Shown in pieces: positions 1 through 64,000 of a DNA stretch of 64,000 nucleotides. Source of the DNA: Rebecca billardiae RCC1528 (lineage: Eukaryota > Protista > Haptophyta); contig OZ251247.1 of the NCBI GenBank assembly GCA_965240325.2, positions 744,001 to 808,000 of the forward strand. Direction: 5' to 3'. How positions within the stretch are numbered: position 1 is the first letter of the stretch; each line of letters begins with the position of its first letter. The position numbers were made by a program, and so were the translations under genes. Below the pieces are notes generated by a model. It did not search any database. It was not told the DNA's origin and was given only the letters and a program-made list of their open reading frames with translations.

Positions 1-359
1 GGCACGACTTGGCCCGCGCGCGCCTCGTGCAGCGCCTTGATCCACGCGCACGCACGCTCGAGCCCGTCCGAGCTCGCGAGGTCGATCGGCTCGGCCGCCG
101 CCTCCGCGCCGCTCGCCGTGCGCGCGACGTGCTCGAGCAGCGCGGCCGAGAGCGCGGCCGAGCCGAGGCCGAGCGCGCACACATACACGTAGAGCATGCT
201 CCCGCCGACGAGCGCGGCGCGCACGTCCGCCTCCGTGTCGCCGCCGATCGGCAGGCCGGTCGCGTCCGCGAGTGCGGCCAGCGCGCCAGCCCACGGCTCG
301 TCCGGCTGCGTTCGCCGGCGGCGAGCGCCGCGGGCGAACGGGGCGCAGGTGGCCATCAT
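1..359 (-). CDS. 5' part of an unknown protein, running off the left edge of the window
   Basis: Open frame from ATG ATG at 359/356 to the window edge with host-like codons (MMATCAPFARG...SMLYVYVCALGLG...LERACAWIKALHEARAGQVV). It is absent from the ORF track because there is no stop inside the window. Confidence 0.5.
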   Translation of the reverse strand, partial: MMATCAPFARGARRRRTQPDEPWAGALAALADATGLPIGGDTEADVRAALVGGSMLYVYVCALGLGSAALSAALLEHVARTASGAEAAAEPIDLASSDGLERACAWIKALHEARAGQVV

Positions 360-499
360 GATGCCGTCCGCGCTCGCTCGGGATGAGCAAGCGTCGGCGA
401 ACCGTCACCAGCGTGCCGCGCCAAAAAAAACGGCAGACCCTTTGTACCGGGGGAAACGATGACGCAAAACGACCGCGGACCAGTCCCGGCCGCGACGCC

Positions 500-2002
500 A
501 TGACCGACGCCGGGGCTCACAGCGAGAACGCGCGGTGGCTGACTGACCTGCCCGTCGAGATGATCGAGCGGGTGCTCGTCGTTCTGCAGCAGCAAGACCT
601 CGCCGCCGCCAACGCCGCCTCGCGCCTCTTCCGCGGCGCGCCCGGCGGCCACTCGCCGGTCGAGCACGCGCTGCGCGCTCGCGCGCGCGCGCACGGGCTC
701 GAGCGCGCCATCCCGACGGCCCTCCCGCCGGGCGTGTGCACGTGGACGGCCGAGCTACTGGCGCTGCTGCGCACGCACGAGCTCGCGCGCGCGCACGCGG
801 CCGTCGTCGCGTGCTCGCGCGACGCGTGCGGCGAATACGACTGCGCCTTCAGCGCGTTTGTGGACGCGGAGGGCGGGCTGCACACGTGCGGCGAGGAGGA
901 GGTGCGGGGCGACGACGGGGAGCCGACGGGTGGGATCGCTCCTCCGCCGGCGCTGGGCCTCTTGGACGCACCCGCCGTCGTGGTGCCGACGCGCGTCGCC
1001 TCGCTCTGCGCGGTGCGCGTGCGTGCGGTGGCAGCTGGCTACCACCACCTGCTCGCGCTGAGTGACGCCGGTGCCGTGTACGGCTGCGGCCAAAGTGACA
1101 TAGGCCAGCTCGGGCTGGGTGACAAGACCACGCGTCGGGCATTCGAGCCGATACGTGGCTTGGAGCCCCAGCTGGTCGTGTGCATTGCCGCCGGCTTCAA
1201 GCACAGCCTCGCGCTCACCGCAGCTGGGTGCGCGTACAGCTGGGGCTACAACCACTTTGGCCAGCTCGGTCTCTGCGACAGGGAGGACCGGTGGGAGCCG
1301 GCGCGCATCGAGGCACTGGCCGGCGTGCGCGTGGGTGCGCTGGCAGCGGGGGTCGACCACACGCTGCTGCTGTCCATCGCTGGCGCTGTCTACTCGTGCG
1401 GCTACGGCAAGTGCGGCCAGCTCGGCCACGGCGATGGGCAGCATATGCACACGCCGAGGCGCATCAAGGCGCTCGCTGGCGTGCGCGCCGTGCACGTGTG
1501 CGCGGGTGACACGCACAGCCTGGTGCTCGACAGGGAGGGTGGCGTGCACTCCTTTGGCGGCGGCACCGATGGCTGCCTCGGCCAAGGGGACACTGGCGAT
1601 AGGTTCAAGCCGGCGCGCGTCGAGGCGCTGGCGGGCGTGCGTGCCGTGCGCGCCAGCTGTGGCCCTGTCAGCAGCGCTGTGCTGGGCGTGGACGGCGGCG
1701 TGCACGCGTTCGGGCGCAACGAGCATGGCGCGCTCGGCCTGGGCGGCGCTCCACAAAGCCTTTTGCCCACCCGCGTGCAGGTGGGAGCGGGCGCGCGCGT
1801 GGTGGGCGCTTCACTCGGTGGCGTGCACGCGCTGTACGTCACTGCGGGCGGTGAGGCGCACGTGTGCGGCTGGCGATCTGCTGCGCTCGGCCTCGGCATG
1901 AGCGCGGCGTCGGAGGAGGGCGTGGCTCAGGGCGACAGTGGCATCGACACGAGTACGCCCACACGCGTAGCGCATCTTCAGCTGCGTGACCTGCAGGGCT
2001 AG
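500..2002 (+). CDS. F-box + RCC1-repeat protein, copy 1
   Basis: F-box-like LTDLPVEMIERVLVVLQQQDLAAANAASRLFR followed by seven RCC1 repeats (GxNxxGQLG, AAGxxH). Upstream in-frame ATG at 383 is an alternative start. Confidence 0.9.
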   Translation: MTDAGAHSENARWLTDLPVEMIERVLVVLQQQDLAAANAASRLFRGAPGGHSPVEHALRARARAHGLERAIPTALPPGVCTWTAELLALLRTHELARAHAAVVACSRDACGEYDCAFSAFVDAEGGLHTCGEEEVRGDDGEPTGGIAPPPALGLLDAPAVVVPTRVASLCAVRVRAVAAGYHHLLALSDAGAVYGCGQSDIGQLGLGDKTTRRAFEPIRGLEPQLVVCIAAGFKHSLALTAAGCAYSWGYNHFGQLGLCDREDRWEPARIEALAGVRVGALAAGVDHTLLLSIAGAVYSCGYGKCGQLGHGDGQHMHTPRRIKALAGVRAVHVCAGDTHSLVLDREGGVHSFGGGTDGCLGQGDTGDRFKPARVEALAGVRAVRASCGPVSSAVLGVDGGVHAFGRNEHGALGLGGAPQSLLPTRVQVGAGARVVGASLGGVHALYVTAGGEAHVCGWRSAALGLGMSAASEEGVAQGDSGIDTSTPTRVAHLQLRDLQG

Positions 2003-2165
2003 TGTGAGGGGCTGGGGACCGGGCCACTGGCGTGCCAGCAGTGATCTCCGGTCGGATGGCGCAACTGGGCACTGGCAGACGACTGGCTGCCAGTCTGATG
2101 ATCGGAATGACTCTGCCTCCTTCCTGTCCAAGGGCGTTCCCGGGATCCTGCCACACGCTCCCGAA

Positions 2166-2196
2166 AGCAATGCCCCCCCCTGGGGGGGGCATTGCT
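2166..2196. repeat. Perfect 15-bp-arm hairpin AGCAATG-C8-T-G8-CATTGCT
   Basis: Read directly from the sequence; 1-nt loop. Confidence 0.9.
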
Positions 2197-2415
2197 ACCG
2201 GACTGGCGCGGGCCGTAATCAAATGTACCCGCTTGAAATAGAGGAAAGCAATTTCAATAGGAACGCGGTTCGATTTGGCGTTTGACCAGTGCGGGGAACG
2301 CCCCTGCAGCGAAATGTTGGCTGTGTCCAGCTTGGGAGTCCGTTGGCCACGAACTATTGTACTGATGACGAAGCCGTCGATGAAGCGCGGTCCGCCCGAC
2401 GACCAGTGCGCGACG

Positions 2416-3951
2416 ATGACGCTTATTCGCAAGGAGCACGCACGGTGTGCACCCGCGGCGCTGTGCCTCGCGGGCATTCCGCCCGAGGTCATCGAGCGCA
2501 TTCTCGTGAGCGTGCCCGAGCTACCCGCTCTGCTGGCCGCCAACGCCACGGCGCGCCTCTTCCGCGGCGCGCCGGGCGGGCGCTCGCCCGTCGAGCACGC
2601 GCTGCGCGCTCGTGCGCGCGCGCGCGGCCTCGAGCGCGCCATCCCGACGGCCCTCCCGCCGGGCGCGTGCACGTGGACGGCCGAGCTCTTGGCGCTGCTG
2701 CGCACGCACGAGCTGGCGCGTTCGCACGCGGCCGTCGTCGCCTGCTCACGTTGGACGAGCACGCACTACCATTGCGCGTTCAGCGCGTTTGTGGACGCGG
2801 AGGGCGGGCTGCACACGTGCGGCGAGGAGGAGGCGCTGGACGAGGACACCTGGCTGCCGACGGGAGAGTTCGTAGGAGCATCGGCGCTGGGCCACGCTGA
2901 TGCGGCCGTGGTCGTGGTGCCGACGCGCGTGGCCTCGCTCTCCGCGGTGCGCGTGGTCGCAGTCGCTGCTGGGTGGTGGCACCTGCTCGCGCTGAGCGAC
3001 GGTGGCGTCGTGTACGGCTGCGGCCGAAATGACACAGGCCAGCTCGGACTGGGGGACACTGCCACGCGCCGGGCGTTCGAGCTGATACGCGGCCTGGAGC
3101 CCCAGCTCGTCGCATGTATTGCCGCAGGCGGTTTGCACAGCCTCGCGCTCACCTCCGCTGGCGGTGCGTACAGCTGGGGCAACAACTGGGACGGCCAGCT
3201 CGGCCACGGCGACACGAAGGAGCGGTGGGAGCCGACGCGCATCGAGGCGCTGGGCGGCGTGCGCGTGGGTGCGCTGGCAGCAGGAGTCGACCACACGCTG
3301 CTGCTCTCGATCGGTGGAGCCGTCTACTCGTGCGGCGATGGCAACTCGGGCCGTCTCGGCCACGGCGACGAGCAGGATCAGTGCACGCCGAGGCGCATCG
3401 AGGCGCTTGTGGGCGTGCAGGCCGTGCACGTGAGCGCCGGTGCTTATCACAGCCTGGTGGTGGATGCAGACGGCAGCGTGCGTTTCTTCGGCTCTGGTGA
3501 GCGAGGTTGCCTCCGCCTCGGGGGCACTGCCAGTCGGCTCGAGCCGATGCGCGTCGAAGCCCTTGCAGGCGTGCGTGGCGTGCGCGCGTGCGCCGGCTTC
3601 CAGTGCAGTGTGGTGGTGGGAGCAGACGGCAGCGTGCACGCGCTTGGGGACAACAGGCATGGCTCACTCGGCTTGGGCTGCGCTACGCAAAGCCTGCGCC
3701 CCGCGCGCGTGCAGGTGGGAGTGGGCGCGCGCGTCATGGGCGCATCGCTCGGCGGGGCGCACACGCTGTACGTCACGGCGGACGGGCAGGCGCACGCGTG
3801 CGGTCTGCAATCGGGAGCGCTCGGCCTCGGACTGAGTGTGGTGCCGGAGGAGCTGGAGGGCGTGGCGCAGGGCGACGCCATGGGCACGAGGGCGCCCTCG
3901 CGTGTTGCACATCTTCAGCTGCGCCGGCAGGGCCAGTGGCAGTGTATGTAG
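2416..3951 (+). CDS. F-box + RCC1-repeat protein, copy 2
   Basis: Same architecture. Start MTLIRKEH chosen by homology to copy 5; alternative ATGs at 2365 and 2380. Confidence 0.9.
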   Translation: MTLIRKEHARCAPAALCLAGIPPEVIERILVSVPELPALLAANATARLFRGAPGGRSPVEHALRARARARGLERAIPTALPPGACTWTAELLALLRTHELARSHAAVVACSRWTSTHYHCAFSAFVDAEGGLHTCGEEEALDEDTWLPTGEFVGASALGHADAAVVVVPTRVASLSAVRVVAVAAGWWHLLALSDGGVVYGCGRNDTGQLGLGDTATRRAFELIRGLEPQLVACIAAGGLHSLALTSAGGAYSWGNNWDGQLGHGDTKERWEPTRIEALGGVRVGALAAGVDHTLLLSIGGAVYSCGDGNSGRLGHGDEQDQCTPRRIEALVGVQAVHVSAGAYHSLVVDADGSVRFFGSGERGCLRLGGTASRLEPMRVEALAGVRGVRACAGFQCSVVVGADGSVHALGDNRHGSLGLGCATQSLRPARVQVGVGARVMGASLGGAHTLYVTADGQAHACGLQSGALGLGLSVVPEELEGVAQGDAMGTRAPSRVAHLQLRRQGQWQCM

Positions 3952-4183
3952 TGCCCGTGACGCGATGATGGCACTGCCTCCACGGGTCCTGCCACAACCT
4001 TGCACCGAACCTGAAGAGTGAAGACAGTGATGATGTGACGAACGAGGCTCCGACTGACGTCGTCGTTCTGGTTCCGGTGCGCTTGACAAGCCGTCCTGCA
4101 GCGGGACTAATTGATTGGCTCGTGATTCGTCGCGCGGGGCGGATCCCCCGATCGAGGCGCGGAAGCTCGGGCGCCTGCGCGAG

Positions 4184-5701
4184 ATGGCCCCCCGCAAGGA
4201 GCACGCACCGCGCGCACCGGCGGCGTTGTGCCTCGCGGACTTGCCACCCGAGGTCATCGCGCGCATACTCGCGAGCGTGCGCGAGCTGCCCACTCTGCTG
4301 GCCGCCAATGCCACGGCGCGCCTCTTCCGCGGCGCGCCTGGCGGCCGCTCGCCGGTCGAGCACGCGCTCCGTGCTCTCGCGCGCGCGCGCGGGCTCGAGC
4401 GCGCCATCCCGACGGCCCTCCCGCCGGGCGCGTGCACGTGGACGGCCGAGCTGCTGGCGCTCTTGCGCACGCACTCGCTGGCGCGCGCGCACGTGGCCGC
4501 CGTCGCCTGCTCGCCCGACGCATGCGACGAGTTCCATTGCTCGTTCAGCGCGCTTGTGGACGCGGAGGGCGGGCTGCACACGTGCGGCGAGGAGGAGGCG
4601 CTGGACGAGGACGAGGACACCTCGGAGGCGTCGGCAGAGTACGTGTTCGTTGCGCCGCCGGCGCTGGGGCACGCGGATGCGCCCGCCGTCGTGGTGCCGA
4701 CGCGCGTCGCCTCTCTCAGCGCGGTGCGCGTGGCCGCGGTGGCCGCCGGCGCCTCCCACCTGCTCGCGCTGAGCGAGGCCGGCGCGGTGTACGGCTGCGG
4801 CGAGAACGAGCACGGCCAGCTCGGGCTAGGGGACACTGACAAACGCCGGGTGTTCGAGCTGGTCCGCGGCTTGGAGCTCCAGCTCGTCGTGTGCATCGCC
4901 GCAGGCGTCGAGCACAGCCTCGCGCTCACCGCCGCTGGGTGCGCGTACAGCTGGGGCAACAACAGCTCCGGCCAGCTCGGCCACGGCGACACGACGAGCC
5001 GGCTGGAGCCGACGCGCATACAGGCGCTGACCGGCGTGCGCGTGGGCGGGGTGACCGGCGGGGGCGACCACACGCTGCTGCTCTCTCTCTCAGGCGCGGT
5101 GTACGCGTGTGGCTGCGGCATGGATGGCCAGCTGGGCCACGGCGGCGATGAGAACGAGCGCACGCCGAGGCGCGTCGAGGCGCTCGCGGGCGTGCGCGCC
5201 GTGCACGTGAGCGCGGGCCTGCAGCACAGCCTGGTGGTGGACGCGGAGGGCGGCGTGCACTCCTTCGGAGAAGGGCACACTGATCGGCAGCTCGAGCCCA
5301 CGCGCATCGACGCGCTTGCGGGCGTGCGCGCAGTGCGCGCGTGCGCCGGCAGCAGGAGCAGCGCGGTGCTGGGCGCGGACGGCAGCGTGCACACGTTCGG
5401 GGACAACGAGCACGGCTTGCTCGGCCTGGGCGGCGCCACGCAAAGCCAATCGCCCACACGCGTGCAGATGGGGCCGGGCGCCTGCGTGGTGGGCTGCGCG
5501 CTCGGCGGTGACCACGCGCTGTACGTCACGGCGGACGGTGCCGCGCACTCGTGCGGCCGGCGGTGTGCGGCGCTCGGCCTCGGCGTGAGCCTGGGGCAGG
5601 AGGAGGGCGGGGTGCAGGGCGACACCATCGACACACAGACGCCCACGCGCGTTGCGACTGTGCCTCTGCTGAGGCATGGTCAGCAGGGGCTGGTGGGGTA
5701 A
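4184..5701 (+). CDS. F-box + RCC1-repeat protein, copy 3
   Basis: MAPRKEH...LADLPPEVIARIL F-box; RCC1 repeats; short blade 5 (FGEGHTDRQLEPTR). Confidence 0.9.
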   Translation: MAPRKEHAPRAPAALCLADLPPEVIARILASVRELPTLLAANATARLFRGAPGGRSPVEHALRALARARGLERAIPTALPPGACTWTAELLALLRTHSLARAHVAAVACSPDACDEFHCSFSALVDAEGGLHTCGEEEALDEDEDTSEASAEYVFVAPPALGHADAPAVVVPTRVASLSAVRVAAVAAGASHLLALSEAGAVYGCGENEHGQLGLGDTDKRRVFELVRGLELQLVVCIAAGVEHSLALTAAGCAYSWGNNSSGQLGHGDTTSRLEPTRIQALTGVRVGGVTGGGDHTLLLSLSGAVYACGCGMDGQLGHGGDENERTPRRVEALAGVRAVHVSAGLQHSLVVDAEGGVHSFGEGHTDRQLEPTRIDALAGVRAVRACAGSRSSAVLGADGSVHTFGDNEHGLLGLGGATQSQSPTRVQMGPGACVVGCALGGDHALYVTADGAAHSCGRRCAALGLGVSLGQEEGGVQGDTIDTQTPTRVATVPLLRHGQQGLVG

Positions 5702-6096
5702 CTGCCCCTGTGCGTCGATCACTACCACGGCTGATTGCTACTGCTAGCTGTGAGAGTTATTACTGCCTGCTTACTTACGGCCGACGTGTCATCAAGGCAT
5801 GCCTGGATGCCATCCCTGCTCCTAGCTAATAGTGCCGTTGGTGGTCGTGTGAAGAGTCCGACGTGTAGCCTATAGTACCACGGTTGGGCCGCGGCGCTGC
5901 CCCCGGTTGAGTCACCGTCCGCCGCCTGCTCGATCTTGATGACGACGATCGAATGACGATGAGTAGCTACGGACTGACTGTACGGTAGTCAATGGGATGA
6001 CTCCGCCCGAGCCTCGTCTGGTGGCGGTGCGACAGTCAACTTGGCACCGGATACTCGCCCAAGCGCGCGGACGACGACCAAGTGCGCGGCGGCGAG

Positions 6097-7626
6097 ATGG
6101 CCACCTGCAAGGAGCACGCACTGCGCGCATCGGCGGCGCTGTGCCTCGCCGACATGCCGCCCGAGGTCATCGAGCGCATACTCGTGAGCGTTCCCGAGCT
6201 GCCCGCGCTGCTGGCTGCCAACGCCACGGCCCGCCTCTTCCGCGGCGCGCCGGGCGGCCGCTCGCCGGTCGAGCACGCGCTTCGCGCTCGCGCGCGCGCG
6301 CGCGGACTCGAGCGCGCCATCCCGAGCGCTCTCCCGCCGGGCGCTTGCACGTGGACGGCCGAGCTCACGGCGCTGGTACGCACGCACGAGCTGGCGCGTG
6401 CGCACGCGGCCGTGGTCGCCTGCTGCACGCGCTGGGCGCGGGCGTGCATGTTCAGCGCGTTTGTGGACGCGGAGGGCGGGCTGCACACGTGCGGCGAGGA
6501 GGAGGAGAAGGACGAGGGCACCTTGCAGCCGACGGGAGAGTTCGTAGGAGCATCGGCGCTGGGCCACGCTGATGCGGCCGTGGTCGTGGTGCCGACGCGG
6601 GTGGCCTCGCTGTCCGCGGTGCGCATGGTTGCGGTGGCCGCCGCGGATAGCCACCTGCTCGCGTTGAGCGACGCAGGCGCCGTGTACGGCTGCGGCGAGA
6701 ACGGCAACGGCCAGCTCGGGCTGGGGGACTCGCTGGCGCGCCATTCGTTCGACGTCGTCGGGGCTCTGCGTGCCGACATGATCGTGGCGGTCTCGACTGG
6801 CGGTGCGCACAGCCTCGCGCTCACAGCAGCTGGGTGTGCGTACAGCTGGGGCTTCAACGGCTTCGGCCAGCTCGGCCACGGCGACACGAAGGACCGGTGG
6901 GAGCCGGCGCGCATCGAGGCGCTGGACGGCGTGCGCGTGGGTGGAGTGGCGGCGGGGGACACGCACACGCTGCTGCTCTCGCTCGACGGCGCTATCTTCT
7001 CGTGTGGCGACGGCGAGGCTGGCCAGCTCGGCCTAGGCGACGAGCAGGATCAGTACACGCCGAGGCGCATCAAGGCGCTCGCGGGCGTGCGCGCCGTGCA
7101 CGTGGGCGCGGGCTACACGCACAGCCTGGTGCTCGACGCGGAGGGCGGCGTGCACTCCTTTGGCGACGGCACCGATGGCTGCCTCGGCCACGGGAACACT
7201 GGCGGTCAGCTCGAGCCGGCGCGAGTCGAGGCGCTGGCGGGCGTGCGGGCAGTGCGTGCGTGCGCAGGCTACGACAGCAGTGCTGTGCTGGGTGCGGACG
7301 GCAGCGTGCACACGTTTGGGTGCAACCGGCACGGCTCACTCGGCCCGGGCGGCGGCGTGCAGCGCCTACTGCCCACCCGCATGCAGGTGGGGGCGGGCGC
7401 GCGCGTGGTGGGCGTTGCTCTCGGCGGGCAGCACGCGCTGTACGTCACGGCTGACGGTGCCGCGCACTCGTGCGGCCGGCGGTGTGCGGCGCTCGGCCTC
7501 GGCGTGAGCCTGACGCCGGAGGAGGGCGGGGTGCAGGGCGACGCCATTGGCACGAGTACGCCCACGCGCATCGCGCATCTTCAGCTGCCTCTGCAGGGCC
7601 AGTGTCAGGGGCTAGGGTGCCCGTGA
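6097..7626 (+). CDS. F-box + RCC1-repeat protein, copy 4
   Basis: MATCKEH...LADMPPEVIERIL; seven RCC1 repeats. Confidence 0.9.
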   Translation: MATCKEHALRASAALCLADMPPEVIERILVSVPELPALLAANATARLFRGAPGGRSPVEHALRARARARGLERAIPSALPPGACTWTAELTALVRTHELARAHAAVVACCTRWARACMFSAFVDAEGGLHTCGEEEEKDEGTLQPTGEFVGASALGHADAAVVVVPTRVASLSAVRMVAVAAADSHLLALSDAGAVYGCGENGNGQLGLGDSLARHSFDVVGALRADMIVAVSTGGAHSLALTAAGCAYSWGFNGFGQLGHGDTKDRWEPARIEALDGVRVGGVAAGDTHTLLLSLDGAIFSCGDGEAGQLGLGDEQDQYTPRRIKALAGVRAVHVGAGYTHSLVLDAEGGVHSFGDGTDGCLGHGNTGGQLEPARVEALAGVRAVRACAGYDSSAVLGADGSVHTFGCNRHGSLGPGGGVQRLLPTRMQVGAGARVVGVALGGQHALYVTADGAAHSCGRRCAALGLGVSLTPEEGGVQGDAIGTSTPTRIAHLQLPLQGQCQGLGCP

Positions 7627-7977
7627 GTGGCTGAGCAGTGCGATGATGACACTGAGGCGGTTGCCGCCTCCATCCTGGATCACACTTTCACAGTGTGAGT
7701 GATGACGACAGTGATGCAGTCTGATGCTGCTGCCTGCTCGGTGTAGTGTGTTCCGATGCCTGTCGCTATTGCGTGCTGCTGCATGGGGCGCGGTGGCTGC
7801 TTGCTTCGAGCCCGCCTGCGTTCATGACGACGAATCGTGTGCTGTCCTTGAAAGTTGAAGTAGTCGAGTCCTTGCCTGCTCCCTAAGTCCAGGGGGGGGG
7901 GCTCCCCGCCCCCGAACCGGGGCCGAAGTCCGTTGGCCCCGAATTGACGAAGCGCGGGCGGCGACGACCAGTGCGCG

Positions 7978-9588
7978 ATGACGCTTCGCAAGGAGCACGC
8001 ACGGTGTGCACCCGCGGCGCTGTGCCTCGCGGACATGCCGCCCGAGGTCATCGAGCGCATTCTCGTGAGCGTGCCCGAGCTACCCGTTCTGCTGGCCGCC
8101 AACGCCACGGCGCGCCTCTTCCGCGGCGCGCCGGGCGGCCGCTCTCCGGTCGAGCACGCGCTGCGCGCTCGCGCGCGCGCGAGCGGGCTCGAGCGCGCCA
8201 TCCCGACGGCCCTCCCGCCGGGCGTGTGCACGTGGACGGCCGAGCTCTTGGTGCTGCTGCGCACGCACGAGCTGGCGCGTTCGCACGCGGCCGTCGTCGC
8301 CTGCTCGCGCGACGCGGGCGACGACGACGAGTTCAGCTTGTTCAGCGCGTTTGTGGACGCGGAGGGCGGGCTGCACACGTGCGGCGAGGAGGCAGAGTGG
8401 GGCGAGATCGGGGAGCCGACGGGTCGGATCGCTCCTCCGCCGGCGCTTGGTCTCTTGGACGCACCCGCCGTCGTGGTGCCGACGCGCGTCGCCTCCCTGA
8501 GCGATGTTCGCGTGGTCTCGGTGGCCGCTGGCTACACCCATCTGCTCGCACTGAGCGAGGCCGGCGCCGTGTACGGCTGTGGCTACCACAGCTGCGGCCA
8601 GCTCGGGCTGGGGGACGATGAGACGCGGCGCTCGTTCGTCGAGGTCTACCCGCTCGCGCGCGAGCTCGTCGTCGCGATCGCCGCGGGCGCCTGCCACAGC
8701 CTCGCCCTCACCTCCGCTGGCTGCGCGTACAGCTGGGGCCGCAACGAGTGGAACCAGCTCGGCCACGGCGACAGGAAGGAGCGGTGGGAGCCGACGCGCA
8801 TCGAGGCGCTGGACGGCGTGCGCGTGGCTGGGGTCGCAGCAGGGGACGGCCACACGCTGCTGCTGTCCATCGCTGGCTCCGTCTACTCCTGCGGGTACGG
8901 CTACTACGGCCAGCTCGGCCACGGCGACGAGCAGGATCAGCACACGCCGAGGCGCATCGCTGCGCTTGCGAGCGTGCGCGCCGTGCACGTGAGCGCGGGC
9001 AGGCTGCACAGCCTGGTGGTGGACGCGGAGGGCGGCGTGCACTCCTTCGGAGAAGGGCACACTGATCGACAGCCTGAGCCAACGCGCATCGACGCGCTCG
9101 CTGGTGTGCGCGCAGTGAGTGCGTGTGCCGGCCCCTTCTGCAGCGCGGTGCTGGGCGCGGACGGCAGCGTGCACACGTTCGGGGCCAACGAACATGGCTT
9201 ACTCGGCCTGGGCTTACTCGGCCTGGGCGGCGCCACTCAAAGTCAGTTGCCCATACGCGTGCAGGTGGGAGCGGGCGCACGCGTGGTGGGCGCTTCACTC
9301 GGCGGCGCGCACGCCCTGTACGTCACTGCGGACGGTGGGGCGCACGCGTGCGGCATGCGCTCGGCTGCGCTCGGCCTCGGCGCAAGCCTGGGGCAGGAGG
9401 ATGGTGTGGTGCGGGGTGATGACATCATCGACACGAGGACGCCCATGCGCGTTGCCAGTCTGCCGCCGCTGCTGCATGGTCAGCAGGGGCTCGATGGGGC
9501 GGTAACCGTAACTGTCGATGGCCTCTGCGCGGACGCGGCAGCGCAGCGGGACGGGCACGACACGCAGGCGGGCACGGATCAGCAGTGA
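7978..9588 (+). CDS. F-box + RCC1-repeat protein, copy 5
   Basis: MTLRKEH...LADMPPEVIERIL; RCC1 repeats; same short blade 5 as copy 3; GLLGL duplication. Confidence 0.9.
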   Translation: MTLRKEHARCAPAALCLADMPPEVIERILVSVPELPVLLAANATARLFRGAPGGRSPVEHALRARARASGLERAIPTALPPGVCTWTAELLVLLRTHELARSHAAVVACSRDAGDDDEFSLFSAFVDAEGGLHTCGEEAEWGEIGEPTGRIAPPPALGLLDAPAVVVPTRVASLSDVRVVSVAAGYTHLLALSEAGAVYGCGYHSCGQLGLGDDETRRSFVEVYPLARELVVAIAAGACHSLALTSAGCAYSWGRNEWNQLGHGDRKERWEPTRIEALDGVRVAGVAAGDGHTLLLSIAGSVYSCGYGYYGQLGHGDEQDQHTPRRIAALASVRAVHVSAGRLHSLVVDAEGGVHSFGEGHTDRQPEPTRIDALAGVRAVSACAGPFCSAVLGADGSVHTFGANEHGLLGLGLLGLGGATQSQLPIRVQVGAGARVVGASLGGAHALYVTADGGAHACGMRSAALGLGASLGQEDGVVRGDDIIDTRTPMRVASLPPLLHGQQGLDGAVTVTVDGLCADAAAQRDGHDTQAGTDQQ

Positions 9589-10185
9589 TCATCAAGATGA
9601 TGACTCGTCATATGACTGTAGCAGTAAGGGGAGCATCGTCAAGCGCAGATGATGGCGCTGTCCGAGCTGTCGGCCCGCGACCTGAGTGAATAAGCCTGAC
9701 GGCTACGACTAGCCGGTTGCACTTGCAGTCCGGCCGGATCCGCTTAGAATAGATACAGCGCGCCTGAAGTCGTCGTGATGCAGTGAGCAGTCCGGCTGTG
9801 GCGTCAATCAGTTTATTACCGCCGATATACGGACGGTACGACCGGCGTCTGGACCGGACCAGGGCTGGCGACCCGTGACGATGAACCGCCGGTCCGGGCC
9901 GGAGCATTGGCACAGGCGGATCACCGACGGTCGGAGTGCGGGCTGACGATGATGGCACTGCTGCATCAGTGATCAGGCTGCTACTGGCCGAAACCGGTGC
10001 GAGCCCGGGGCGCGCAGCGGCAGCGCACAGGCGGCCGGGCAGCCGATGCGGCCGCCCGGTAGTCCGGTACGTGTGTAGTATAATAAAAATATCAGCCGCA
10101 TATGATACAGACCTGCTGCCGCGCCGTCTTCATCGCGGCCCGGCCTGAGTGGGCCTGACGAGTGACGGCGGAGCTCGTCAGGTAA

Positions 10186-10740
10186 AGGGCCGCCCCACTA
10201 TAACTGTCAGGTTTACCCAGAGCGCGCGGAGTTGAAGATTCATCGTTTTTGTCAAAACTGGGCGCAAGTCAGGTCTTCCTGCCGGCGGATCGCGTGATGG
10301 CAGAAGGAGCGCTGCAGCGGCGCCTTCTCCCCCGGGCGACCCGGCGCCAGCGGCGCGGCGGCGCGCGCGGCTGCGACTCGGCGCTAGCGATCGACCTGCT
10401 GTCAGCTGTACGACAGCCGCACCGGACTCGCTGCGCCCCTTGGCTCGCTTGCCCACAGAGCGCCGCGCGGACCTGGCATGCGGGCCGCGGGCCATGCCTG
10501 AGGTACCAATATCATCAAATATAATTTGTGCGATGCCGCTAGCGGCGATGTCGGCACCGTCGAAGAGTAGGATGGGTTCTTGACATCCGCACGTCCCACA
10601 CGGATGTCAAGAGCGCGTCGGAGCGGCCGGGGATCGCGACCTCGTCACTGCCACCGTCGCACAAATTCGCGCACGTCGGCTGTGGGGCACGTCGACACGA
10701 TGCAGATGGCACTGCCGGACAGTTATAGTGGGTTGACCCT
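10186..10740. mobile_element. ~555-bp MITE-like element
   Basis: Imperfect terminal inverted repeats: left AGGGCCGCCCCACTATAACTGTC, right (reverse complement) AGGGTCAACCCACTATAACTGTC, with a 15-bp perfect core. Flanks TCAGGTAA / TCAGCTCA resemble a decayed target-site duplication. Confidence 0.6.
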
Positions 10741-10761
10741 TCAGCTCAAGGGTCCGTAGTA

Positions 10762-12360
10762 TAGGGGGTCCAAGCCAACAGCCCACTGATGTGTGCGCTG
10801 ATATTTGACAACCATGCCATGTAGGCGTCTGATGAGCGTGACGCTTGCGGAGTCATCCTCAAATATGCCGTCCCAGAGCTCAGCCCAGCCGTCAGAAGCA
10901 TCGTCACTAAAACCGATGACTCCGCGTGTCGTCGCGCGGTCGTGCGCGCGCGCAGCAGCGGCGCCCGCTGTGTCACATAGAGATTCAGCCGAATGTTACC
11001 TACTTGTCATGGTAGCTAGATAACGATACGCGGTCGGACTTACTTATTGACAAGCGCTGCCCCCTATCCGAAGGAGTTTATGGTGAAAATGCCGAAAAAG
11101 TAGTGGGGCACTATATGCTGTGCGCGTAGATGTCGTCCATGAAAAACTACTCCACTATCGAGCACATTACCCATTTACTGATAAGAGTTTACCCATCACA
11201 CATAAGAGCCGGTTTACCCACTTTCTACCAAATGCGGTTACCTTTGTAACACGCGTGCATGTGCGTATACACGGGTACCTTGGTCACTATACTTATTGCT
11301 GTGTCAGCATCCGAATATATATACGGACGAATACGGCGGCGCCGAGACGGCTCATGCCGCAGTGGACTCACATCAGTGAGCGCCGGCCCGCGAACGCGGG
11401 CCTGACGCCGGTGGTGGGCTGCACGTGCTGCGGCACACAACCAACTCCACCGCTGAACATGCCACCATCCCCGTATATGAGAGTCCTCTCCGCCGTCGAG
11501 GCTGGCGTGCGCAGACTAGCTCGCCATGTAGTGCTGCCTTCCTTGCCCGTACTCAGGTGTCACCGGCACCGTCGCCGTTCGTCGTACCCCAGCCCACGCG
11601 AGGCCGCCACCGGTCCACCTCTGCTGCGGCCACAGCGCTTGCAGTCGAGGCTGCTCCAGCTTACCTCTGACTCGGCGAGCTGCTCGGTGGCGAGCGTTGA
11701 GCTCTCTGCCTCCGCTGCCGCGCCCAGCGCGCACGCCTGCACCAAGCACCATGCAGTCCGCACGCTGCTCCAAGACGGCCGCCAACAGTGGCGCAGGCAC
11801 TCCCGAGACGAAGACACGGTGTGCAGATGTGGCAGCGGCCATATCTGAGCTTGGTGGCGCGCGTCTGCTCCACAGCAAGCTTGACGTTCGTGACAAACAA
11901 GATGCACGCACTTCGCCTCAGCGCAGCTCACGGCTGCTGCATGTAGCCAAGCGGCACGCCAAGTGGCACAACAAACAAGCCGACGCGTGCCGGCTGGAGC
12001 TTCTGGCGGTACTACTGTGTGCTGGAAGACCGGCCCCGCCCGTACACAGGGTCGCCGAGCGTGCTTACCACCCACGACTGCCGCGCACTCCCGTTTGCGC
12101 ACGAGCGGCCAGCGATCGCGCGAGTGCATGCGCAGCGCGTGGGGAGGTGAGCACTGCAGAGCACTGCACGCACCCGGCCGAGCGCCGGCGGGTGACTCAT
12201 TCTCATCATGGACTCATGGAACCAGTATAAGGAACCAGGGCGCAGCGTGCACGGTTCACCTGAAACCGGGTGTGCGTTGTCCGCGGTCATCCGGATGAGA
12301 GTTCAAACGGCGCGCAGAGCGGGGCTGTGAGATTCAAGATGTCCGGTGAGAGCGAGCTGC
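10762..12360. mobile_element. Old, diverged relative of the 27554-29504 element (right end uncertain)
   Basis: Collinear shared words with 27554-29280: TAGGGGGTCC/TAGGTGGGTCC start, ACTCCGCGTG, GTGTCACATAGAGATT, ACTTATTG, TATGCTGTGCGCG, repeated TTACCC, CTCCGCCGTCGAGGCTGG, GAGGCCGCCACC, GAGAGT(T)CAAAC. Confidence 0.7.
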
Positions 12361-13277
12361 CAGCGATCATTCGGTCGGCCGCTGCCATGTTGGCCACCCT
12401 GACTTGCCCGCCCGCGCGCCCCTGATGACGCCAGAGCGCGCTCCGCCGCGCCGACGCGACGATGAAGTCCACCGCCCAGGCGTGCTGCTCGCCCGATCTC
12501 GCTCGGGCTCGACCTGCTCTGAACGGCCGCGCCGTGCTGATGCGTGTGCCGCAATTCGCGATGAGGCAACAATGATTGTTCGGAAATCGGTCGTCATCAG
12601 CAGTCGATTTTCGGTCACTGCTACTGCAATAGTCTAGTTCAGGGGAAAAGTCCGGGAGCCGCCAACACCGTCGGTGTTGGTTCGCTGGGCATGGCTGCCC
12701 TTGTGGTGCGCGGTTGGCGACGAACATATGCCGAGCACGGCGCCAAGACAGCCCGCGCACAGCAGTAGAGACGGGCTAGTGGCGTCGTACGGCCCCAGCG
12801 CGGGCCTGCACTCACCCGCCGCAACTGGATTCCTGCACTCACCGGTCACCGAGGAGTGCAGGAATCGCGTTCCTCGCGCACGTGGGGGCCGCCATCGGCC
12901 GTGAGAGGTACATCCAACGGGGCGTGACACCGATTCCCACTGGCGGGCAGGGGTTTGTCGCCGTGACATAGGAAATGGAATCTGGTATAAATAAAACAGG
13001 CCAGCGAATGACGTGCCATCACTACTCCGGACTAGCTCCGGCGCCCGCACCAGCGGGCAAGCCGCCATTGTTCCGCGTTTTGGCGAATGTCGCCTTTGCC
13101 TTTGGCTTTGGGCTCTCGTATAGAAATAAAACAGGCCGCGACTACGACGACAACAATCATCAATAAACAAACCAGGCGCGCCACATCACCAGCGCAGCAT
13201 ACACGCGCGCGTGAGCAGCACCATCGATGTCATCAGCATATATCATCCTCGTCATCGCATCATATACCGTCACATCA

Positions 13278-14635
13278 TCAGCCGCCGCCATCGTCGTTCC
13301 CGTTGTCGCCGTCCGCGGATGACTCGGTGGCGGTCGTGCCGCTCGAGCTGGCCGCGTCGCCGTCGTCGTCGGATGACGAGTCGGAATCGTCGTCATCGTC
13401 GTCGTCGTCGTCGTCGGAGCTGTCGCCGTCCACGACGTCGTCGGAGGTCGTCGTCTCGTCGGTAGTGGCCTCCTCCTCCTCCTCCTCCTCCTCCTCCTCC
13501 TCCTCCTCCTCCTCCTCCTCCTCCTCCTCCGCGCTCGAGCTCGCGTCGATTGAAGAGCCGTCGCCTCGCTCCGCCGCCGCACCCGCACCCGCCAGCGGCC
13601 GGTCCAACGCCGCAGCCGACGCGTGCGCGCCGGCCGCCTCCAACGCGCCGGCAGCCTGCGCACCGTCCGCCGCGCCACCCGCCGCGGGCCGGCGGTCCGC
13701 GCCGAGCAGCGAGCTGCCGCCGCCGCCGCCGCCGCCGCCCTCGCGCGGAGCGTCGGCGGCGGTGGCGGCGCGCGCGGGCGGCGCGCGCGCAGGCGGCGGC
13801 AGGGGCGCGAGGTCCGGGCTGCGCGCGAGCGGGCTGCCGCGCGCCACCGGCGGCGAGGCGGAGGTCGAGGCAGCGGCGCCGGCGGCGGCGCCGGCGGCGG
13901 AGGGCTTGCGCCGCGCCGGCGGCGGCTGCGCGTGGCCCCGCGCGCGCTCGGCGCCGCCGCGCGCGCGCTCGGCGCCGCCGCCGCCCTCCGCCTCCGCCGC
14001 GGCGGCGCGCGCGGCGCGCTCGGCCTTGGCGTCGGCGGCGGCGACGGCGTCGTCGTACGCGCGCAGCCAGCGCTCGATCGCGCGCAGCGCGCTCCGCGCC
14101 GACGGCCGCCGCTCCGGGCTCGGCGCCGCCAGCCAGCGCACCAGCGCCGCCACGTGCGAGTGAACACCTGCCGGGAGATCGCCGCGGCGCGCGTCGGAAA
14201 GAGTCGAAATTCGTTCCATTTGGGTTCCGAACGGCGCGGCGTAGAGCTCGAGCGCGACGAGCCCCGTCGCGAACACGTCGACGGCGAAGTCGTACGGCCG
14301 CCCCGCCACGATCTCCGACGCCATGTACAGCGACGTGCCCACGCCGCCGGTGTGCTGCATCTCGATCTCGCGCGCGCGAGATTGCGCGGCCGCGGCGGCG
14401 AGCGCGGCCGCGTGCGCGCGCGTGCCGGGTGGGTGTGGTGACGAGTGGTGGCGGGAGAGGAGGGGCGGCGAGGCGCCGGGCGGCGCGCTCAGCGCGCTCA
14501 GCGGGGACAGCGGGCCCGCCGCGCCGCGCCCCTGCTCGCCAGGCGGCCCGCCGACGCCGCCGCTCTGCTCGCCGCCGCCATCGCCGCCGCCGTCCGCCGC
14601 AGCGTGCGCGTGCGCGTGCGCGTGCGCCGCCGCCG

Positions 14636-14676
<41 letters not shown>

Positions 14677-14801
14677 GGGCCGACGAGCGCGGCCTCGGCG
14701 AGCTTCGAGAGCCCAAAGTCGCCGATCTTGAACACGCGGCGCACGTGCAGCGGGTGGAACCCGCGCCGCGCGAACCGCCCCCCCGCGCCGCCGCCGCGCG
14801 A

Positions 14802-14842
<41 letters not shown>

Positions 14843-15513
14843 TGGCGCGTCGGTTACGCCACGGCAGCCCGCCGCCGCCCGCGGCCGTTACGGACGGCGA
14901 CTCGGCGGGCGCGAGGGAGAAGAAGATGTTTGCGGGCTTGAGGTCGCTGCGCGGTGTGTGTTCGGGGTAGGGTTGGGGGATAGGGTTAGGGCTAGGGGGA
15001 GGCGGTCAGGGCCCCCCACGGCCGCGCACGGCCGCGCGCCCTCGTCCGCCGCGCGCGCGGCCGCCGCCGCGCCATGCGCTTTCGGACCGCCCAGCCTGGC
15101 AGCTGCGCAGGGGCGCGCACCGGTGCAGCAGCCCGGAGGCGTGGATGTGGTCGAGACCGCACAGCACCTGCCGAACCACGTCGAGCTGCTCCGCCACGTG
15201 CTCCAGCTCGGCCAGCTCCTCGTCCGGACCGAGCCCATCCGGACTGAGCGCGGCCAAGCCACCGGCCGCGTCCGCGCCGCCGCCCCCGCCGCCGGCCGGC
15301 GCCGCCGCCTCGGCAGCGGGCGCGGCGGCGCGCGCCGCCGGCCGCGGGCGCGGCTGGCGCTCAGCGAGGAGTTGGGTGAGGGTGCCTGAGCAGAGCTGCA
15401 TCTGGATGTTGAGGACGAGCGCGCGCTCGGCGGGCGGCGGCGGGCCAGCGCTGCTCCCGCCCCACGCGGACGACGACGCACTGTCCGCCGCGCGCGCCCA
15501 TCGCGCCGCGCGC

Positions 15514-15553
<40 letters not shown>

Positions 15554-16247
15554 GCGCCGAGCCGCCGGCCGCAGACGAGCGCCAGCCGACGCCGAGGCCG
15601 CTCAGGCCGCCGGCGAGCAGCCCGACGCCGCCGAGTCCTGAGAAGCCGCTGCCGAGCCCGGCGCCGCCGAGGCCGCTCAGTCCGGCGCCGAGTCCGGTGC
15701 TATTCGCCCCGGACTCTCCGCCGAGTCCGGTGCCGGTCGTCCCGGACTCCCCGAGACTCCCCAGCTCCCCTCCGGACGAGCCGGCGGCGTCGAGCAGCTG
15801 CCGCAGCTCGGCGGCCTCGAGGCGCTCGAGCCACGAGTTGGCGTAGTGCACGATGTGCGGGTGCGCCTCGAGCGCCGCCACCGCGCGCACCTGCACGCGC
15901 ACACACACGCGCACACACACACACGCACACACACACGCACGCGCGCACACATGCACGCACACACACACGCACCGCACCCAGTGGCACACGGCGGCGGGGG
16001 GCAGCGGCGCGGTGGCGCGGCGGCGAGGGGCGGGGCCGGGCGCGTGAGCGCGCGAGATCGCAATCTCGGCGCGAGATTGTAATCTGGGCACGGCGCGCTC
16101 GCGCGGCGAGATTGCAATCTCGCGGCGGCGCGCACCTCGCGCAGCGCGCGGCGCAGCGTCTCGCCCTCGCCGCCCTCGTCCGCATGGGCGCCGTCAGCAT
16201 GGCCGCCGCCGCGCCGCCTGCCGCCGCCACGCGCGCCCGCGCCACGC

Positions 16248-16288
<41 letters not shown>

Positions 16289-17069
16289 TCCCGCCGGCGG
16301 CTCCGCGGACGGCAGCCGCTTGATCGGCACGCGCTTGATGGCGTACTCGCGCCCGTCGAGCAGGTGGCGCACGCGGAAGACGGTGCCGTACGCACCCGAG
16401 CCCAGCCGGCCTGCGCGCGTGCGCGCGCGCGCGCGCGCGTGCGTGCGGGGCGCGCGCGGCGCGCGGGGGCGGCGGCCATGCTGGCGGCGTGAGCCTTTGC
16501 TGGCGCGCGCGCGGCGCAGGGGGCAACGCGGCGGCGCGGCGGCGCGGTGCGGTGCGGTGCGGGTGCAGTGCTGGTGCACACACACACACACGCACGCACG
16601 CACGCACGCACACGCACGCCCACAGGGTTAGGGTAGGGTTAGGGTCAGGGTAGGGTTAGGCGTAGGGTTAGGGTTAGGGTAGGGTTAGGCGTAGGGTCAG
16701 GGTACGTACCCGCCTCTTCAAACTCGGCAGCGTACCGCCCCTGCGACAGTACGGACCCGAGCGGACGCGCGGGCTCCGCGGGCGACGCGTCCGCCGCGGC
16801 AGCCGGGGGCGCGCCACCCGCGCCGCCGCCCGACGACGCGGCGGCGCCGCCGCCCGCCTCCGCCGGCACCGCCGCCGGCGGCGCGGGCGCGGACAGCGGC
16901 GACGACGGCGGCGGCGTCGGCGACTGCGCGGCGGCGGCCGGAGCGTCGCCGGGGGATGAGGGCTCCGCCGCGTCGGCGAGCCGGGCGCTGCGCGTGCGGC
17001 GGCGGCGGCGGCGCGCCGCGCCGCTTCCGCCGCTGCCGCCGCTGCTGCCGCTGCCCCCGCCGCTCGTCT

Positions 17070-17114
<45 letters not shown>

Positions 17115-18139
17115 GCCGCAGCAGCCGCTCGCGCGCGCGCGGCGAGCCGCGCGCGCTCCGGCCCGCGGGCTCGAAGAACGCCGACGGCGGCGGCAGCGCG
17201 CAGCGCTCGGTCGGGAGCGCGCCCGCCGCGCCGCCGCCGCGCGCCGGCCCGCGCGCCGCCGCGGGCAGCTGCCACGGCGGCGCGGCGGCGAGGCCGTCGG
17301 CGGCGCCGGCGTCGGCGGCGTCGGCGTCGGCGTCGGCGGCGGTTACGCCGACGGTTACGCCGCGCGAGCCTGCGGCGCCGCCGGCGAGCAGCAGCAGCCG
17401 CGCGCTCGCGAGCCAGCCCGGACGGCGCCCCGCGTGCCCGCCCGCGCGGCGCCACCGGCGCAGCAGGCAAAAAACCGTTACGCCCGCGCCGGCGGCGGCG
17501 GCGGCGATCAGCGCGAGCACGAGCGTAACCGCCGAGTAACGGCCGGCGTAACGGCCGTGTAACGGCTCGAGCAGCGCGGGCACGGGCGGCAGCGGGTCGC
17601 CGTACGCGCCCCAGCCCGCCGCCGCCGCCTCGAGCGCGCCCCACTCCGCCACGCCGTACCCGTCCGCGTAACGGTCGGCGTAACGGCCGTCCAGCAGCCC
17701 GAGCTCGGCGGCGGCGCCGCCGCCGCCGCCGCCGTCCGCGCCGCCGCCGAGCGCGTCGTAACCGTCGGCGTAACCGCCGCCGCCGCCCGAGTAGAGGCGG
17801 CCGAGTAGCTCGAGCACGTCGTTCACGCCCTCGTCGTACAGCCGCATGTACCCAAAGTCCGGGTAGTCCGGGTGGCCGCCGTCGGGCGGCGCGCCGCCCG
17901 AGCCGCCGTCGTCGCCGCCGCCGCCGAGCGCCGCCGCGCCCGCGCCCGCGGCGGCGGTGTGCTCGAGCCCGGACAGTCCGGACAGTCCGGACAGTCCGGA
18001 CAGTCCGGACCGCCCGGACTCGGCGCCGAGGCCGGAGATGAGCGACTCCAGGCCGGCAGGTAGCGGCCGCGCGCCACCAGCGCCACCCTCGCCCTCGCCA
18101 CCGCCCTCACCGCCGCCCTCACCGCCGCCCTCGCCACTT

Positions 18140-18182
<43 letters not shown>

Positions 18183-18403
18183 TCCCGCCGCCGAGCAGCG
18201 CGGTGCGCGCGCGCTCCGCCCAGCGCGCGGGCGACGGCAGCAGTCCGCGCACGACCGGCGGCGGCTGCGCCCCACGCGGCCCCCGCCACGTGCGCCGCCC
18301 CCCGCCCCCGCCGCCCGCGCCGGAGCCGGCCGCGGCCGAGCCGGGTAAGTTGGGTAACGCGGGGACGCGCCCGCCGCCGCCGCCGCCGCCGCCACCGCCG
18401 ATT

Positions 18404-18436
<33 letters not shown>

Positions 18437-19000
18437 AGCCGCAGCTGCTGCTGCTGCCGATGCAGCCGCGCGAGCTGCTGCCGCCGGCGGCGGCGGTGCA
18501 TCGCGCGCAGCGCGCGCAGCGCGCGCACCTCCGACGCGTCCTGCTCGACCGTCGGCGCGTCGAGCGACGCGCCGAGCTCGAGCGGCGCCTCGTCCGCGGG
18601 TAATCCGGGTGAGCCGGGTAATCCGGGTAAGCCGGGTGATCTGGTTAGCGCGTGCGCCGGTCGCGGCGCCGCGCCCGGCGGCGGCGGCTGCGCCGCGCCG
18701 CCGGGCGCGGCGGCGAGCGAGGCGGCGTGCGCGGCGTGCGCGCCGGCGAGCTGCGACCACACGCCCTGCGCGCTGCCAAGCGGCGCGACCGCCGTCGCCG
18801 CCGCCGCCTCAGCCGCGGCGGCGGCCGCGGCCGCGTCGGCGCCGCCGCCACCGCCGCCGCCGCCACCGCCGCCGAGCGAGCCGGCAAGCGCAGGCTGCCA
18901 CGCGGGCTGCCAGCCCTGCGCCGCGTCACCCAGCGCCGAGCGCGCCGCAGCCGACGCGAACGCGTACGCCGTCGCCGCCGCCGGCGTGTGCAGCCCGGCC

Positions 19001-19039
<39 letters not shown>

Positions 19040-19040
19040 A

Positions 19041-19085
<45 letters not shown>

Positions 19086-20080
19086 TCGCCAGCGGGTCGG
19101 GTGGTGCGTCGAGCGCGTGCGCGGCGAAGGGGCGGGCGCCCTCCCCCCAGCCGCCGAGCGCCCCGCCGCCGGCGTAACCGTCGCCCCCGCCATAACCGCC
19201 GGCGTAACCGTCGCCGCCGGCGTAACCGCCGGCGCCGCCGCGCTGGCCGCCGCTACGCACCGCCGCGGCGACGAGGGCGGTGCCGGCGCCCGCGCGGCGC
19301 GGCGCGAGCTCGGCGGCGTCAGGGCCCGGTGCGCCGGCACGCGCCCGCGCCCCACGAGGCGGGCCCCACGCCTCGGCCGCCGCGCCCCCGCCCTCGCCGC
19401 CCTCCGCCTCCGCCTCGCCGCCGCGGCCGGCGGCGGCGCCGGCCGCCGCCGCCGCTTCGCCGGCGCCGCCGCGCCGCGCGCGCGCGCGGTAAGCGCTTGC
19501 GGTGGGCGGCGGCAGGAGCACGGGGCCGCCATCGTGGCTCACCACGACGGGCATGGCGGGCAGCACGCGCGCCGCCGCCGCCGCCGCGCCGCCGCCGTGC
19601 GGCAGCGCGAGCTCGGCGCCGTCGCGCGAAGAGCGCCCGCCGCCATCGTGCGGCCGCCCGGCCCGGCGCCGGCGGCCGCTGCTCGCCTCCGGCGCCGAAA
19701 AGTCCGGGAGCCCGGCCGCGCCCGGACTCGCCGCCGCCTCCAGGTCCGGGCTGAGCTGCGTGAGCGTGTTCGTGCTCGGCGCGTACTCGTACAGCAGGCA
19801 CGGCGGCGTCTCGAAGTGGAGCTCCCACACGCACGCGCCCGGACCGCCCGGACCGCCGCCGCCGCCGCCGTCGTCGTCATCCGCGCCGCCGCCGCCGCCG
19901 CCGTCCGCGCCGCCGCCGGCCCCGCCCTGAACGTTCCGCGAAAGTTCCGACGGCAGGGCACAGAGCGCGCCGGTGGGCGAGATGGAGAGCCGCTCGGCCA
20001 CGCGGCCCGGCAGCCCGTCCGGACTTTCGCCCGGACCCGCGCCACCCCCGAGCTGCACGTCCGGACCGTCGCCGCCGACT

Positions 20081-20117
<37 letters not shown>

Positions 20118-21722
20118 GGTCGGCGCGCGGGCGCGCGCGCCGGTCGGCGCCCGGCACCGCGCCGGCGCGCCGCTCGGCGGGCAGCGGCGGCATGGGCTGG
20201 AGCGTGACCGTCGCCACCGACGCGTTCCACAGCAGCCGCCCGGACAGGTCGTCGAGCACCTGCCGGCGAGCGGGGTTCGGATGATTTGTTTTTTTCCGCG
20301 CGCAGGATGGAGTCATTATTCCGAAATTCGGAATAAATCATATCGAAGCAGCATGGCGTCGCGTCACGACGGGGAGCAGAGGCGGGTGGCCGGGTGCGCC
20401 GCGCGGCGGGCACGGGGCGACGGGGGCGGGGCGGCGGTGAGCGCGGCACGCACGCTGGCGCGGCGGCGCGCACGGCGGCCGCACAGCACCGCACGGGGCT
20501 GGGTGACGGCCCCGGGCCGGGGCCGCGGCACCGGGGCGAATAAAAAAAGCCAGAAAAACACCACGCGCCTCCAAAAAGAAAAGAAAAGAAAAGAAAAGAA
20601 AAGGCGGCAGCCAGCCGGGCGGCGCACCTTAATGGCAAACTCGGAGCGCTCAAGGAGGAGCGGGTGCTGCCGGCGCGGCGGGGCGCACGCGCCGGTCTCG
20701 CCAGCGCCGGCGCCAGCCGCGGCGCCACCCTCCGCGCCCACCGCCGCCTCCGCCGCCTCTGCCTCGCAGGCACCGGACTGCACGTCGCCCCAGCCGCCGC
20801 CGCCGCCATCGCCGCCGCCGCCGTCCGCGTCCGCGCCGCCGTCCGCGCCGCCGTCCGCGCCGCGCGTGGCGGTGTGAAAAAAGCGCGGCTCGCCGCTGAG
20901 CGCGTCGAGCGAGTAGACGGAGGACTCGCTGCGCCGGTCGGGCGCACACGCGCGCGCGCGGAGGAAGGAGGCCGCCGGGGGCGCGGGGGCGGCGCGGGCG
21001 GCAGCGGCCGCGGGCGGCGGCGCCGGTGGCGGCGAGCGCGCGCGGTCAGGGGCAGCAGGCGCAGCGATGCAAGTAAGAAGTGAGTACGGGGTGCGTACAG
21101 CCCGCGCGGCGCGCCCGCGCGGCGGCGGCGCCCGCGAACACAGCACACACGCGCGGCGCACGCCGGAGTCACCGCCGCCGCACCGTGAGCCCAGGATGTA
21201 ACCGCCGCCGGAAGTCCGGCCAGCCGGGAGTCCGGAAAGTTGGCGGATTGAGTGCGGAAGCGGCTCGAGCGCGCCGCCGCGGTGGGACATGTAGAGGGAG
21301 CCGTCGAGGCCGGGCACGATGGTCATCTCCTCGGACGCGAGCGCCTCAGCGTCCTCCGCCTCGTCCGCGGCGTCGCCGTCGGCGGCGTCGGCGTCGGCGT
21401 CGGCCGCGCGGCCGCCGCGCGCCGCGCTGGCGGCGTCGGCGTCATCGCCGCCGCCGCCGCCGCCGTGCGCGGCATCGGGCAGCGCGGCGTCCGCGCCCCG
21501 CGAGCGAGATGCCTCACCCGGCTCCCCCTCTTCCGCCCCCTGCCCACGCCACCGCGCCCTCCGCCGCGGCACGCCCGGCGGCAGCGCGGGCGGCGCCCAA
21601 GACGCAACCAGCGGCCCGCCCGCGCGGAAACTCCAGAGAACGTTTCCGGTGGCGAGGGCGATGGCGGAGACGCGGCCGTCGAGCTCGCCGACGATCACGA
21701 TACGCCCGTGCTCGTCGCCCAT
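13278..21722 (-). CDS. PERK/EIF2AK3-like eIF2-alpha kinase (luminal IRE1/PERK domain, TM helix, kinase), spliced
   Basis: Frame-preserving GT-AG exons 21722-21184, 20928-20628, 20259-16710, 16410-16136, 15890-15121, 14946-13278. Luminal motifs IVIVGELDGRVSAI, IVPGLDGSLY, LLLERSEFAIKVLDDLSGRLLWNASV; TM VTLVLALIAAAAAGAGVTVFCLL; kinase RYAAEFEE, LGSGAYGTVF, YAIKRV, HPHIVHYANSWLE, LNIQMQLC, HRDLKPANIF, KIGDFGLS, HTGGVGTSLYMASE, PFGTQMER. Start codon and extra introns in exon 3 are uncertain. Confidence 0.88.
13471..13530. repeat. (TCC)n microsatellite encoding poly-Glu in the kinase tail
   Basis: Direct reading; followed in the protein by a poly-Asp tract. Confidence 0.9.
16623..16702. repeat. 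Degenerate (TTAGGG)n telomere-like tract in a kinase intron
   Basis: AGGGTTAGGGTAGGGTTAGGGTCAGGG... adjacent to the donor at 16709. Confidence 0.85.
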
Positions 21723-22006
21723 CCCCGCGCGCCGCCACGCCCCGCGCCCCACGTCGCCCCTTGCGCGTGCGCCGTGCGCGCCGTCCGAACACGCACGCGC
21801 GCTTGGGCAAGCGCAGCGGGGGCGCCCCTGCTGACCAGCCGCCTCATCCGCAGCGCAAGGTGCTGAGGTGGCAGGTCCGGGCGTGTGCACGCTGCCTGCG
21901 CCCGGACTTTGCTGTACATGCCGCCATTGCGCGAGCGTGCGCACTGGTCACTTGGCCACCGCACGCTTGCACAGCAGCTGCGGGCGGGCGCGCGCGGGGC
22001 GGCGCG

Positions 22007-23600
22007 ATGGCCGGGCAGAAGGCGCGGCTGACGAAGGAGCTGCGCATGCTCGAGACGGACCCGCCACCGGGCGTCTCCGCCTGGCCCAAGGGTGACGCCA
22101 TGACCGAGCTCGAGGCCGGTGCGCGCGCGCGCTCGCGCACGGCGCCAGCTAGCACCAGCCACCCGCCGGCGCGCGCGGCGCGCACGCGCGCGCGCCGAGG
22201 CCCGGCGCAACTGCCGCACGCGCGCGCGCGCGCGCGCACGCGGCCGGTAGTGATCGAGGGCCCCGAGGGCTCGCCGTACGAGGGCGGCCACTTCCGCCTC
22301 GACCTCGTCCTCTCAGCACGCTACCCGTTCGAGCCGCCAAAGGTGCGCCGCTCTCGGCGAGATTGCAATCTCGCGCGCCCCGAGCCGAATCTGCATGCGC
22401 GGGGCTCGGCGCGCGCGGTCGGGCGCGGCGCGCGTGCGCGTCGGCCCCGTGCGCTCGCGCCGCGCCGCCGAGGCCCGAGCCGCATCACGGCGGCATGCGC
22501 CGTGGGCCGCGCGCGCGCGCTCGGCGCGCGCGCGCCCGTGCATGCATGCGCGCCGCCGCGGCGCGCTTGCTCAATGGCGTGCGTGCCGGTGCCCGCGCGC
22601 GCGCGCGCAGGTGAGCTTCGTCACGCGCGTGTACCACCCGAACGTCGACGAGGGCGGACGCATCTGCCTCGACATCCTCAACATGCCGCCCAAGGTGCGA
22701 TCTCCCGCTTCGAGATTGCGCATCTCCCGGCGCGAGATCACACGCCCGGCCCGCGCGCACGTCGCACGCGCGCGCCGCGCGGCGCTGCCGGCCGGGTGCC
22801 ACGGGCCGCCGCGCGCGCGGCGAGCCGCGCCACGGTCGCCGCACGGGCGGTCGCTGCGGCGCAGTGGCGCCAGCTCACGCCCGGCCCCGCCCGCGCGCAC
22901 CGCTCCCACGCTTTTGCACTTACCCATATGTACCCACGTACATATGTACCGACGTGGCATGCACACACATACAGGGCGGTTGGAAGCCCTCTATCAACGT
23001 GAGCACGGTGCTCACCTCCCTGCGGCTGCTGCTGTCCGAGCCCAACGCCGACGACCCGCTCGACGACGACATCGCCTCGCAGGTGCCCCGCGCGCGCCGG
23101 CCGGCCGCGGCGCGCCGAGGGCTGCGCGCGGCGCGGCCCGCCCATTCGCCTGTGCTGACACGCCCAACCCTACACCCTAACCCCCTAACCCTAACTCCCT
23201 AACCCCAACCCCAACCCGCGCGCCCCGTGCGACGCCCCGTGCCGTCCGCCCGCCTGGCCGCGCCCGCGCACCGCGCCGCGTCGCGCCATGCCGTGCGCCC
23301 GTGTGACCGCCGCGCCCGCGCACCGCGCCGCAGCTCAAGTCGGATCCGGATGCGTTCCGTCGCGCGGCCGCGGCGCACACGCGCGCGCACGCGCGGCCAG
23401 GCGCGGCCGCGGACGCAGCCGCTGCACCGGATGCTCCGGCGGTGGCGGCGAGCGCCGGCCCGGACCTCACCGCCGCTGGCCCTCGCGCGGAGCGTCCCGG
23501 AGCGACAGCGCCGAGCGGCGACTGCGCCGGCGGCGGCGACGGCGGTGACGGCGCGGACGCTGTGGGCGGCGCGAGCAGCAAGCGCGCGCGCGTCGAGTGA
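22007..23600 (+). CDS. UBE2T: Ubiquitin-conjugating enzyme E2 T-like, spliced
   Basis: Exons 22007-22118, 22251-22342, 22611-22694, 22975-23082, 23334-23600 join in frame. [24 protein letters not shown] (catalytic Cys) and the UBE2T-type insert [33 protein letters not shown]. Confidence 0.88.
23164..23216. repeat. (CCCTAA)n telomere-like tract in UBE2T intron 4
   Basis: CCCAACCCTACACCCTAACCCCCTAACCCTAACTCCCTAACCCC. Confidence 0.8.
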
Positions 23601-24039
23601 CTCGTGACGGCGACGACGGCGCAGCCACCGCCGCACCACGCGGATACGCGAGTGCGTGCCGAGGCTGTGCCGATCGGTGCACGAGCGGCCGCCAATCACT
23701 CGGCGCAGCATCAGCCCCCCTGTCGCGTCGCTGCCTGTCATACCACGATCACAGCAGCCCTGCCTGCCCCTGGCTTGACCAGCACTGCGTGCCCCGCAGC
23801 GTGCGTTCCGTGCACTCAGGAACGGCATGACACTGATGATGATTCTGGCTGGACGACTATTGATACGATGCCGCGCGACGAGAGGGTACGTATCGTAGCC
23901 TGACGAGCTATTGACGCGACATCCGCAGTGCGAGCGCCATGCTGGACCAAGCCGGAAGGTTGGTGTCGCCATCGCCAGCGCGGCACCGTTGCGACTTGTC
24001 ACTCGCCGGGCGCGACTCGTCGCGGTAAGCCTTGAAGGA

Positions 24040-25488
24040 ATGCCGTCGTCACCGCTGGCGCGCCTGCCACCGGAGCTGGTGGAGCGCATCCTCAGCCACC
24101 TCGACGACGCGCCCGACCTCGCCGCCGCCAACGGCACATCGCGCCTCTTCCGCGGCGTGCCACCCGCTGGCCGCTCGCCGGTCGAGCGCGCTCTGCGCGA
24201 GCGCGCACGCGCGCGGGGCCACGAGCGCGCGCTGCCGGCCGTGCTCCCGCCCAGCGCGTGCACGTGGACCGAGCTGCTGCTCGCGTTTGAGCGCGTGCAC
24301 TCGCTGGCGTGCGCGCACGCGAGCCCGATCGCGTGCCACTGCACTTTCAGTGCGTTTGTCGACGCGGAGGGCGGGCTGCACACGTGCGGCGAGGAGGAGG
24401 AGCGGGACGAGGACGAGTTGCCGCTGGATGAGCTCGCTGCGCCGTCAGCGCTGGGCCACGCGGATTCACCCGCGGTCGTGGTGCCGACGCGGGTCGCTTC
24501 GCTCGCCGCGGTGCGCGTCTGCTCTGTGGCGGCTGGCCGCTTCCACCTGCTCGCGCTGAGCGAGGCCGGTGCCGTGTACGGCTGCGGCGACAACTACAGC
24601 GGCAAGCTCGGGCTGGGGGACACGAAGGAGCGGCGGGTGTTTGAGCGGATACGCGGGCTGGAGCCCGAGCTCGTCGTGGCCATTGCCGCAGGCGATGCGC
24701 ACAGCCTCGCGCTCACAGCAGCGGGCTGCGCGTACAGCTGGGGCTGGAACGGGTTCGGCCAGCTCGGCCACGGCGACACGAAGGAGCGGCGGGAGCCGGC
24801 GCGCATCGAGGCGCTGGACGGCGTGCGCGTGGGCGGCATCTCTGGAGGGTGGTGGCACACGCTGCTGCTCTCGACAGCTGGCTCCGTGTACTCGTGCGGC
24901 ATCGGTAGCTCTGGCCAGCTGGGCCACGGCGACGAGCAGGATCAGCACACGCCGAGGCGCATCGAGGCGCTCGCGGGCGTGTGCGCCGTGCACGTGAGCG
25001 CTGGCGGGCGGCACAGCCTGGTGGTGGACCGCGAGGGGGCGGTGTGCTCTTTTGGCCATGGTACGTGCGGCCAGCTTGGGTACGATGACTGCCGTTTCCG
25101 GACGATGCCCACGCCCATCGAGGCGCTGACGGGCGTGCGCGCAGTGCGCGCGTGTGCAGGCCATTGCAGCAGCGCGGTGCTGGGCGCGGACGGCAGCGTG
25201 CACACGTTCGGGGACAACGTTGACGGCATGCTGGGCACCGGGCGCTTTGACAAAGGCGAGCCGGTGCCGACACGAGTGGCCGCCTTGGTGCACACGCGCG
25301 TGGTGCGCTGCGCCATGGGCAACTGCCACTCGCTGTTTGAGACGGCGTGCGGAGGCGTGTACGCGTGCGGAGAGCACTCAGCCGCGCTCGGCGTCGGCCT
25401 CAGCACCGCGGCTGTGGCTGTGGGCGACGAGCGGAGCCACGTGGCCACGCCTGCACTGGTCGGGTCCCTGCGCACCGCGTTCCGCTGA
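24040..25488 (+). CDS. F-box + RCC1-repeat protein, copy 6
   Basis: MPSSPLARLPPELVERILSHLDDAPDLAAANGTSRLFR; RCC1 repeats; ends SLRTAFR. Confidence 0.9.
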   Translation: MPSSPLARLPPELVERILSHLDDAPDLAAANGTSRLFRGVPPAGRSPVERALRERARARGHERALPAVLPPSACTWTELLLAFERVHSLACAHASPIACHCTFSAFVDAEGGLHTCGEEEERDEDELPLDELAAPSALGHADSPAVVVPTRVASLAAVRVCSVAAGRFHLLALSEAGAVYGCGDNYSGKLGLGDTKERRVFERIRGLEPELVVAIAAGDAHSLALTAAGCAYSWGWNGFGQLGHGDTKERREPARIEALDGVRVGGISGGWWHTLLLSTAGSVYSCGIGSSGQLGHGDEQDQHTPRRIEALAGVCAVHVSAGGRHSLVVDREGAVCSFGHGTCGQLGYDDCRFRTMPTPIEALTGVRAVRACAGHCSSAVLGADGSVHTFGDNVDGMLGTGRFDKGEPVPTRVAALVHTRVVRCAMGNCHSLFETACGGVYACGEHSAALGVGLSTAAVAVGDERSHVATPALVGSLRTAFR

Positions 25489-25980
25489 GCAGCAGGGCGC
25501 TGCCTGCTGCACACCCGCGCGCTGCCGTGCGTGCTGCACAGCTCCACAGTTTGAGCGGCAGTGTGCCGCGCTGACGACAACGTGTGACCGCGTGCCTCCT
25601 CATTCATCATCATGTTCGCCGCGATCGGGACCGGAGTCCGGACAGGCCGGACAGGCCGGACACGGCGTCGGATGATCCAGTCGCTCGTCTCGGGGCGTGG
25701 GGGTCAGCAGGTGTCTCGGATGACCAATGGTGCCAGCCGCGCCGCGTCCGCTGCTGCTGCCGATCCGAAGCGGCACTCAATGACTCAGCACCCGATGCGT
25801 CATCGCCGACGATCGCGGCGGGCTAGCGCGCTTGGCGCCGGTCGTCACCGCAGGCGCTGCCGATTTGCGCGCGCAATAAATGACGGCGCGGACGAATAAA
25901 CACTACGACTGCGCTGATAAATTGGCGGAGCGGCGTCCGCCTCCAGCCGGTCGGCGGCGTCCGTCGAACCTTGACGACGA

Positions 25981-27420
25981 ATGCCGCCACCGCTCGCGCG
26001 CCTGCCAGCGGAGCTGGTGGAGCGCATCCTCAGCCATCTCGACGACTTGCACGACCTCACCGCCGCCAACGCCACCTCGCGCCTCTTCCGTGGTGCGCCG
26101 CCCGCTGGCCGCTCGCCGATCGAGCTCGCTCTGCGCGAGCGCGCACGCGCGCGGGGCCACGAGCGCGCGCTGCCGGCCGTGCTCCCGCCCAGCGCGTGCA
26201 CGTGGACCGCGCTGTTGCTCGTGCGTGAGCGCGTGTACTCGCTGGCGTGCCTGCAAGCTTGCCCGGTTGCGTGCGGCTACGACTTCAGTGCGTTTGTGGA
26301 CGCGGAGGGCGGGCTGCATACGTGCGGCGAGGAGGAGGAGGTGGACGAGATCACCGGGGAGCTAACGGGAGAGCACGTTGCACCGACGGCGCTGGGTCAC
26401 GCGGATGCGGCCGTGGTCGTGGTGCCGACGCGCGTGGGCTCTCTGTCCGCGGTGCGCGTGGTCGCGGTGGCCTCTGGCAGCGGCCACCTGCTCGCGCTGA
26501 GCGATACTGGGATGGTGTACGGCTGCGGCGACAACTACCACGGCCAGCTCGGGCTGGGGGATAGAAAGGGGCGGCGTTTGTTCGCCGTTGCCACAGCCCT
26601 GCGTGCCGATGTCGTCGTGGCCGTCGCGGCCGGCTTCTGCCATAGCCTCGCGCTCACCTCCGCTGGCTGTGCGTACAGCTGGGGCGCCAACGAGTGCGGC
26701 CAGCTCGGCCACGGCGACAGGAAGGAGCGGTGGGAGCCGACGCGCATCGAGGCGCTGGACGGCGTGCGCGTGGGCGGTGTTTCAGCTGGTGATAGACACA
26801 CGCTGCTACTCTCGACCAGTGGGGCCGTGTACTCGTGCGGCAGTGGCTCCTGTGGCGAGCTTGGCCACGGCGACCGGCAGGATCAGCTCGCACCGAGGCG
26901 CATCGAGGCGCTCGCTGGCGTGCGCGCCGTGCACGTGAACGCGGGCAGTTACCACAGCCTGGTGGTGGGTGCGGATGGCGTCGTGCGTTCGTTCGGCTCG
27001 GGGCGTGACGGGGAGCTGGGGCACGGCGATGGGTTCGCCAGCGCCGTGCCCGAGCGCATCGAGGCGTTGGCGGGCGTGCATGCAGTGTGTGCGTGCGCTG
27101 GCGAAGACAGCAGCGCGGTGCTAGGCGCGGACGGCAGCATGCACGCGTTTGGGGACAACAGGTACGGCCGGCTGGGCACCGGGCACACGGTTCGTTACGA
27201 GATGGCGCCTGCACTGCTGGCAGCGTTGGCGCACACGCGCGTGGTGCGCTGTGCCACGAGCATGTGCCACTCGCTGTTTGAGACGGCGGACGGAGACGTG
27301 TACGCGTGCGGAGAGCAGGGTGGCGCGCTCGGCCTCGGCCTCCGCATGGCTGCCGGCGACGAGCGGAGCCACGTGGCAACGCCTGCATTGGTCGGGTCCC
27401 GGCGGAGCGCGTTCCGCTGA
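25981..27420 (+). CDS. F-box + RCC1-repeat protein, copy 7
   Basis: MPPPLARLPAELVERIL; RCC1 repeats; almost identical to copy 9. Confidence 0.9.
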   Translation: MPPPLARLPAELVERILSHLDDLHDLTAANATSRLFRGAPPAGRSPIELALRERARARGHERALPAVLPPSACTWTALLLVRERVYSLACLQACPVACGYDFSAFVDAEGGLHTCGEEEEVDEITGELTGEHVAPTALGHADAAVVVVPTRVGSLSAVRVVAVASGSGHLLALSDTGMVYGCGDNYHGQLGLGDRKGRRLFAVATALRADVVVAVAAGFCHSLALTSAGCAYSWGANECGQLGHGDRKERWEPTRIEALDGVRVGGVSAGDRHTLLLSTSGAVYSCGSGSCGELGHGDRQDQLAPRRIEALAGVRAVHVNAGSYHSLVVGADGVVRSFGSGRDGELGHGDGFASAVPERIEALAGVHAVCACAGEDSSAVLGADGSMHAFGDNRYGRLGTGHTVRYEMAPALLAALAHTRVVRCATSMCHSLFETADGDVYACGEQGGALGLGLRMAAGDERSHVATPALVGSRRSAFR

Positions 27421-27553
27421 GCAGCAGGTCGCTGCCAGCTACACACCTGCGCACTGCCGTACGCGCCCGAGCTGCATTGTAGCACAGCTCCCCAGCTTTG
27501 AGCGGCAGTGTGGCCGCTGCCGATAACGTGCGATGACGTGCCGCCACAGCATC

Positions 27554-29504
27554 TAGGTGGGTCCCTCCCAACTGGGGCGATGTTCTGGCGCACTCAGAAT
27601 GGCGTCCTAGATTTCGTCTCTCACCCAGAATCGACGCTATAAATGCGTCCCATCGGGGCGGAGCAAAAGTTTCGACCTCAAAACCTACTCCGCGTGCCGT
27701 CGCGCGGCCGAGCGCGCGCGCGCCGCGCCACTAGTGTCACATAGAGATTTTGCGTGAGCGTTACTTGATGGTTATGGTGGCTAGATGGCGACATGCGATC
27801 GGAACGACTTATTGGCAACCGTTGACACCCGACCGAACCATTTTATGAAGCAAAGAGTGGGGCTCTATGCTGTGCGCGGATACCTCCAACAAACTACAGC
27901 AAGATCGAGCAGATTACCCACTTTGTATATACCAATTACCCGTATATAGAACGACGGTTACCCACTTTATATTGACCGTGGATGTGGCTCACTATATATT
28001 CAAATTCGTTCCGATATGTGGGTACGTTTGTTGGGTCATCGAATAGGCGCCGAGCGACGCGGACACAGGCAAACCGGGCCGCAACCGGACTGCCTGCGAG
28101 TGGCAGTGTTTGTGGCGGGCTGCGTGCCGAGGCACGCATCATCGCCCGCCACCGAGCATGCCACCGTCGTCACACGGGAGCCCTCCGCCGTCGAGGCTGG
28201 ACTATCAGCCAACGCCACCGCCGGAGCTTGCCGCGCTCGGCGGCTTCCGTGCTCGTACTCCGCGTGTCACCGGTCGTCGTATGCCCACCCGCGTGAGGCC
28301 GCCACCAGTCCACGACTACCGCAGCTGCAGCCCATGCCGTCGACGATACCTCCTACAATCTTCTTGCCAGGCAGCAATACGATAGGTTCACCGACGCTGC
28401 TGCTAGGCTGAGAGCACTCAGCCAGTTGGCCGGCGAGACGTCAGATGGTTGAGCTGCTGGCCTAGCCATCACGTTGCGGCTTCCGCTCGCTCAAGTACAC
28501 CCAACGTGACGACGAGAACGTGCTGGGCAATCATCAGACATGCGTCTGAGGGGTCGACCACGCCTAGCCGTAGATTTGCTGAGTACGAGTCTTCGCAGAT
28601 AACAAGCGGAACGAGTGGGACCACCCGATGGCAGGAGCAACAGCGTGGGGTGGCACCCGCGCCTGTCAACGCGACCGCGTTCTGTCAAGAATGGACCCAT
28701 ATCCTGCGACCACGCTCGAGCACCGCATATTATGCCCACACTCGGCATAGGGAAGGATCGCTGAGCGCCTGCTGCCGCTGTCAAAGGCCCTGCTGATCTT
28801 CCTGGCGCTTGATCGTGCACACGGATGGCAAGTCAGCGTGCTCGATGCACATCGCGGCGGCTTCTCAGCATCCCAAGTCCTCAGTGCACCCATCCCAGGC
28901 CTGCTGGTCGATGATTGGTACCAACCCCCACCAAACACGCCCTCTCGGAAGTCGCCAATCGCTCACATGGCTCCCCGAGAGCCCGGGGCTGGCTGTCGTG
29001 CGTTCTCACGAGCAGCTTGCGCGCAGCCCAATTGTCACCTTCACGGTGCGTAGAGCTGCTCAAGATGGCGGGAGCGTCAAGAGTATGCACATGCCTGATG
29101 GTGACCCATGCCTCCCGTCGCCTGACCCGCCTGTAGCGAAAAGTGACCCTGCTCGAAGGCACGGGTCGAACACCTGCCGATCGATTCAAGTTGTCTGTAC
29201 GCGTCTAGCCGGGCGAGAGTCAAACATGCGGGCACGTGCCAGGCGGGGGATGTGTGACCACGGATCCCATCCGTGAGCACGCGCAAAGCGCTGGAGCGCG
29301 CGATAGGTGTTGGCAGTAGTCTACCCGACACACGGCGGCTCGGTCGCGCTGGAGAGGCACTCCGACATCGTCGGGAGCGTTCAGATCGGACCTCGGCCGG
29401 CGGCCCGGCGATTTTCCCGAGCCGCGCCCCGCGCGAAAGAAATCCGGCCAGAGAACCCGGTAAATGTTTAAAAGACCGCTGGAAAATCGCCAGGGACCCA
29501 CCTA
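27554..29504. mobile_element. 1951-bp non-autonomous DNA transposon, 13-bp TIR, 7-bp TSD
   Basis: TAGGTGGGTCCCT (27554-27566) and AGGGACCCACCTA (29492-29504), flanked by CAGCATC at 27547-27553 and 29505-29511. The empty site CCGCCACAGCATCATGATTC is present after copies 9, 10, 11 and 12. No recognisable transposase. Confidence 0.93.
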
Positions 29505-29940
29505 CAGCATCATGATTCATGTCCGCCTTGATCGGGCCCGGACGCGGTCACGGCGTCGGATCGGATCCAGTCGCTCGTCTCCGGAGTCCGGGCATGGTGA
29601 CCGAGGCGTCACGCGGATGAACATGGGTGCCAGCCGCGCCGCGTGGCTGCCCGTCCGACGCGGCACTTAGCAATGACGACTCATCACCAATACATCATCA
29701 TCAGCCGATGCGGCATCGCGGCGGGCTGAAAAGACTTCTTGGCGCGGGTCATTCGGGCGCAAATCACGGCGCGCGGAATAGCGGATGGGTCGCGATAGCG
29801 GATTAGCGCGCGCGCGAGGAATAAATAATAAACTCCGCGCTTGTCATGGTGAGCGGGCTGAGCGGCCAACCGTCGTCCCCGTCCTCGAATTTCCGCCGTC
29901 TCTCCCGCTCTCGGTCGCGGCGTCGAGCCTTGAACGACGA

Positions 29941-31410
29941 ATGCCGCCATCACCGCTGGCGCGCCTGCCAGCGGAGCTGGTGGAGCGCATCCTCAGCCAC
30001 CTCGACGACGCGCACGACCTCGCCGCCGCCAACGGCACATCGCGCCTCTTCCGCGGCGTGCCACCCGCCGGCCGCTCGCCGGTCGAGCGCGCTCTGCGCG
30101 AGCGCGCACGCGCGCGGGGCCACGAGTGCGCGCTGCCGGCCGTGCTCCCTCCTGACGTGCGCACGTGGACCGAGCTGCTGCTGGCGTTTGAGCGCGTGCA
30201 CTCGCTGGCGTGCGCGCACGCGAGCCCGATCGCGTGCCACTGCACTTTCAGCGCGTTTGTGGACGCGGAGGGCGGGCTGCACACGTGCGGCGAGGAGGAG
30301 GTGCTGGACGAGGTTGGCGATGCGACGGGCGAGATCGCCCCCCCGCCGGCACTGGGCCACGTGGGTGCACACGCCGCGGTCGTGGTGCCGACGCGCGTGG
30401 CATCGCTCTCCGCGGTGCGCGTCTGCTCTGTGGCGGCTGGCCGCTTCCACCTGCTCGCGCTGAGCGAGGCCGGTGCCGTGTACGGCTGCGGCGACAACTA
30501 CGGCGGCCAGCTTGGGCTGGGTGACACGAAGGAGCGGCGGGCGTTCGAGCTGATTCGTGGTCTGGAGGTCCAGTGCGTGACATGCGTAGCTGCTGGCAGC
30601 CATCACAGCCTCGCGCTCACCTCCGCTGGCTGCGCGTACAGCTGGGGCGCCAACAACTGCGGCCAGCTCGGCCACGGCGACATGAAGCAGCGGCTGGAGC
30701 CGACGCGCATCGAGGCGCTCGACGGCGTGCGCGTGGGCGGCATCTGCGGAGGGGCTAGCCACACGCTGCTGCTCTCGACCGGCGGTGCCGTGCACTCGTG
30801 CGGTCTCGGCGACATGGCTCAGCTCGGCCACGGTGACTTGCAGGATCAGCACACGCCGAGGCACATCGAGGCGCTCGCGGGCGTGCGCGCCGTGCACGTG
30901 AGCGCGGGCATGAGGCACAGCCTGGTGGTGGACCGCGAGGGGGCGGTGCACTCGTTTGGTCGTGGGGCGTACGGCCAGCTTGGGCACGGCGACGACCTTG
31001 AGTACGATGACTGCCGTTTCCGGGCGATGCCCACGCCCATCGAGGCGCTGACGGGCGTGCGCGCAGTGCGCGCGTGTGCAGGCCATTGCAGCAGCGCGGT
31101 GCTGGGCGCGGACGGCAGCGTGCACACGTTCGGGGACAACGTTGACGGCATGCTGGGCACCGGGCGCTTTGACAAAGGCGAGCCGGTGCCGACACGAGTG
31201 GCCGCCTTGGAGCACACGCGCGTGGTGCGCTGCGCCAGGGGCAACTGCCACTCGCTGTTTGAGACGGCGTGCGGAGACGTGTACGCGTGCGGAGAGCACT
31301 CAGCCGCGCTCGGCGTCGGCCTCAGCACCGCGGCTGTGGCTGTGGGCGACGAGCGGAGCCACGTGGCCACGCCTGCACTGGTCGGGTCCCTGCGCACCGC
31401 GTTCCGCTGA
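29941..31410 (+). CDS. F-box + RCC1-repeat protein, copy 8
   Basis: Both ends match copy 6; the central blades differ. Confidence 0.9.
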   Translation: MPPSPLARLPAELVERILSHLDDAHDLAAANGTSRLFRGVPPAGRSPVERALRERARARGHECALPAVLPPDVRTWTELLLAFERVHSLACAHASPIACHCTFSAFVDAEGGLHTCGEEEVLDEVGDATGEIAPPPALGHVGAHAAVVVPTRVASLSAVRVCSVAAGRFHLLALSEAGAVYGCGDNYGGQLGLGDTKERRAFELIRGLEVQCVTCVAAGSHHSLALTSAGCAYSWGANNCGQLGHGDMKQRLEPTRIEALDGVRVGGICGGASHTLLLSTGGAVHSCGLGDMAQLGHGDLQDQHTPRHIEALAGVRAVHVSAGMRHSLVVDREGAVHSFGRGAYGQLGHGDDLEYDDCRFRAMPTPIEALTGVRAVRACAGHCSSAVLGADGSVHTFGDNVDGMLGTGRFDKGEPVPTRVAALEHTRVVRCARGNCHSLFETACGDVYACGEHSAALGVGLSTAAVAVGDERSHVATPALVGSLRTAFR

Positions 31411-33471
31411 GCAGCAGGGCGCTGCCTGCTGCACACCCGCGCGCTGCCGTGCGTGCTGCACAGCTCCACAGTTTGAGCGGCAGTGTGCCGCGCTGACGAC
31501 AACGTGTGACCGCGTGCCTCCTCATTCATCATCATGTTCGCCGCGATCGGGACCGGAGTCCGGACAGGCCGGACAGGCCGGACACGGCGTCGGATGATCC
31601 AGTCGCTCGTCTCGGGGCGTGGGGGTCAGCAGGTGTCTCGGATGACCAATGGTGCCAGCCGCGCCGCGTCCGCTGCTGCTGCCGATCCGAAGCGGCACTC
31701 AATGACTCAGCACCCGATGCGTCATCGCCGACGATCGCGGCGGGCTAGCGCGCTTGGCGCCGGTCGTCACCGCAGGCGCTGCCGATTTGCGCGCGCAATA
31801 AATGACGGCGCGGACGAATAAACACTACGACTGCGCTGATAAATTGGCGGAGCGGCGTCCGCCTCCAGCCGGTCGGCGGCGTCGAACCTTGACGACGAAT
31901 GCCGCCACCGCTCGCGCGCCTGCCAGCGGAGCTGGTGGAGCGCATCCTCAGCCATCTCGACGACTTGCACGACCTCACCGCCGCCAACGCCACCTCGCGC
32001 CTCTTCCGTGGTGCGCCGCCCGCTGGCCGCTCGCCGGTCGAGCTCGCTCTGCGCGAGCGCGCACGCGCGCGGGGCCACGAGCGCGCGCTGCCGGCCGTGC
32101 TCCCGCCCAGCGCGTGCACGTGGACCGCGCTGTTGCTCGTGCGTGAGCGCGTGTACTCGCTGGCGTGCCTGCAAGCTTGCCCGGTTGCGTGCGGCTACGA
32201 CTTCAGTGCGTTTGTGGACGCGGAGGGCGGGCTGCATACGTGCGGCGAGGAGGAGGAGGTGGACGAGATCACCGGGGAGCTAACGGGAGAGCACGTTGCA
32301 CCGACGGCGCTGGGTCACGCGGATGCGGCCGTGGTCGTGGTGCCGACGCGCGTGGGCTCTCTGTCCGCGGTGCGCGTGGTCGCGGTGGCCTCTGGCAGCG
32401 GCCACCTGCTCGCGCTGAGCGATACTGGGATGGTGTACGGCTGCGGCGACAACTACCACGGCCAGCTCGGGCTGGGGGATAGAAAGGGGCGGCGTTTGTT
32501 CGCCGTTGCCACAGCCCTGCGTGCCGATGTCGTCGTGGCCGTCGCGGCCGGCTTCTGCCATAGCCTCGCGCTCACCTCCGCTGGCTGTGCGTACAGCTGG
32601 GGCGCCAACGAGTGCGGCCAGCTCGGCCACGGCGACAGGAAGGAGCGGTGGGAGCCGACGCGCATCGAGGCGCTGGACGGCGTGCGCGTGGGCGGTGTTT
32701 CAGCTGGTGATAGACACACGCTGCTACTCTCGACCAGTGGGGCCGTGTACTCGTGCGGCAGTGGCTCCTGTGGCGAGCTTGGCCACGGCGACCGGCAGGA
32801 TCAGCTCGCGCCGAGGCGCATCGAGGCGCTCGCTGGCGTGCGCGCCGTGCACGTGAACGCGGGCAGTTACCACAGCCTGGTGGTGGGTGCGGATGGCGTC
32901 GTGCGTTCGTTCGGCTCGGGGCGTGACGGGGAGCTGGGGCACGGCGATGGGTTCGCCAGCGCCGTGCCCGAGCGCATCGAGGCGTTGGCGGGCGTGCATG
33001 CAGTGTGTGCGTGCGCTGGCGAAGACAGCAGCGCGGTGCTAGGCGCGGACGGCAGCATGCACGCGTTTGGGGACAACAGGTACGGCCGGCTGGGCACCGG
33101 GCACACGGTTCGTTACGAGATGGCGCCTGCACTGCTGGCAGCGTTGGCGCACACGCGCGTGGTGCGCTGTGCCACGAGCACGTGCCACTCGCTGTTTGAG
33201 ACGGCTGACGGAGACGTGTACGCGTGCGGAGTGCAGGGTGGCGCGCTCGGCCTCGGCCTCCGCATGGCTGCCGGCGACGAGCGGAGCCACGTGGCCACGC
33301 CTGCATTGGTCGGGTCCCGGCGGAGCGCGTTCCGCTGAGCAGCAGGTCGCTGCCAGCTACACACCTGCGCACTGCCGTACGCGCCCGAGCTGCATTGCAG
33401 CACAGCTCCCCAGCTTTGAGCGGCAGTGTGGCCGCTGCCGATAACGTGCGATGACGTGCCGCCACAGCATC
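31003..33471 (+). repeat. Near-identical segmental duplicate of ~25081-27553 (end of copy 6, spacer, copy 7)
   Basis: Continuous match from TACGATGACTGCCGTTTCCGG through the spacer and next gene, with only scattered differences. Confidence 0.9.
31899..33338 (+). CDS. F-box + RCC1-repeat protein, copy 9
   Basis: 479 aa; differs from copy 7 at only a few residues (PI/PV, SM/ST, GE/GV). Confidence 0.9.
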   Translation: MPPPLARLPAELVERILSHLDDLHDLTAANATSRLFRGAPPAGRSPVELALRERARARGHERALPAVLPPSACTWTALLLVRERVYSLACLQACPVACGYDFSAFVDAEGGLHTCGEEEEVDEITGELTGEHVAPTALGHADAAVVVVPTRVGSLSAVRVVAVASGSGHLLALSDTGMVYGCGDNYHGQLGLGDRKGRRLFAVATALRADVVVAVAAGFCHSLALTSAGCAYSWGANECGQLGHGDRKERWEPTRIEALDGVRVGGVSAGDRHTLLLSTSGAVYSCGSGSCGELGHGDRQDQLAPRRIEALAGVRAVHVNAGSYHSLVVGADGVVRSFGSGRDGELGHGDGFASAVPERIEALAGVHAVCACAGEDSSAVLGADGSMHAFGDNRYGRLGTGHTVRYEMAPALLAALAHTRVVRCATSTCHSLFETADGDVYACGVQGGALGLGLRMAAGDERSHVATPALVGSRRSAFR

Positions 33472-33796
33472 ATGATTCATGTCCGCCTTGATCGGGCCCG
33501 GACGCGGTCACGGCGTCGGATGATGACGATCCAGTCGCTCGTCTCCGGAGTCACTCAGTCCGCCGTCCGGGCATGGTGACAGGCGTCTCGGATCAACATG
33601 GGTGCCAGCCGCGCCGCGCCACGTGGCTGCCCGTCCGACGCGGCACTTAGCAAATAGCAATGACTCATCACCAATACATCAGCCGATGCGGCATCGCGGC
33701 GGGCTAAATAGACTTCTTGGCGCGGGTCATTCGGGCGCAAATCACGGCGCGCGGAATAGCGGATGGGTCGCGATATAGCGCCAGCGGATTAGCGCG

Positions 33797-33845
33797 CGCG
33801 CGAGGAATAAATATTATAATAAACTCCGCGCTTGTCATGGTGAGC
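33797..33845 (+). promoter_or_regulatory. Conserved AT-rich upstream box (GAGGAATAAATAATAAACTCCGCGCTTGTCATGG), candidate core promoter
   Basis: Recurs about 110-145 bp upstream of the ATG of copies 8, 10, 11, 12 and 13 (near 29816, 33802, 35783, 37785, 39786). It is the main AT-rich patch in these spacers, but its conservation may only reflect recent duplication. Confidence 0.35.
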
Positions 33846-33924
33846 GTGGCCAACCGTCGTCCCCCTCATCGAATTTTCGCCGTCTCTCCCGCTCTCGGTC
33901 GCGGCGTCGAGCCTTGAACGACGA

Positions 33925-35367
33925 ATGCCGCCATCACCGCTGTCGCGCCTGCCAGCGGAGCTGGTGGAGCGCATCCTCAGCCACCTCGACGACGCGCACG
34001 ACCTCGCCGCCGCCAACGGCACATCGCGCCTCTTCCGTGGTGCGCCGCCCGCTGGCCGCTCGCCGGTCGAGCTCGCTCTGCGCGAGCGCGCACGCGCGCG
34101 GGGCCACGAGCGCGCGCTGCCGGCCGTGCTCCCGCCCAGCGCGTGCACGTGGACCGCGCTGTTGCTCGTGCGTGAGCGCGTGCACTCGCTGGCGTGCCTG
34201 CAAGCTTGCCCGATTGCGTGCGGCTACGGCTTCAGTGCATTTGTGGACGCGGAGGGCGGGCTGCATACGTGCGGCGAGGAGGAGGTGCAGGACGACGACA
34301 CCGGGGAGCCCACGGGAGAGCACGTTGCACCGACGGCGCTGGGTCACGCGGATGCGGCCGTGGTCGTCGTGCCGACGCGCGTGGGCTCTCTTTCCGCGGT
34401 GCGCGTGGTCGCGGTGGCCTCTGGCAGCGGCCACCTGCTCGCGCTGAGCGATACTGGGATGGTGTACGGCTGCGGCGACAACGGTTACGGCCAGCTCGGG
34501 CTGGGGGATAGAAAGGGGCGGCGTTTGTTCGCCGTTGCCACAGCCCTGCGTGCCGATGTCGTCGTGGCCGTCGCGGCCGGCTTCTGCCATAGCCTCGCGC
34601 TCACCTCCGCTGGCTGTGCGTACAGCTGGGGCCACAACCACCGCGGCCAGCTCGGCCACGGCGACACTAAGCAGCGGTGGGAGCCGACGCGCATCGAGGC
34701 GCTGGACGGCGTGTGCGTGGGCGGTGTTTCATCTAGTGATGGACACACGCTGCTGCTGTCTGCAAGCGGTGCTGTCTTCTCGTTCGGACTCGGCTCCTGT
34801 GGCCAGCTCGGCCACGGCGACGAGCAGGATGAGCTCACGCCGAGGCGCATCGAGGCGCTCGCTGGCGTACGCGCCGTGCACGTGAGTGCGGGCAGTTACC
34901 ACAGCCTGGTGGTGGATGCGGATGGCGTCGTGCGTTCGTTCGGCTCGGGACGTGACGGGCAGCTGGGGCACGGCGATGGGTTTGCCAGCGCCGTGCCCGA
35001 GCGCATCGAGGCGCTGGCGGGCGTGCATGCAGTGTGTGCGTGCGCTGGCGAAGGCAGCAGCGCGGTGCTGGGCGCGGACGGCAGCATGCACGCGTTTGGG
35101 GACAACTGGTACGGCCAGCTGGGCACCGGGCACACGGTTCGTTTCGAGATGGCGCCTGCACGGCTGGCAGCGTTGGCGCACACGCGCGTGGTGCGCTGCG
35201 CCACGGGCATAAGCCACTCGCTGTTTGAGACGGCGGACGGAGACGTGTACGCGTGCGGAGAGCAGGGTGGCGCGCTCGGCCTCGGCCTCCGCATGGCTGC
35301 CGGCGACGAGCGGAGCCACGTGGCCACGCCTGCATTGGTCGGGTCCCGGCGGAGCGCGTTCCGCTGA
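33925..35367 (+). CDS. F-box + RCC1-repeat protein, copy 10
   Basis: 480 aa; sister of copy 11. Confidence 0.9.
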   Translation: MPPSPLSRLPAELVERILSHLDDAHDLAAANGTSRLFRGAPPAGRSPVELALRERARARGHERALPAVLPPSACTWTALLLVRERVHSLACLQACPIACGYGFSAFVDAEGGLHTCGEEEVQDDDTGEPTGEHVAPTALGHADAAVVVVPTRVGSLSAVRVVAVASGSGHLLALSDTGMVYGCGDNGYGQLGLGDRKGRRLFAVATALRADVVVAVAAGFCHSLALTSAGCAYSWGHNHRGQLGHGDTKQRWEPTRIEALDGVCVGGVSSSDGHTLLLSASGAVFSFGLGSCGQLGHGDEQDELTPRRIEALAGVRAVHVSAGSYHSLVVDADGVVRSFGSGRDGQLGHGDGFASAVPERIEALAGVHAVCACAGEGSSAVLGADGSMHAFGDNWYGQLGTGHTVRFEMAPARLAALAHTRVVRCATGISHSLFETADGDVYACGEQGGALGLGLRMAAGDERSHVATPALVGSRRSAFR

Positions 35368-35904
35368 GCAGCAGGTCGCTGCCAGCTACACACCTGCGCA
35401 CTGCCGTACGCGCCCGAGCTGCATTGCAGCACAGCTCCCCAGCTTTGAGCGGCAGTGTGGCTGCTGCCGATAACGTGCGATGACGTGCCGCCACAGCATC
35501 ATGATTCATGCCCGCCGTGATCGGGACGCGGTCACGGCGTCGGATGATCCAGTCGCTCGTCTCCGGGCATGGTGACAGGCGTCTCGGATGAACATGGGTG
35601 CCAGCCGCGCCGCGTGGCTGCCCGTCCGACGCGGCACTCAATGCCCCATCACCAATACATCAACCGATGCGGCATCGCGGCGGGCTAAATAGACTTCTTG
35701 GCGCGGGTCATTCGGGCGCAAATCACGGCGCGCGGAATAGCGGATGGGTCGCAATAGCGGATTGGCGGATTAGCGCGCGCGCGAGGAATAAATAATAAAC
35801 TCCGCGCTTGTCATGGTGAGCGGCCAACCGTCGTCGTCCCCGTCATCGAATTTCCGCCGTCTCTCCCGCTCTCGGTCGCGGCGTCGAGCCTTGAACGACG
35901 AATA

Positions 35905-37347
35905 ATGCCGCCATCACCGCTGGCGCGCCTGCCAGCGGAGCTGGTGGAGCGCATCCTCAGCCACCTCGACGACGCGCACGACCTCGCCGCCGCCAACGGC
36001 ACATCGCGCCTCTTCCGCGGCGTGCCACCCGCCGGCCGCTCGCCGGTCGAGCTCGCTCTGCGCGAGCGCGCACGCGCGCGGGGCCACGAGCGCGCGCTGC
36101 CGGCCGTGCTCCCGCCCAGCGCGTGCACGTGGACCGCGCTGTTGCTCGTGCGTGAGCGCGTGCACTCGCTGGCGTGCCTGCAAGCTTGCCCGATTGCGTG
36201 CGGCGACGGCTTCAGTGCGTTTGTGGACGCGGAGGGCGGGCTGCATACGTGCGGCGAGGAGGAGGTGCAGGACGACGACACCGGGGAGCCCACGGGAGAG
36301 CACGTTGCACCGACGGCGCTGGGTCACGCGGATGCGGCCGTGGTCGTGGTGCCGACGCGCGTGGTCTCTCTTCCCGCGGTGCGCGTGGTCGCGGTGGCCT
36401 CTGGCATCGGCCACCTGCTCGCGCTGAGCGATACTGGGATGGTGTACGGCTGCGGCAACAACTGCCACGGCCAGCTCGGGCTGGGGGATAGAAAGGGGCG
36501 GCGTTTGTTCGCCGTTGCCACAGCCCTGCGTGCCGATGTCGTCGTGGCCGTCGCGGCCGGCTTCTGCCATAGCCTCGCGCTCACCTCCGCTGGCTGTGCG
36601 TACAGCTGGGGCCACAACCACCGCGGCCAGCTCGGCCACGGCGACACTAAGCAGCGGTGGGAGCCGACGCGCATCGAGGCGCTGGACGGCGTGTGCGTGG
36701 GCGGTGTTTCATCTAGTGATGGACACACGCTGCTGCTGTCTGCAAGCGGTGCTGTCTTCTCGTTCGGACTCGGCTCCTGTGGCCAGCTCGGCCACGGCGA
36801 CGAGCAGGATGAGCTCACGCCGAGGCGCATCGAGGCGCTCGCTGGCGTACGCGCCGTGCACGTGAGTGCGGGCAGTTACCACAGCCTGGTGGTGGATGCG
36901 GATGGCGTCGTGCGTTCGTTCGGCTCGGGACGTGACGGGCAGCTGGGGCACGGCGATGGGTTTGCCAGCGCCGTGCCCGAGCGCATCGAGGCGCTGGCGG
37001 GCGTGCATGCAGTGTGTGCGTGCGCTGGCGAAGGCAGCAGCGCGGTGCTGGGCGCGGACGGCAGCATGCACGCGTTTGGGGACAACTGGTACGGCCAGCT
37101 GGGCACCGGGCACACGGTTCGTTACGAGATGGCGCCTGCACGGCTGGCAGCGTTGGCGCACACGCGCGTGGTGCGCTGCGCCACGGGCATAAGCCACTCG
37201 CTGTTTGAGACGGCGGACGGAGACGTGTACGCGTGCGGAGAGCAGGGTGGCGCGCTCGGCCTCGGCCTCCGCATGGCTGCCGGCGACGAGCGGAGCCACG
37301 TGGCCACGCCTGCATTGGTCGGGTCCCGGCGGAGCGCGTTCCGCTGA
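35905..37347 (+). CDS. F-box + RCC1-repeat protein, copy 11
   Basis: 480 aa; differs from copy 10 largely at loop sites (GYG/GDG, SGSG/SGIG, DNGY/NNCH). Confidence 0.9.
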   Translation: MPPSPLARLPAELVERILSHLDDAHDLAAANGTSRLFRGVPPAGRSPVELALRERARARGHERALPAVLPPSACTWTALLLVRERVHSLACLQACPIACGDGFSAFVDAEGGLHTCGEEEVQDDDTGEPTGEHVAPTALGHADAAVVVVPTRVVSLPAVRVVAVASGIGHLLALSDTGMVYGCGNNCHGQLGLGDRKGRRLFAVATALRADVVVAVAAGFCHSLALTSAGCAYSWGHNHRGQLGHGDTKQRWEPTRIEALDGVCVGGVSSSDGHTLLLSASGAVFSFGLGSCGQLGHGDEQDELTPRRIEALAGVRAVHVSAGSYHSLVVDADGVVRSFGSGRDGQLGHGDGFASAVPERIEALAGVHAVCACAGEGSSAVLGADGSMHAFGDNWYGQLGTGHTVRYEMAPARLAALAHTRVVRCATGISHSLFETADGDVYACGEQGGALGLGLRMAAGDERSHVATPALVGSRRSAFR

Positions 37348-37902
37348 GCAGCAGGTCGCTGCCAGCTACACACCTGCGCACTGCCGTACGCGCCCGAGCT
37401 GCATTGCAGCACAGCTCCCCAGCTTTGAGCGGCAGTGTGGCCGCTGCCGATAACGTGCGATGACGTGCCGCCACAGCATCATGATTCATGTCCGCCTTGA
37501 TCGGGCCCGGACGCGGTCACGGCGTCGGATGATGATGACGATCCAGTCGCTCGTCTCCGGAGTCCGGGCATGGTGACAGGCGTCTCGGATGAACATGGGT
37601 GCCAGCCGCGCCGCGTGGCTGCCCAATCCGACGCGGCACTTAGCAATGACTCATCACCAATACATCATCAGCCGATGCGGCATCGCGGCGGGCTAAATAG
37701 ACTTCTTGGCGCGGGTCATTCGGGCGCAAATCACGGCGCGCGGAATAGCGGATGGGTCGCGATATAGCGGATTAGCGCGCGCGCGAGGAATAAATAATAA
37801 ACTCCGCGCTTGTCATGGTGAGCGTGGCCAACCGTCGTCCCCCTCATCGAATTTTCGCCGTCTCTCCCGCTCTCGGTCGCGGCGTCGAGCCTTGAACGAC
37901 GA

Positions 37903-39345
37903 ATGCCGCCATCACCGCTGGCGCGCCTGCCAGCGGAGCTGGTGGAGCGCGTCCTCAGCCACCTCGACGACGCGCACGACCTCGCCGCCGCCAACGGCAC
38001 ATCGCGCCTCTTCCGTGGTGCGCCGCCCGCTGGCCGCTCGCCGGTCGAGCTCGCTCTGCGCGAGCGCGCACGCGCGCGGGGCCACGAGCGCGCGCTGCCG
38101 GCCGTGCTCCCGCCCAGCGCGTGCACGTGGACCGCGCTGTTGCTCGTGCGTGAGCGCGTGTACTCGCTGGCGTGCCTGCAAGCTTGCCCGATTGCGTGCG
38201 GCTACGACTTCAGTGCGTTTGTGGACGCGGAGGGCGGGCTGCATACGTGCGGCGAGGAGGAGGAGGTGGACGAGATCACCGGGGACCGCACGGGAGAGCA
38301 CGTTGCACCGACGGCGCTGGGTCACGCGGATGCGGCCGTGGTCGTGGTGCCGACGCGCGTGGTCTCTCTGTCCGCGGTGCGCGTGGTCGCGGTGGCCGCT
38401 GGCTGGGGCCACCTGCTCGCGCTGAGCGATACTGGGATGGTGTACGGCTGCGGCGACAACCACCACGGCCAGCTCGGGCTGGGGGACAGGAAGGAGCGGC
38501 GTTCGTTCGCTGTTGCCACAGCTCTGCGTGCCGATGTCGTCGTGGCCGTCGCGGCCGGCTTCTGTCATAGCCTCGCGCTCACGGCTGCCGGCGCGGCGTA
38601 CAGCTGGGGCTACAACTACCACTGACGGCTCGGCCACGGCGACACGGAGGAGCGGTTGGAGCCGACGCGCATCGAGGCGCTGGACGGCGTGCGCGTGGGC
38701 GGTGTTTCAGCTGGTGATAGACACACGCTGCTACTCTCGACCAGTGGGGCCGTGTACTCGTGCGGCAGTGGCTCCTGTGGCGAGCTTGGCCACGGCGACC
38801 GGCAGGATCAGCTCGCGCCGAGGCGCATCGAGGCGCTCGCTGGCGTGCGCGCCGTGCACGTGAACGCGGGCAGTTACCACAGCCTGGTGGTGGGTGCGGA
38901 TGGCGTCGTGCGTTCGTTCGGCTCGGGGCGTGACGGGGAGCTGGGGCACGGCGATGGGTTCGCCAGCGCCGTGCCCGAGCGCATCGAGGCGTTGGTGGGC
39001 GTGCATGCAGTGTGTGCGTGCGCTGGCGAAGACAGCAGCGCGGTGCTAGGCGCGGACGGCAGCATGCACGCGTTTGGGGACAACAGGTACGGCCGGCTGG
39101 GCACCGGGCACACGGTTCGTTACGAGATGGCGCCTGCACTGCTGGCAGCGTTGGCGCACACGCGCGTGGTGCGCTGTGCCACGAGCATGTGCCACTCGCT
39201 GTTTGAGACGGCGGACGGAGACGTGTACGCGTGCGGAGAGCAGGGTGGCGCGCTCGGCCTCGGCCTCCGCATGGCTGCCGGCGACGAGCGGAGCCACGTG
39301 GCAACGCCTGCATTGGTCGGGTCCCGGCGGAGCGCGTTCCGCTGA
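37903..39345 (+). pseudogene. F-box + RCC1-repeat copy 12 with an in-frame stop
   Basis: TGA at 38623-38625 replaces the conserved Gly of GxNxx-G-QLG (YNYH*RLGHG). The frame continues intact to 39345. Confidence 0.85.
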
Positions 39346-39929
39346 GCAGCAGGTCGCTGCCAGCTACACACCTGCGCACTGCCGTACGCGCCCGAGCTGC
39401 ATTGTAGCACAGCTCCCCAGCTTTGAGCGGCAGTGTGGCCGCTGCCGATAACGTGCGATGACGTGCCGCCACAGCATCATGATTCATGTCCGCCTTGATC
39501 GGGCCCGGACGCGGTCACGGCGTCGGATCGGATCCAGTCGCTCGTCTCCGGAGTCCGGGCATGGTGACCGAGGCGTCACGCGGATGAACATGGGTGCCAG
39601 CCGCGCCGCGTGGCACTGGCTGCCCGTCCGACGCGGCACTTAGCAATGACTACTCATCACCAATACATCATCAGCCGATGCGGCATCGCGGCGGGCTGAA
39701 TAGACTTCTTGGCGCGGGTCATTCGGGCGCAAATCACGGCGCGCGGAATAGCGGATGGGTCGCGATAGCGGATTAGCGCGCGCGCGAGGAATAAATAATA
39801 AACTCCGCGCTTGTCATGGTGAGCGGGCTGAGCGGCCAACCAACCGCCCTTGGGCCAACCGTCGTCCCCGTCATCGAATTTTCGCCGTCTCTCCCGCTCT
39901 CGGTCGCGGCGTCGAGCCTTGAACGACGA

Positions 39930-41379
39930 ATGCCGCCATCACCGCTGGCGCGCCTGCCAGCGGAGCTGGTGGAGCGCATCCTCAGCCACCTCGACGACGC
40001 GCACGACCTCGCCGCCGCCAACGGCACATCGCGCCTCTTCCGTGGTGCGCCGCCCGCTGGCCGCTCGCCGGTCGAGCTCGCTCTGCGCGAGCGCGCACGC
40101 GCGCGGGGCCACGAGCGCGCGCTGCCGGCCGTGCTCCCGCCCAGCGCGTGCACGTGGACCGCGCTGTTGCTCGTGCGTGAGCGCGTGCACTCGCTGGCGT
40201 GCCTACAAGCTTGCCCGATTGCGTGCGGCAGCAGCTTCAGCGCGTTTGTGGACGCGGAGGGCGGGCTGCACACGTGCTGCGAGGAGAAGGAGGTGGACGA
40301 GGACACCGGCTGGCTAACGGGCGTGTTCGTTGGGCCTCCGGCGCTGGGCCACGTTGATGCGCCCGCGGTTGTGGTGCCGACGCGCGTGGCCTCGCTCTCC
40401 GCGGTGCGCACGGTCGCTGTCGCCGCAGGCCAGTCCCATCTTCTTGCGCTGAGCGAGGCCGGCGCCGTGTGCGGCTGCGGCGGCAACTGGAGAGGCCAAC
40501 TCGGGCTGGGAGACACGGCCACGCGGCGGACGTTCGAGCTGATTCGCTGTTTGGACCCCCATGCCGTCGCATGCATTGCCGCAGGCGATGGGCACAGCCT
40601 CGCGCTCACCGCCGCTGGCTGCGCGTACAGCTGGGGCTTCAACGACTGCGGCCAGCTCGGCCACGGCGACGAGGAGGACCGGTGGGAGCTGACGCGCATC
40701 GAGGCGCTGGACGGCGTGCGCGTGGGCGGCGTTGCAGCCGGGGATGGACACACGCTACTGCTCTCGGCGCAAGGCGCGGTCTACACGTGCGGTATCGGCT
40801 CCTGGGGCCGTCTAGGCCACGGCGACCAGCAGGATCAGAACACGCCGAGGCGCTAGCGGGCGTGCGCGCCGTGCACGTGAGCGCTGGCGAGGCGCACAGC
40901 CTGGTGGTGGACGCGGTGGGGCGCGTGCGCTCGTTCGGCATGGGGATTTGCGGGCAGCTCGGGCACGGCGATCGGTCCTGCAGCGCCGTGCCCTCGCGCA
41001 TCGAGGCCCTGGCCGGCATGTGTGCCGTGCACGCGTGCGCTGGCCGTTTCAGCAGCAGTGCAGTGGTGTGCTCGGACGGCAGCGTGCACACGTTCGGGGA
41101 CAGCGGCAGTGGCCAGCTGGGCATCGGGCGCGCGGATGGCGATCGGCCGGCGCCTACACGTGTGGTCGCCCTGGCACACATGCGTGTGGTGCGCTGCGCC
41201 ATGCTCGTACGCCAGTCGCTGTTTGAGACGGCGGGCGGAGGCGTGTACGCGTGCGGAGCGCACTCAGCCGCACTCGGCCTCGGCCTCGTCTGCGGTGGGG
41301 ATCCTACCCACGTCGGCGAGCAGCTTGGCAAGTGGCCACGCCTGCGTTGGTCGGGTCCCTGCGGACCGCGTTCCGCTGA
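39930..41379 (+). pseudogene. F-box + RCC1-repeat copy 13, frameshifted
   Basis: 10-nt deletion between GAGGCGC direct repeats near 40846-40853 gives TAG at 40854-40856. A second shift near 41330 puts the family terminus VATPALVGSLRTAFR* (TGA 41377-41379) out of frame. Confidence 0.85.
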
Positions 41380-41566
41380 GCGGCAACTTGATCGGTCCGA
41401 TCGGTCCGAGCTGCACACCTCGGTGCCGTGTCTGAGCAGAGGCCATTGTTACCATAGCACGGCCGCAGGCCTCGCAGGTCCGCGCCCCACGGCCAGTGCG
41501 CAAATAAAAGCAAAATAGTCAACCACGGAGACTGACACCGTGACCGTCTGCGCGCTGCCGTCTGGG

Positions 41567-42682
41567 CAAGGGAGTCAAGGGTGCCCGCGCCCCAGTGGCG
41601 CGCTCGCCGGATGTGAGGATACACCTTTTTGCCCGCGGCCTGCGGCGGGCGGCGGCGAGGGCGTGCTCCGCTGACCGCTGGCGGGGCGAGCGCACGGGGC
41701 ACGGCGCTGCGGGCGCGGATGTGCCCGCGAAGCCGGCGCGTGCAGACGGGCTGTTGCGGGAGAGTATTCGGCGCCCTCCTGCGCCGCGCGACTTGCGCCA
41801 CGCCTCTTTCGCCTCGGCTCAGAGCAGCGCGCACGCACGCGCCGCCTCAAGGCCAGCCTTGCCGCGCCGCAGCCGGCCGCGCGCGTGCCGTGCGCGGCGC
41901 GGTCGGGAAGGAACGGGCGCTGCTGCCGGGCGAGATGGCAAAGGCAGATGCGCACGCCATGCCGCCCCGCGGCGCCTTGATGAGCGTGTCGTCGGTCTGT
42001 TTGCATGCCTCTTCGACTTGTCACAAATGGTGTGCACGGCTGCGCGGTCGTGACCCTTGTTGGGACGATCATTGAGACAGAGAATAGTGCCAGACGGGCA
42101 CGCGGGCTACTCTTACATGCATGTTCATCACCGCGTGTTCATGTAGAAGTGCTGGGTGCGACGCTTTCCTCGCGCTGATGCTCTTTCATCATCTTCTGCG
42201 AGCTCAGGTCTGGCTTCGTGCACGACAAGTGATCAGCACTCGTCAACAGCTGTGCGGATCCGTTCTCGTGCTCTTTCGCGGCGCCGCGGGGCGGCATGGC
42301 GTGCGCACATGCGTTTGCCATCTCGCCCGGCAGCAGCGCCCGTTCCTTCCCGACCGCGCCGCGCACGGCACGCGCGCGGCCGGCTGCGGCGCGGCAAGGC
42401 TGGCCTTGAGGCGGCGCGTGCGTGCGCGCTGCTCTGAGCCGAGGCGAAAGAGGCGTGGCGCAAGTCGCGCGGCGCAGGAGGGCGCCGAATACTCTCCTGC
42501 AACAGCCCGTCTGCACGCGCCGGCTTCGCGGGCACATCCGCGCCCGCAGCGCCGTGCCCCGTGCGCTCGCCCCGCCAGCGGAGCACGCCCTCGCCGCCGC
42601 CCGCCGCAGGCCGCGGGCAAAAAGGTGTATCCTCACATCCGGCGAGCGCGCCACTGGGGCGCGGGCACCCTTGACTCCCTTG
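41567..42682. mobile_element. 1116-bp foldback element with ~400-bp TIRs, CA...TG ends, 7-bp TSD (P/Galileo-like, non-autonomous)
   Basis: Arms 41567-41976 and 42280-42682 are near-perfect reverse complements (CAAGGGAGTCAAGGGTGCCC...), with one 7-nt indel. GTCTGGG is duplicated at 41560-41566 and 42683-42689. Confidence 0.92.
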
Positions 42683-42825
42683 GTCTGGGCCAGCCGTTGG
42701 CGTGATGGAGAATCGGTCCTACAGTATTTCGCGGGTCGGCCGTCGTCGGGGACCAATCTCGCCCTCTTGCTGCGTGCGCGCCACGAAGGAGCGGTCCCGC
42801 ACTTCCGGTCCCCCCTTTAGCGCCC

Positions 42826-43653
42826 ATGCCCGCATCGCTGAAAGCGCGCTACGGCGAGTGGGCGCTCGTGACCGGGGGTCACTCCGGCATCGGGTTCGAG
42901 CTCTCCGACCAGCTCGCCGCGGCCGGCGTCAACCTCGTCATCGCCGCGCGCACGCAGTCGGCGCTCGACGAGGCGGCGTCCAAACTCAAGCAGGCGCACG
43001 GCGTCGAGGTGCGCACGGTCGCGGCCGACATGTCGTCGGAGGCGGGCGTGGAGAAGGTGATCGCGGCGTGCGCCGAGCTGGAGATCGGCCTCCTCGTCGC
43101 CAACGCGGGCGTGGAGCAGCACGGCCACTTCGTCGCCATGGACGCCAAGAAGCTCTCCGGCATGGTCGGCCTGAACGTGATGGCGCCGACGATGCTTGCG
43201 CACCACTTCGGCGCGGCGATGGTGAAGCGCGGGCGGGGCGCGATCCTGCTCACCTCGAGCATCATTGGCTGGAACCCCACGCCGTACTTCAGCGCGTACT
43301 GCGCCACCAAGGCGTACGTCAACATGCTCGGCGAGTCGCTCTCCGCCGAGCTTGCCGAGCACGGCGTCGACGTCTCGGTCATCTCACCCGGCGCGACGGA
43401 GACGCCGATGATCGCCAACTCGGGGATGGACATGGCCAAGGCGCCGTTCCCGCTGGGCAAGCCGCGGGACGTGGCGACCGTCGGCCTGCGCGCGCTCGGC
43501 TCGAGCGCGAACGCCATCCCGGGCCTCGCCAACCGCGTGATGGTCTGCCTGCAGACGCGCCTCTTCCCGCGCGCGCTCGTCGGCGCGATGGGCCGCTCGG
43601 TCCTCAAGGGGGCCCTGGGCCTGCAAGGCCACCCGTTCGCGGCCAAGCAGTAG
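42826..43653 (+). CDS. Classical short-chain dehydrogenase/reductase
   Basis: YGEWALVTGGHSGIG (TGxxxGxG), LVANAG, LTSS, YCATK (YxxxK), ISPGATET; intronless. Confidence 0.92.
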   Translation: MPASLKARYGEWALVTGGHSGIGFELSDQLAAAGVNLVIAARTQSALDEAASKLKQAHGVEVRTVAADMSSEAGVEKVIAACAELEIGLLVANAGVEQHGHFVAMDAKKLSGMVGLNVMAPTMLAHHFGAAMVKRGRGAILLTSSIIGWNPTPYFSAYCATKAYVNMLGESLSAELAEHGVDVSVISPGATETPMIANSGMDMAKAPFPLGKPRDVATVGLRALGSSANAIPGLANRVMVCLQTRLFPRALVGAMGRSVLKGALGLQGHPFAAKQ

Positions 43654-43797
43654 GCGCGGGGCCTTGCGCGTGCGGCATGCTACGCCAGCAGCCCTCCGCT
43701 TAGGCGACTACGCGGCTGTCCGCAACGGGTGGCACTGTATCCGACTGCGTATTACTAATATATATATATATATATACTACCCGTACTTAGTGGGGTC

Positions 43798-46700
43798 CAC
43801 CTCAAAGATGTGCGGGTGCCGTTTCTGGACGCTTCTAGCCTTGATCTCCTGAACATTTGTAGGGGAGATGAGTTTAGTCAGTCGACTGACTAAACTTTTT
43901 CTTCAATCAAGGCTCCTCACGACTAGGCGCCGTCTTGCACGAAATCCCTATCCTCTCGTCTGGCCACGGCCCTTGGTCTGGCGGTCTTGCATCAAATCCT
44001 GGACTCGCGAGGGCAAGGGGTGGGCCCTCTACCTACGGCCGCCAAACCGGTAATACGCGTTCTGAGCCCGGTCTGGTTGCGGGCGGCCCGGGGCCGCCGC
44101 GCCCCGGCTGCCGGGGCGGCGACTCGGGGAGGCGAGCGTTGGCGCGCGCCCGCCGTGGCCGCGGCGGCAGCGGGGTCGTTGGGCCATCCCAGGGGTATCT
44201 GAGCCTCTCGACAAGGGGCCGTGGCTGCGCCTCGCGTGGGCTGTACTGCACGCGGGCAGCCGACACGAATGCGATGCGCCATCCAAGCGCGAGCCCGAGA
44301 GCTTTCGCGACACGGGTGCTGCGCGAGCACGTCTGAAGGAGCGGGCAAGGTCTCGAGAGGAAGCAGGGAGACCACAGAAGTGCTAGCTCGCAACGACAGT
44401 CAGGGAGCGCGAGCCGCCCCGCTGCGCTGCCTGAGCCGGTCGCCCCACGGGCACGGCCACGGGCCACGCGTGGCGGGCAAACGTGACTGCCGCGCGGCAA
44501 GGCTTGGTGAGTGTGTACATGCTTCAAGTGGCTGGTCGCTGGTAGAGCTGCTGCATCCCAATCGCGAGCAGCCAGTAACAGCGACTCGGCCGCGCCGCCG
44601 CGGCCGTGCTCCGCAGTTCTGGTGCCCGCGCGGAACTGACGGTCACGGTTGCGCACCCGCGGGCGGCGAGACCAGTCAGTGGGCCGGCTCTGCCGCCGTC
44701 CCTGAGCGTGACCCGCAGTGGCGTCGCCGGGCTTGCAGGGGGGTCTAAGCCGGCCGCCCGCCCGAACCGGAGCCTGGCACGACCGTATCCGGCCCGCGCC
44801 GCCGCGCGCTGCCACAGTGGCCGGTGGCGGTGGCACGCGTCGGGCCCGCGCAGCCCGCGCGGCCCGCGCCGCCGCGCGGCCCGCGAGCGCGGGCCTCATC
44901 CGACGAATAAGACTGACGAGTATCACGAACGAATATGGCGCCAATGCGGGATAGTGCGACTGGAGTGCTGAGCCGTGACTGACTACGTCATGCCTACCAG
45001 CCGTACGTACATCCCCGCCCACTATTCGGATGGTAGCCCGCGGTCGGCGGCGGCGAGCCGCCGATGATTGTCCCGCCGGTCGCTGTGACATCCTTCCACT
45101 TACGCCAGGTGAAGCGCAGGCCGATGACCGACTGGAAGTCGGTGAACAGGACGAGCTGGTGCGGGCTCTCGGCGAGCGTCGTGGCGGGAGAGAAGATCTC
45201 GGCGTAGTTGTCCGACGCGTTGCCGTTCAGCGGAGCGATCGAGAAGAAGGGCCAGCCGGGGGCGAGCGGCAAGCTCGCGTGAGATGCGAGCTCGAGCTCG
45301 TACCGGCCGCGCAGCCAGCGGCCCAGGCGGTCCTCGGCGAAGAGGTCGATGACGGCAGCATCGTACGCGGTGGCATCGACCTGGACCGATGCGCGCTCGG
45401 CTGCGTGCAAGCCTCGGCAGTGCGCGACGACGCGCGTGAGCAGCCGATCGAAGATCGCCGCCTGCTGCTGCTGGCGGACGCGAATGTGCATCGGCTCCCG
45501 CCACAGGAACTCACGGTACCGCGCGACGAGGTTGTGCACAGCCTCCGCCGGCGGGCGGTACAGCTTCGCGCCGTGCTCGATGGCGACGATGGTGACGTGG
45601 CGATACACCTTACTGCTGGCGAGGCAGCCCGCGACACGGCGCTCGGACTCGACGCACGCCGCAACCAGATCGGCGTCCGCGGCGATGCCAATCTCATCGC
45701 GCCCTGCGCGGCGCGCGCGGGCACGCGCGCAGGACGCGCGTCAACACGGGCGGCGGGGGGGAGCGGGCACGGCGCGCGCGCAGCGGGATCCGATCGTACC
45801 GAGATCGAGCACGTGCTCGTCCGCCTCCCCGAGCAAGCACGGCCGCAGCGGGTAGCCGCGCTGCTGCCCGTCCTCCGCAGCCCCTGTCGTCGTCGGCAGC
45901 ACGATGCCGCCGTCCGGCTGCTTCCAGGCCTTCAGGCCGACACCGAACTCGAATGGCATGCGGGCGGTCGGGAGCTGCGCGATGACCTCCTCGGGTGGCT
46001 CGGTCAGATTCATGTTCGCCACATGCAGCACGTTGCGCTTGGCCTTGAACGGCTGCGGCTCGGACTCGCCCTGCCTGGCATCACAGACGACGGGGCGGAC
46101 GACGACACGCGGTGTTGGCGCGCCGCGGGTATGCGCGCGCAGGGAGGGATCGCGGGCGGGGCGGCGCACCTCGGGCGCTTGAACGCGGTCCATGCATTCA
46201 CGAAGAAGTCCAGTGCGCCCCCGCGCGCGATGAACTCCGCAAGGTTCTTCCACACCATCACCTTGCCATGCACCGTCTCGACCTCGATCTCCTCCTCCTT
46301 CCAGTTGCCGACGTGCTCGTAGACCTCCGCAGGGTGGTAGTCTGCGGTGCGCGTCTTGCCAGGCAAGTCCTCCACGAAGTAGAACCACTTTACCATGAGG
46401 GTCACTGACCCCGCGACGACTTCTTGACGACGCGGCGCACCTGCGCGAGCCCGGCGCGCTCCGAAGGCCTGCCGTTCTTCTGCAGCCACTGCACGACGAC
46501 ATGGTCTCCGATTCCGATATTGATGCCGCGCCAGATGACGCCGACATTCCGCAATCGTCCTCCCCGCGTGGCGGCGGTGACGAGCTCCGGCGCGGTGGCC
46601 GGCGGGAGCTCCCCGCTCCGTCCATGACTTCGACAAACCGCGAGGGGCCGTTCGACCGGCGCTCAGCCGGAACGGAGCGACTCAACCAGGCTCGGCGGTT

Positions 46701-46833
46701 GCTCAAAAACCTATTCATGCCCTCCACCGCCCCTGGTGCAGGCCGGGCGTTGATTGGCCGTCGGTTGCTAGTGCAGTTTTAAGAAAATCTCGTGGAACGT
46801 GGCCGGAAAAGGCACCCGCACATCTTTGAGGTG
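43798..46833. mobile_element. ~3.0-kb TIR element (CAC...GTG ends) with BAH-gene cargo
   Basis: Perfect 23-bp inverted repeat CACCTCAAAGATGTGCGGGTGCC at 43798-43820 and 46811-46833, extending imperfectly inward. No clear TSD; no recognisable transposase. Confidence 0.72.
44994..46626 (-). pseudogene. Spliced BAH-domain gene, frameshifted in exon 1
   Basis: VIWRGINIGIGDHVVVQW...LAQVRRVVKKSSRGQ, then a 1-nt shift near 46403, then TLMVKWFYFVEDL...EVYEHV...IEVETVHGKVMV...DFFVN, which fits the BAH pattern. Frame-preserving GT-AG introns 46169-46075 and 45799-45704; last exon 45703-44994 encodes an unknown globular region. Start uncertain. Confidence 0.7.
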
Positions 46834-47102
46834 AGAGCTCCGATCGACCGCCGTTACACTCTCGGGTGCCAGCACAATCTCCCGAAATCCCTACTTAGCA
46901 TGACGAACTATCACACGGGTATTTACTTGGACGAACTAGTTAGTAGGCGTTTTTAAAAAAGGCGGCTTATAATATTATATATATATATTCATATATATAT
47001 ATCGATCATAGTCATCACGGAGCCTGCCGATAACGAGCAGGCGGCGGCGGATTATTACGTATACGCGACTTTATTACGCGCGACTCCGCACCGGCGTCAT
47101 CC

Positions 47103-50100
47103 TCACGCGCGGCTGTACCGCGCGGCCGAGCGGTACATCGAGTTCTGGCGCGTGGCCGCGCTCATGCCGCGCCGGCCGGCGCACGGGCTGTCCGCCGCGC
47201 GCAGCGAGGCGAGGACGCCTGACTCAGCCACGGTGTCCCCCGCTGCGACGAGCCCGCCGAGCTCGTACGCAGCGCCGCCGAGGCCGCCCGCCGCGCCCGC
47301 GCCGCCAAACTCGGCCGCGTCCGGCGCCCAGAACGAGCCCACAAGGCTCGGGTCCGGGGGAATCACCGGACCGACCGCGGCGGCGGCCGCGCTCCCAGGC
47401 GCGTCGTGCGCGCCGGCGGCGGGCGCGGCGGGCGCGGCGCCAAAGCTGGCGGAGGTGCGCAGGTGCGCCGTCAGCGGGTTGGGGGACGGGCAGCCGCCGC
47501 GCATGAGCGGCGACGAGCTCGATGTGCGCGAGATCGACGTGCGCGCCGACGTGCTGCGGCGCGTGGGCGTGGGAGGCGGGTAGAGGGCCGCAGAGGTGGC
47601 GGATCGGCGCGGCTTGGCGCGGCCCGCCAGGCCCGGCGGCGGCGACGCGCTTTCCGCGAAACTTCCGGCCGCGCTCTGCGGCTGCTGCGGCGGCTGCGGC
47701 TGCGGCGGCTGCGGCTGCGGCTCGACGCGCGTGCTGCGCACGCTGCCGGAGGCGTCGCTGAGCCGCGCCGACGAGTCCTGCCGCGAGATTGAATCTCGGT
47801 GCGAGCTCCGGCGCGAGATTGAATCTCGGAGGAGCCGCGCGGCCGAGTCCTGCCGCCGGCCGAGCAGCGGGCTCGGTCCGGCCGACGCGCTGCCCACGCC
47901 GGACGCCCACGACATGCGCAGGCTGAGCGGCCTCGCGCCGCCCGCGCCGCCGCCGCCGGCGCGAGGCGCGCCGCCGTGCGCCTCGAGCCCGCCCACCGAG
48001 CCGTCCGACGTGCGGCGCGGCTCGGGCGCGACGCGCGCGTTGCGCAGCCGCTCGCGCAGCGAGTTCCCCGGACTGATTCCGCCCGGACCGGGCGCTCCGG
48101 ACAGCAGCTCGTCCGGCGGCGGTCCGGTCGCGCCCGAGCACGCGTACCGCATCGCGTCGAGCAGGACCGGCGGGAAGTGGTCCGGCGGCCAGATCTGCGC
48201 CGCGCGCGCGAGAACCTTGTCGCGGTGTCGCAGCTCCGGACCGGCGCGCAGTACCATCCCGTACAGGTGGAGGCAGGTGTCGCGCAGCCGGCGCTTGTCG
48301 CACGGGATCTGCCGCCCGTGCCGGCGGTGCTCGTGCGCGCAGCACGTGAAGTCGCCTGCCGCAGGCAGGCGGCAGGCGGAGGTGTGTGGTGGTGGGCGTG
48401 GGTGGGCGAGTGAGCGCAGGAGAAACACGCGGCGGCAGTACCCACACATACGCGGGGGCAGTACCCACACATACGCGGGGGCGGTGCAGTACCCGCACAT
48501 ACGCGGGGGCGGTACCCACCTTCGAACATGAAGAGCATGTCGCTCAGCACGCGCAGCCCGCGCTCGGCGGAGACGGCGGCGAGCGCTGAGTGCAGCGCGT
48601 CGTCCGCCATGCCCAGCACGCGCAGTGCATGGCAGTCCGAGTCAGCGGCGCGAGAGAGGCGGTCGGAGCCCCCGCTGGGGGAAGGTGCGGCGGCGCCGCC
48701 GCCCGCGCCGCCCTCGGCACCGCCGCCCGCCGCCGCGAGCGTCGCCGGCGTCCGCGGCACGGCCGGCGAGCGCGGCTGCGCCCGCGCGCCGCCGAGCAGG
48801 CCGAGCGATCGTCGCACGGCCGCGACGGGCGACGCTGCAAGCGAGGAGCCGCGCGACGAGGGCGCGCCGAAGGACGAGACGTCGTCGTCGTCGTCCACCC
48901 CGTGGCTGCCGCCACTCGCGGCAGCCGGCCTGGACGCGGCGGCGGCGCGGACTGTGAGCGTGCCGGCCGCGCGGCGCGCGCCGGGCGAGATAGGGTTAGG
49001 GTTAGGGTTCGGGTTCGGGTTAGGGTTAGGGTTGCGGACGGCAAAGGAGTCGTCATCGGCGAGGCTTGTATCGTCCGAGCCGAGCGCGGACGACGCAGTC
49101 GACAGCGGGCGCACGCCGCGCACGCCGCGCGCCGGTGCGCCGCCGGGCGGCAGCGCGTGCGCGGGCGGCGCGTGCCCGCCGGCGCGCGAGCCGCCGCCGC
49201 CGCGCGCCGGCGGCCATGGCGGCAGCGCCTCCCCCAGCGAGGCGATCCGGCTGCGCGCGCGTTCGGTGCGCCCTCGGTGCGCCCTGGGCGCGGCGCTGAG
49301 CCTGCTGCTGCTGTCGTCCGGCGCGCCCTCGCCGCCCGCGCTGCTCCGCTCGCTCGCGCACGCCGAGCGCTCCCCACCGCCGCCACCGCCGCCGCCGTCC
49401 TCATCGCCGCCGCCGCCGCCACCACGGCCGCCCTTGCCGCCGCCGCCGCCGCGGCCTGCGCTCGAAACTCGCGACTTGGCGCGCGCGGCGGCGGCGGCGA
49501 GGCACGCGGGCGACTCGCAAGCGCACGCGAGCACGCGCGCCGCGGCCGACGCCACGCCCGCGCGCGGCGGCGAGTGCGGCGGGCTCGCAGCCTCCAGGTC
49601 GGGCCGGCCACTCGGCCGCTCGGCGACGGCGGCGGCGCCGCCGCCACCAGGCGACGACGACGGCTGCGGCCAGCGGCGCGCCGCACCGCCGCCGCCGCCC
49701 TGCGCCAGGCTTACGCCACCCGCCTCCGCCTCCGCCGGCGGCGTGCCGGGCGCGCAGTGCGGCTCGGGCGCGCGCTGCGAGGGCGAGTAGGGCGAGATCC
49801 CGAGGCCCCCGTACCCGCCCTCCTCCCCGCCCACCACGCCACCGCCGCCGAGCCAACCGCCACCGTCGCCGCTCGTGTTCAGCCAAGCCGGTGGCGGCGC
49901 GGCGGGCGGCAGCGCGGCGGCGGGCGGCTGTGGGGCCGCCGAGATTGCAATCTCGGACCCCGCTGCCGCCCTCCTCAGCGGCTCCGGGGCGACGGCGGGC
50001 GCCATGATCTGCGAGGTGGTCACCATCACCCGCGGCAGTGGCTCCTCCGATGGCGCCTCCGCCTCCACCGCCGCCACCTCGCGGCGCGGCGGCGTGCGCA

Positions 50101-50139
<39 letters not shown>

Positions 50140-52798
50140 GCCTCAGCGCGGCGCCGCCGCGGCCGCCCGCGGCGCGGCCGCCGCTGCCGCCCTCCTCAGC
50201 GGCGGCAGTGCCGGCGCCCGCGGGCTTGGTGAACGTGGCGAAGCGGCCGAACACGTTGCCGCCGCCACCGCCACCGCCGCCGCCGCCCGCGCGAGTCCGG
50301 GCGCTACCCGCCCGGCTCCCGGACTCGGCGCCTTCCAGCATGGCCGCCGGGGGACCGGCCGCGTCGGCGGCGGCTGGCGCGCCGCCGCCATCGCCCTCGT
50401 CGCCGCCGTCGTCGTCGCTGTCGTCGTCGAGCATCCAGTCGAAGGAGAGGGGCAGCACGCTGCCGCCCTTGCCGCTGCCCGTCGGCGCCTCGCACGCCAA
50501 ATACAGCGACGAGCTGCGCGCACGGCCGCGTGCGCGCGCGCGCGCATGCGCGTGGGAGTGAGTGCGCGCGCGCGCGCGCGCGCGCGCGCGCGCCGGGGGC
50601 CGCCGCGCGCGCTGCCGCGCGGCGACCTCCCCGCGCGTGATCCACGCGCGCCCCGCGCGCACCCCGAGAGCATCGACGAGAACATCTCGACGCGGCACCA
50701 GCCGCGCCGGAGGAAGGTTCTCAAGTTGATCTCCGGAGAAGAGTTGTCGAGTCGTGTCGGCGGCGCGACGACGAGGAGGACGTGGGCGAGCGAGGCGTAC
50801 GCGGAGAGCGAGTCGATCGCGGCCTGCTGCTGCGCCGCGTTGCGCTGCGGGATCGACATGTAGTCGATGAACACGTACACCTCCGACGCGCGCCAGCCGA
50901 GCTGTTGCCCCAGCCGCTTGATCGCCGCCATGATCGTAAAGTAGTGCACGCCGTTCGGGTCCGGGTCCTCCGAGATCCACCTGCGCACAGCACAGGATGC
51001 AAAAAAAAAGAAAAAGCGCGCAGGCGGCGAAAAGGGGAAAAGGGACGAGCAGAGGATGAGACAAATGGGCGCGCGCGCGCGCGCGCGCGGCCGGGCGCGC
51101 GCGCGGGTACGCACTGGTGGCTGCAGAAGACGATGCGCCGCGTGAGCGCGAACTCGCGCGCCTCCGTCGCCGAGTCGATGAAGACCAGCCGCCCCTCGTT
51201 GCGCAGCTCCTCGTGGTGGCGCAGCTCGCCCAGCTGGCGCGGCAGGAGAATTGCATCAGAATCACGGAGAGGAGAGGAGAACAAAAGGACAGAGGAATAA
51301 AGAAGAAGAAGAAAGAATCCATCCAGATATAAATGCAAGCGCGCGGGGAAACGCAGGACGAATCATGACGGCGGCGTGGGGCGGACGCGCGGTGGGAGCG
51401 GCGGGCGGGGCGGGCCACGGGCGGCGGCATGGGCCGTCAGCCAGCGCGCGCGCCGCGCGCGGCGGCGGAGGGCGCGCGCCGCGTGTGACGCAGCTGGGCG
51501 CGCGCGCCAGAGAGAGATGGCCATCTCGCCGAGATCGCAATCTCGCGCACCTTGCAGAAGTGGCTGAACGGGCAGAGCACGAGCGGGAAGAGCAGCCGGC
51601 CCGAGTGCTCGAGCAGCGCGACGCAGTGCGCGTGCGCGCGCAGCCGCTCCGCGCGCGTCGCGTCGAGCTCCAGCTGCTTCGCGTGCAGATGCACCGACCC
51701 GTGGCCGCAGAGCACCAATTGAATTACATTTAATAAAAGCGAGCAGAGCGCGAGCTGCCACGGCGGCGGGTGCACGGAGGCGGACCCCCACGTGGCCGTG
51801 TGCGCGCGCATCGCGGCGGGCCCGGGCTCGTAGCAGTACTCCACGCCCACCATCCCCGTGTAGTGCGCGCCCACCGTGCCCAGCGCGAAAACGAACGCCG
51901 CGCCGACCCGCGGCCCGAGCGAGTCGATATCGTCACGCTGCGAGACGTGGGCGATCACGAGTAGCCCGGCGCCCGAGGCGAGCGCGGCGACGGCGACGCT
52001 CGCCACGACGAAGCCGGGGGAGAAGTCGAGCGAGAACGGCCCGCGCATGCTCAGCATCCCGAGGTAGTGCATCACCGCGATCCCCGCCGCGAAAATCGCC
52101 GCGCCCGCCAGGAAATGTCGGCGGCCGTCGACCGCGGTGCGCAGCAGCGTCGCGCGCCAGCCGAGCTTGGCGGGGGTGCCGGAGGGCGTGCCGCCCGGGA
52201 GCAGCTGCGCGGCGTCCGCGCCGCCCGCGCCGCCCGCCTCGCCCGCGGGCAGCGCCACGTGGATCGCCGTCGCGCTCGAGAGCACGGCCACCAGCGCCGA
52301 GGCCACCATTGGCGCGCTCGCAAAATCGTGCGGGACCGGCTCACCGGCTTCACCGCCGCGGCCGCCGAGCCTGAGCTGCATCGAGTGCATGCCGACAAAG
52401 TGCATGGCGAAGATGGCCGAGCCGCCGAGCGAGAGCCCCGCGCTGCCGAGCAGCACGTAGTACCACCCCGAGAAGTCCGCGTGCTCCAGCCGCACCTCGC
52501 GCGCGTAGATCATCGTCGTCAGTCCCACATACGACCCGGCGACCGCGATTGTGTAACTCAGCGCGACGAGCCAGCTGCACGGCCGCGGCAGGCAGGCAGC
52601 CGAAGGGCGGGAGTCCACGCACGCACGCGCGCGCGCACGTGCACACGCACGCGAAGCGGGCGGGCACCGGCCGGCTCGTGAGCGCAGGGCGGGCGGCGCG
52701 CGCGCGCGCGCGCGTGGCCGCGCGCGCGCTCGTGCGCCGCACCCATTCCACTCCTGTTCGAGGCTCATGCCCGGAGTGAGCACGCCGTCCTCGATCAT
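47103..52798 (-). CDS. MHYT membrane-sensor domain fused to a HET-like (TIR-related) domain, spliced
   Basis: Exons 52798-52743, 52574-51551, 51233-51115, 50980-50663, 50513-48520, 48355-47103 join in frame by GT-AG. MHYT motifs WLVALSY, AMHFVGM, VMHYLGM, GAHYTGM; HET-like motifs FCSHQW, PDPNG, VFIDYMSIPQ, AIDSLSAY, FLRRGWCRVE; later FEGDFTCC...CDK. Confidence 0.8.
48434..48517. repeat. Intronic minisatellite, unit ~GCAGTACCCACACATACGCGGGG
   Basis: Three full units plus a partial unit within intron 48519-48356. Confidence 0.8.
48991..49033. repeat. (TTAGGG)n-like tract within the MHYT-HET gene
   Basis: TAGGGTTAGGGTTAGGGTTCGGGTTCGGGTTAGGGTTAGGGTT; reads NPNPNP if exonic, or marks a cryptic intron. 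Confidence 0.8.
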
Positions 52799-54824
52799 GT
52801 GGCCCGCACAGGCTCGGGCGTCAACGCGGCGCGCCCCGCGCCGCGCTCGTGCGGCGTGGGTGTCCCTGGCAGGGCTGCCGTGCGCCACGCGAAGGGGGCT
52901 ATTCTGGGGCGTGCGCGGGGCTGCTCACGAGTTCGCACTTCGCATTATTGGCCGGGGCAATAATTCCCGCTAATGAGCGCGGTTCCCAGGGGTGGGTCGT
53001 CCTACCTGTGTCGTTAAATCATAGAATGGGTCCGAGCGGGAGTGAGGGAATCTCGTTCGGACGGACGAAACTTTGGGTCGTGCAATATTCAAGTGCCTGC
53101 ACCAGGGCCGGCCGGCCGGTCTCATTTTGACGAGAGCCACGGTACTGGTAAAATGCTGATTATGATTCCTGGTGCCAGCCGCCGCTGCCACCACCAGTAC
53201 AGTTTACTATGCGATTTAACGTGCATACAATACGTACCGCTCATGATCAGGCCCGATCATTGCGATGAGAATCCAATGAAGCTCACATTTCATGATCATA
53301 TTCGAAGGTTTACCCAATACCCATCATGGTAACAATCATCGCCATCATTCGTGATGAGGAATGATGGGTGTGGAGTTCTGGCTTCGTCGGCGTTCGTCGG
53401 CTTGCCGATTCCCGTCGGTTCAAGCGCGAAGCTCCGCTCCCTGAGAATGATCGCCTCCACACTGCACCCCTGCCCGTCACCCCACACCCGCGTCGTGCTC
53501 GTCGCTGGTGACGCCGCGCCTAGGATCAGCGCGCATGCGGGCGGCCCAACCGAATAAAGAAGAGAGGGCGAGCAGGCTGCTCCAATGGAGTCCAGTCCCT
53601 TCGCCGAGACGGCACTGAGCTGACCCGCAAAGGCACCCGTTGCGGCACTCTGCTACATTATCACGGGCGCCAGCGGGCCTGCCTGCCACTACTCGGAGCT
53701 CGGCCCCGCCGTGGCGACGATTCCCGCAGAACTGGTAGTGCCTAACGGTGTGGCCCGCTGAGACATCCCAGCAAAGGCTGGGCGTGCACAGTGGTCCAAG
53801 CGCACGCGTACACCGAGTGGCGTAGCCGATTGTGCAGCCCAGCAACAGTCCGACTCGGCCGACGACGGCGCCGAGCACGGCCCGGTATCTGCCCTTAGTA
53901 CGAGCCTTTGCAGTGCGCCAGTGCAAGCTCGTGCACGCACGGGCGGTTGCGCCATGCCTTCTGTCCGCCCGTGCGCGCGTCACAACAGCCCGCCATGGCG
54001 CGCAAGCCCGTTGCAGCAATGGCACGCTGGCCAGTTCCATCTGATGGCCCAGCGACAGCTCGCAGGGCTGAGCGGATTAGCGGAGCACTGTGTAGACCCG
54101 AGGTACCGAGTGCCACGATCTGCGAGTACTGTGGCAAGGGCAGTTGGCGTCGATGAGCCCAAGGCAGCGGAGGGGTGGCTGAGCTGCCTGTGCGTCGCGT
54201 GCCCCCAGTCTAATATTTGCTGCCTCTGCATGACCTGGCCTGTGGCCTGCGTGTGGCTGCCAACCCGGAGACAGGCGGAGTCCGCCGAAGCCGCCGCCCG
54301 ACGTCTGCGGGCGCCACGCCTGCCGGCGCAGATGCAGATAGCAGAGCTGCCTGGCCGAGCGTCATAGTGCTGTCCGTGGGCAGTTCGGCTGGCCAGCGTG
54401 CCGCGCTCGTGTCGGGACCGCTCGGCTAGTTGTGCCGCGCCGTCGACTGGTGCCTCGCCCGGGCCGGCCTGGCGCAAGCGGAAGGCGGAGAGGCGGCCGA
54501 GATGGTGCTACCGTTTGTTGATGAAAATAAGAGACGCACCCAGCTCAGGCAGGCGAGATTGACGCCCGCCAACTGTCTCCGCCCATGAAGCCGTCGCCGT
54601 GATAGCGCCGTCGGAAGCCCGATTCGTTCAGCGCATCAGCCCGGGGCTGCGGCCGCCTCGCGGCGTACAGTACAGTAGTACCGACCGGACTTCCGGCAGT
54701 CCGGGTTGCGTCATTTCTCGTCACCCTTGTGTGGCCGTGCATCTCGCGGTCGGGACCAACTGCCTGTATTGATCGGTTGACGACGTCGCGTGGCATCCCG
54801 GCGCGCGCGCAGCTCGCCGACGGC

Positions 54825-55715
54825 ATGGACCCCCTGGTCGCCGACCTCATCGCGGGCGGCGCCGGTGGCGCGATCGGGGTCTTCGTCGGCCACCCGCTCG
54901 ACTCGATCAAAGTGCGCATGCAGGCGCTGCGGGGCGAGGCGCACCGGAGCGCATGGGAGTCGCTCCGCCATGCGCTGCGGACCGAGGGGCCGCTCGGGCT
55001 GTACCGCGGCTCGGTGCCGCCGATGCTGAACAGCTTCCTCGCGAACGCCGCCTTCTTTGCCGGCCACGGCCACGGCAAGGCGCTGCTGGACGGCCGCGTC
55101 GCCTCGCCCAGCCTCAGCTGCTTCCTCGCCGGCATGTACGCGGGCGTCTGGGGCGCGCTCACCGTTGGCCCGCCCGACCTGATCAAGTGCCAGATGCAAG
55201 TGGACCGCGCGCGCCCGGCGGGCAGCGTGTACAGGGACGGCTGGCACTGCGCGCGCGCGATCGTTCGGCGCGAGGGGCCCCGCGGGCTCCTGCGCGGGAT
55301 GGGCGCCACGCTCGTGAGGGAAGTGCCGAATACTGGGCTTTACTTTCTCGTCTTTGAAACGGTCGAGCCCGCGCTGGACGCGCGCTCGGCGGTGCTCCGG
55401 GGCGACGGCGCGACGCTCGTGGCGGGCGGGTGCGCCGGCACGGCCTCCTGGGCCTTCGCCATGCCCGCAGACGTCGTCAAGTCGCACATCCAGGCGCTGC
55501 CGCTCGACGCGCCGCGCGCGGAACGCACGCTCGCGCACGCGGTGCGCACGATCTACGCCGAGCACGGCGTGGCGCACTTCGTGCGCGGGATGGGGCCGTG
55601 CCTGCTGCGCGCGTTCCCCGTCAACGCGATCACGCTCCTCGCCTACTCGCGCTTGAAAGACCTGCTCGTGGCCCGCCCGTCCGATCATCACGGCGCGCTG
55701 CAGCACCTGCCATGA
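54825..55715 (+). CDS. Mitochondrial carrier (SLC25; carnitine/basic amino-acid carrier-like)
   Basis: Three Px[DE]xx[KR] motifs (HPLDSIKVRMQ, PPDLIKCQMQ, PADVVKSHIQ), REVP and RAFPVNA signatures; intronless. Confidence 0.92.
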   Translation: MDPLVADLIAGGAGGAIGVFVGHPLDSIKVRMQALRGEAHRSAWESLRHALRTEGPLGLYRGSVPPMLNSFLANAAFFAGHGHGKALLDGRVASPSLSCFLAGMYAGVWGALTVGPPDLIKCQMQVDRARPAGSVYRDGWHCARAIVRREGPRGLLRGMGATLVREVPNTGLYFLVFETVEPALDARSAVLRGDGATLVAGGCAGTASWAFAMPADVVKSHIQALPLDAPRAERTLAHAVRTIYAEHGVAHFVRGMGPCLLRAFPVNAITLLAYSRLKDLLVARPSDHHGALQHLP

Positions 55716-55943
55716 TCGAATACGACGATACGAATCTGCGACCCGCCATCAGACAGACGAGTATTTAACTACGACAGCACTCTGTCGTCATCGTCGTCAT
55801 CATCGTCATACATATCGTTGTCATCTACTTTCATGACGATATATGGCGACTAGCTACGACCGGCGCCGGCGGCGGAGCGGACCAATAACGACTCGGCGCG
55901 CGGGGGCCGAGCAGTCGTAGAGTGTCGTACGTCGTCGTCATCC

Positions 55944-56011
55944 AATATATAAATAAAATTATATATATATATATATATATAATTTTATTATTATATATAT
56001 ATAATAATATA
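55944..56011. repeat. AT-rich (TA)n tract
   Basis: Direct reading; similar tracts at 43758-43776 and 46968-47002. All lie downstream of gene 3' ends. Confidence 0.85.
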
Positions 56012-56333
56012 TCAGTAACGGCGCCGAATCAGAACAATGCGCGTGCCATCAATATGATATACGATTGCGGTGACCTGCCGCGCTCAGCTGAGTACGGGCA
56101 GTGTCATCGTTAAGTCACGGCTGCAGCTCAGTGATATCATGCTGCAGCACATATATGCGGATGATATGGCATCGTCATGGCATGTACTACACTCTACAGT
56201 ACCCGCAGTACCGGGCGGCTGAGCCCCGGCCACAGCCAGTGCTGCTGCTTGGATCTGCTGATGATGTGATCAATCCGTCTGGGGCAGGCGGCACTCCAGG
56301 GCGAGAGTCGTGCAGCTGGCAGCACCCTGCTGC

Positions 56334-57833
56334 TCAGCGGAACGCGGTCCGCAGGGACCCGGCCAATGCAGGCGTGGCCACGTGGCTCGGCTCGTCGCCC
56401 ACAGCCACAGAGCCAAGGCCGAGGCCGAGCGCGCCACCCTGCTCTCCGCACGCGTACACGTCTCCGTCCGCCGTCTCAAACAGCGAGTGCCAGTTGCCCA
56501 TGGCGCAGCGCACCACGCGCGCGTGCACCAGGGCGGGCACGCGTGTCGGTGCCCGCTTGGCTTCTTCCGCGCGGCCCGTGCCCAGCTGGCCGTGCTTGTT
56601 GTCCCCAAACGTGTGCACGCTGCTGTCCGCGCCCAGCACCGCGCTGATCCAGTAGCCAGCGCACGCGCGCACTGCACGCACGCCCGCCAGCGCCTCGACG
56701 CGCTTGGGCACGAGCTGGGTGGCCTCGTCGCCGTGGCCGAGGGGACCGCCGTCGCCCCAGCCGAAGGAGTGCACGCTGCCCGCTGCGTCCACCACCAGGC
56801 TGTGCACGTAGCCCGCGCTCACGTGCAAAGCGCGCACGCCAGCGAGCGCCTCGATGCGCCTCGGCGTGAGCAGCTGCTCCTGCTCGTCGCCGTGGCCGAG
56901 CTGGCCGCAGATACCGACGCCGCACGAGTACACGGAGCCAGCTGTCGAGAGCAGCAGCGTGTGCCACCCCCCGCCAGAGATGCCGCCCACACGCACGCCG
57001 TCCAGCGCCTCGATCCGCGTCGGCTCCCACCGCTGCTCCGTGTCGCCGTGGCCGAGCTGGCCGGCGTCGTTGTCGCCCCAGCTGTACGCGCAGCCAGCGG
57101 CGGTGAGCGCGAGGCTGTGCTCGACGCCTGCTGCAATGCATACGACGAGCTCGGGCTCCAAGCCGCGTATCGACTCGAACGTCCGACGCGTGGCCGTGTC
57201 TCCCAGCCCGAGCTGGCCGTCGCAGTTCTCGCCGCAGCCGTACACGGCGCCGGCCTCGCTCAGCGCGAGCAGGTGGATGCGGCTAGCCGCCACGGAACGG
57301 ACGCGCACCGCGTCGAGCGAAGCGACCCGCGTCGGCACCACGACCGCGGGTGAATCCGCGTGGCCCAGCGCTGACGGCGCAGCGAGCTCATCCAGCGGCA
57401 ACTCGTCCTCGTCCAGCACCTCCTCCTCGCCGCACGTGTGCAGCCCGCCCTCCGCGTCCACAAACGCGCTGAAGTTGCCGCCGCACGCGATCGGGCTGGT
57501 GTGTACAGACGCCAGCGAGTGCACGGCCTCGAACTCGAGCAGCAACTCGGTCCACGTGCACGCGCTCGGCGGGAGCACGGCCGGCAGCGCGCGCGCGTGG
57601 CCCCGCGCGCGTGCGCGCCTGCGCAGCGCGTGCTCGACCGGCGAGCAGCCGCCGCTCGCGCCGCGGAAGAAGCGCGCCGTGGCGTTGGCGGCGGCGATGT
57701 CGCGTAGCTGCAGAAAGTCGAGCACTCGCTCGATGCTCTCAGTGGGCAGGCCGTCGAGCCCCGGCGCTGCAGACGTGCGAGCGACCGCCGAGCGTGCCCC
57801 GCTCTGGCGCCGCGCACTGTGCGTCGTCCCCAT
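56334..57833 (-). CDS. F-box + RCC1-repeat protein, copy 14 (inverted)
   Basis: MGTTHS...LDGLPTESIERVLDFLQLRDIAAANATARFFR; RCC1 repeats; ends SLRTAFR. The ORF-track extension to 58460 is antisense to copy 15. Confidence 0.88.
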   Translation of the reverse strand: MGTTHSARRQSGARSAVARTSAAPGLDGLPTESIERVLDFLQLRDIAAANATARFFRGASGGCSPVEHALRRRARARGHARALPAVLPPSACTWTELLLEFEAVHSLASVHTSPIACGGNFSAFVDAEGGLHTCGEEEVLDEDELPLDELAAPSALGHADSPAVVVPTRVASLDAVRVRSVAASRIHLLALSEAGAVYGCGENCDGQLGLGDTATRRTFESIRGLEPELVVCIAAGVEHSLALTAAGCAYSWGDNDAGQLGHGDTEQRWEPTRIEALDGVRVGGISGGGWHTLLLSTAGSVYSCGVGICGQLGHGDEQEQLLTPRRIEALAGVRALHVSAGYVHSLVVDAAGSVHSFGWGDGGPLGHGDEATQLVPKRVEALAGVRAVRACAGYWISAVLGADSSVHTFGDNKHGQLGTGRAEEAKRAPTRVPALVHARVVRCAMGNWHSLFETADGDVYACGEQGGALGLGLGSVAVGDEPSHVATPALAGSLRTAFR

Positions 57834-57954
57834 GGGAGCCGCGGCAACCAAAAGATTCCAGATTTCCAGGCTGAGGTTGCTCAGTGAGGTGTGACCAACC
57901 GTCGCCGCTGCCACTGCGGGGGCGCTCGGCGCCAAGCAAAGCCTCGCGGGCACG

Positions 57955-59679
57955 ATGGACTCGCCCATGGCGCTTGCGTCGACGCCAGGCGACGCCGCGT
58001 CTACTCGGCGTGGGGCGCATGAGCAGGCCAGCGCCTTGCAGCCGCTGGCGCTGCTCGCGGGCGGCGCGGAGGTGGCGGCTGGGACGGACGTCGCCATGGA
58101 AGCCGCCCCCTCATTCGGAGGCCGGGTCTGGGCGCAGTGCGGCAGCACGCCCGCGCTGGAGGCATCGGCCCCGGCGCTCGCAGCCCTGCCTCTCGACCTC
58201 ATCGTGCGCGTGCTCTCCCATCTCGGCAGCGCGCGTGACCTCGCCGCCGCCAACGCCGCCTCGCGCCTCTTCCGCGGCGCGCCCGGCGAGTGCTCGCCGG
58301 TCGAGCGCGCGCTGCGCGAGTGTGCGCGAGCGCGTGGGCACGAGCGTGCGCTGCCCGCGACGCTGCCGACCGGCGCGTGCACGTGGACGGAGGAGCTGCT
58401 GGGGCGCGAGCGTGTGCTCGAGCTGAGCGCGCCGCACTGCTGCGTCGTGGCGTGCAGCACTGGTTACGATGTCGACTTCAGCGCGTTTGTGGACGCGGAG
58501 GGCGGGCTGCACACGTGCGGCGAGGAGGTGGGGTGGGACGAGGACGGGCTGCGCACGGGCTTTTTGCACGCCGCTCTTGCGCATGGCGGAGATGCCGCTG
58601 CGCCGCCCGTGCTCGTGCCGACGCGCGTCGCCTCGCTCAGCGCAGTGCGCGTGCGCTCCGTGGCCGCAGGCAGTGACCACCTGCTCGCGCTGAGCGATGC
58701 TGGGACGGTGTACGCGTGCGGCGCCAACCGCTTCGGCCAGCTCGGGCTGGGGGACACGGGCACTCGGTGGGCGTTCGAGCTGATTCGTGGTCTGGAGGCC
58801 CAGCGCGTGGCATGCATAGCTGCTGGCTCCTACCACAGCCTCGCGCTCACCGCCGCTGGCTGCGCGTACAGCTGGGGCAACAATGGGCACGGCCAGCTCG
58901 GCCACGGCGATATTGAGTGCCGGCGGGAGCCGACACAAATCGAGGCGCTGGGCGGCGTGCGCGTGGCTGGGGTGGCCGCAGGGGACGGCCACATGCTGCT
59001 GCTGTCCATCGCTGGCTCAGTCTACTCGTGCGGCCACGGCAACTGCGGCCAGCTCGGCCACGGCGACCAGCAGGATCAGCACACGCCGAGGCGGATCGAG
59101 GCGCTCGCGGGCGTGCGCGCCGTGCACGTGAGCGCGGGCATGAGGCACAGCCTGGTGGTGGACGCGGATGGTGCCGTGCGCTCGTTCGGCTCGGGTACCC
59201 AGCACGAGCTTGGGCTCGGCGACACGCGTATGCAGGCGACGCCGACCCCCATCGAGGCCTTTGCAGCAGACGTGCGCGCCGTGCGCGCGTGCGCTGGCCG
59301 CTTCAGCAGTGCGGTGCTGGGCGCGGACGGCAGCGTGCACACGTTTGGGTCCAACTCGTGTGCCCAGCTAGGGCTTGGCCACGCGTCAGTTGTGCCGATG
59401 CCGACCTGTGTGCACGCCCTCTCGCGCGAGCGCGTGGTCGGCTGCGCACTCGGCGATGGGCACGCGCTGTACGTGACAGCTGAGGGCGCAGCGTACTCGT
59501 GCGGCCTGCAGACGGCAGCGCTCGGACACGGCGGCGCGCTTCCAGCGTCTGCGGTCGTCGTCAGCGTGCCGGCGGAATTCTTCGGCGATCCGTCTACTGT
59601 GGACGGCACGGCGGTGGCCACGCCCTTGCAGATCGCGCAGCTCCAGCCGCTGCTGCGCGGATGTTCGGTGGAGCAGTGA
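57955..59679 (+). CDS. F-box + RCC1-repeat protein, copy 15
   Basis: N-terminal extension, then LAALPLDLIVRVLSHLGSARDLAAANAASRLFR; RCC1 repeats. Confidence 0.9.
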   Translation: MDSPMALASTPGDAASTRRGAHEQASALQPLALLAGGAEVAAGTDVAMEAAPSFGGRVWAQCGSTPALEASAPALAALPLDLIVRVLSHLGSARDLAAANAASRLFRGAPGECSPVERALRECARARGHERALPATLPTGACTWTEELLGRERVLELSAPHCCVVACSTGYDVDFSAFVDAEGGLHTCGEEVGWDEDGLRTGFLHAALAHGGDAAAPPVLVPTRVASLSAVRVRSVAAGSDHLLALSDAGTVYACGANRFGQLGLGDTGTRWAFELIRGLEAQRVACIAAGSYHSLALTAAGCAYSWGNNGHGQLGHGDIECRREPTQIEALGGVRVAGVAAGDGHMLLLSIAGSVYSCGHGNCGQLGHGDQQDQHTPRRIEALAGVRAVHVSAGMRHSLVVDADGAVRSFGSGTQHELGLGDTRMQATPTPIEAFAADVRAVRACAGRFSSAVLGADGSVHTFGSNSCAQLGLGHASVVPMPTCVHALSRERVVGCALGDGHALYVTAEGAAYSCGLQTAALGHGGALPASAVVVSVPAEFFGDPSTVDGTAVATPLQIAQLQPLLRGCSVEQ

Positions 59680-60060
59680 GTCGGCACGGCACCGCGCGCA
59701 GGTGCGCAACTGCTGGACGACATTACAGAGGACTGTGGGCGTGGCCGCTACCACAATCATGCGGCATGGTCGGACATGGCGGGTCATACGGCTATGCTCT
59801 GCCAGCAACGCCGACTTCGTGTCGACGATTGGGCGCACTGCCGCCGCCGACGAATCAGGAGACCTGCGTCGTCGTCCTACCTGTGTCGTTAAATCATAGA
59901 TCGAATGAGCCCGCCCCGCCATAGACGGCAACCAGAGTGCATGCAGATTGCTGCTGGGGAGCCAACCGTCGTCGCACCGACGAAACTGGCTGATCGAGCG
60001 GGCTCGGTCGGGCCTACTTTCCGCCCTTTCAAGGTGCCGCTCACGCTGCTCGCGCGCACG

Positions 60061-61779
60061 ATGGATGCGCCCATGGCTCTTGCGTCGACGCCACGCGACG
60101 CAGCGTCTACTCGGCGTGGGGCGCAAGAGCAGATCGGTGCCTCGCAGGCGCGGGCGCAGCTCTCGGGTGGCGCGGGGGTGGCGGCTGGGACGGACGTCGC
60201 CATGGAAGCCGCCCCCTCATTCGGAGGCCAGGTCAGGCCGCAGTGCGGCAGCACACCTGCGCTGGAGGCATCGGCCCCGGCGCTCGCAGCCCTGCCTCTT
60301 GACCTCATCGTGCGCGTCCTCTCCCACCTCGGCAGTGCGCGTGACCTCGCCGCCGCCAACGCCGCCTCGCGCCTCTTCCGCGGCGCGCCCGGCGGGTGCT
60401 CGCCGGTCGAGCGCGCGCTGCGCGAGCGCGCGCGAGCGCGTGGGCACGAGCGTGCGCTGCCCGCGACGCTGCCGACCGGCTCACGCACGTGGCCGGAGGA
60501 GCTGCTGGGGCGCGAGCGTGTGCTCGAGCTGAGCGCGCCGCACTGCTGCGGCGTGGCGTGCAGCACTGCTGACGACGACGCTAGCTTCAGCGCGTTTGTG
60601 GACGCGGAGGGCGGGCTGCACACGTGCGGCGAGGAGAAGGAGGTGGACGAGGCCGGACAGCCGACGGGCGAGTATCGGGCGCCCCTGGCGATCGGCCACG
60701 CAGGTTCCCAGGAGGTGCGCGTGCCCACGCGCGTCGCCTCGCTCAGTGCAGTGCGTGTGATCGCAGTGGCCGCTGGTTGGGGCCACCTGCTCGCGCTGAG
60801 CGAGGCCGGCGCCGTGTACGGCTGCGGCGAGAACGAGTGCGGCCAGCTGGGCATGGGCGACAGGGAGAAGCGGTGGTCGTTCTCTCTGGTCGTCGCATTG
60901 CGAGGTGAGCACGCTGTGGGCATCTCGGCGGGCGGGCTCTCCAGCCTCGCGCTCACCGCCGCTGGGTGCGCGTACAGCTGGGGCTGCAACAGCTGGGGCC
61001 AGCTCGGCCACGGCGACAGGAAGGACCGATGGGAGCCGACGCGCATCGAGGCGCTGGACGGCGTGCGCGTGGGTGGAGTGGCCGCAGGGACCTCGCACAC
61101 GCTGCTGCTCTCGACAGCTGGCTCCGTGCACTCGTGCGGCATCGGTAGCTGCGGCCAGCTGGGCCACGGCGACGAGCAGGATCAGCACACGCCGAGGCGC
61201 ATCGAAGCGCTCACGGGCGTGCGCGCCGTGCACGTGAGCGCGGGCAATACCCACAGCCTGGTGGTGGACGCGGATGGCGCCGTGCATTCGTTCGGCTGGG
61301 GACGTGACGGGCAGCTGGGGCACGGCGACACGCGTATGCGGGCGACGCCCACCCCCATCGAGGCGCTGGCTGGTGTGCGCGCCGTGCGCGCGTGCACTGG
61401 CCGCTGCAGAAGTGCGGTGCTGGGCGCGGACGGCAGCGTGCACACGTTTGGGTCCAGCTGGTGTGCCCAGCTAGGGCTTGGCCACGCGTCAGTTGTGCCG
61501 ATGCCGACCTGTGTGCACGCCCTCTCGCGCGAGCGCGTGGTCGGCTGCGCACTCGGCGATGGGCACGCGCTGTACGTGACAGCTGACGGCGCAGCGTACT
61601 CGTGCGGCAAGCAGACGGCAGCGTTCGGCCACGGCGGCGCGCTTCCAGCGTCTGCAGTCGTCGTCAGCGTGCCGGCTGCGCACATTGGGTCCGATGTGGA
61701 CGGCGCAGCGGTGGCCACGCCCGCGCAGATCGCTCAGCTCCCGCCGCTGCTGCCTGGTGCAGCAGGGTCGATGGCGTAG
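60061..61779 (+). CDS. F-box + RCC1-repeat protein, copy 16
   Basis: Start MDAPMALAS chosen by homology to copy 15; shares N- and C-termini with copy 15 but has different central loops. Confidence 0.9.
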   Translation: MDAPMALASTPRDAASTRRGAQEQIGASQARAQLSGGAGVAAGTDVAMEAAPSFGGQVRPQCGSTPALEASAPALAALPLDLIVRVLSHLGSARDLAAANAASRLFRGAPGGCSPVERALRERARARGHERALPATLPTGSRTWPEELLGRERVLELSAPHCCGVACSTADDDASFSAFVDAEGGLHTCGEEKEVDEAGQPTGEYRAPLAIGHAGSQEVRVPTRVASLSAVRVIAVAAGWGHLLALSEAGAVYGCGENECGQLGMGDREKRWSFSLVVALRGEHAVGISAGGLSSLALTAAGCAYSWGCNSWGQLGHGDRKDRWEPTRIEALDGVRVGGVAAGTSHTLLLSTAGSVHSCGIGSCGQLGHGDEQDQHTPRRIEALTGVRAVHVSAGNTHSLVVDADGAVHSFGWGRDGQLGHGDTRMRATPTPIEALAGVRAVRACTGRCRSAVLGADGSVHTFGSSWCAQLGLGHASVVPMPTCVHALSRERVVGCALGDGHALYVTADGAAYSCGKQTAAFGHGGALPASAVVVSVPAAHIGSDVDGAAVATPAQIAQLPPLLPGAAGSMA

Positions 61780-62013
61780 CGAGACGGGACTGCAATGCGC
61801 GTCGCAGGCCGACACATGCAGCATGTTGACGACGCGTCTCATCACTATCATCAGTGCCATCGGCACTGGCAGCGCGTTTACGGCGTCATTATCCATCACG
61901 GTTTGACAGTCTTAGCTTGAGTACAACGACGTACTGAGGCTGTGCTAGCGACTCCAGAGCGCTACCGCCGAGTCGTCGGCGAGTCCGGAGGAGTTCGTTA
62001 TTTTTTTCCATGC

Positions 62014-63015
62014 ATGACCGGACGAGCTCGGCAGTCGAGCAGCAGCAAGGCCGAGCGCGTGTGCAGACGGCTGCCTGCGATGGCGGCCCAGCACCCGCGG
62101 GGGCGGCCTGCCCCCACCACGCGGCGCAGGCCGTCGAGCGCGGCACCGCGCACGGGGGCGGCGCTGACGCTGGTGCGGCTGGACGAGGTCCTCCGCCCGA
62201 CGCGCACGCCCACGCCGCTCCGCCTCCCCTCGCCGCGCACGGGGGGCGGCGCCGAGTTCTCGATCGAACTGAAACTGCCTCGGTCGCGGCCGCACTCGGC
62301 CGGCGTGGCGCGGCCGGCGCGCGGCGCGGGCGGCGCGGGCGCGCAGCTGGCCGCACACGGGCAGCAGGCGCAGCACGCGCGCGAGGGCGTGCTCGAGCGC
62401 CTCGAGCGCGCGCGTCGCCCCTCGCTCGTGCCGCCCTACCAGGCGGTCTCGGCCGTCGCGGCCGCGGCCGCCGCCGATCCGATCGCCGCGGCCGACGACG
62501 GCGAGGGCGGCGGCGTGGGCGGCAGCCGGGCGCAGAGCCGGCGCGCGTCGTTCAGCCGCTCCGTCGGCGGCCGGCCCAGGCCGTCCACCGCGACCTCCGC
62601 CCGCCGGCCGTCCGCCGGCGGCGCTAGCGGCAGCGCCGGCGGCGGCAGTTTCGCGACTGCGGCCGGCCACCGGCCCGCAGCCCAACCCTACCCCAACCCT
62701 ACCCCCCACGGCGCGCAGGGCGGCAGCTTCGCGGCGTCGGCCGGCCGACGGCCGAGCTCGGCGGGGCGCGTCAGCGCCAGCGCGGCGAGTCCGGGCGCGC
62801 TAGCACGCACAGAGTCCGGACGCGCCGTGTGGGCGGCCGGCGGCGCGGACGCGCCCGGCGGCGGCCGCGGCGGCTCGCGCGCGCCGAGCCCCGAGCGGGC
62901 GCGCGCGCGCGCCGCGCTCGCCGCCGCGGCGGCGGCGGACGCGGCGAACAGGCCGCCGCCCGCGTTCTCGGAGTACCTCTTCGCCGAGCTCGCGGCGAAG
63001 GCGGAGCGCGGCGGC

Positions 63016-63081
<66 letters not shown>

Positions 63082-64000
63082 CGCGGGCGGGAGGGTGCGC
63101 CGAGCGGGCTCTCCGCGCTCGCCACCGCGGCGAATGACGCAGCGGGCGCGCTGCTCGAGCTGCCCGACGCGGCGCAGATGCTGGCCGCGGCGCGCGCCGA
63201 GCGCGCGAGCGCGCGCCGCCGACGTCTCTCAGTAGCAGCAGGCGGCGGCGGCGGCGGCGGCGCGGACGGTGGCGGCGGCGGCGGCGGCGTCGACGGCGCG
63301 CGGCGCGGGAGTGTGCTGCCGGGCGGCGGCGTGTCCATCGGTGGCGGCGCCCTGCTCACGCGCCCCGGCTCCGCGCCGCCCGCGCCGCACAGCGCCGCGG
63401 CGCTCGCGGCTGCGACAACGGGCGGGGTGGGCGGCGGCGCCGCCGCCGCGGCCGCCGACGCGGCGGCGGCGAGCGCGCTGCATGCGTCAAATAAGCTGAG
63501 CGCGGCGGAGACGGCGGCGCTCGGCGCGCACCTGGGCATCCTCGGCCTGGGCGCGGGCGGTGGCGCCGCCGCCGCGGGCGCGCCGCAGCCGCCGCCGCCG
63601 CCCGGCGGCGGCGGCGGCGGCGCGGCAGCGCTCACCACTGCCGCTGCCATGCGAATTCCGGCCGAGATTCGCGAGCGATTCTCCGCCGAGAACTTTGCGG
63701 CGGCGGAGGAGGCGCTGGCGGTGGGCCGCGCCGTCGTGCTCAGCGGCAGCGTCGCCGCCGCCGCCGCCGCCGTCGCCGCGGTCGGCGCCGCCGCCGCCAG
63801 CGCCGGCGGCGGCGGCGGCGGCGGCGCGGGCGCGGGCGCGGGCGCCCCTGCAGCGCGGCGCGCGCCGGCAACCCCCGGAGGCGGCGGCGGCGGCGGCGGC
63901 ACGCCGGGCCCGCCGCGCGCCGCGTGGGGGAGCGCGGCCGCCGCCGCTGCGGCGGTGGACGACGAGGACGACGACGACGACGACGGCGGAGCCGGCGCCG
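62014..64000 (+). CDS. 5' part of an unknown Gly/Ala-rich low-complexity protein, running off the right edge
   Basis: Apparently open frame from ATG 62014 (or 62080) with host-like codons (LVRLDEVLRP, EFSIELKLPR, PAFSEYLFAELAAK, EIRERFSAENF). No domain recognised. Confidence 0.55.

Follow-up and report, generated by a model that had tools for sequence, protein, structure and literature searches.

Sixteen F-box-like/RCC1 propeller genes with hypervariable loops on one predicted propeller face in a unicellular alga

The stretch of algal DNA analysed here (64 kb, referred to as the window) carries an array of genes from a large lineage-specific family, probably of a haptophyte; the genes probably encode SCF-type substrate receptors with a diversified ligand-binding face that would be under selection for diversity. 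An earlier note on this DNA had described 16 F-box/RCC1 propellers. The architecture is supported by Pfam, AF2, fold and PDB profile searches: the predicted proteins begin with an F-box-like module, continue through a helical linker and end in a seven-bladed propeller of the RCC1/UVR8 type.

Exactly 16 paralogues, and no further fragments, were identified in the 64-kb window by inspection of six-frame ORFs with their translations and by tblastn with one copy as the query, both in agreement with the copy number proposed before. Fourteen of the copies are uninterrupted, one contains an in-frame stop (c12) and one a frameshift (c13). The array repeat unit is 1.94–2.03 kb long. Block 1 (500–9588) comprises five copies on the plus strand, block 2 (24040–41518) eight copies on the plus strand, and block 3 (56334–61779) one copy on the minus strand and two on the plus strand. 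The individual copies are as follows.

c01, 500–2002, plus strand: intact F-box-like/RCC1 gene, with an alternative ATG at 383
c02, 2416–3951, plus strand: intact
c03, 4184–5701, plus strand: open frame; the s3-s4 loop of blade 5 is short by 8 residues (in-frame deletion)
c04, 6097–7626, plus strand: intact
c05, 7978–9588, plus strand: open frame; shares the blade-5 deletion of c03, has 5 extra residues in blade 6 and ends in a longer C-terminal tail
c06, 24040–25488, plus strand: intact
c07, 25981–27420, plus strand: intact; nearly identical to c09, from which it differs in two loop residues
c08, 29941–31410, plus strand: intact; 6-residue insertion 3′ of the blade-5 loop
c09, 31899–33338, plus strand: intact
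c10, 33925–35367, plus strand: intact; 480 aa, the reference for the structure model
c11, 35905–37347, plus strand: intact; 16 aligned nucleotides, found in clusters, distinguish it from c10
c12, 37903–39345, plus strand: broken by an in-frame TGA (38623–38625) directly 3′ of the blade-3 variable codons; a mosaic whose 3′ half is nearly identical to c07/c09
c13, 39930–41518, plus strand: broken by a frameshifting deletion (approximately 40847–40853); divergent C-terminal tail
c14, 56334–57833, minus strand: intact; head-to-head with c15
c15, 58096–59679, plus strand: intact; an alternative ATG at 57955 would give an N-terminal extension
c16, 60202–61779, plus strand: intact; alternative ATGs at 60061 and 59905

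The pseudogene c13 shows no excess of private scaffold changes (6, compared to up to 7 in intact copies). The DNA of the host alga is very GC-rich.

RCC1 repeats fold as seven-bladed propellers, and the C-terminal part of the encoded proteins conforms to this pattern. The propeller of c10 was recognized by the Pfam WD40_RLD profile with E = 1.7e-70; PF25390 gave E = 1e-66 to 1e-85 in five copies and PF00415 E of approximately 1e-60. The AF2 model of c10 has a mean pLDDT of 91.8, and we assigned 28 strands in it, i.e. seven blades of four strands each. UVR8 is the best match both in sequence and in fold (TM 0.89–0.93, depending on the target), and HERC2 and RCC1 also match the fold. The propeller thus occupies the place of the C-terminal protein-interaction domain expected of F-box substrate receptors. 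The parts of c10 discussed below are:

33940–34038, plus strand: F-box-like motif (residues 6–38; PF12937)
34063–34203, plus strand: helical linker (residues 47–93; AF2 helices H47–58 and H76–93/97)
34213–35337, plus strand: seven-bladed RCC1-like propeller (residues 97–471)

F-boxes bind Skp1, and substrates are brought to SCF ligases via C-terminal repeat domains. When the N-terminal 98 residues of c10 were scanned alone, the F-box-like profile PF12937 scored a marginal 25.4 bits (cut-off 24.3); on whole proteins the score was about 22 bits, below the cut-off, with only 32 of the 47 profile positions covered. PF12937 was matched by 18 of 30 family members, and the classical F-box profile PF00646 by 5. 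In a comparison of the family profile with the PDB, the first 14 matches were all F-box-containing proteins aligned at their F-boxes, with FBXO22 as the best (E = 2.6e-4). The AF2 model of residues 1–98 has a pLDDT of 87. A Foldseek search with this module was led by Fbw7, FBXO4, Fbs1, FBG3 and FBXO31, yet these similarities are non-significant (E = 0.28–0.9, TM not above 0.49); the first-ranked structure was the Skp1-bound F-box and linker of Fbw7, and 9 of the first 13 fold matches were Skp1-bound F-box proteins. The helical linker is conserved throughout the family. In the third helix of the F-box, Phe is found in place of the usual Trp.

Comparison of the 16 copies revealed that variation is confined mostly to two loops per blade, GxxH and G-x-N/G-x-x-G, comprising about 30 residues. 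Each loop occurs in 9–15 distinct variants, and the 33-residue signature of the face is unique to every copy. Column entropy averages 1.93 in the s1-s2 loops and 1.50 over the first five s3-s4 residues, and is lower elsewhere (strands, 0.20–0.94; loops of the other face, 0.68–0.73). Eighteen of the 21 fast-class sites (posterior > 0.9) fall within these two loop classes, although the latter account for just 52 of the 362 sites analysed (Fisher p = 4e-14), and two further fast sites lie at the end of s3-s4. The blade-2 loops of c10 serve as an example; c11 differs there at position 34427 and at four positions within 34477–34486.

34426–34488, plus strand: hypervariable codons of c10 blade 2 (xx of GxxH at 34426–34431; G-x-N-x-x-G at 34477–34488)

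The s1-s2 and s3-s4 loops lie on the same side of a four-strand antiparallel blade, and the variable sites align with residues of the dimer interface of UVR8 (W233/R234, W198/W250 and D96 types). Strand topology and this alignment support the placement of the variable sites on one face of the propeller.

The composition of the loops is clearly non-neutral. Pro accounts for 0.4% of loop residues (12.5% expected from base composition) and Trp, Tyr, Phe and Cys together for 23% (6.5% expected), Tyr, Trp, Phe, Cys and Asp being enriched, and GC1 is 0.52 in loops compared to 0.75 in the scaffold. Loop lengths are almost perfectly conserved between copies. In 25 metagenomic relatives, which represent a second lineage, the same positions vary and Tyr, Phe and Asp are enriched. 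The description of the loops in the earlier note proved accurate: a near-constant scaffold with variable loops is evident from the entropy contrast between these loops and both the strands and the other-face loops; the motif lists (blade 2, QSDI to ENEC; blade 3, YNHF to CNSW; blade 4, YGKC to HGNC; first GxxH turn, YH to SD) all agree with the alignment; D, S, C, R, Y, E, H, W and F are frequent at the variable sites, as claimed; and the proposed single face is consistent with topology and with the UVR8 dimer interface.

Gene conversion has turned the copies into mosaics: the nearest neighbour of a copy shifts between segments, and six segment trees are better than one tree by about 795 lnL units. 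The differences between c10 and c11 are clustered (P = 0.0017), and a short tract in c11 carries the c08 haplotype within a gene that is otherwise c10-like:

36018–36033, plus strand: 16-nt gene-conversion tract in c11, with the c08 haplotype at five of its positions

The turnover of loop codons is compatible with loop exchange by short-tract gene conversion.

Selection was analysed with nucleotide GTR+G trees and our own GY94-F3x4 likelihood code, with branch lengths fixed up to scale; the values are not PAML results. Site models with a constant dS gave strong support for ω > 1 (2ΔlnL of 99.6 for M1a/M2a and 90.3 for M8a/M8). When synonymous rates were free to vary, forbidding β > α cost only 2ΔlnL 4.8, the fast class of the dual-rate mixture being fitted with α 2 and β 2, and the pooled loop sites gave α 3 and β 2 (β/α 0.67, not different from 1). 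The dual-rate test has power, since simulated true selection yielded 2ΔlnL of 23–60. In simulations with synonymous-rate heterogeneity and no β > α, M2a still returned 2ΔlnL of 24–84 and ω of 3–4. The M2a and M8 results therefore do not prove positive selection, and the standard proof of positive selection at the loops is not robust: dN/dS above 1 at loop sites, the check proposed in the earlier note, held under models with one synonymous rate and was lost when these rates varied.

The scaffold is under purifying selection (β/α 0.20–0.35, with 0.35 in the part comprising F-box and linker and 0.27 in the propeller scaffold); β of the loops is about 10 times that of the scaffold. Loop dN exceeded scaffold dS in all 120 pairs (120/120; medians 1.30 and 0.41), and loop pN was 0.285 even where the 25 flanking codons on each side had pS < 0.02. 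The loop codons change at all three positions, in part as short patches. The silent rate near the loops is low, with α of 0.75 in conserved codons up to three codons away, compared to 3 in the loop codons. A regional mutational hot spot or an island of deep coalescence is insufficient to explain the pattern, given this low silent rate so close to the loops. In several pairs, non-coding flanks have diverged as far as the loops, which makes the neutral rate uncertain, and GC3 is 0.86, so that silent sites may not be neutral.

These uncertainties are in favour of an explanation without selection for diversity, which we regard as unlikely: the loops would be neutral and unconstrained, conversion and codon bias would homogenise the scaffold, silent sites included, by concerted evolution, and diverged loops would escape and only appear hypervariable. 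The equal rates of the fast class, the slight gain from allowing β > α, the pooled β/α, the M2a-type false positives reproduced in simulation, possibly non-neutral silent sites and flanks diverged like loops all fit such a process. It does not predict a loop composition so far from mutational expectation in Pro and GC1, and likewise in the second lineage, nor nearly fixed loop lengths, nor the contrast in α between loop codons and their conserved neighbours. Moreover, conversion tracts running across a loop would homogenise it unless opposed, and it would be difficult to see why so large a family should have scaffolds under purifying selection were the canonical binding face irrelevant.

The remaining alternatives concern function. 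It is quite improbable that the N-terminus is a decayed F-box, or a helical module of another kind, that does not bind Skp1, the propellers acting, for example, as GTPase regulators or scaffolds. The sub-threshold whole-protein Pfam scores over part of the profile, the weak fold match to solved F-boxes and the Phe in the third helix would all be expected in that case; however, the N-terminus alone exceeds the cut-off, most members match one of the two F-box profiles, the leading PDB profile matches are F-box-containing without exception and the leading fold matches are mostly Skp1-bound. Fbw7, in addition, has its F-box, helical linker and propeller arranged in this way, and RCC1 propellers have repeatedly been fused to ubiquitin-ligase modules (HERC, RCBTB, FBXO24). 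A self-directed repertoire, determining gamete, mating or allorecognition specificity like S-locus F-box proteins, would fit the data as any diversified recognition function does, but S-locus-type systems consist of a limited gene set at one locus and nothing here ties the family to a mating locus; we judge it very improbable. That the proteins are UVR8-type UV-B photoreceptors is almost certainly wrong, even though no protein matches better than UVR8 in sequence or fold: the chromophore Trp positions (GWRHT motifs) correspond to the hypervariable xx of GxxH, Trp is found there in few copies and blades, and this reading was rejected on the absence of the conserved Trp triad.

The favoured reading, a family of SCF-type receptors, starts from the layout of F-box-like motif, conserved helical linker and seven-bladed RCC1-like propeller. 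The variable face would be the ligand-binding face, and the family may offer many binding specificities to one ubiquitin-ligase core. Diversity would arise from point changes and from exchange of loop segments between paralogues, for which the nucleotide-invariant scaffold could provide homology anchors, and would be kept by selection for diversity. The ligands might, speculatively, be proteins of viruses or other parasites. A stronger version, in which frequent short-tract conversion anchored on the scaffold shuffles the loop cassettes of hundreds of paralogues into a combinatorial, anticipatory ubiquitin-ligase receptor repertoire against viruses, appears unlikely; if true, it would represent a germline counterpart of receptors diversified through gene conversion, on an RCC1 propeller. 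The diversified ubiquitin-ligase receptor repertoire suggested in the earlier note is accordingly supported in part, by its architecture and single variable face, but not by a robust dN/dS above 1.

Should the family prove to be a recognition repertoire, it would provide a candidate system of innate-immune receptors for haptophyte-like algae, in which almost nothing is known of virus and parasite recognition. Fast-evolving F-box adaptors, a theme of nematodes and plants, would then also occur on a new scaffold and in a new branch of eukaryotes. The analysis also carries a methodological warning: in a segment-exchanging family, M7/M8 and M1a/M2a signal strong selection even when none was simulated, and claims of faster-than-silent change therefore need models of recombination and synonymous-rate variation, or population data.

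Literature searches on F-box and RCC1 proteins of algae or haptophytes yielded no description of this family; one apparent match merely counted RCC culture-collection strain numbers. Five proteins looked up exactly in a public collection were absent from it, the best public homologues being 38–52% identical. One protein used as a query against viral contigs had no relative there, which is weak evidence against a viral origin.

Several known systems resemble the family in part. In nematode F-box families, the substrate-binding domains are under positive selection (PMC8120010), and the F-box expansions of nematodes and plants (Thomas 2006, cited therein) are tandem and lineage-specific, keep the F-box conserved, vary mainly in the substrate-recognition domain and have been proposed to act against pathogens. 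The 16 copies of the window likewise form a tandem expansion in which the F-box is conserved and the putative recognition domain varies. In the present family, however, this domain is an RCC1 propeller, in contrast to FTH, FBA, LRR or kelch, variation is blade-periodic over about 30 positions on a scaffold whose nucleotide sequence is nearly invariant, a unicellular alga is the host, and site-specific ω > 1 is not robust.

The vertebrate F-box and RCC1 protein FBXO24, which has the same two-domain architecture, co-immunoprecipitates SKP1, CUL1 and RBX1 (PMC10932545); therefore, an F-box/RCC1 protein can be an SCF receptor. FBXO24 is, however, a single conserved gene with housekeeping-type targets and no array, and its cluster ranked only 11th in an Atlas feature search, which does not establish orthology. 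In HERC5 and HERC6, interferon-induced antiviral E3s, an RCC1-like propeller with a matching fold is carried by a ligase for ubiquitin-like modifiers. The RCC1-like domain of HERC5 is under positive selection, and the fast-evolving propeller residues are thought to face viral antagonists (PMC4021598). Unlike the present family, these proteins have a HECT catalytic domain and no F-box, are encoded by one or few genes per genome, and have their selected sites in blades 1–2, whereas variation here affects all seven blades.

UVR8, the nearest solved propeller, has dimer-interface and chromophore residues homologous to the variable positions of the family; it has no F-box. Proteins of the Fbw7/Cdc4 type, the best fold matches of the N-terminal module, have F-box, helical linker and propeller in the same order, but their blades are WD40 instead of RCC1, and they are conserved single genes with a fixed degron pocket.

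Six-frame translation of the window (G+C content ~70%) revealed 16 paralogous open frames, numbered c01 to c16 by position and arranged in three blocks:

500-9588: block 1, five copies
24040-41518: block 2, eight copies
56334-61779: block 3, three copies, the first one on the minus strand

No further copy was detected when the whole window was searched by tblastn with one copy as the query, and the count of 16 F-box/RCC1 genes made in the earlier note was therefore upheld. The repeat unit of the array measures 1.94-2.03 kb, and the eight central copies share 86-100% identity across the initial 300 nt of their coding sequence. Between c07 and c08, the otherwise regular 2-kb spacing is broken by a 2.4-kb spacer (27420-29940) without homology to the family, which contains only short open frames. 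Introns appear to be absent from all copies, and the frame is uninterrupted in 14 of the 16. Copy c13 carries a frameshifting deletion (near 40847-40853), plus a divergent tail. In c12, the otherwise invariant GGC CAG located 3′ of the blade-3 variable codons is replaced, with a TGA at 38623-38625. The resulting TGA CGG (within 38620-38628) has three of six nucleotides altered together and adjoins a hypervariable patch; it looks like a patch event that spilled into the scaffold. Copies c14 and c15 are arranged head-to-head (56334-59679), with overlapping long upstream frames (56337-58463, minus strand; 57895-59676, plus strand), and c15 and c16 may have an N-terminal extension of ~70-125 residues that is absent from the other copies.

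The RCC1-like domain was recognized by Pfam with E values of 1e-66 to 1e-85 (five copies scanned), and its closest solved relative by sequence is UVR8 (E = 8e-66). An AlphaFold2 model of c10 (33925..35367, plus strand, 480 aa), based on an alignment of 56 sequences (mean pLDDT 91.8, pTM 0.91), contains 28 strands, which we assigned to seven blades of four strands each. Foldseek analysis of this model identified UVR8 (TM 0.89-0.93 by target), followed by the RCC1-like domains of HERC2/HERC1, RPGR, RCC2 and RCC1. The seven-bladed RCC1 propeller proposed previously is thus supported.

The F-box assignment is less clear-cut than that of the propeller. The F-box-like model PF12937 scored ~22 bits with whole proteins (cut-off 24.3; 32 of 47 profile positions covered) and 25.4 bits when the N-terminal 98 residues were scanned alone. 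Among 30 N-termini of the family, 18 matched PF12937 and five the classical F-box model. When an N-terminal profile was compared with PDB sequences, the first 14 places were all taken by F-box-containing proteins, each aligned at its F-box, including FBXO22 (E = 2.6e-4), FBXW7, FBXO4, cyclin F, FBXO31, GID2 and AnkB. The best fold matches of an AlphaFold2 model of residues 1-98 (pLDDT 87) were Skp1-bound Fbw7, then FBXO4, Fbs1, FBG3 and FBXO31, with weak statistics (E = 0.28 or worse, TM 0.49). We interpret the N-terminal region as an F-box followed by a helical linker specific to the family, ordered as in Fbw7, with putative Skp1 binding.

The variable motifs listed in the earlier note proved correct against the alignment. 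Each blade has two variable loops, with 9-15 variants per loop among the 16 copies. In the strand 1-2 loop, variation affects the xx of GxxH; in the long strand 3-4 loop, it affects the x positions of the opening motif G-x-N/G-x-x-G. Mean column entropy was 1.93 (1-2 loops) and 1.50 (start of the 3-4 loops), compared to 0.20-0.94 for the strands; the other two loop classes gave 0.68-0.73. The 33-residue face signatures show 15-26 differences between copies. Two recent sets, c07/c09/c12 and c10/c11, are the exception, their closest pairs being 2-5 positions apart.

The antiparallel order of four strands in a blade puts the 1-2 and 3-4 loops together on one side and the 2-3 and 4-1 loops on the opposite side; the variable sites are therefore placed on the same face, an assignment made by topology and homology. 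Alignment to UVR8 (HMMER) independently supports this placement: in the GWRHT motifs, the WR (W233/R234 type) is matched by the xx of GxxH, while W198/W250 is matched by the first x of G-x-N-x-x-G and the D96 type by its third x. In UVR8, these residues belong to the dimer interface and the chromophore, and the residue numbering of the aligned chain is consistent with this assignment. The single binding face claimed in the earlier note thus stands as a shared face, its binding role being putative.

Our own GY94-F3x4 likelihood code was used for the site models. To absorb recombination, it was run on six segment trees; branch lengths came from nucleotide trees and were fixed up to a scale. With one synonymous rate, 2dlnL was 99.6 for M1a vs M2a (omega 3.6 at 7% of sites), 153.8 for M7 vs M8, and 90.3 for M8a vs M8 (omega 2.65 at 10% of sites). 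The 21 sites with a posterior > 0.9 included 18 in the two loop classes (Fisher p = 4e-14) and a further two where the 3-4 loop ends. In a tree-free comparison using motif-defined loops, loop-codon dN exceeded scaffold dS in 120/120 pairs (medians 1.30 vs 0.41), and loop pN was 0.285 even where the flanking 25 codons on each side had pS < 0.02.

When the synonymous rate (alpha) was left free alongside the nonsynonymous rate (beta), pooled loop sites gave alpha 3 and beta 2, and the scaffold alpha 1 and beta 0.2. In an alpha-by-beta mixture, whose fast class lay at alpha 2 and beta 2, forbidding beta > alpha cost a 2dlnL of only 4.8. This low value is not due to lack of power, since the same test gave 23-60 on four data sets simulated with true selection (M2a estimates, same trees). 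Conversely, four data sets simulated without a beta > alpha class gave M1a/M2a values of 24-84 (omega 3.1-4.1), and a PAML-type signal this large is therefore to be expected if only synonymous rates are heterogeneous. Thus, dN/dS > 1 at loop sites was obtained under the single-rate models (M2a, M8) and lost once the synonymous rate varied. Alpha is 0.75 for conserved codons lying no more than three codons from a loop, compared to 1 for other propeller codons; the raised silent rate is a property of the loop codons themselves.

The nearest neighbour of a copy shifts between successive 60-codon segments, and the six segment trees beat one tree by ~795 log-likelihood units. Copies c15 and c16 are 96-98% identical at their ends and 71% identical in blades 2-3. 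The 16 aligned nucleotide differences between c10 and c11 are clustered (P = 0.0017). One cluster, in the F-box region (five changes in 16 nt), gives c11 the exact c08 haplotype and is a visible short conversion tract. Another (four changes in 10 nt) converts DNGY to NNCH in the blade-2 loop, between identical flanks. In five low-divergence pairs, which are not independent, changed codons made up 24% of loops vs 7% of the scaffold, and 31% vs 13% of the changed codons differed at two or three nucleotides. A swap of short segments between paralogues that differ in their loops but have nucleotide-identical scaffolds would hide the tract ends, so that change would show at loop codons alone. The observed loop-codon turnover is what such exchange would produce, and micro-conversion violates what all the tree-based tests applied here assume, our own likelihood included.

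On evolutionary rates alone, the loops may be neutral, with conversion and codon bias keeping the scaffold uniform. GC3 is 0.86, and in several pairs the non-coding flanks have diverged as much as the loops. However, the composition of the loops argues against neutrality. Pro accounts for 0.4% of residues at loop sites (12.5% expected from base composition) and W+Y+F+C for 23% (6.5% expected); Ala, Leu and Val are depleted, and D, S, C, Y, W, H and F enriched. First-position G+C is 0.52 at loop sites vs 0.75 in the scaffold, and loop lengths are almost unvarying among copies. Moreover, equivalent variability and composition were found in a second lineage, represented by 25 metagenomic relatives that share a common N-terminus (median identity 71%), in which entropy was 2.30 and 1.93 in the two variable loop classes and < 1 elsewhere, Tyr 8.5% at loop sites vs 0.2% in the scaffold, Phe 8.0% vs 1.4%, and Pro 0.3% at loop sites. 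Since this non-neutral composition is repeated in a second lineage, selection maintaining diversity on a putative binding face is likely, and is favoured over neutral loops. The original observation of hypervariable loops is thus confirmed, while its interpretation as a receptor repertoire is only partly supported, the selection signal being lost with a variable synonymous rate.

Vertebrate FBXO24, which has the same F-box and RCC1 two-domain architecture as the array genes, co-immunoprecipitates SKP1, CUL1 and RBX1 (PMC10932545). PMC8120010, citing Thomas 2006, describes large tandem F-box families of nematodes and plants in which the F-box is conserved and the recognition domains are positively selected. 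Positive selection also acts on the RCC1-like domain of antiviral HERC5 (PMC4021598), and RCC1 propellers elsewhere are coupled to ligase modules of the HECT and BTB kinds as well. What is new is the combination of an RCC1 propeller as variable scaffold, blade-periodic variation in all seven blades and a huge algal family; no description of such a family was found in paper searches on F-box with RCC1 in algae or haptophytes.

A profile of the N-terminal module matched 635 clusters at E <= 1e-3 and 219 at E <= 1e-10 (among 1.84 billion representatives), many of them fragments. Atlas clusters combining F-box and RCC1 are mostly haptophyte. An exact look-up of five array proteins found none in the public collection, and a relatedness search with one protein as the query revealed no close relative among viral contigs. 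On a metagenome contig (L003 of P0002; 4646-6709), a second-lineage F-box/RCC1 gene shares the contig with a Macro-domain gene and is not in a tandem array.

Between the arrays, fragments matching a protein kinase, a ubiquitin-conjugating enzyme and an MHYT sensor were identified:

13281-15005, minus strand: protein kinase domain, C-terminal half (Pfam, partial)
21077-22999, plus strand: UQ_con match, profile positions 30-68 only (Pfam, partial)
47474-51436, minus strand: 1321-aa open frame without a Pfam match at E <= 0.001, adjoining the MHYT repeat
51440-52924, minus strand: MHYT sensor repeat (E = 1.6e-22)

The partial kinase and UQ_con matches are presumably exons of spliced genes. Neither a HET nor a TIR domain was revealed by Pfam in the MHYT region or its adjoining frame. 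The region 16000-20400 (82.7% G+C) contains a degenerate (CCG)n run (18789-19090) and a 1223-aa minus-strand frame without a Pfam match, which is probably low-complexity sequence and not a genuine long gene.

Follow-up and report, generated by a model that had tools for sequence, protein, structure and literature searches.

The locus considered in the present work raises the question of whether one gene of the haptophyte Rebecca billardiae RCC1528 couples an MHYT membrane sensor with a HET/TIR-like effector domain, as proposed in a preliminary description of the same DNA, and, if so, what such an output domain might do. The window is a stretch of 64,000 nucleotides of contig OZ251247.1 (assembly GCA_965240325.2, positions 744,001 to 808,000 of the forward strand), and all the positions given below refer to it.

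According to our splice model, which is based on homology and on sequence signals, with the exons searched piece by piece, the minus strand from 52798 to 47103 harbors six exons coding for one protein of about 1587 residues, if exon 5 is wholly coding (Table 1). All five introns have the GT...AG form; the donors of four of them start with GTGCG, and that of the fifth reads GTGGGT. A Gln codon of exon 3 is split by the intron (donor CA/GTGCGT, acceptor CGCCAG/). The stretch encoded by exon 1 is similar to the start of MHYT-type relatives, P0099 and P0125 among them. Every motif quoted in the preliminary description was found on the minus strand.

Table 1. Position in the window of the exons, signals and motifs of the MHYT-output gene.
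Feature	Position	Strand	Description
Start codon	52798	(-)	ATG; as in the preliminary description
Exon 1	52743..52798	(-)	ATG and short outside N-terminal stretch, ending ...EQEWNG; donor GG/GTGCGG
Exon 2	51551..52574	(-)	MHYT domain (seven hydrophobic helices), helical linker, first strand of the output domain (LLFPLVL)
MHYT motif 1, MHFVGM	52405-52388	(-)	end of helix 2
MHYT motif 2, MHYLGM	52072-52055	(-)	end of helix 4
MHYT motif 3, AHYTGM	51868-51851	(-)	end of helix 6; first Met replaced by Ala
Exon 3	51115..51233	(-)	HEELR... extension on the N-terminal side of the output domain, as far as strand A; last residues ...FCSHQ
SHQ/W	spans exon 3/4 junction	(-)	
Exon 4	50663..50980	(-)	TIR-like core of the HET-like domain; W of SHQW, PDP, FIDYMSIPQ, AIDSLSAY, VVAP, RRGWCRVE
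FIDYMSIPQ	50871-50845	(-)	
AIDSLSAY	50820-50797	(-)	
W-C-R-V-E	50700-50686	(-)	WxxxE pattern, helix after the third core strand; candidate catalytic Glu
Intron 4 donor	50662	(-)	GTGCGC
Exon 5	48520..50513	(-)	1994 nt; short conserved opening, long low-complexity loop insert, conserved ...LSDMLFMFE-G end
FEG/DFTCC...CDK	spans last intron	(-)	
Exon 6	47103..48355	(-)	output domain, C-terminal half, with DFTCC-x-H-x-H...CDK, LYG and IWPPDHF; then about 340 residues of low-complexity tail; stop
CC-x-H-x-H-x2-H-x5-C-D-K	48344-48294	(-)	Cys/His cluster within the output domain
Stop codon	47103-47105	(-)	as in the preliminary description

The output domain is conserved, about 300 residues long and predicted to be cytosolic, and belongs to a family without a Pfam model. 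On a profile of this family with 304 positions, the separately searched exons fall in order: the tail of exon 2 corresponds to positions 4-30, exon 3 to positions 31-69 (35 bits), exon 4 to positions 75-176 (142 bits), and exon 6 to positions 211-276 (28 bits), with the exon 2/3 boundary exactly between positions 30 and 31. An ordered series of profile matches of this kind is far beyond chance. Moreover, the seventh MHYT helix and roughly the first 30 profile positions of the output domain are both encoded by exon 2; because the two lie on the same exon, the sensor and the output should belong to a single gene, as had been claimed.

The same claim gains from the relatives of the domain. Probing 1.84 billion representative sequences with exon 4 (phmmer) retrieved 784 clusters (50% identity) at E<=1e-3, and nine of the top 150 harbor an N-terminal MHYT domain together with the output domain in a single uninterrupted ORF, on contigs of transcript length that are barely longer than the ORF itself; one MHYT form of 749 residues was identical on 23 contigs among those read. 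Since nine clusters carry MHYT on such transcript-like contigs, the fusion is, on the basis of the sequences compared, real, recurrent and old. In the phylogenetic tree, the MHYT-linked output domains group together, with two label changes compared to 9.6 in shuffled data (none of 500 shuffles was as low), and exon 4 of the window joins P0088, P0004 and P0121 with weak support (84/48). The ORF that surrounds exon 4 gave no match in a word search, and the viral contigs, scanned with the core alignment, returned no relative. Overall, we consider the gene structure and its architecture, that is, a six-exon MHYT-output receptor, highly probable.

The part of the model that calls for most caution is exon 5. 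As a full coding exon, it would make this loop unusually long (about 660 residues), 2.5 to 9 times longer than the inserts of the relatives, which occupy the same loop of the output domain in transcript-like contigs and span about 70 to 260 residues. The insert is rich in Gly, Ala, Pro, Ser and Arg, a telomere-like hexamer run (TAGGGT x7) lies within the exon, and the conserved LSDMLFMFE-G end adjoins the last intron. Because of the loop length and of the hexamer run, part of exon 5 may be intronic, internal in-frame introns included. The frame of exon 5 is open, the GC content at codon positions 3/1/2 is 0.89/0.79/0.77 (577 codons), and 13 of its 19 sub-windows peak in GC at the third codon position; in exon 6, GC3 reaches 0.95 over the domain and 0.91 over the tail. 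Since this codon-position signal argues that most of the 2-kb insert is coding, the view of the insert as clearly non-coding was rejected.

A more radical possibility is that the gene model is wrong, the locus being a decaying paralogue or two transcription units, with an exon 5 that is non-coding and open by chance. Long open frames are cheap at 80% GC, and such a scenario would accommodate the hexamer run, the excess length of the insert and the substitutions at three conserved positions (Y to F in an invariant column, W to F and H to L in near-invariant ones); it would leave unexplained, however, why the codon-position signal continues through exon 5 and the tail, why the conserved blocks are all intact, in frame, in order and flanked by canonical splice sites, and why nine of the ten invariant residues of the family (E, S, W, Q, Y, R, W, C, R, and E) are kept. 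Variable inserts at the same loop in the relatives speak against it as well, and we regard this scenario as very improbable compared with the single six-exon gene.

As for the sensor, exon 2 matched the Pfam MHYT model (PF03707) in three stretches, with an E value of 4.1e-23 and 81.6 bits (cut-off 21). Its seven hydrophobic segments, with MHYT motifs at residues 57, 168, and 236, reproduce the three helix-pair repeats, the outer-face motifs and the seventh helix of this family, the third motif being without the first Met; by our reading of the exon 2 sequence, Arg and Lys are concentrated in the loops predicted to face the inside. When exon 2 was used in a word search, bacterial MHYT-LytTR proteins (29-30% identity) came closest apart from members of the family. 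The window protein shares with bacterial CoxC (MHYT-LytTR) and NbdA/MucR (MHYT-GGDEF-EAL) the seven-helix MHYT domain, the three outer-face motifs and the direct connection to a cytosolic output, whereas it differs from them in its eukaryotic host, in the presence of introns, in the AHYTGM form of the third motif and in an output that is HET/TIR-like instead of a DNA-binding or c-di-GMP domain. The MHYT domain of CoxC is a copper-dependent CO sensor with O2 as antagonist (PMC11347149); by analogy, the MHYT part of the window protein may bind copper and respond to CO, O2, or NO.

The partner domains found in the relatives bear on the role of the output domain. ANF_receptor and MHYT were each counted eight times and Ephrin_rec_like five times; further partners are FG-GAP, DOMON, Cache, CHASE, solute-binding proteins, the response-regulator receiver domain and cytochrome b561, and in a haptophyte cluster H-NOX (HNOB) is paired with the output-domain fold. 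Because these partners are almost all sensors, the domain behaves, to judge from its associations, as a receptor output. The earlier idea of a one-component receptor fits this pattern. Soluble relatives also occur, many of them with repeat-type partners (Ank, LRR, TPR, and MORN).

The output domain had been described as HET/TIR-like. This holds insofar as a HET-like domain with a TIR-like core is indicated by the matches of the relatives and by the model of P0088, while the window exons themselves stay below the Pfam thresholds. The exon pieces did not match Pfam HET (PF06985, cut-off 22.5 bits) even with E values up to 10, and no match of the output-domain exons was found in the Pfam TIR families (PF01582, PF13676 and related) or in NCBIfam; solved structures, searched by sequence, gave chance matches only, with exon 4 as well as with the family profile, which hit no solved TIR. 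Similarly, none of the 75 relatives compared with Pfam matched a TIR family. The sole recurrent Pfam family among them is HET, matched by 23 of the 75 at E<=1 (best 1.5e-5); in P0065, SHQW...WVDYSCIPQ aligns to positions 5-69 of the HET profile.

Fungal HET (PF06985; HET-E, TOL, and HET-B), the known cell-death effector of heterokaryon incompatibility, has a similar size, of about 220-300 residues. Three blocks of the domain presumably correspond, in the same order, to the HET consensus: SHQW to LSY.WG, W.DY.SIPQ to W.D.LCI.Q, and RGWCR.E to RGW..QE. The differences are that most relatives, like the window exons, are below the Pfam threshold, that the domain is here C-terminal and cytosolic on membrane receptors whereas HET is N-terminal on NLR-type proteins, and that an N-terminal extension (FP..L...HE.LR), a variable loop and a CC-H-C cluster are peculiar to the family. 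In 2014, HET homologues were already noted in organisms other than fungi, among them Emiliania huxleyi (PMC4986451), and a 2025 review lists the biochemical mechanism of the HET domain as not determined (PMC12881547).

The structural comparison was carried out on models of the relative P0088 (331 residues, with a core of 151 residues modelled at a pLDDT of 93). Residues 20-315 of the P0088 model matched an Atlas cluster that is 100% PF06985 (TM 0.49 by query, 197 residues aligned). The core model retrieved the SARM1 TIR domain (Z 7.6, 104 residues, rmsd 3.6 A), followed by about a dozen other TIRs with Z values of 5.5-6.9, among them MyD88, TIR-1, TRR-2, MAL, and TIR-STING (Z 6.4-6.9), most of the core being covered. 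In Foldseek, the core matched TIR-STING (E 5e-3, probability 0.99) and a deoxyribosyltransferase (E 1.2e-2, probability 1.00); the 331-residue model gave weak flavodoxin-type and TIR matches only, and trimming to the core improved the matches. Deoxyribosyltransferases and MilB had Z values of 6.3-6.9 with the core model. Since all the Z values are below 8 and the Rossmann domains of fucosyltransferases reach scores equal to those of TIRs (Z 6.5-6.8), the fold match by itself could reflect a common arrangement.

With the TIR NADases (SARM1, plant TIR-NLRs, Thoeris ThsB, AbTir, and TIR-STING), the modelled domain would share the flavodoxin-like core with a matching order of strands and helices, the W-x-x-x-E after the third core strand, and the use as a receptor output; it is, in contrast, about twice the size of a TIR and without a TIR sequence match. 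Taking models and motifs together, the core fold is probably of the TIR/nucleoside-deoxyribosyltransferase alpha/beta type and the domain as a whole probably a distant relative of fungal HET. Its membership, as a remote relative, in the HET/TIR superfamily appears likely.

The W-C-R-x-E motif bears on the possible function. In the P0088 models, it marks the beginning of the helix that follows core strand 3, which is the place of WxxxE in TIRs, and the C-helix WxxxE represents the NAD+-site motif of TIR enzymes; a Cys in the second place, as in W-C, is also present in the TIRs of TLRs (bioRxiv 10.1101/2023.05.19.541320). No substitution of S, W, Q, R, W, C, R, or E occurs in any of the 75 relatives. 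The Glu of WCRVE, previously put forward, is strengthened by both its invariance and its modelled position as the candidate catalytic residue.

In principle, we can depict three ways in which such a domain might act. The reading that we favor for it is an enzymatic output on NAD+ or a related nucleotide under sensor control, to which sequence and models lend somewhat less than an even chance.

A second scenario is that the HET-like domain is a non-enzymatic adaptor, so that receptors clustered by ligand nucleate homotypic assemblies with soluble carriers of the domain (the Ank-, LRR-, TPR-, and MORN-linked ones), as the TIR domains of animal Toll-like receptors do with MyD88. The many soluble relatives with repeat-type partners are what it would predict, adaptor TIRs (MyD88, MAL, TIRAP, and TRIF) rank among the top matches in structure, and exactly this role was proposed for HET by Dyrka et al. 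in 2014 (PMC4986451). However, the ten invariant residues, mostly polar, are found close to the ends of strands and where a helix begins, a pattern more like an active site than an interaction surface, and a retained Glu in WxxxE is a signature of enzymes. We hold the adaptor as unlikely.

In the third, the domain is an enzyme other than an NADase, either a nucleoside or nucleotide N-glycosidase or transferase (similar to nucleoside 2-deoxyribosyltransferase or MilB) or an enzyme using sugar nucleotides, and its product or substrate differs from the cADPR isomers of the TIR type. The scores of deoxyribosyltransferases and MilB, on a par with those of TIRs and with Foldseek probabilities up to 1.00, and those of the fucosyltransferase Rossmann domains would agree with this, as would the CCHC cluster and the family-specific extensions at both termini, none of which has a TIR counterpart. 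It is at odds with the HET signal, the only recurrent one at the sequence level and that of a TIR relative, and with the W-C-x-x-E spacing, which is as in TIRs; this third scenario seems to us improbable.

Returning to the NAD+-directed output, the explanation that we prefer for the whole locus, and that we consider evenly balanced between right and wrong, is a six-exon nuclear gene for an MHYT membrane receptor with a HET/TIR-like enzymatic output. The N-terminus would lie outside the cell, followed by the seven transmembrane MHYT helices, with a Met/His/Tyr motif where helices 2, 4, and 6 reach the outer face, and a single helical linker would join helix 7 directly to the cytosolic domain. 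A small gas or redox ligand occupying the MHYT metal site would reposition helix 7 and the linker; this, in turn, would alter either the self-association or the active-site geometry of the output domain, which would then act on NAD+ or a related nucleotide via the invariant Glu of W-C-R-x-E. The product might serve as a signal or lead to a death or arrest response. The gas sensing, the NAD-derived signalling and the cell death are, in this scheme, inferred.

We found no paper describing the combination of an MHYT sensor with a HET/TIR-like output, in agreement with the earlier statement that this architecture was not known to have been characterised. The same design logic can be recognized in Gephyrocapsa (Emiliania) huxleyi, where an intracellular TIR-type domain with a conserved Glu is linked to an extracellular ligand-binding region or to several N-terminal transmembrane helices, in genes expressed early in virus infection, as described in a transcriptome study of virus resistance (PMC12489294). 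Those genes were defined by HHsuite matches to Pfam TIR families, HET not being among the defining ones, and MHYT is absent from the main text of that study (PMC12489294). The two sets may overlap, and the ANF_receptor-linked relative P0001 of the output-domain family is a case for comparison.

On a broader scale, HET-like domains might represent a general enzymatic output of one-component receptors in marine protists, haptophytes foremost, with a copper MHYT gas sensor switching a TIR-type cleavage of NAD+ or nucleotides; we advance this generalization as a speculative one, with the odds clearly against it. If true, gas or redox cues would be linked to a second messenger or to programmed cell death in a bloom-forming alga, the sister architecture with H-NOX would fit this logic as well, and the family would fill the general receptor-output niche occupied elsewhere by kinases and cyclases. 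Should the output turn out to be a TIR-like enzyme, a very large set of receptors in these algae would feed directly into nucleotide signalling or cell death, which matters for the way blooms respond to gases such as NO and CO, to oxidants and to viruses; if it is an adaptor only, the family would constitute an undescribed Toll-like signalling layer in protists. In either case, one protein joins two open questions, namely the chemistry of HET and the ligands of MHYT beyond a single bacterial example, and in a receptor with both domains each gives a readout for the other. The family members with a short loop represent compact and well-modelled targets for an activity assay.

Lastly, the Cys/His segment had been presented as a part separated from the effector domain by the low-complexity insert. 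It represents instead the conserved C-terminal half of the output domain, split from the rest by the variable loop, and its interpretation as a module of its own was rejected, since it lies within the conserved domain (exon 6 match to the profile). From its residues, the cluster is a possible metal (zinc-knuckle-like) or redox site. The sequence of P0065 is truncated, and in P0088 the cluster was seen by eye after the pattern search had missed it; this search assigned the CC-x3-H-xn-CD[KR] subtype to 39 of the 150 matches, including seven of the nine of the MHYT type.

Translation of the three minus-strand frames placed every motif quoted in the preliminary description where it had been reported, and the gene was resolved into six exons (see the table). 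All five introns run GT...AG; four donors start with GTGCG (that of intron 4 is GTGCGC, at 50662) and the remaining one is GTGGGT, in surrounding DNA of 68-82% GC. The summed exons amount to 4764 nt, that is 1587 aa, provided that exon 5 is coding throughout. Long (GC)n dinucleotide runs lie within introns 4, 3, and 1 (50516-50621, 51069-51105, and 52696-52737, respectively), and the introns also carry pyrimidine tracts ahead of GCAG acceptors; together with the GTGCG donors, these runs and tracts look like an intron signature of this genome. The last intron is mostly filled by a tandem repeat (48427-48519; unit of 23 or 28 nt, about three to four copies), located between ...FMFE-G and DFTCC.

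Exons of the MHYT/output-domain gene
Feature	Position	Strand	Located by
Exon 1	52798-52743	-	splice signals and peptide location
Exon 2	52574-51551	-	splice signals and peptide location
Exon 3	51233-51115	-	splice signals and peptide location
Exon 4	50980-50663	-	splice signals and peptide location
Exon 5	50513-48520	-	splice signals and peptide location
Exon 6, including stop	48355-47103	-	splice signals and peptide location

The exons were searched singly, never joined. Exon 4 alone, probed against 1.84 billion cluster representatives, retrieved 784 proteins at E<=1e-3, of which 241 reach E<=1e-10; the closest shares 45% identity. Nine of the best 150 matches also match the MHYT exon of the window, and eight of these nine reach the Pfam MHYT model. 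The contigs of the nine scarcely exceed the ORF (e.g., 936 aa on 3110 nt), and an identical 749-aa MHYT-type form occurs on 23 of the contigs read, of about 2.4 kb each; from these lengths and the uninterrupted ORFs, we infer that they are transcript assemblies. On a profile of 304 positions (A1), built from 75 complete output domains, the pieces of the window fall in order: the tail of exon 2 on positions 4-30 (3 bits, weak taken singly), exon 3 on 31-69 (35 bits), exon 4 on 75-176 (142 bits), and exon 6 on 211-276 (28 bits), with the exon 2/3 junction between neighbouring profile positions. By this order, exon 2 codes for the final MHYT helix and also for the beginning of the output domain. 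The ordered matches, together with the nine relatives, argue for a single gene joining the two parts, as first proposed. Automated annotation would give here only an orphan MHYT protein and miss the fusion. A protein collection holds a prokaryote-style gene call of 358 aa (P0167), identical to exon 2, on a contig of 1642 nt (approximately 51551-52624 in the window), which is the window's own ORF.

The assignment of the sensor as a membrane MHYT domain was upheld by Pfam, which recognises three stretches in exon 2 (E 4.1e-23; 81.6 bits vs. a cut-off of 21), and by NCBIfam, in which exon 2 matches a histidine-kinase model over its MHYT portion only. Hydropathy predicts seven membrane segments, with MHFVGM, MHYLGM, and AHYTGM at the C-terminal ends of segments 2, 4, and 6; since the output domain is placed in the cytosol, these motifs would lie at the outer face. 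The predicted inside loops carry Arg and Lys clusters, by eye from the sequence, and this arrangement is that described for bacterial MHYT. Beyond the family, the nearest matches of exon 2 are bacterial MHYT-LytTR proteins (29-30% identity). For CoxC, copper-dependent CO sensing with O2 as antagonist has been demonstrated (PMC11347149).

The output domain (about 300 aa) is conserved throughout its length in the relatives, with the consensus FP..L...HE.LR...F.SHQW..PDP...HY...W.DY.SIPQ...LAI.SL..YAS..FV.VAP...TY..RGWCR.E...VF.G.FT(CC..H..C)DK..LV..LGLY...FP..F. and the invariant residues E, S, W, Q, Y, R, W, C, R, and E. The window keeps nine of these ten, the exception being Y->F; two near-invariant columns are substituted as well (W->F and H->L). 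A decaying or mis-modelled locus is unlikely. Since the consensus runs through the CC..H..C block, the Cys/His segment, initially described as set apart by the insert, instead makes up the C-terminal half of this domain. By pattern search, the CC-x3-H-xn-CD[KR] subtype occurs in 39 of the 150 best matches and in seven of the nine MHYT-type ones; P0088, a relative missed by the pattern, carries a CC-H-CD block by eye, and another, P0065, is truncated. The CC-H-C cluster is possibly a zinc or redox site. In a further relative (P0003, 806 aa), 13 separate stretches match the exon 4 query, each of them near query residues 61-97; this protein may hold many copies of the A.DSL..YAS...VV.AP block.

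The low-complexity insert lies between the core and the Cys/His block, in a loop whose length ranges from about 70 to 260 aa among MHYT-type relatives and would be about 660 aa in the window. Its GC content at codon position 3 is 0.89, vs. 0.79 at position 1 and 0.77 at position 2 (577 codons), and position 3 is the highest in 13 of 19 sub-windows, while introns are flat. According to this signal, most of the insert looks coding, in-frame internal introns being conceivable. Within exon 5, seven tandem copies of TAGGGT (48991-49033; period 6, 94% matches) read in frame as (Asn-Pro)7. Cyclically permuted, the unit is the telomeric TTAGGG, and such an interstitial run is odd in a putative coding insert; it may mark a non-coding stretch.

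Among the top exon 4 matches, the regions beyond the output domain are ANF_receptor/periplasmic-binding (8), MHYT (8), Ephrin_rec_like (5), FG-GAP (3), and DOMON (2), and further Cache, CHASE, solute-binding proteins, response-regulator receiver domain, cytochrome b561, peroxidase, and multicopper oxidase. As these partners are overwhelmingly sensors, the domain holds the position of a receptor output. In P0001 and other relatives, it follows ANF_receptor (Venus-flytrap), Ephrin_rec_like, Cache, CHASE, DOMON, cytochrome b561, peroxidase, or multicopper-oxidase regions; on this sequence evidence, the receptor family is very modular, with several redox-related partners. A haptophyte Atlas cluster, 99% of whose members have H-NOX (PF07700, heme NO-binding), matches the output-domain model at TM 0.52; this output thus appears to occur fused to a second gas-sensor type as well.

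On the core tree, the MHYT-linked domains cluster (2 label changes vs. 9.6 with shuffled labels; none of 500 shuffles as low) in two well-supported groups, and may have a single origin. The window exon 4 groups with the relatives P0088, P0004, and P0121, with weak support (84/48). The tree points to a fusion that is old and diversified.

Pfam lacks a model for this output-domain family. HET (PF06985) is the sole family matched repeatedly: 23 of the 75 relatives match it at E<=1, with 1.5e-5 as the lowest value, and all other families are matched once. In P0065, HET positions 5-69 align with the segment that extends from SHQW to W.DY.CIPQ. The structure was modelled with AlphaFold2 on P0088, not on the window protein, with a 75-row alignment (pLDDT 89, pTM 0.88; 151-residue core modelled separately, pLDDT 93). 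With the whole model, Foldseek found no significant match, an exhaustive structure aligner retrieved TIR domains and deoxyribosyltransferases (Z about 6), and the Atlas search gave an Ascomycota cluster that is 100% HET (TM 0.49 over residues 20-315) and haptophyte clusters with Ank, LRR, MORN, and H-NOX partners. For the core model, the top score (Z 7.6) was shared by SARM1 TIR (rmsd 3.6 A over 104 residues) and an uncharacterised protein of Enterococcus faecalis; a dozen or so further TIRs scored Z 5.5-6.9, and deoxyribosyltransferases and MilB Z 6.3-6.9. The Foldseek matches of the core were TIR-STING (E 5e-3, probability 0.99) and a deoxyribosyltransferase (E 1.2e-2, probability 1.00). Since every Z value stays under 8, and the Rossmann domains of fucosyltransferases reach similar scores, the fold match is not proof by itself.

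The strongest single point for the TIR link is the invariant W-C-R-x-E, which in the P0088 models opens the helix after the third core strand. TIR enzymes have their WxxxE NAD+-site motif in the same place, and TLR TIRs have Cys at its second position (bioRxiv 10.1101/2023.05.19.541320), as in this family; on the models, we infer that the residues are equivalent. We favour a ligand-gated enzyme, in which copper-site occupancy in MHYT would be passed on via helix 7 and the linker and would switch on a TIR-like active site with the invariant Glu at its centre. The domain might instead be a non-enzymatic adaptor, as in animal TLRs, or an enzyme acting on a different nucleotide or nucleoside, a reading to be set beside the deoxyribosyltransferase and MilB matches.

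A 2014 paper (PMC4986451) already reported the link between HET and TIR, along with HET homologues from Haptophyceae, E. huxleyi among them; the HET mechanism and structure are still listed as not determined (PMC12881547). Our literature search found no paper mentioning MHYT and haptophytes together, nor any describing an MHYT sensor with a HET/TIR-like output. A 2025 study of G. huxleyi (PMC12489294) reported receptor-like "TIR domain" genes that are induced at an early stage of viral infection; their products have a conserved Glu and N-termini that are extracellular or composed of several helices. These genes may overlap with the output-domain family; the main text of the study is without MHYT, and HET is not among the families defining its gene set. 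The present analysis adds one sensor type, the Cys/His block as part of the output domain, and the tree.
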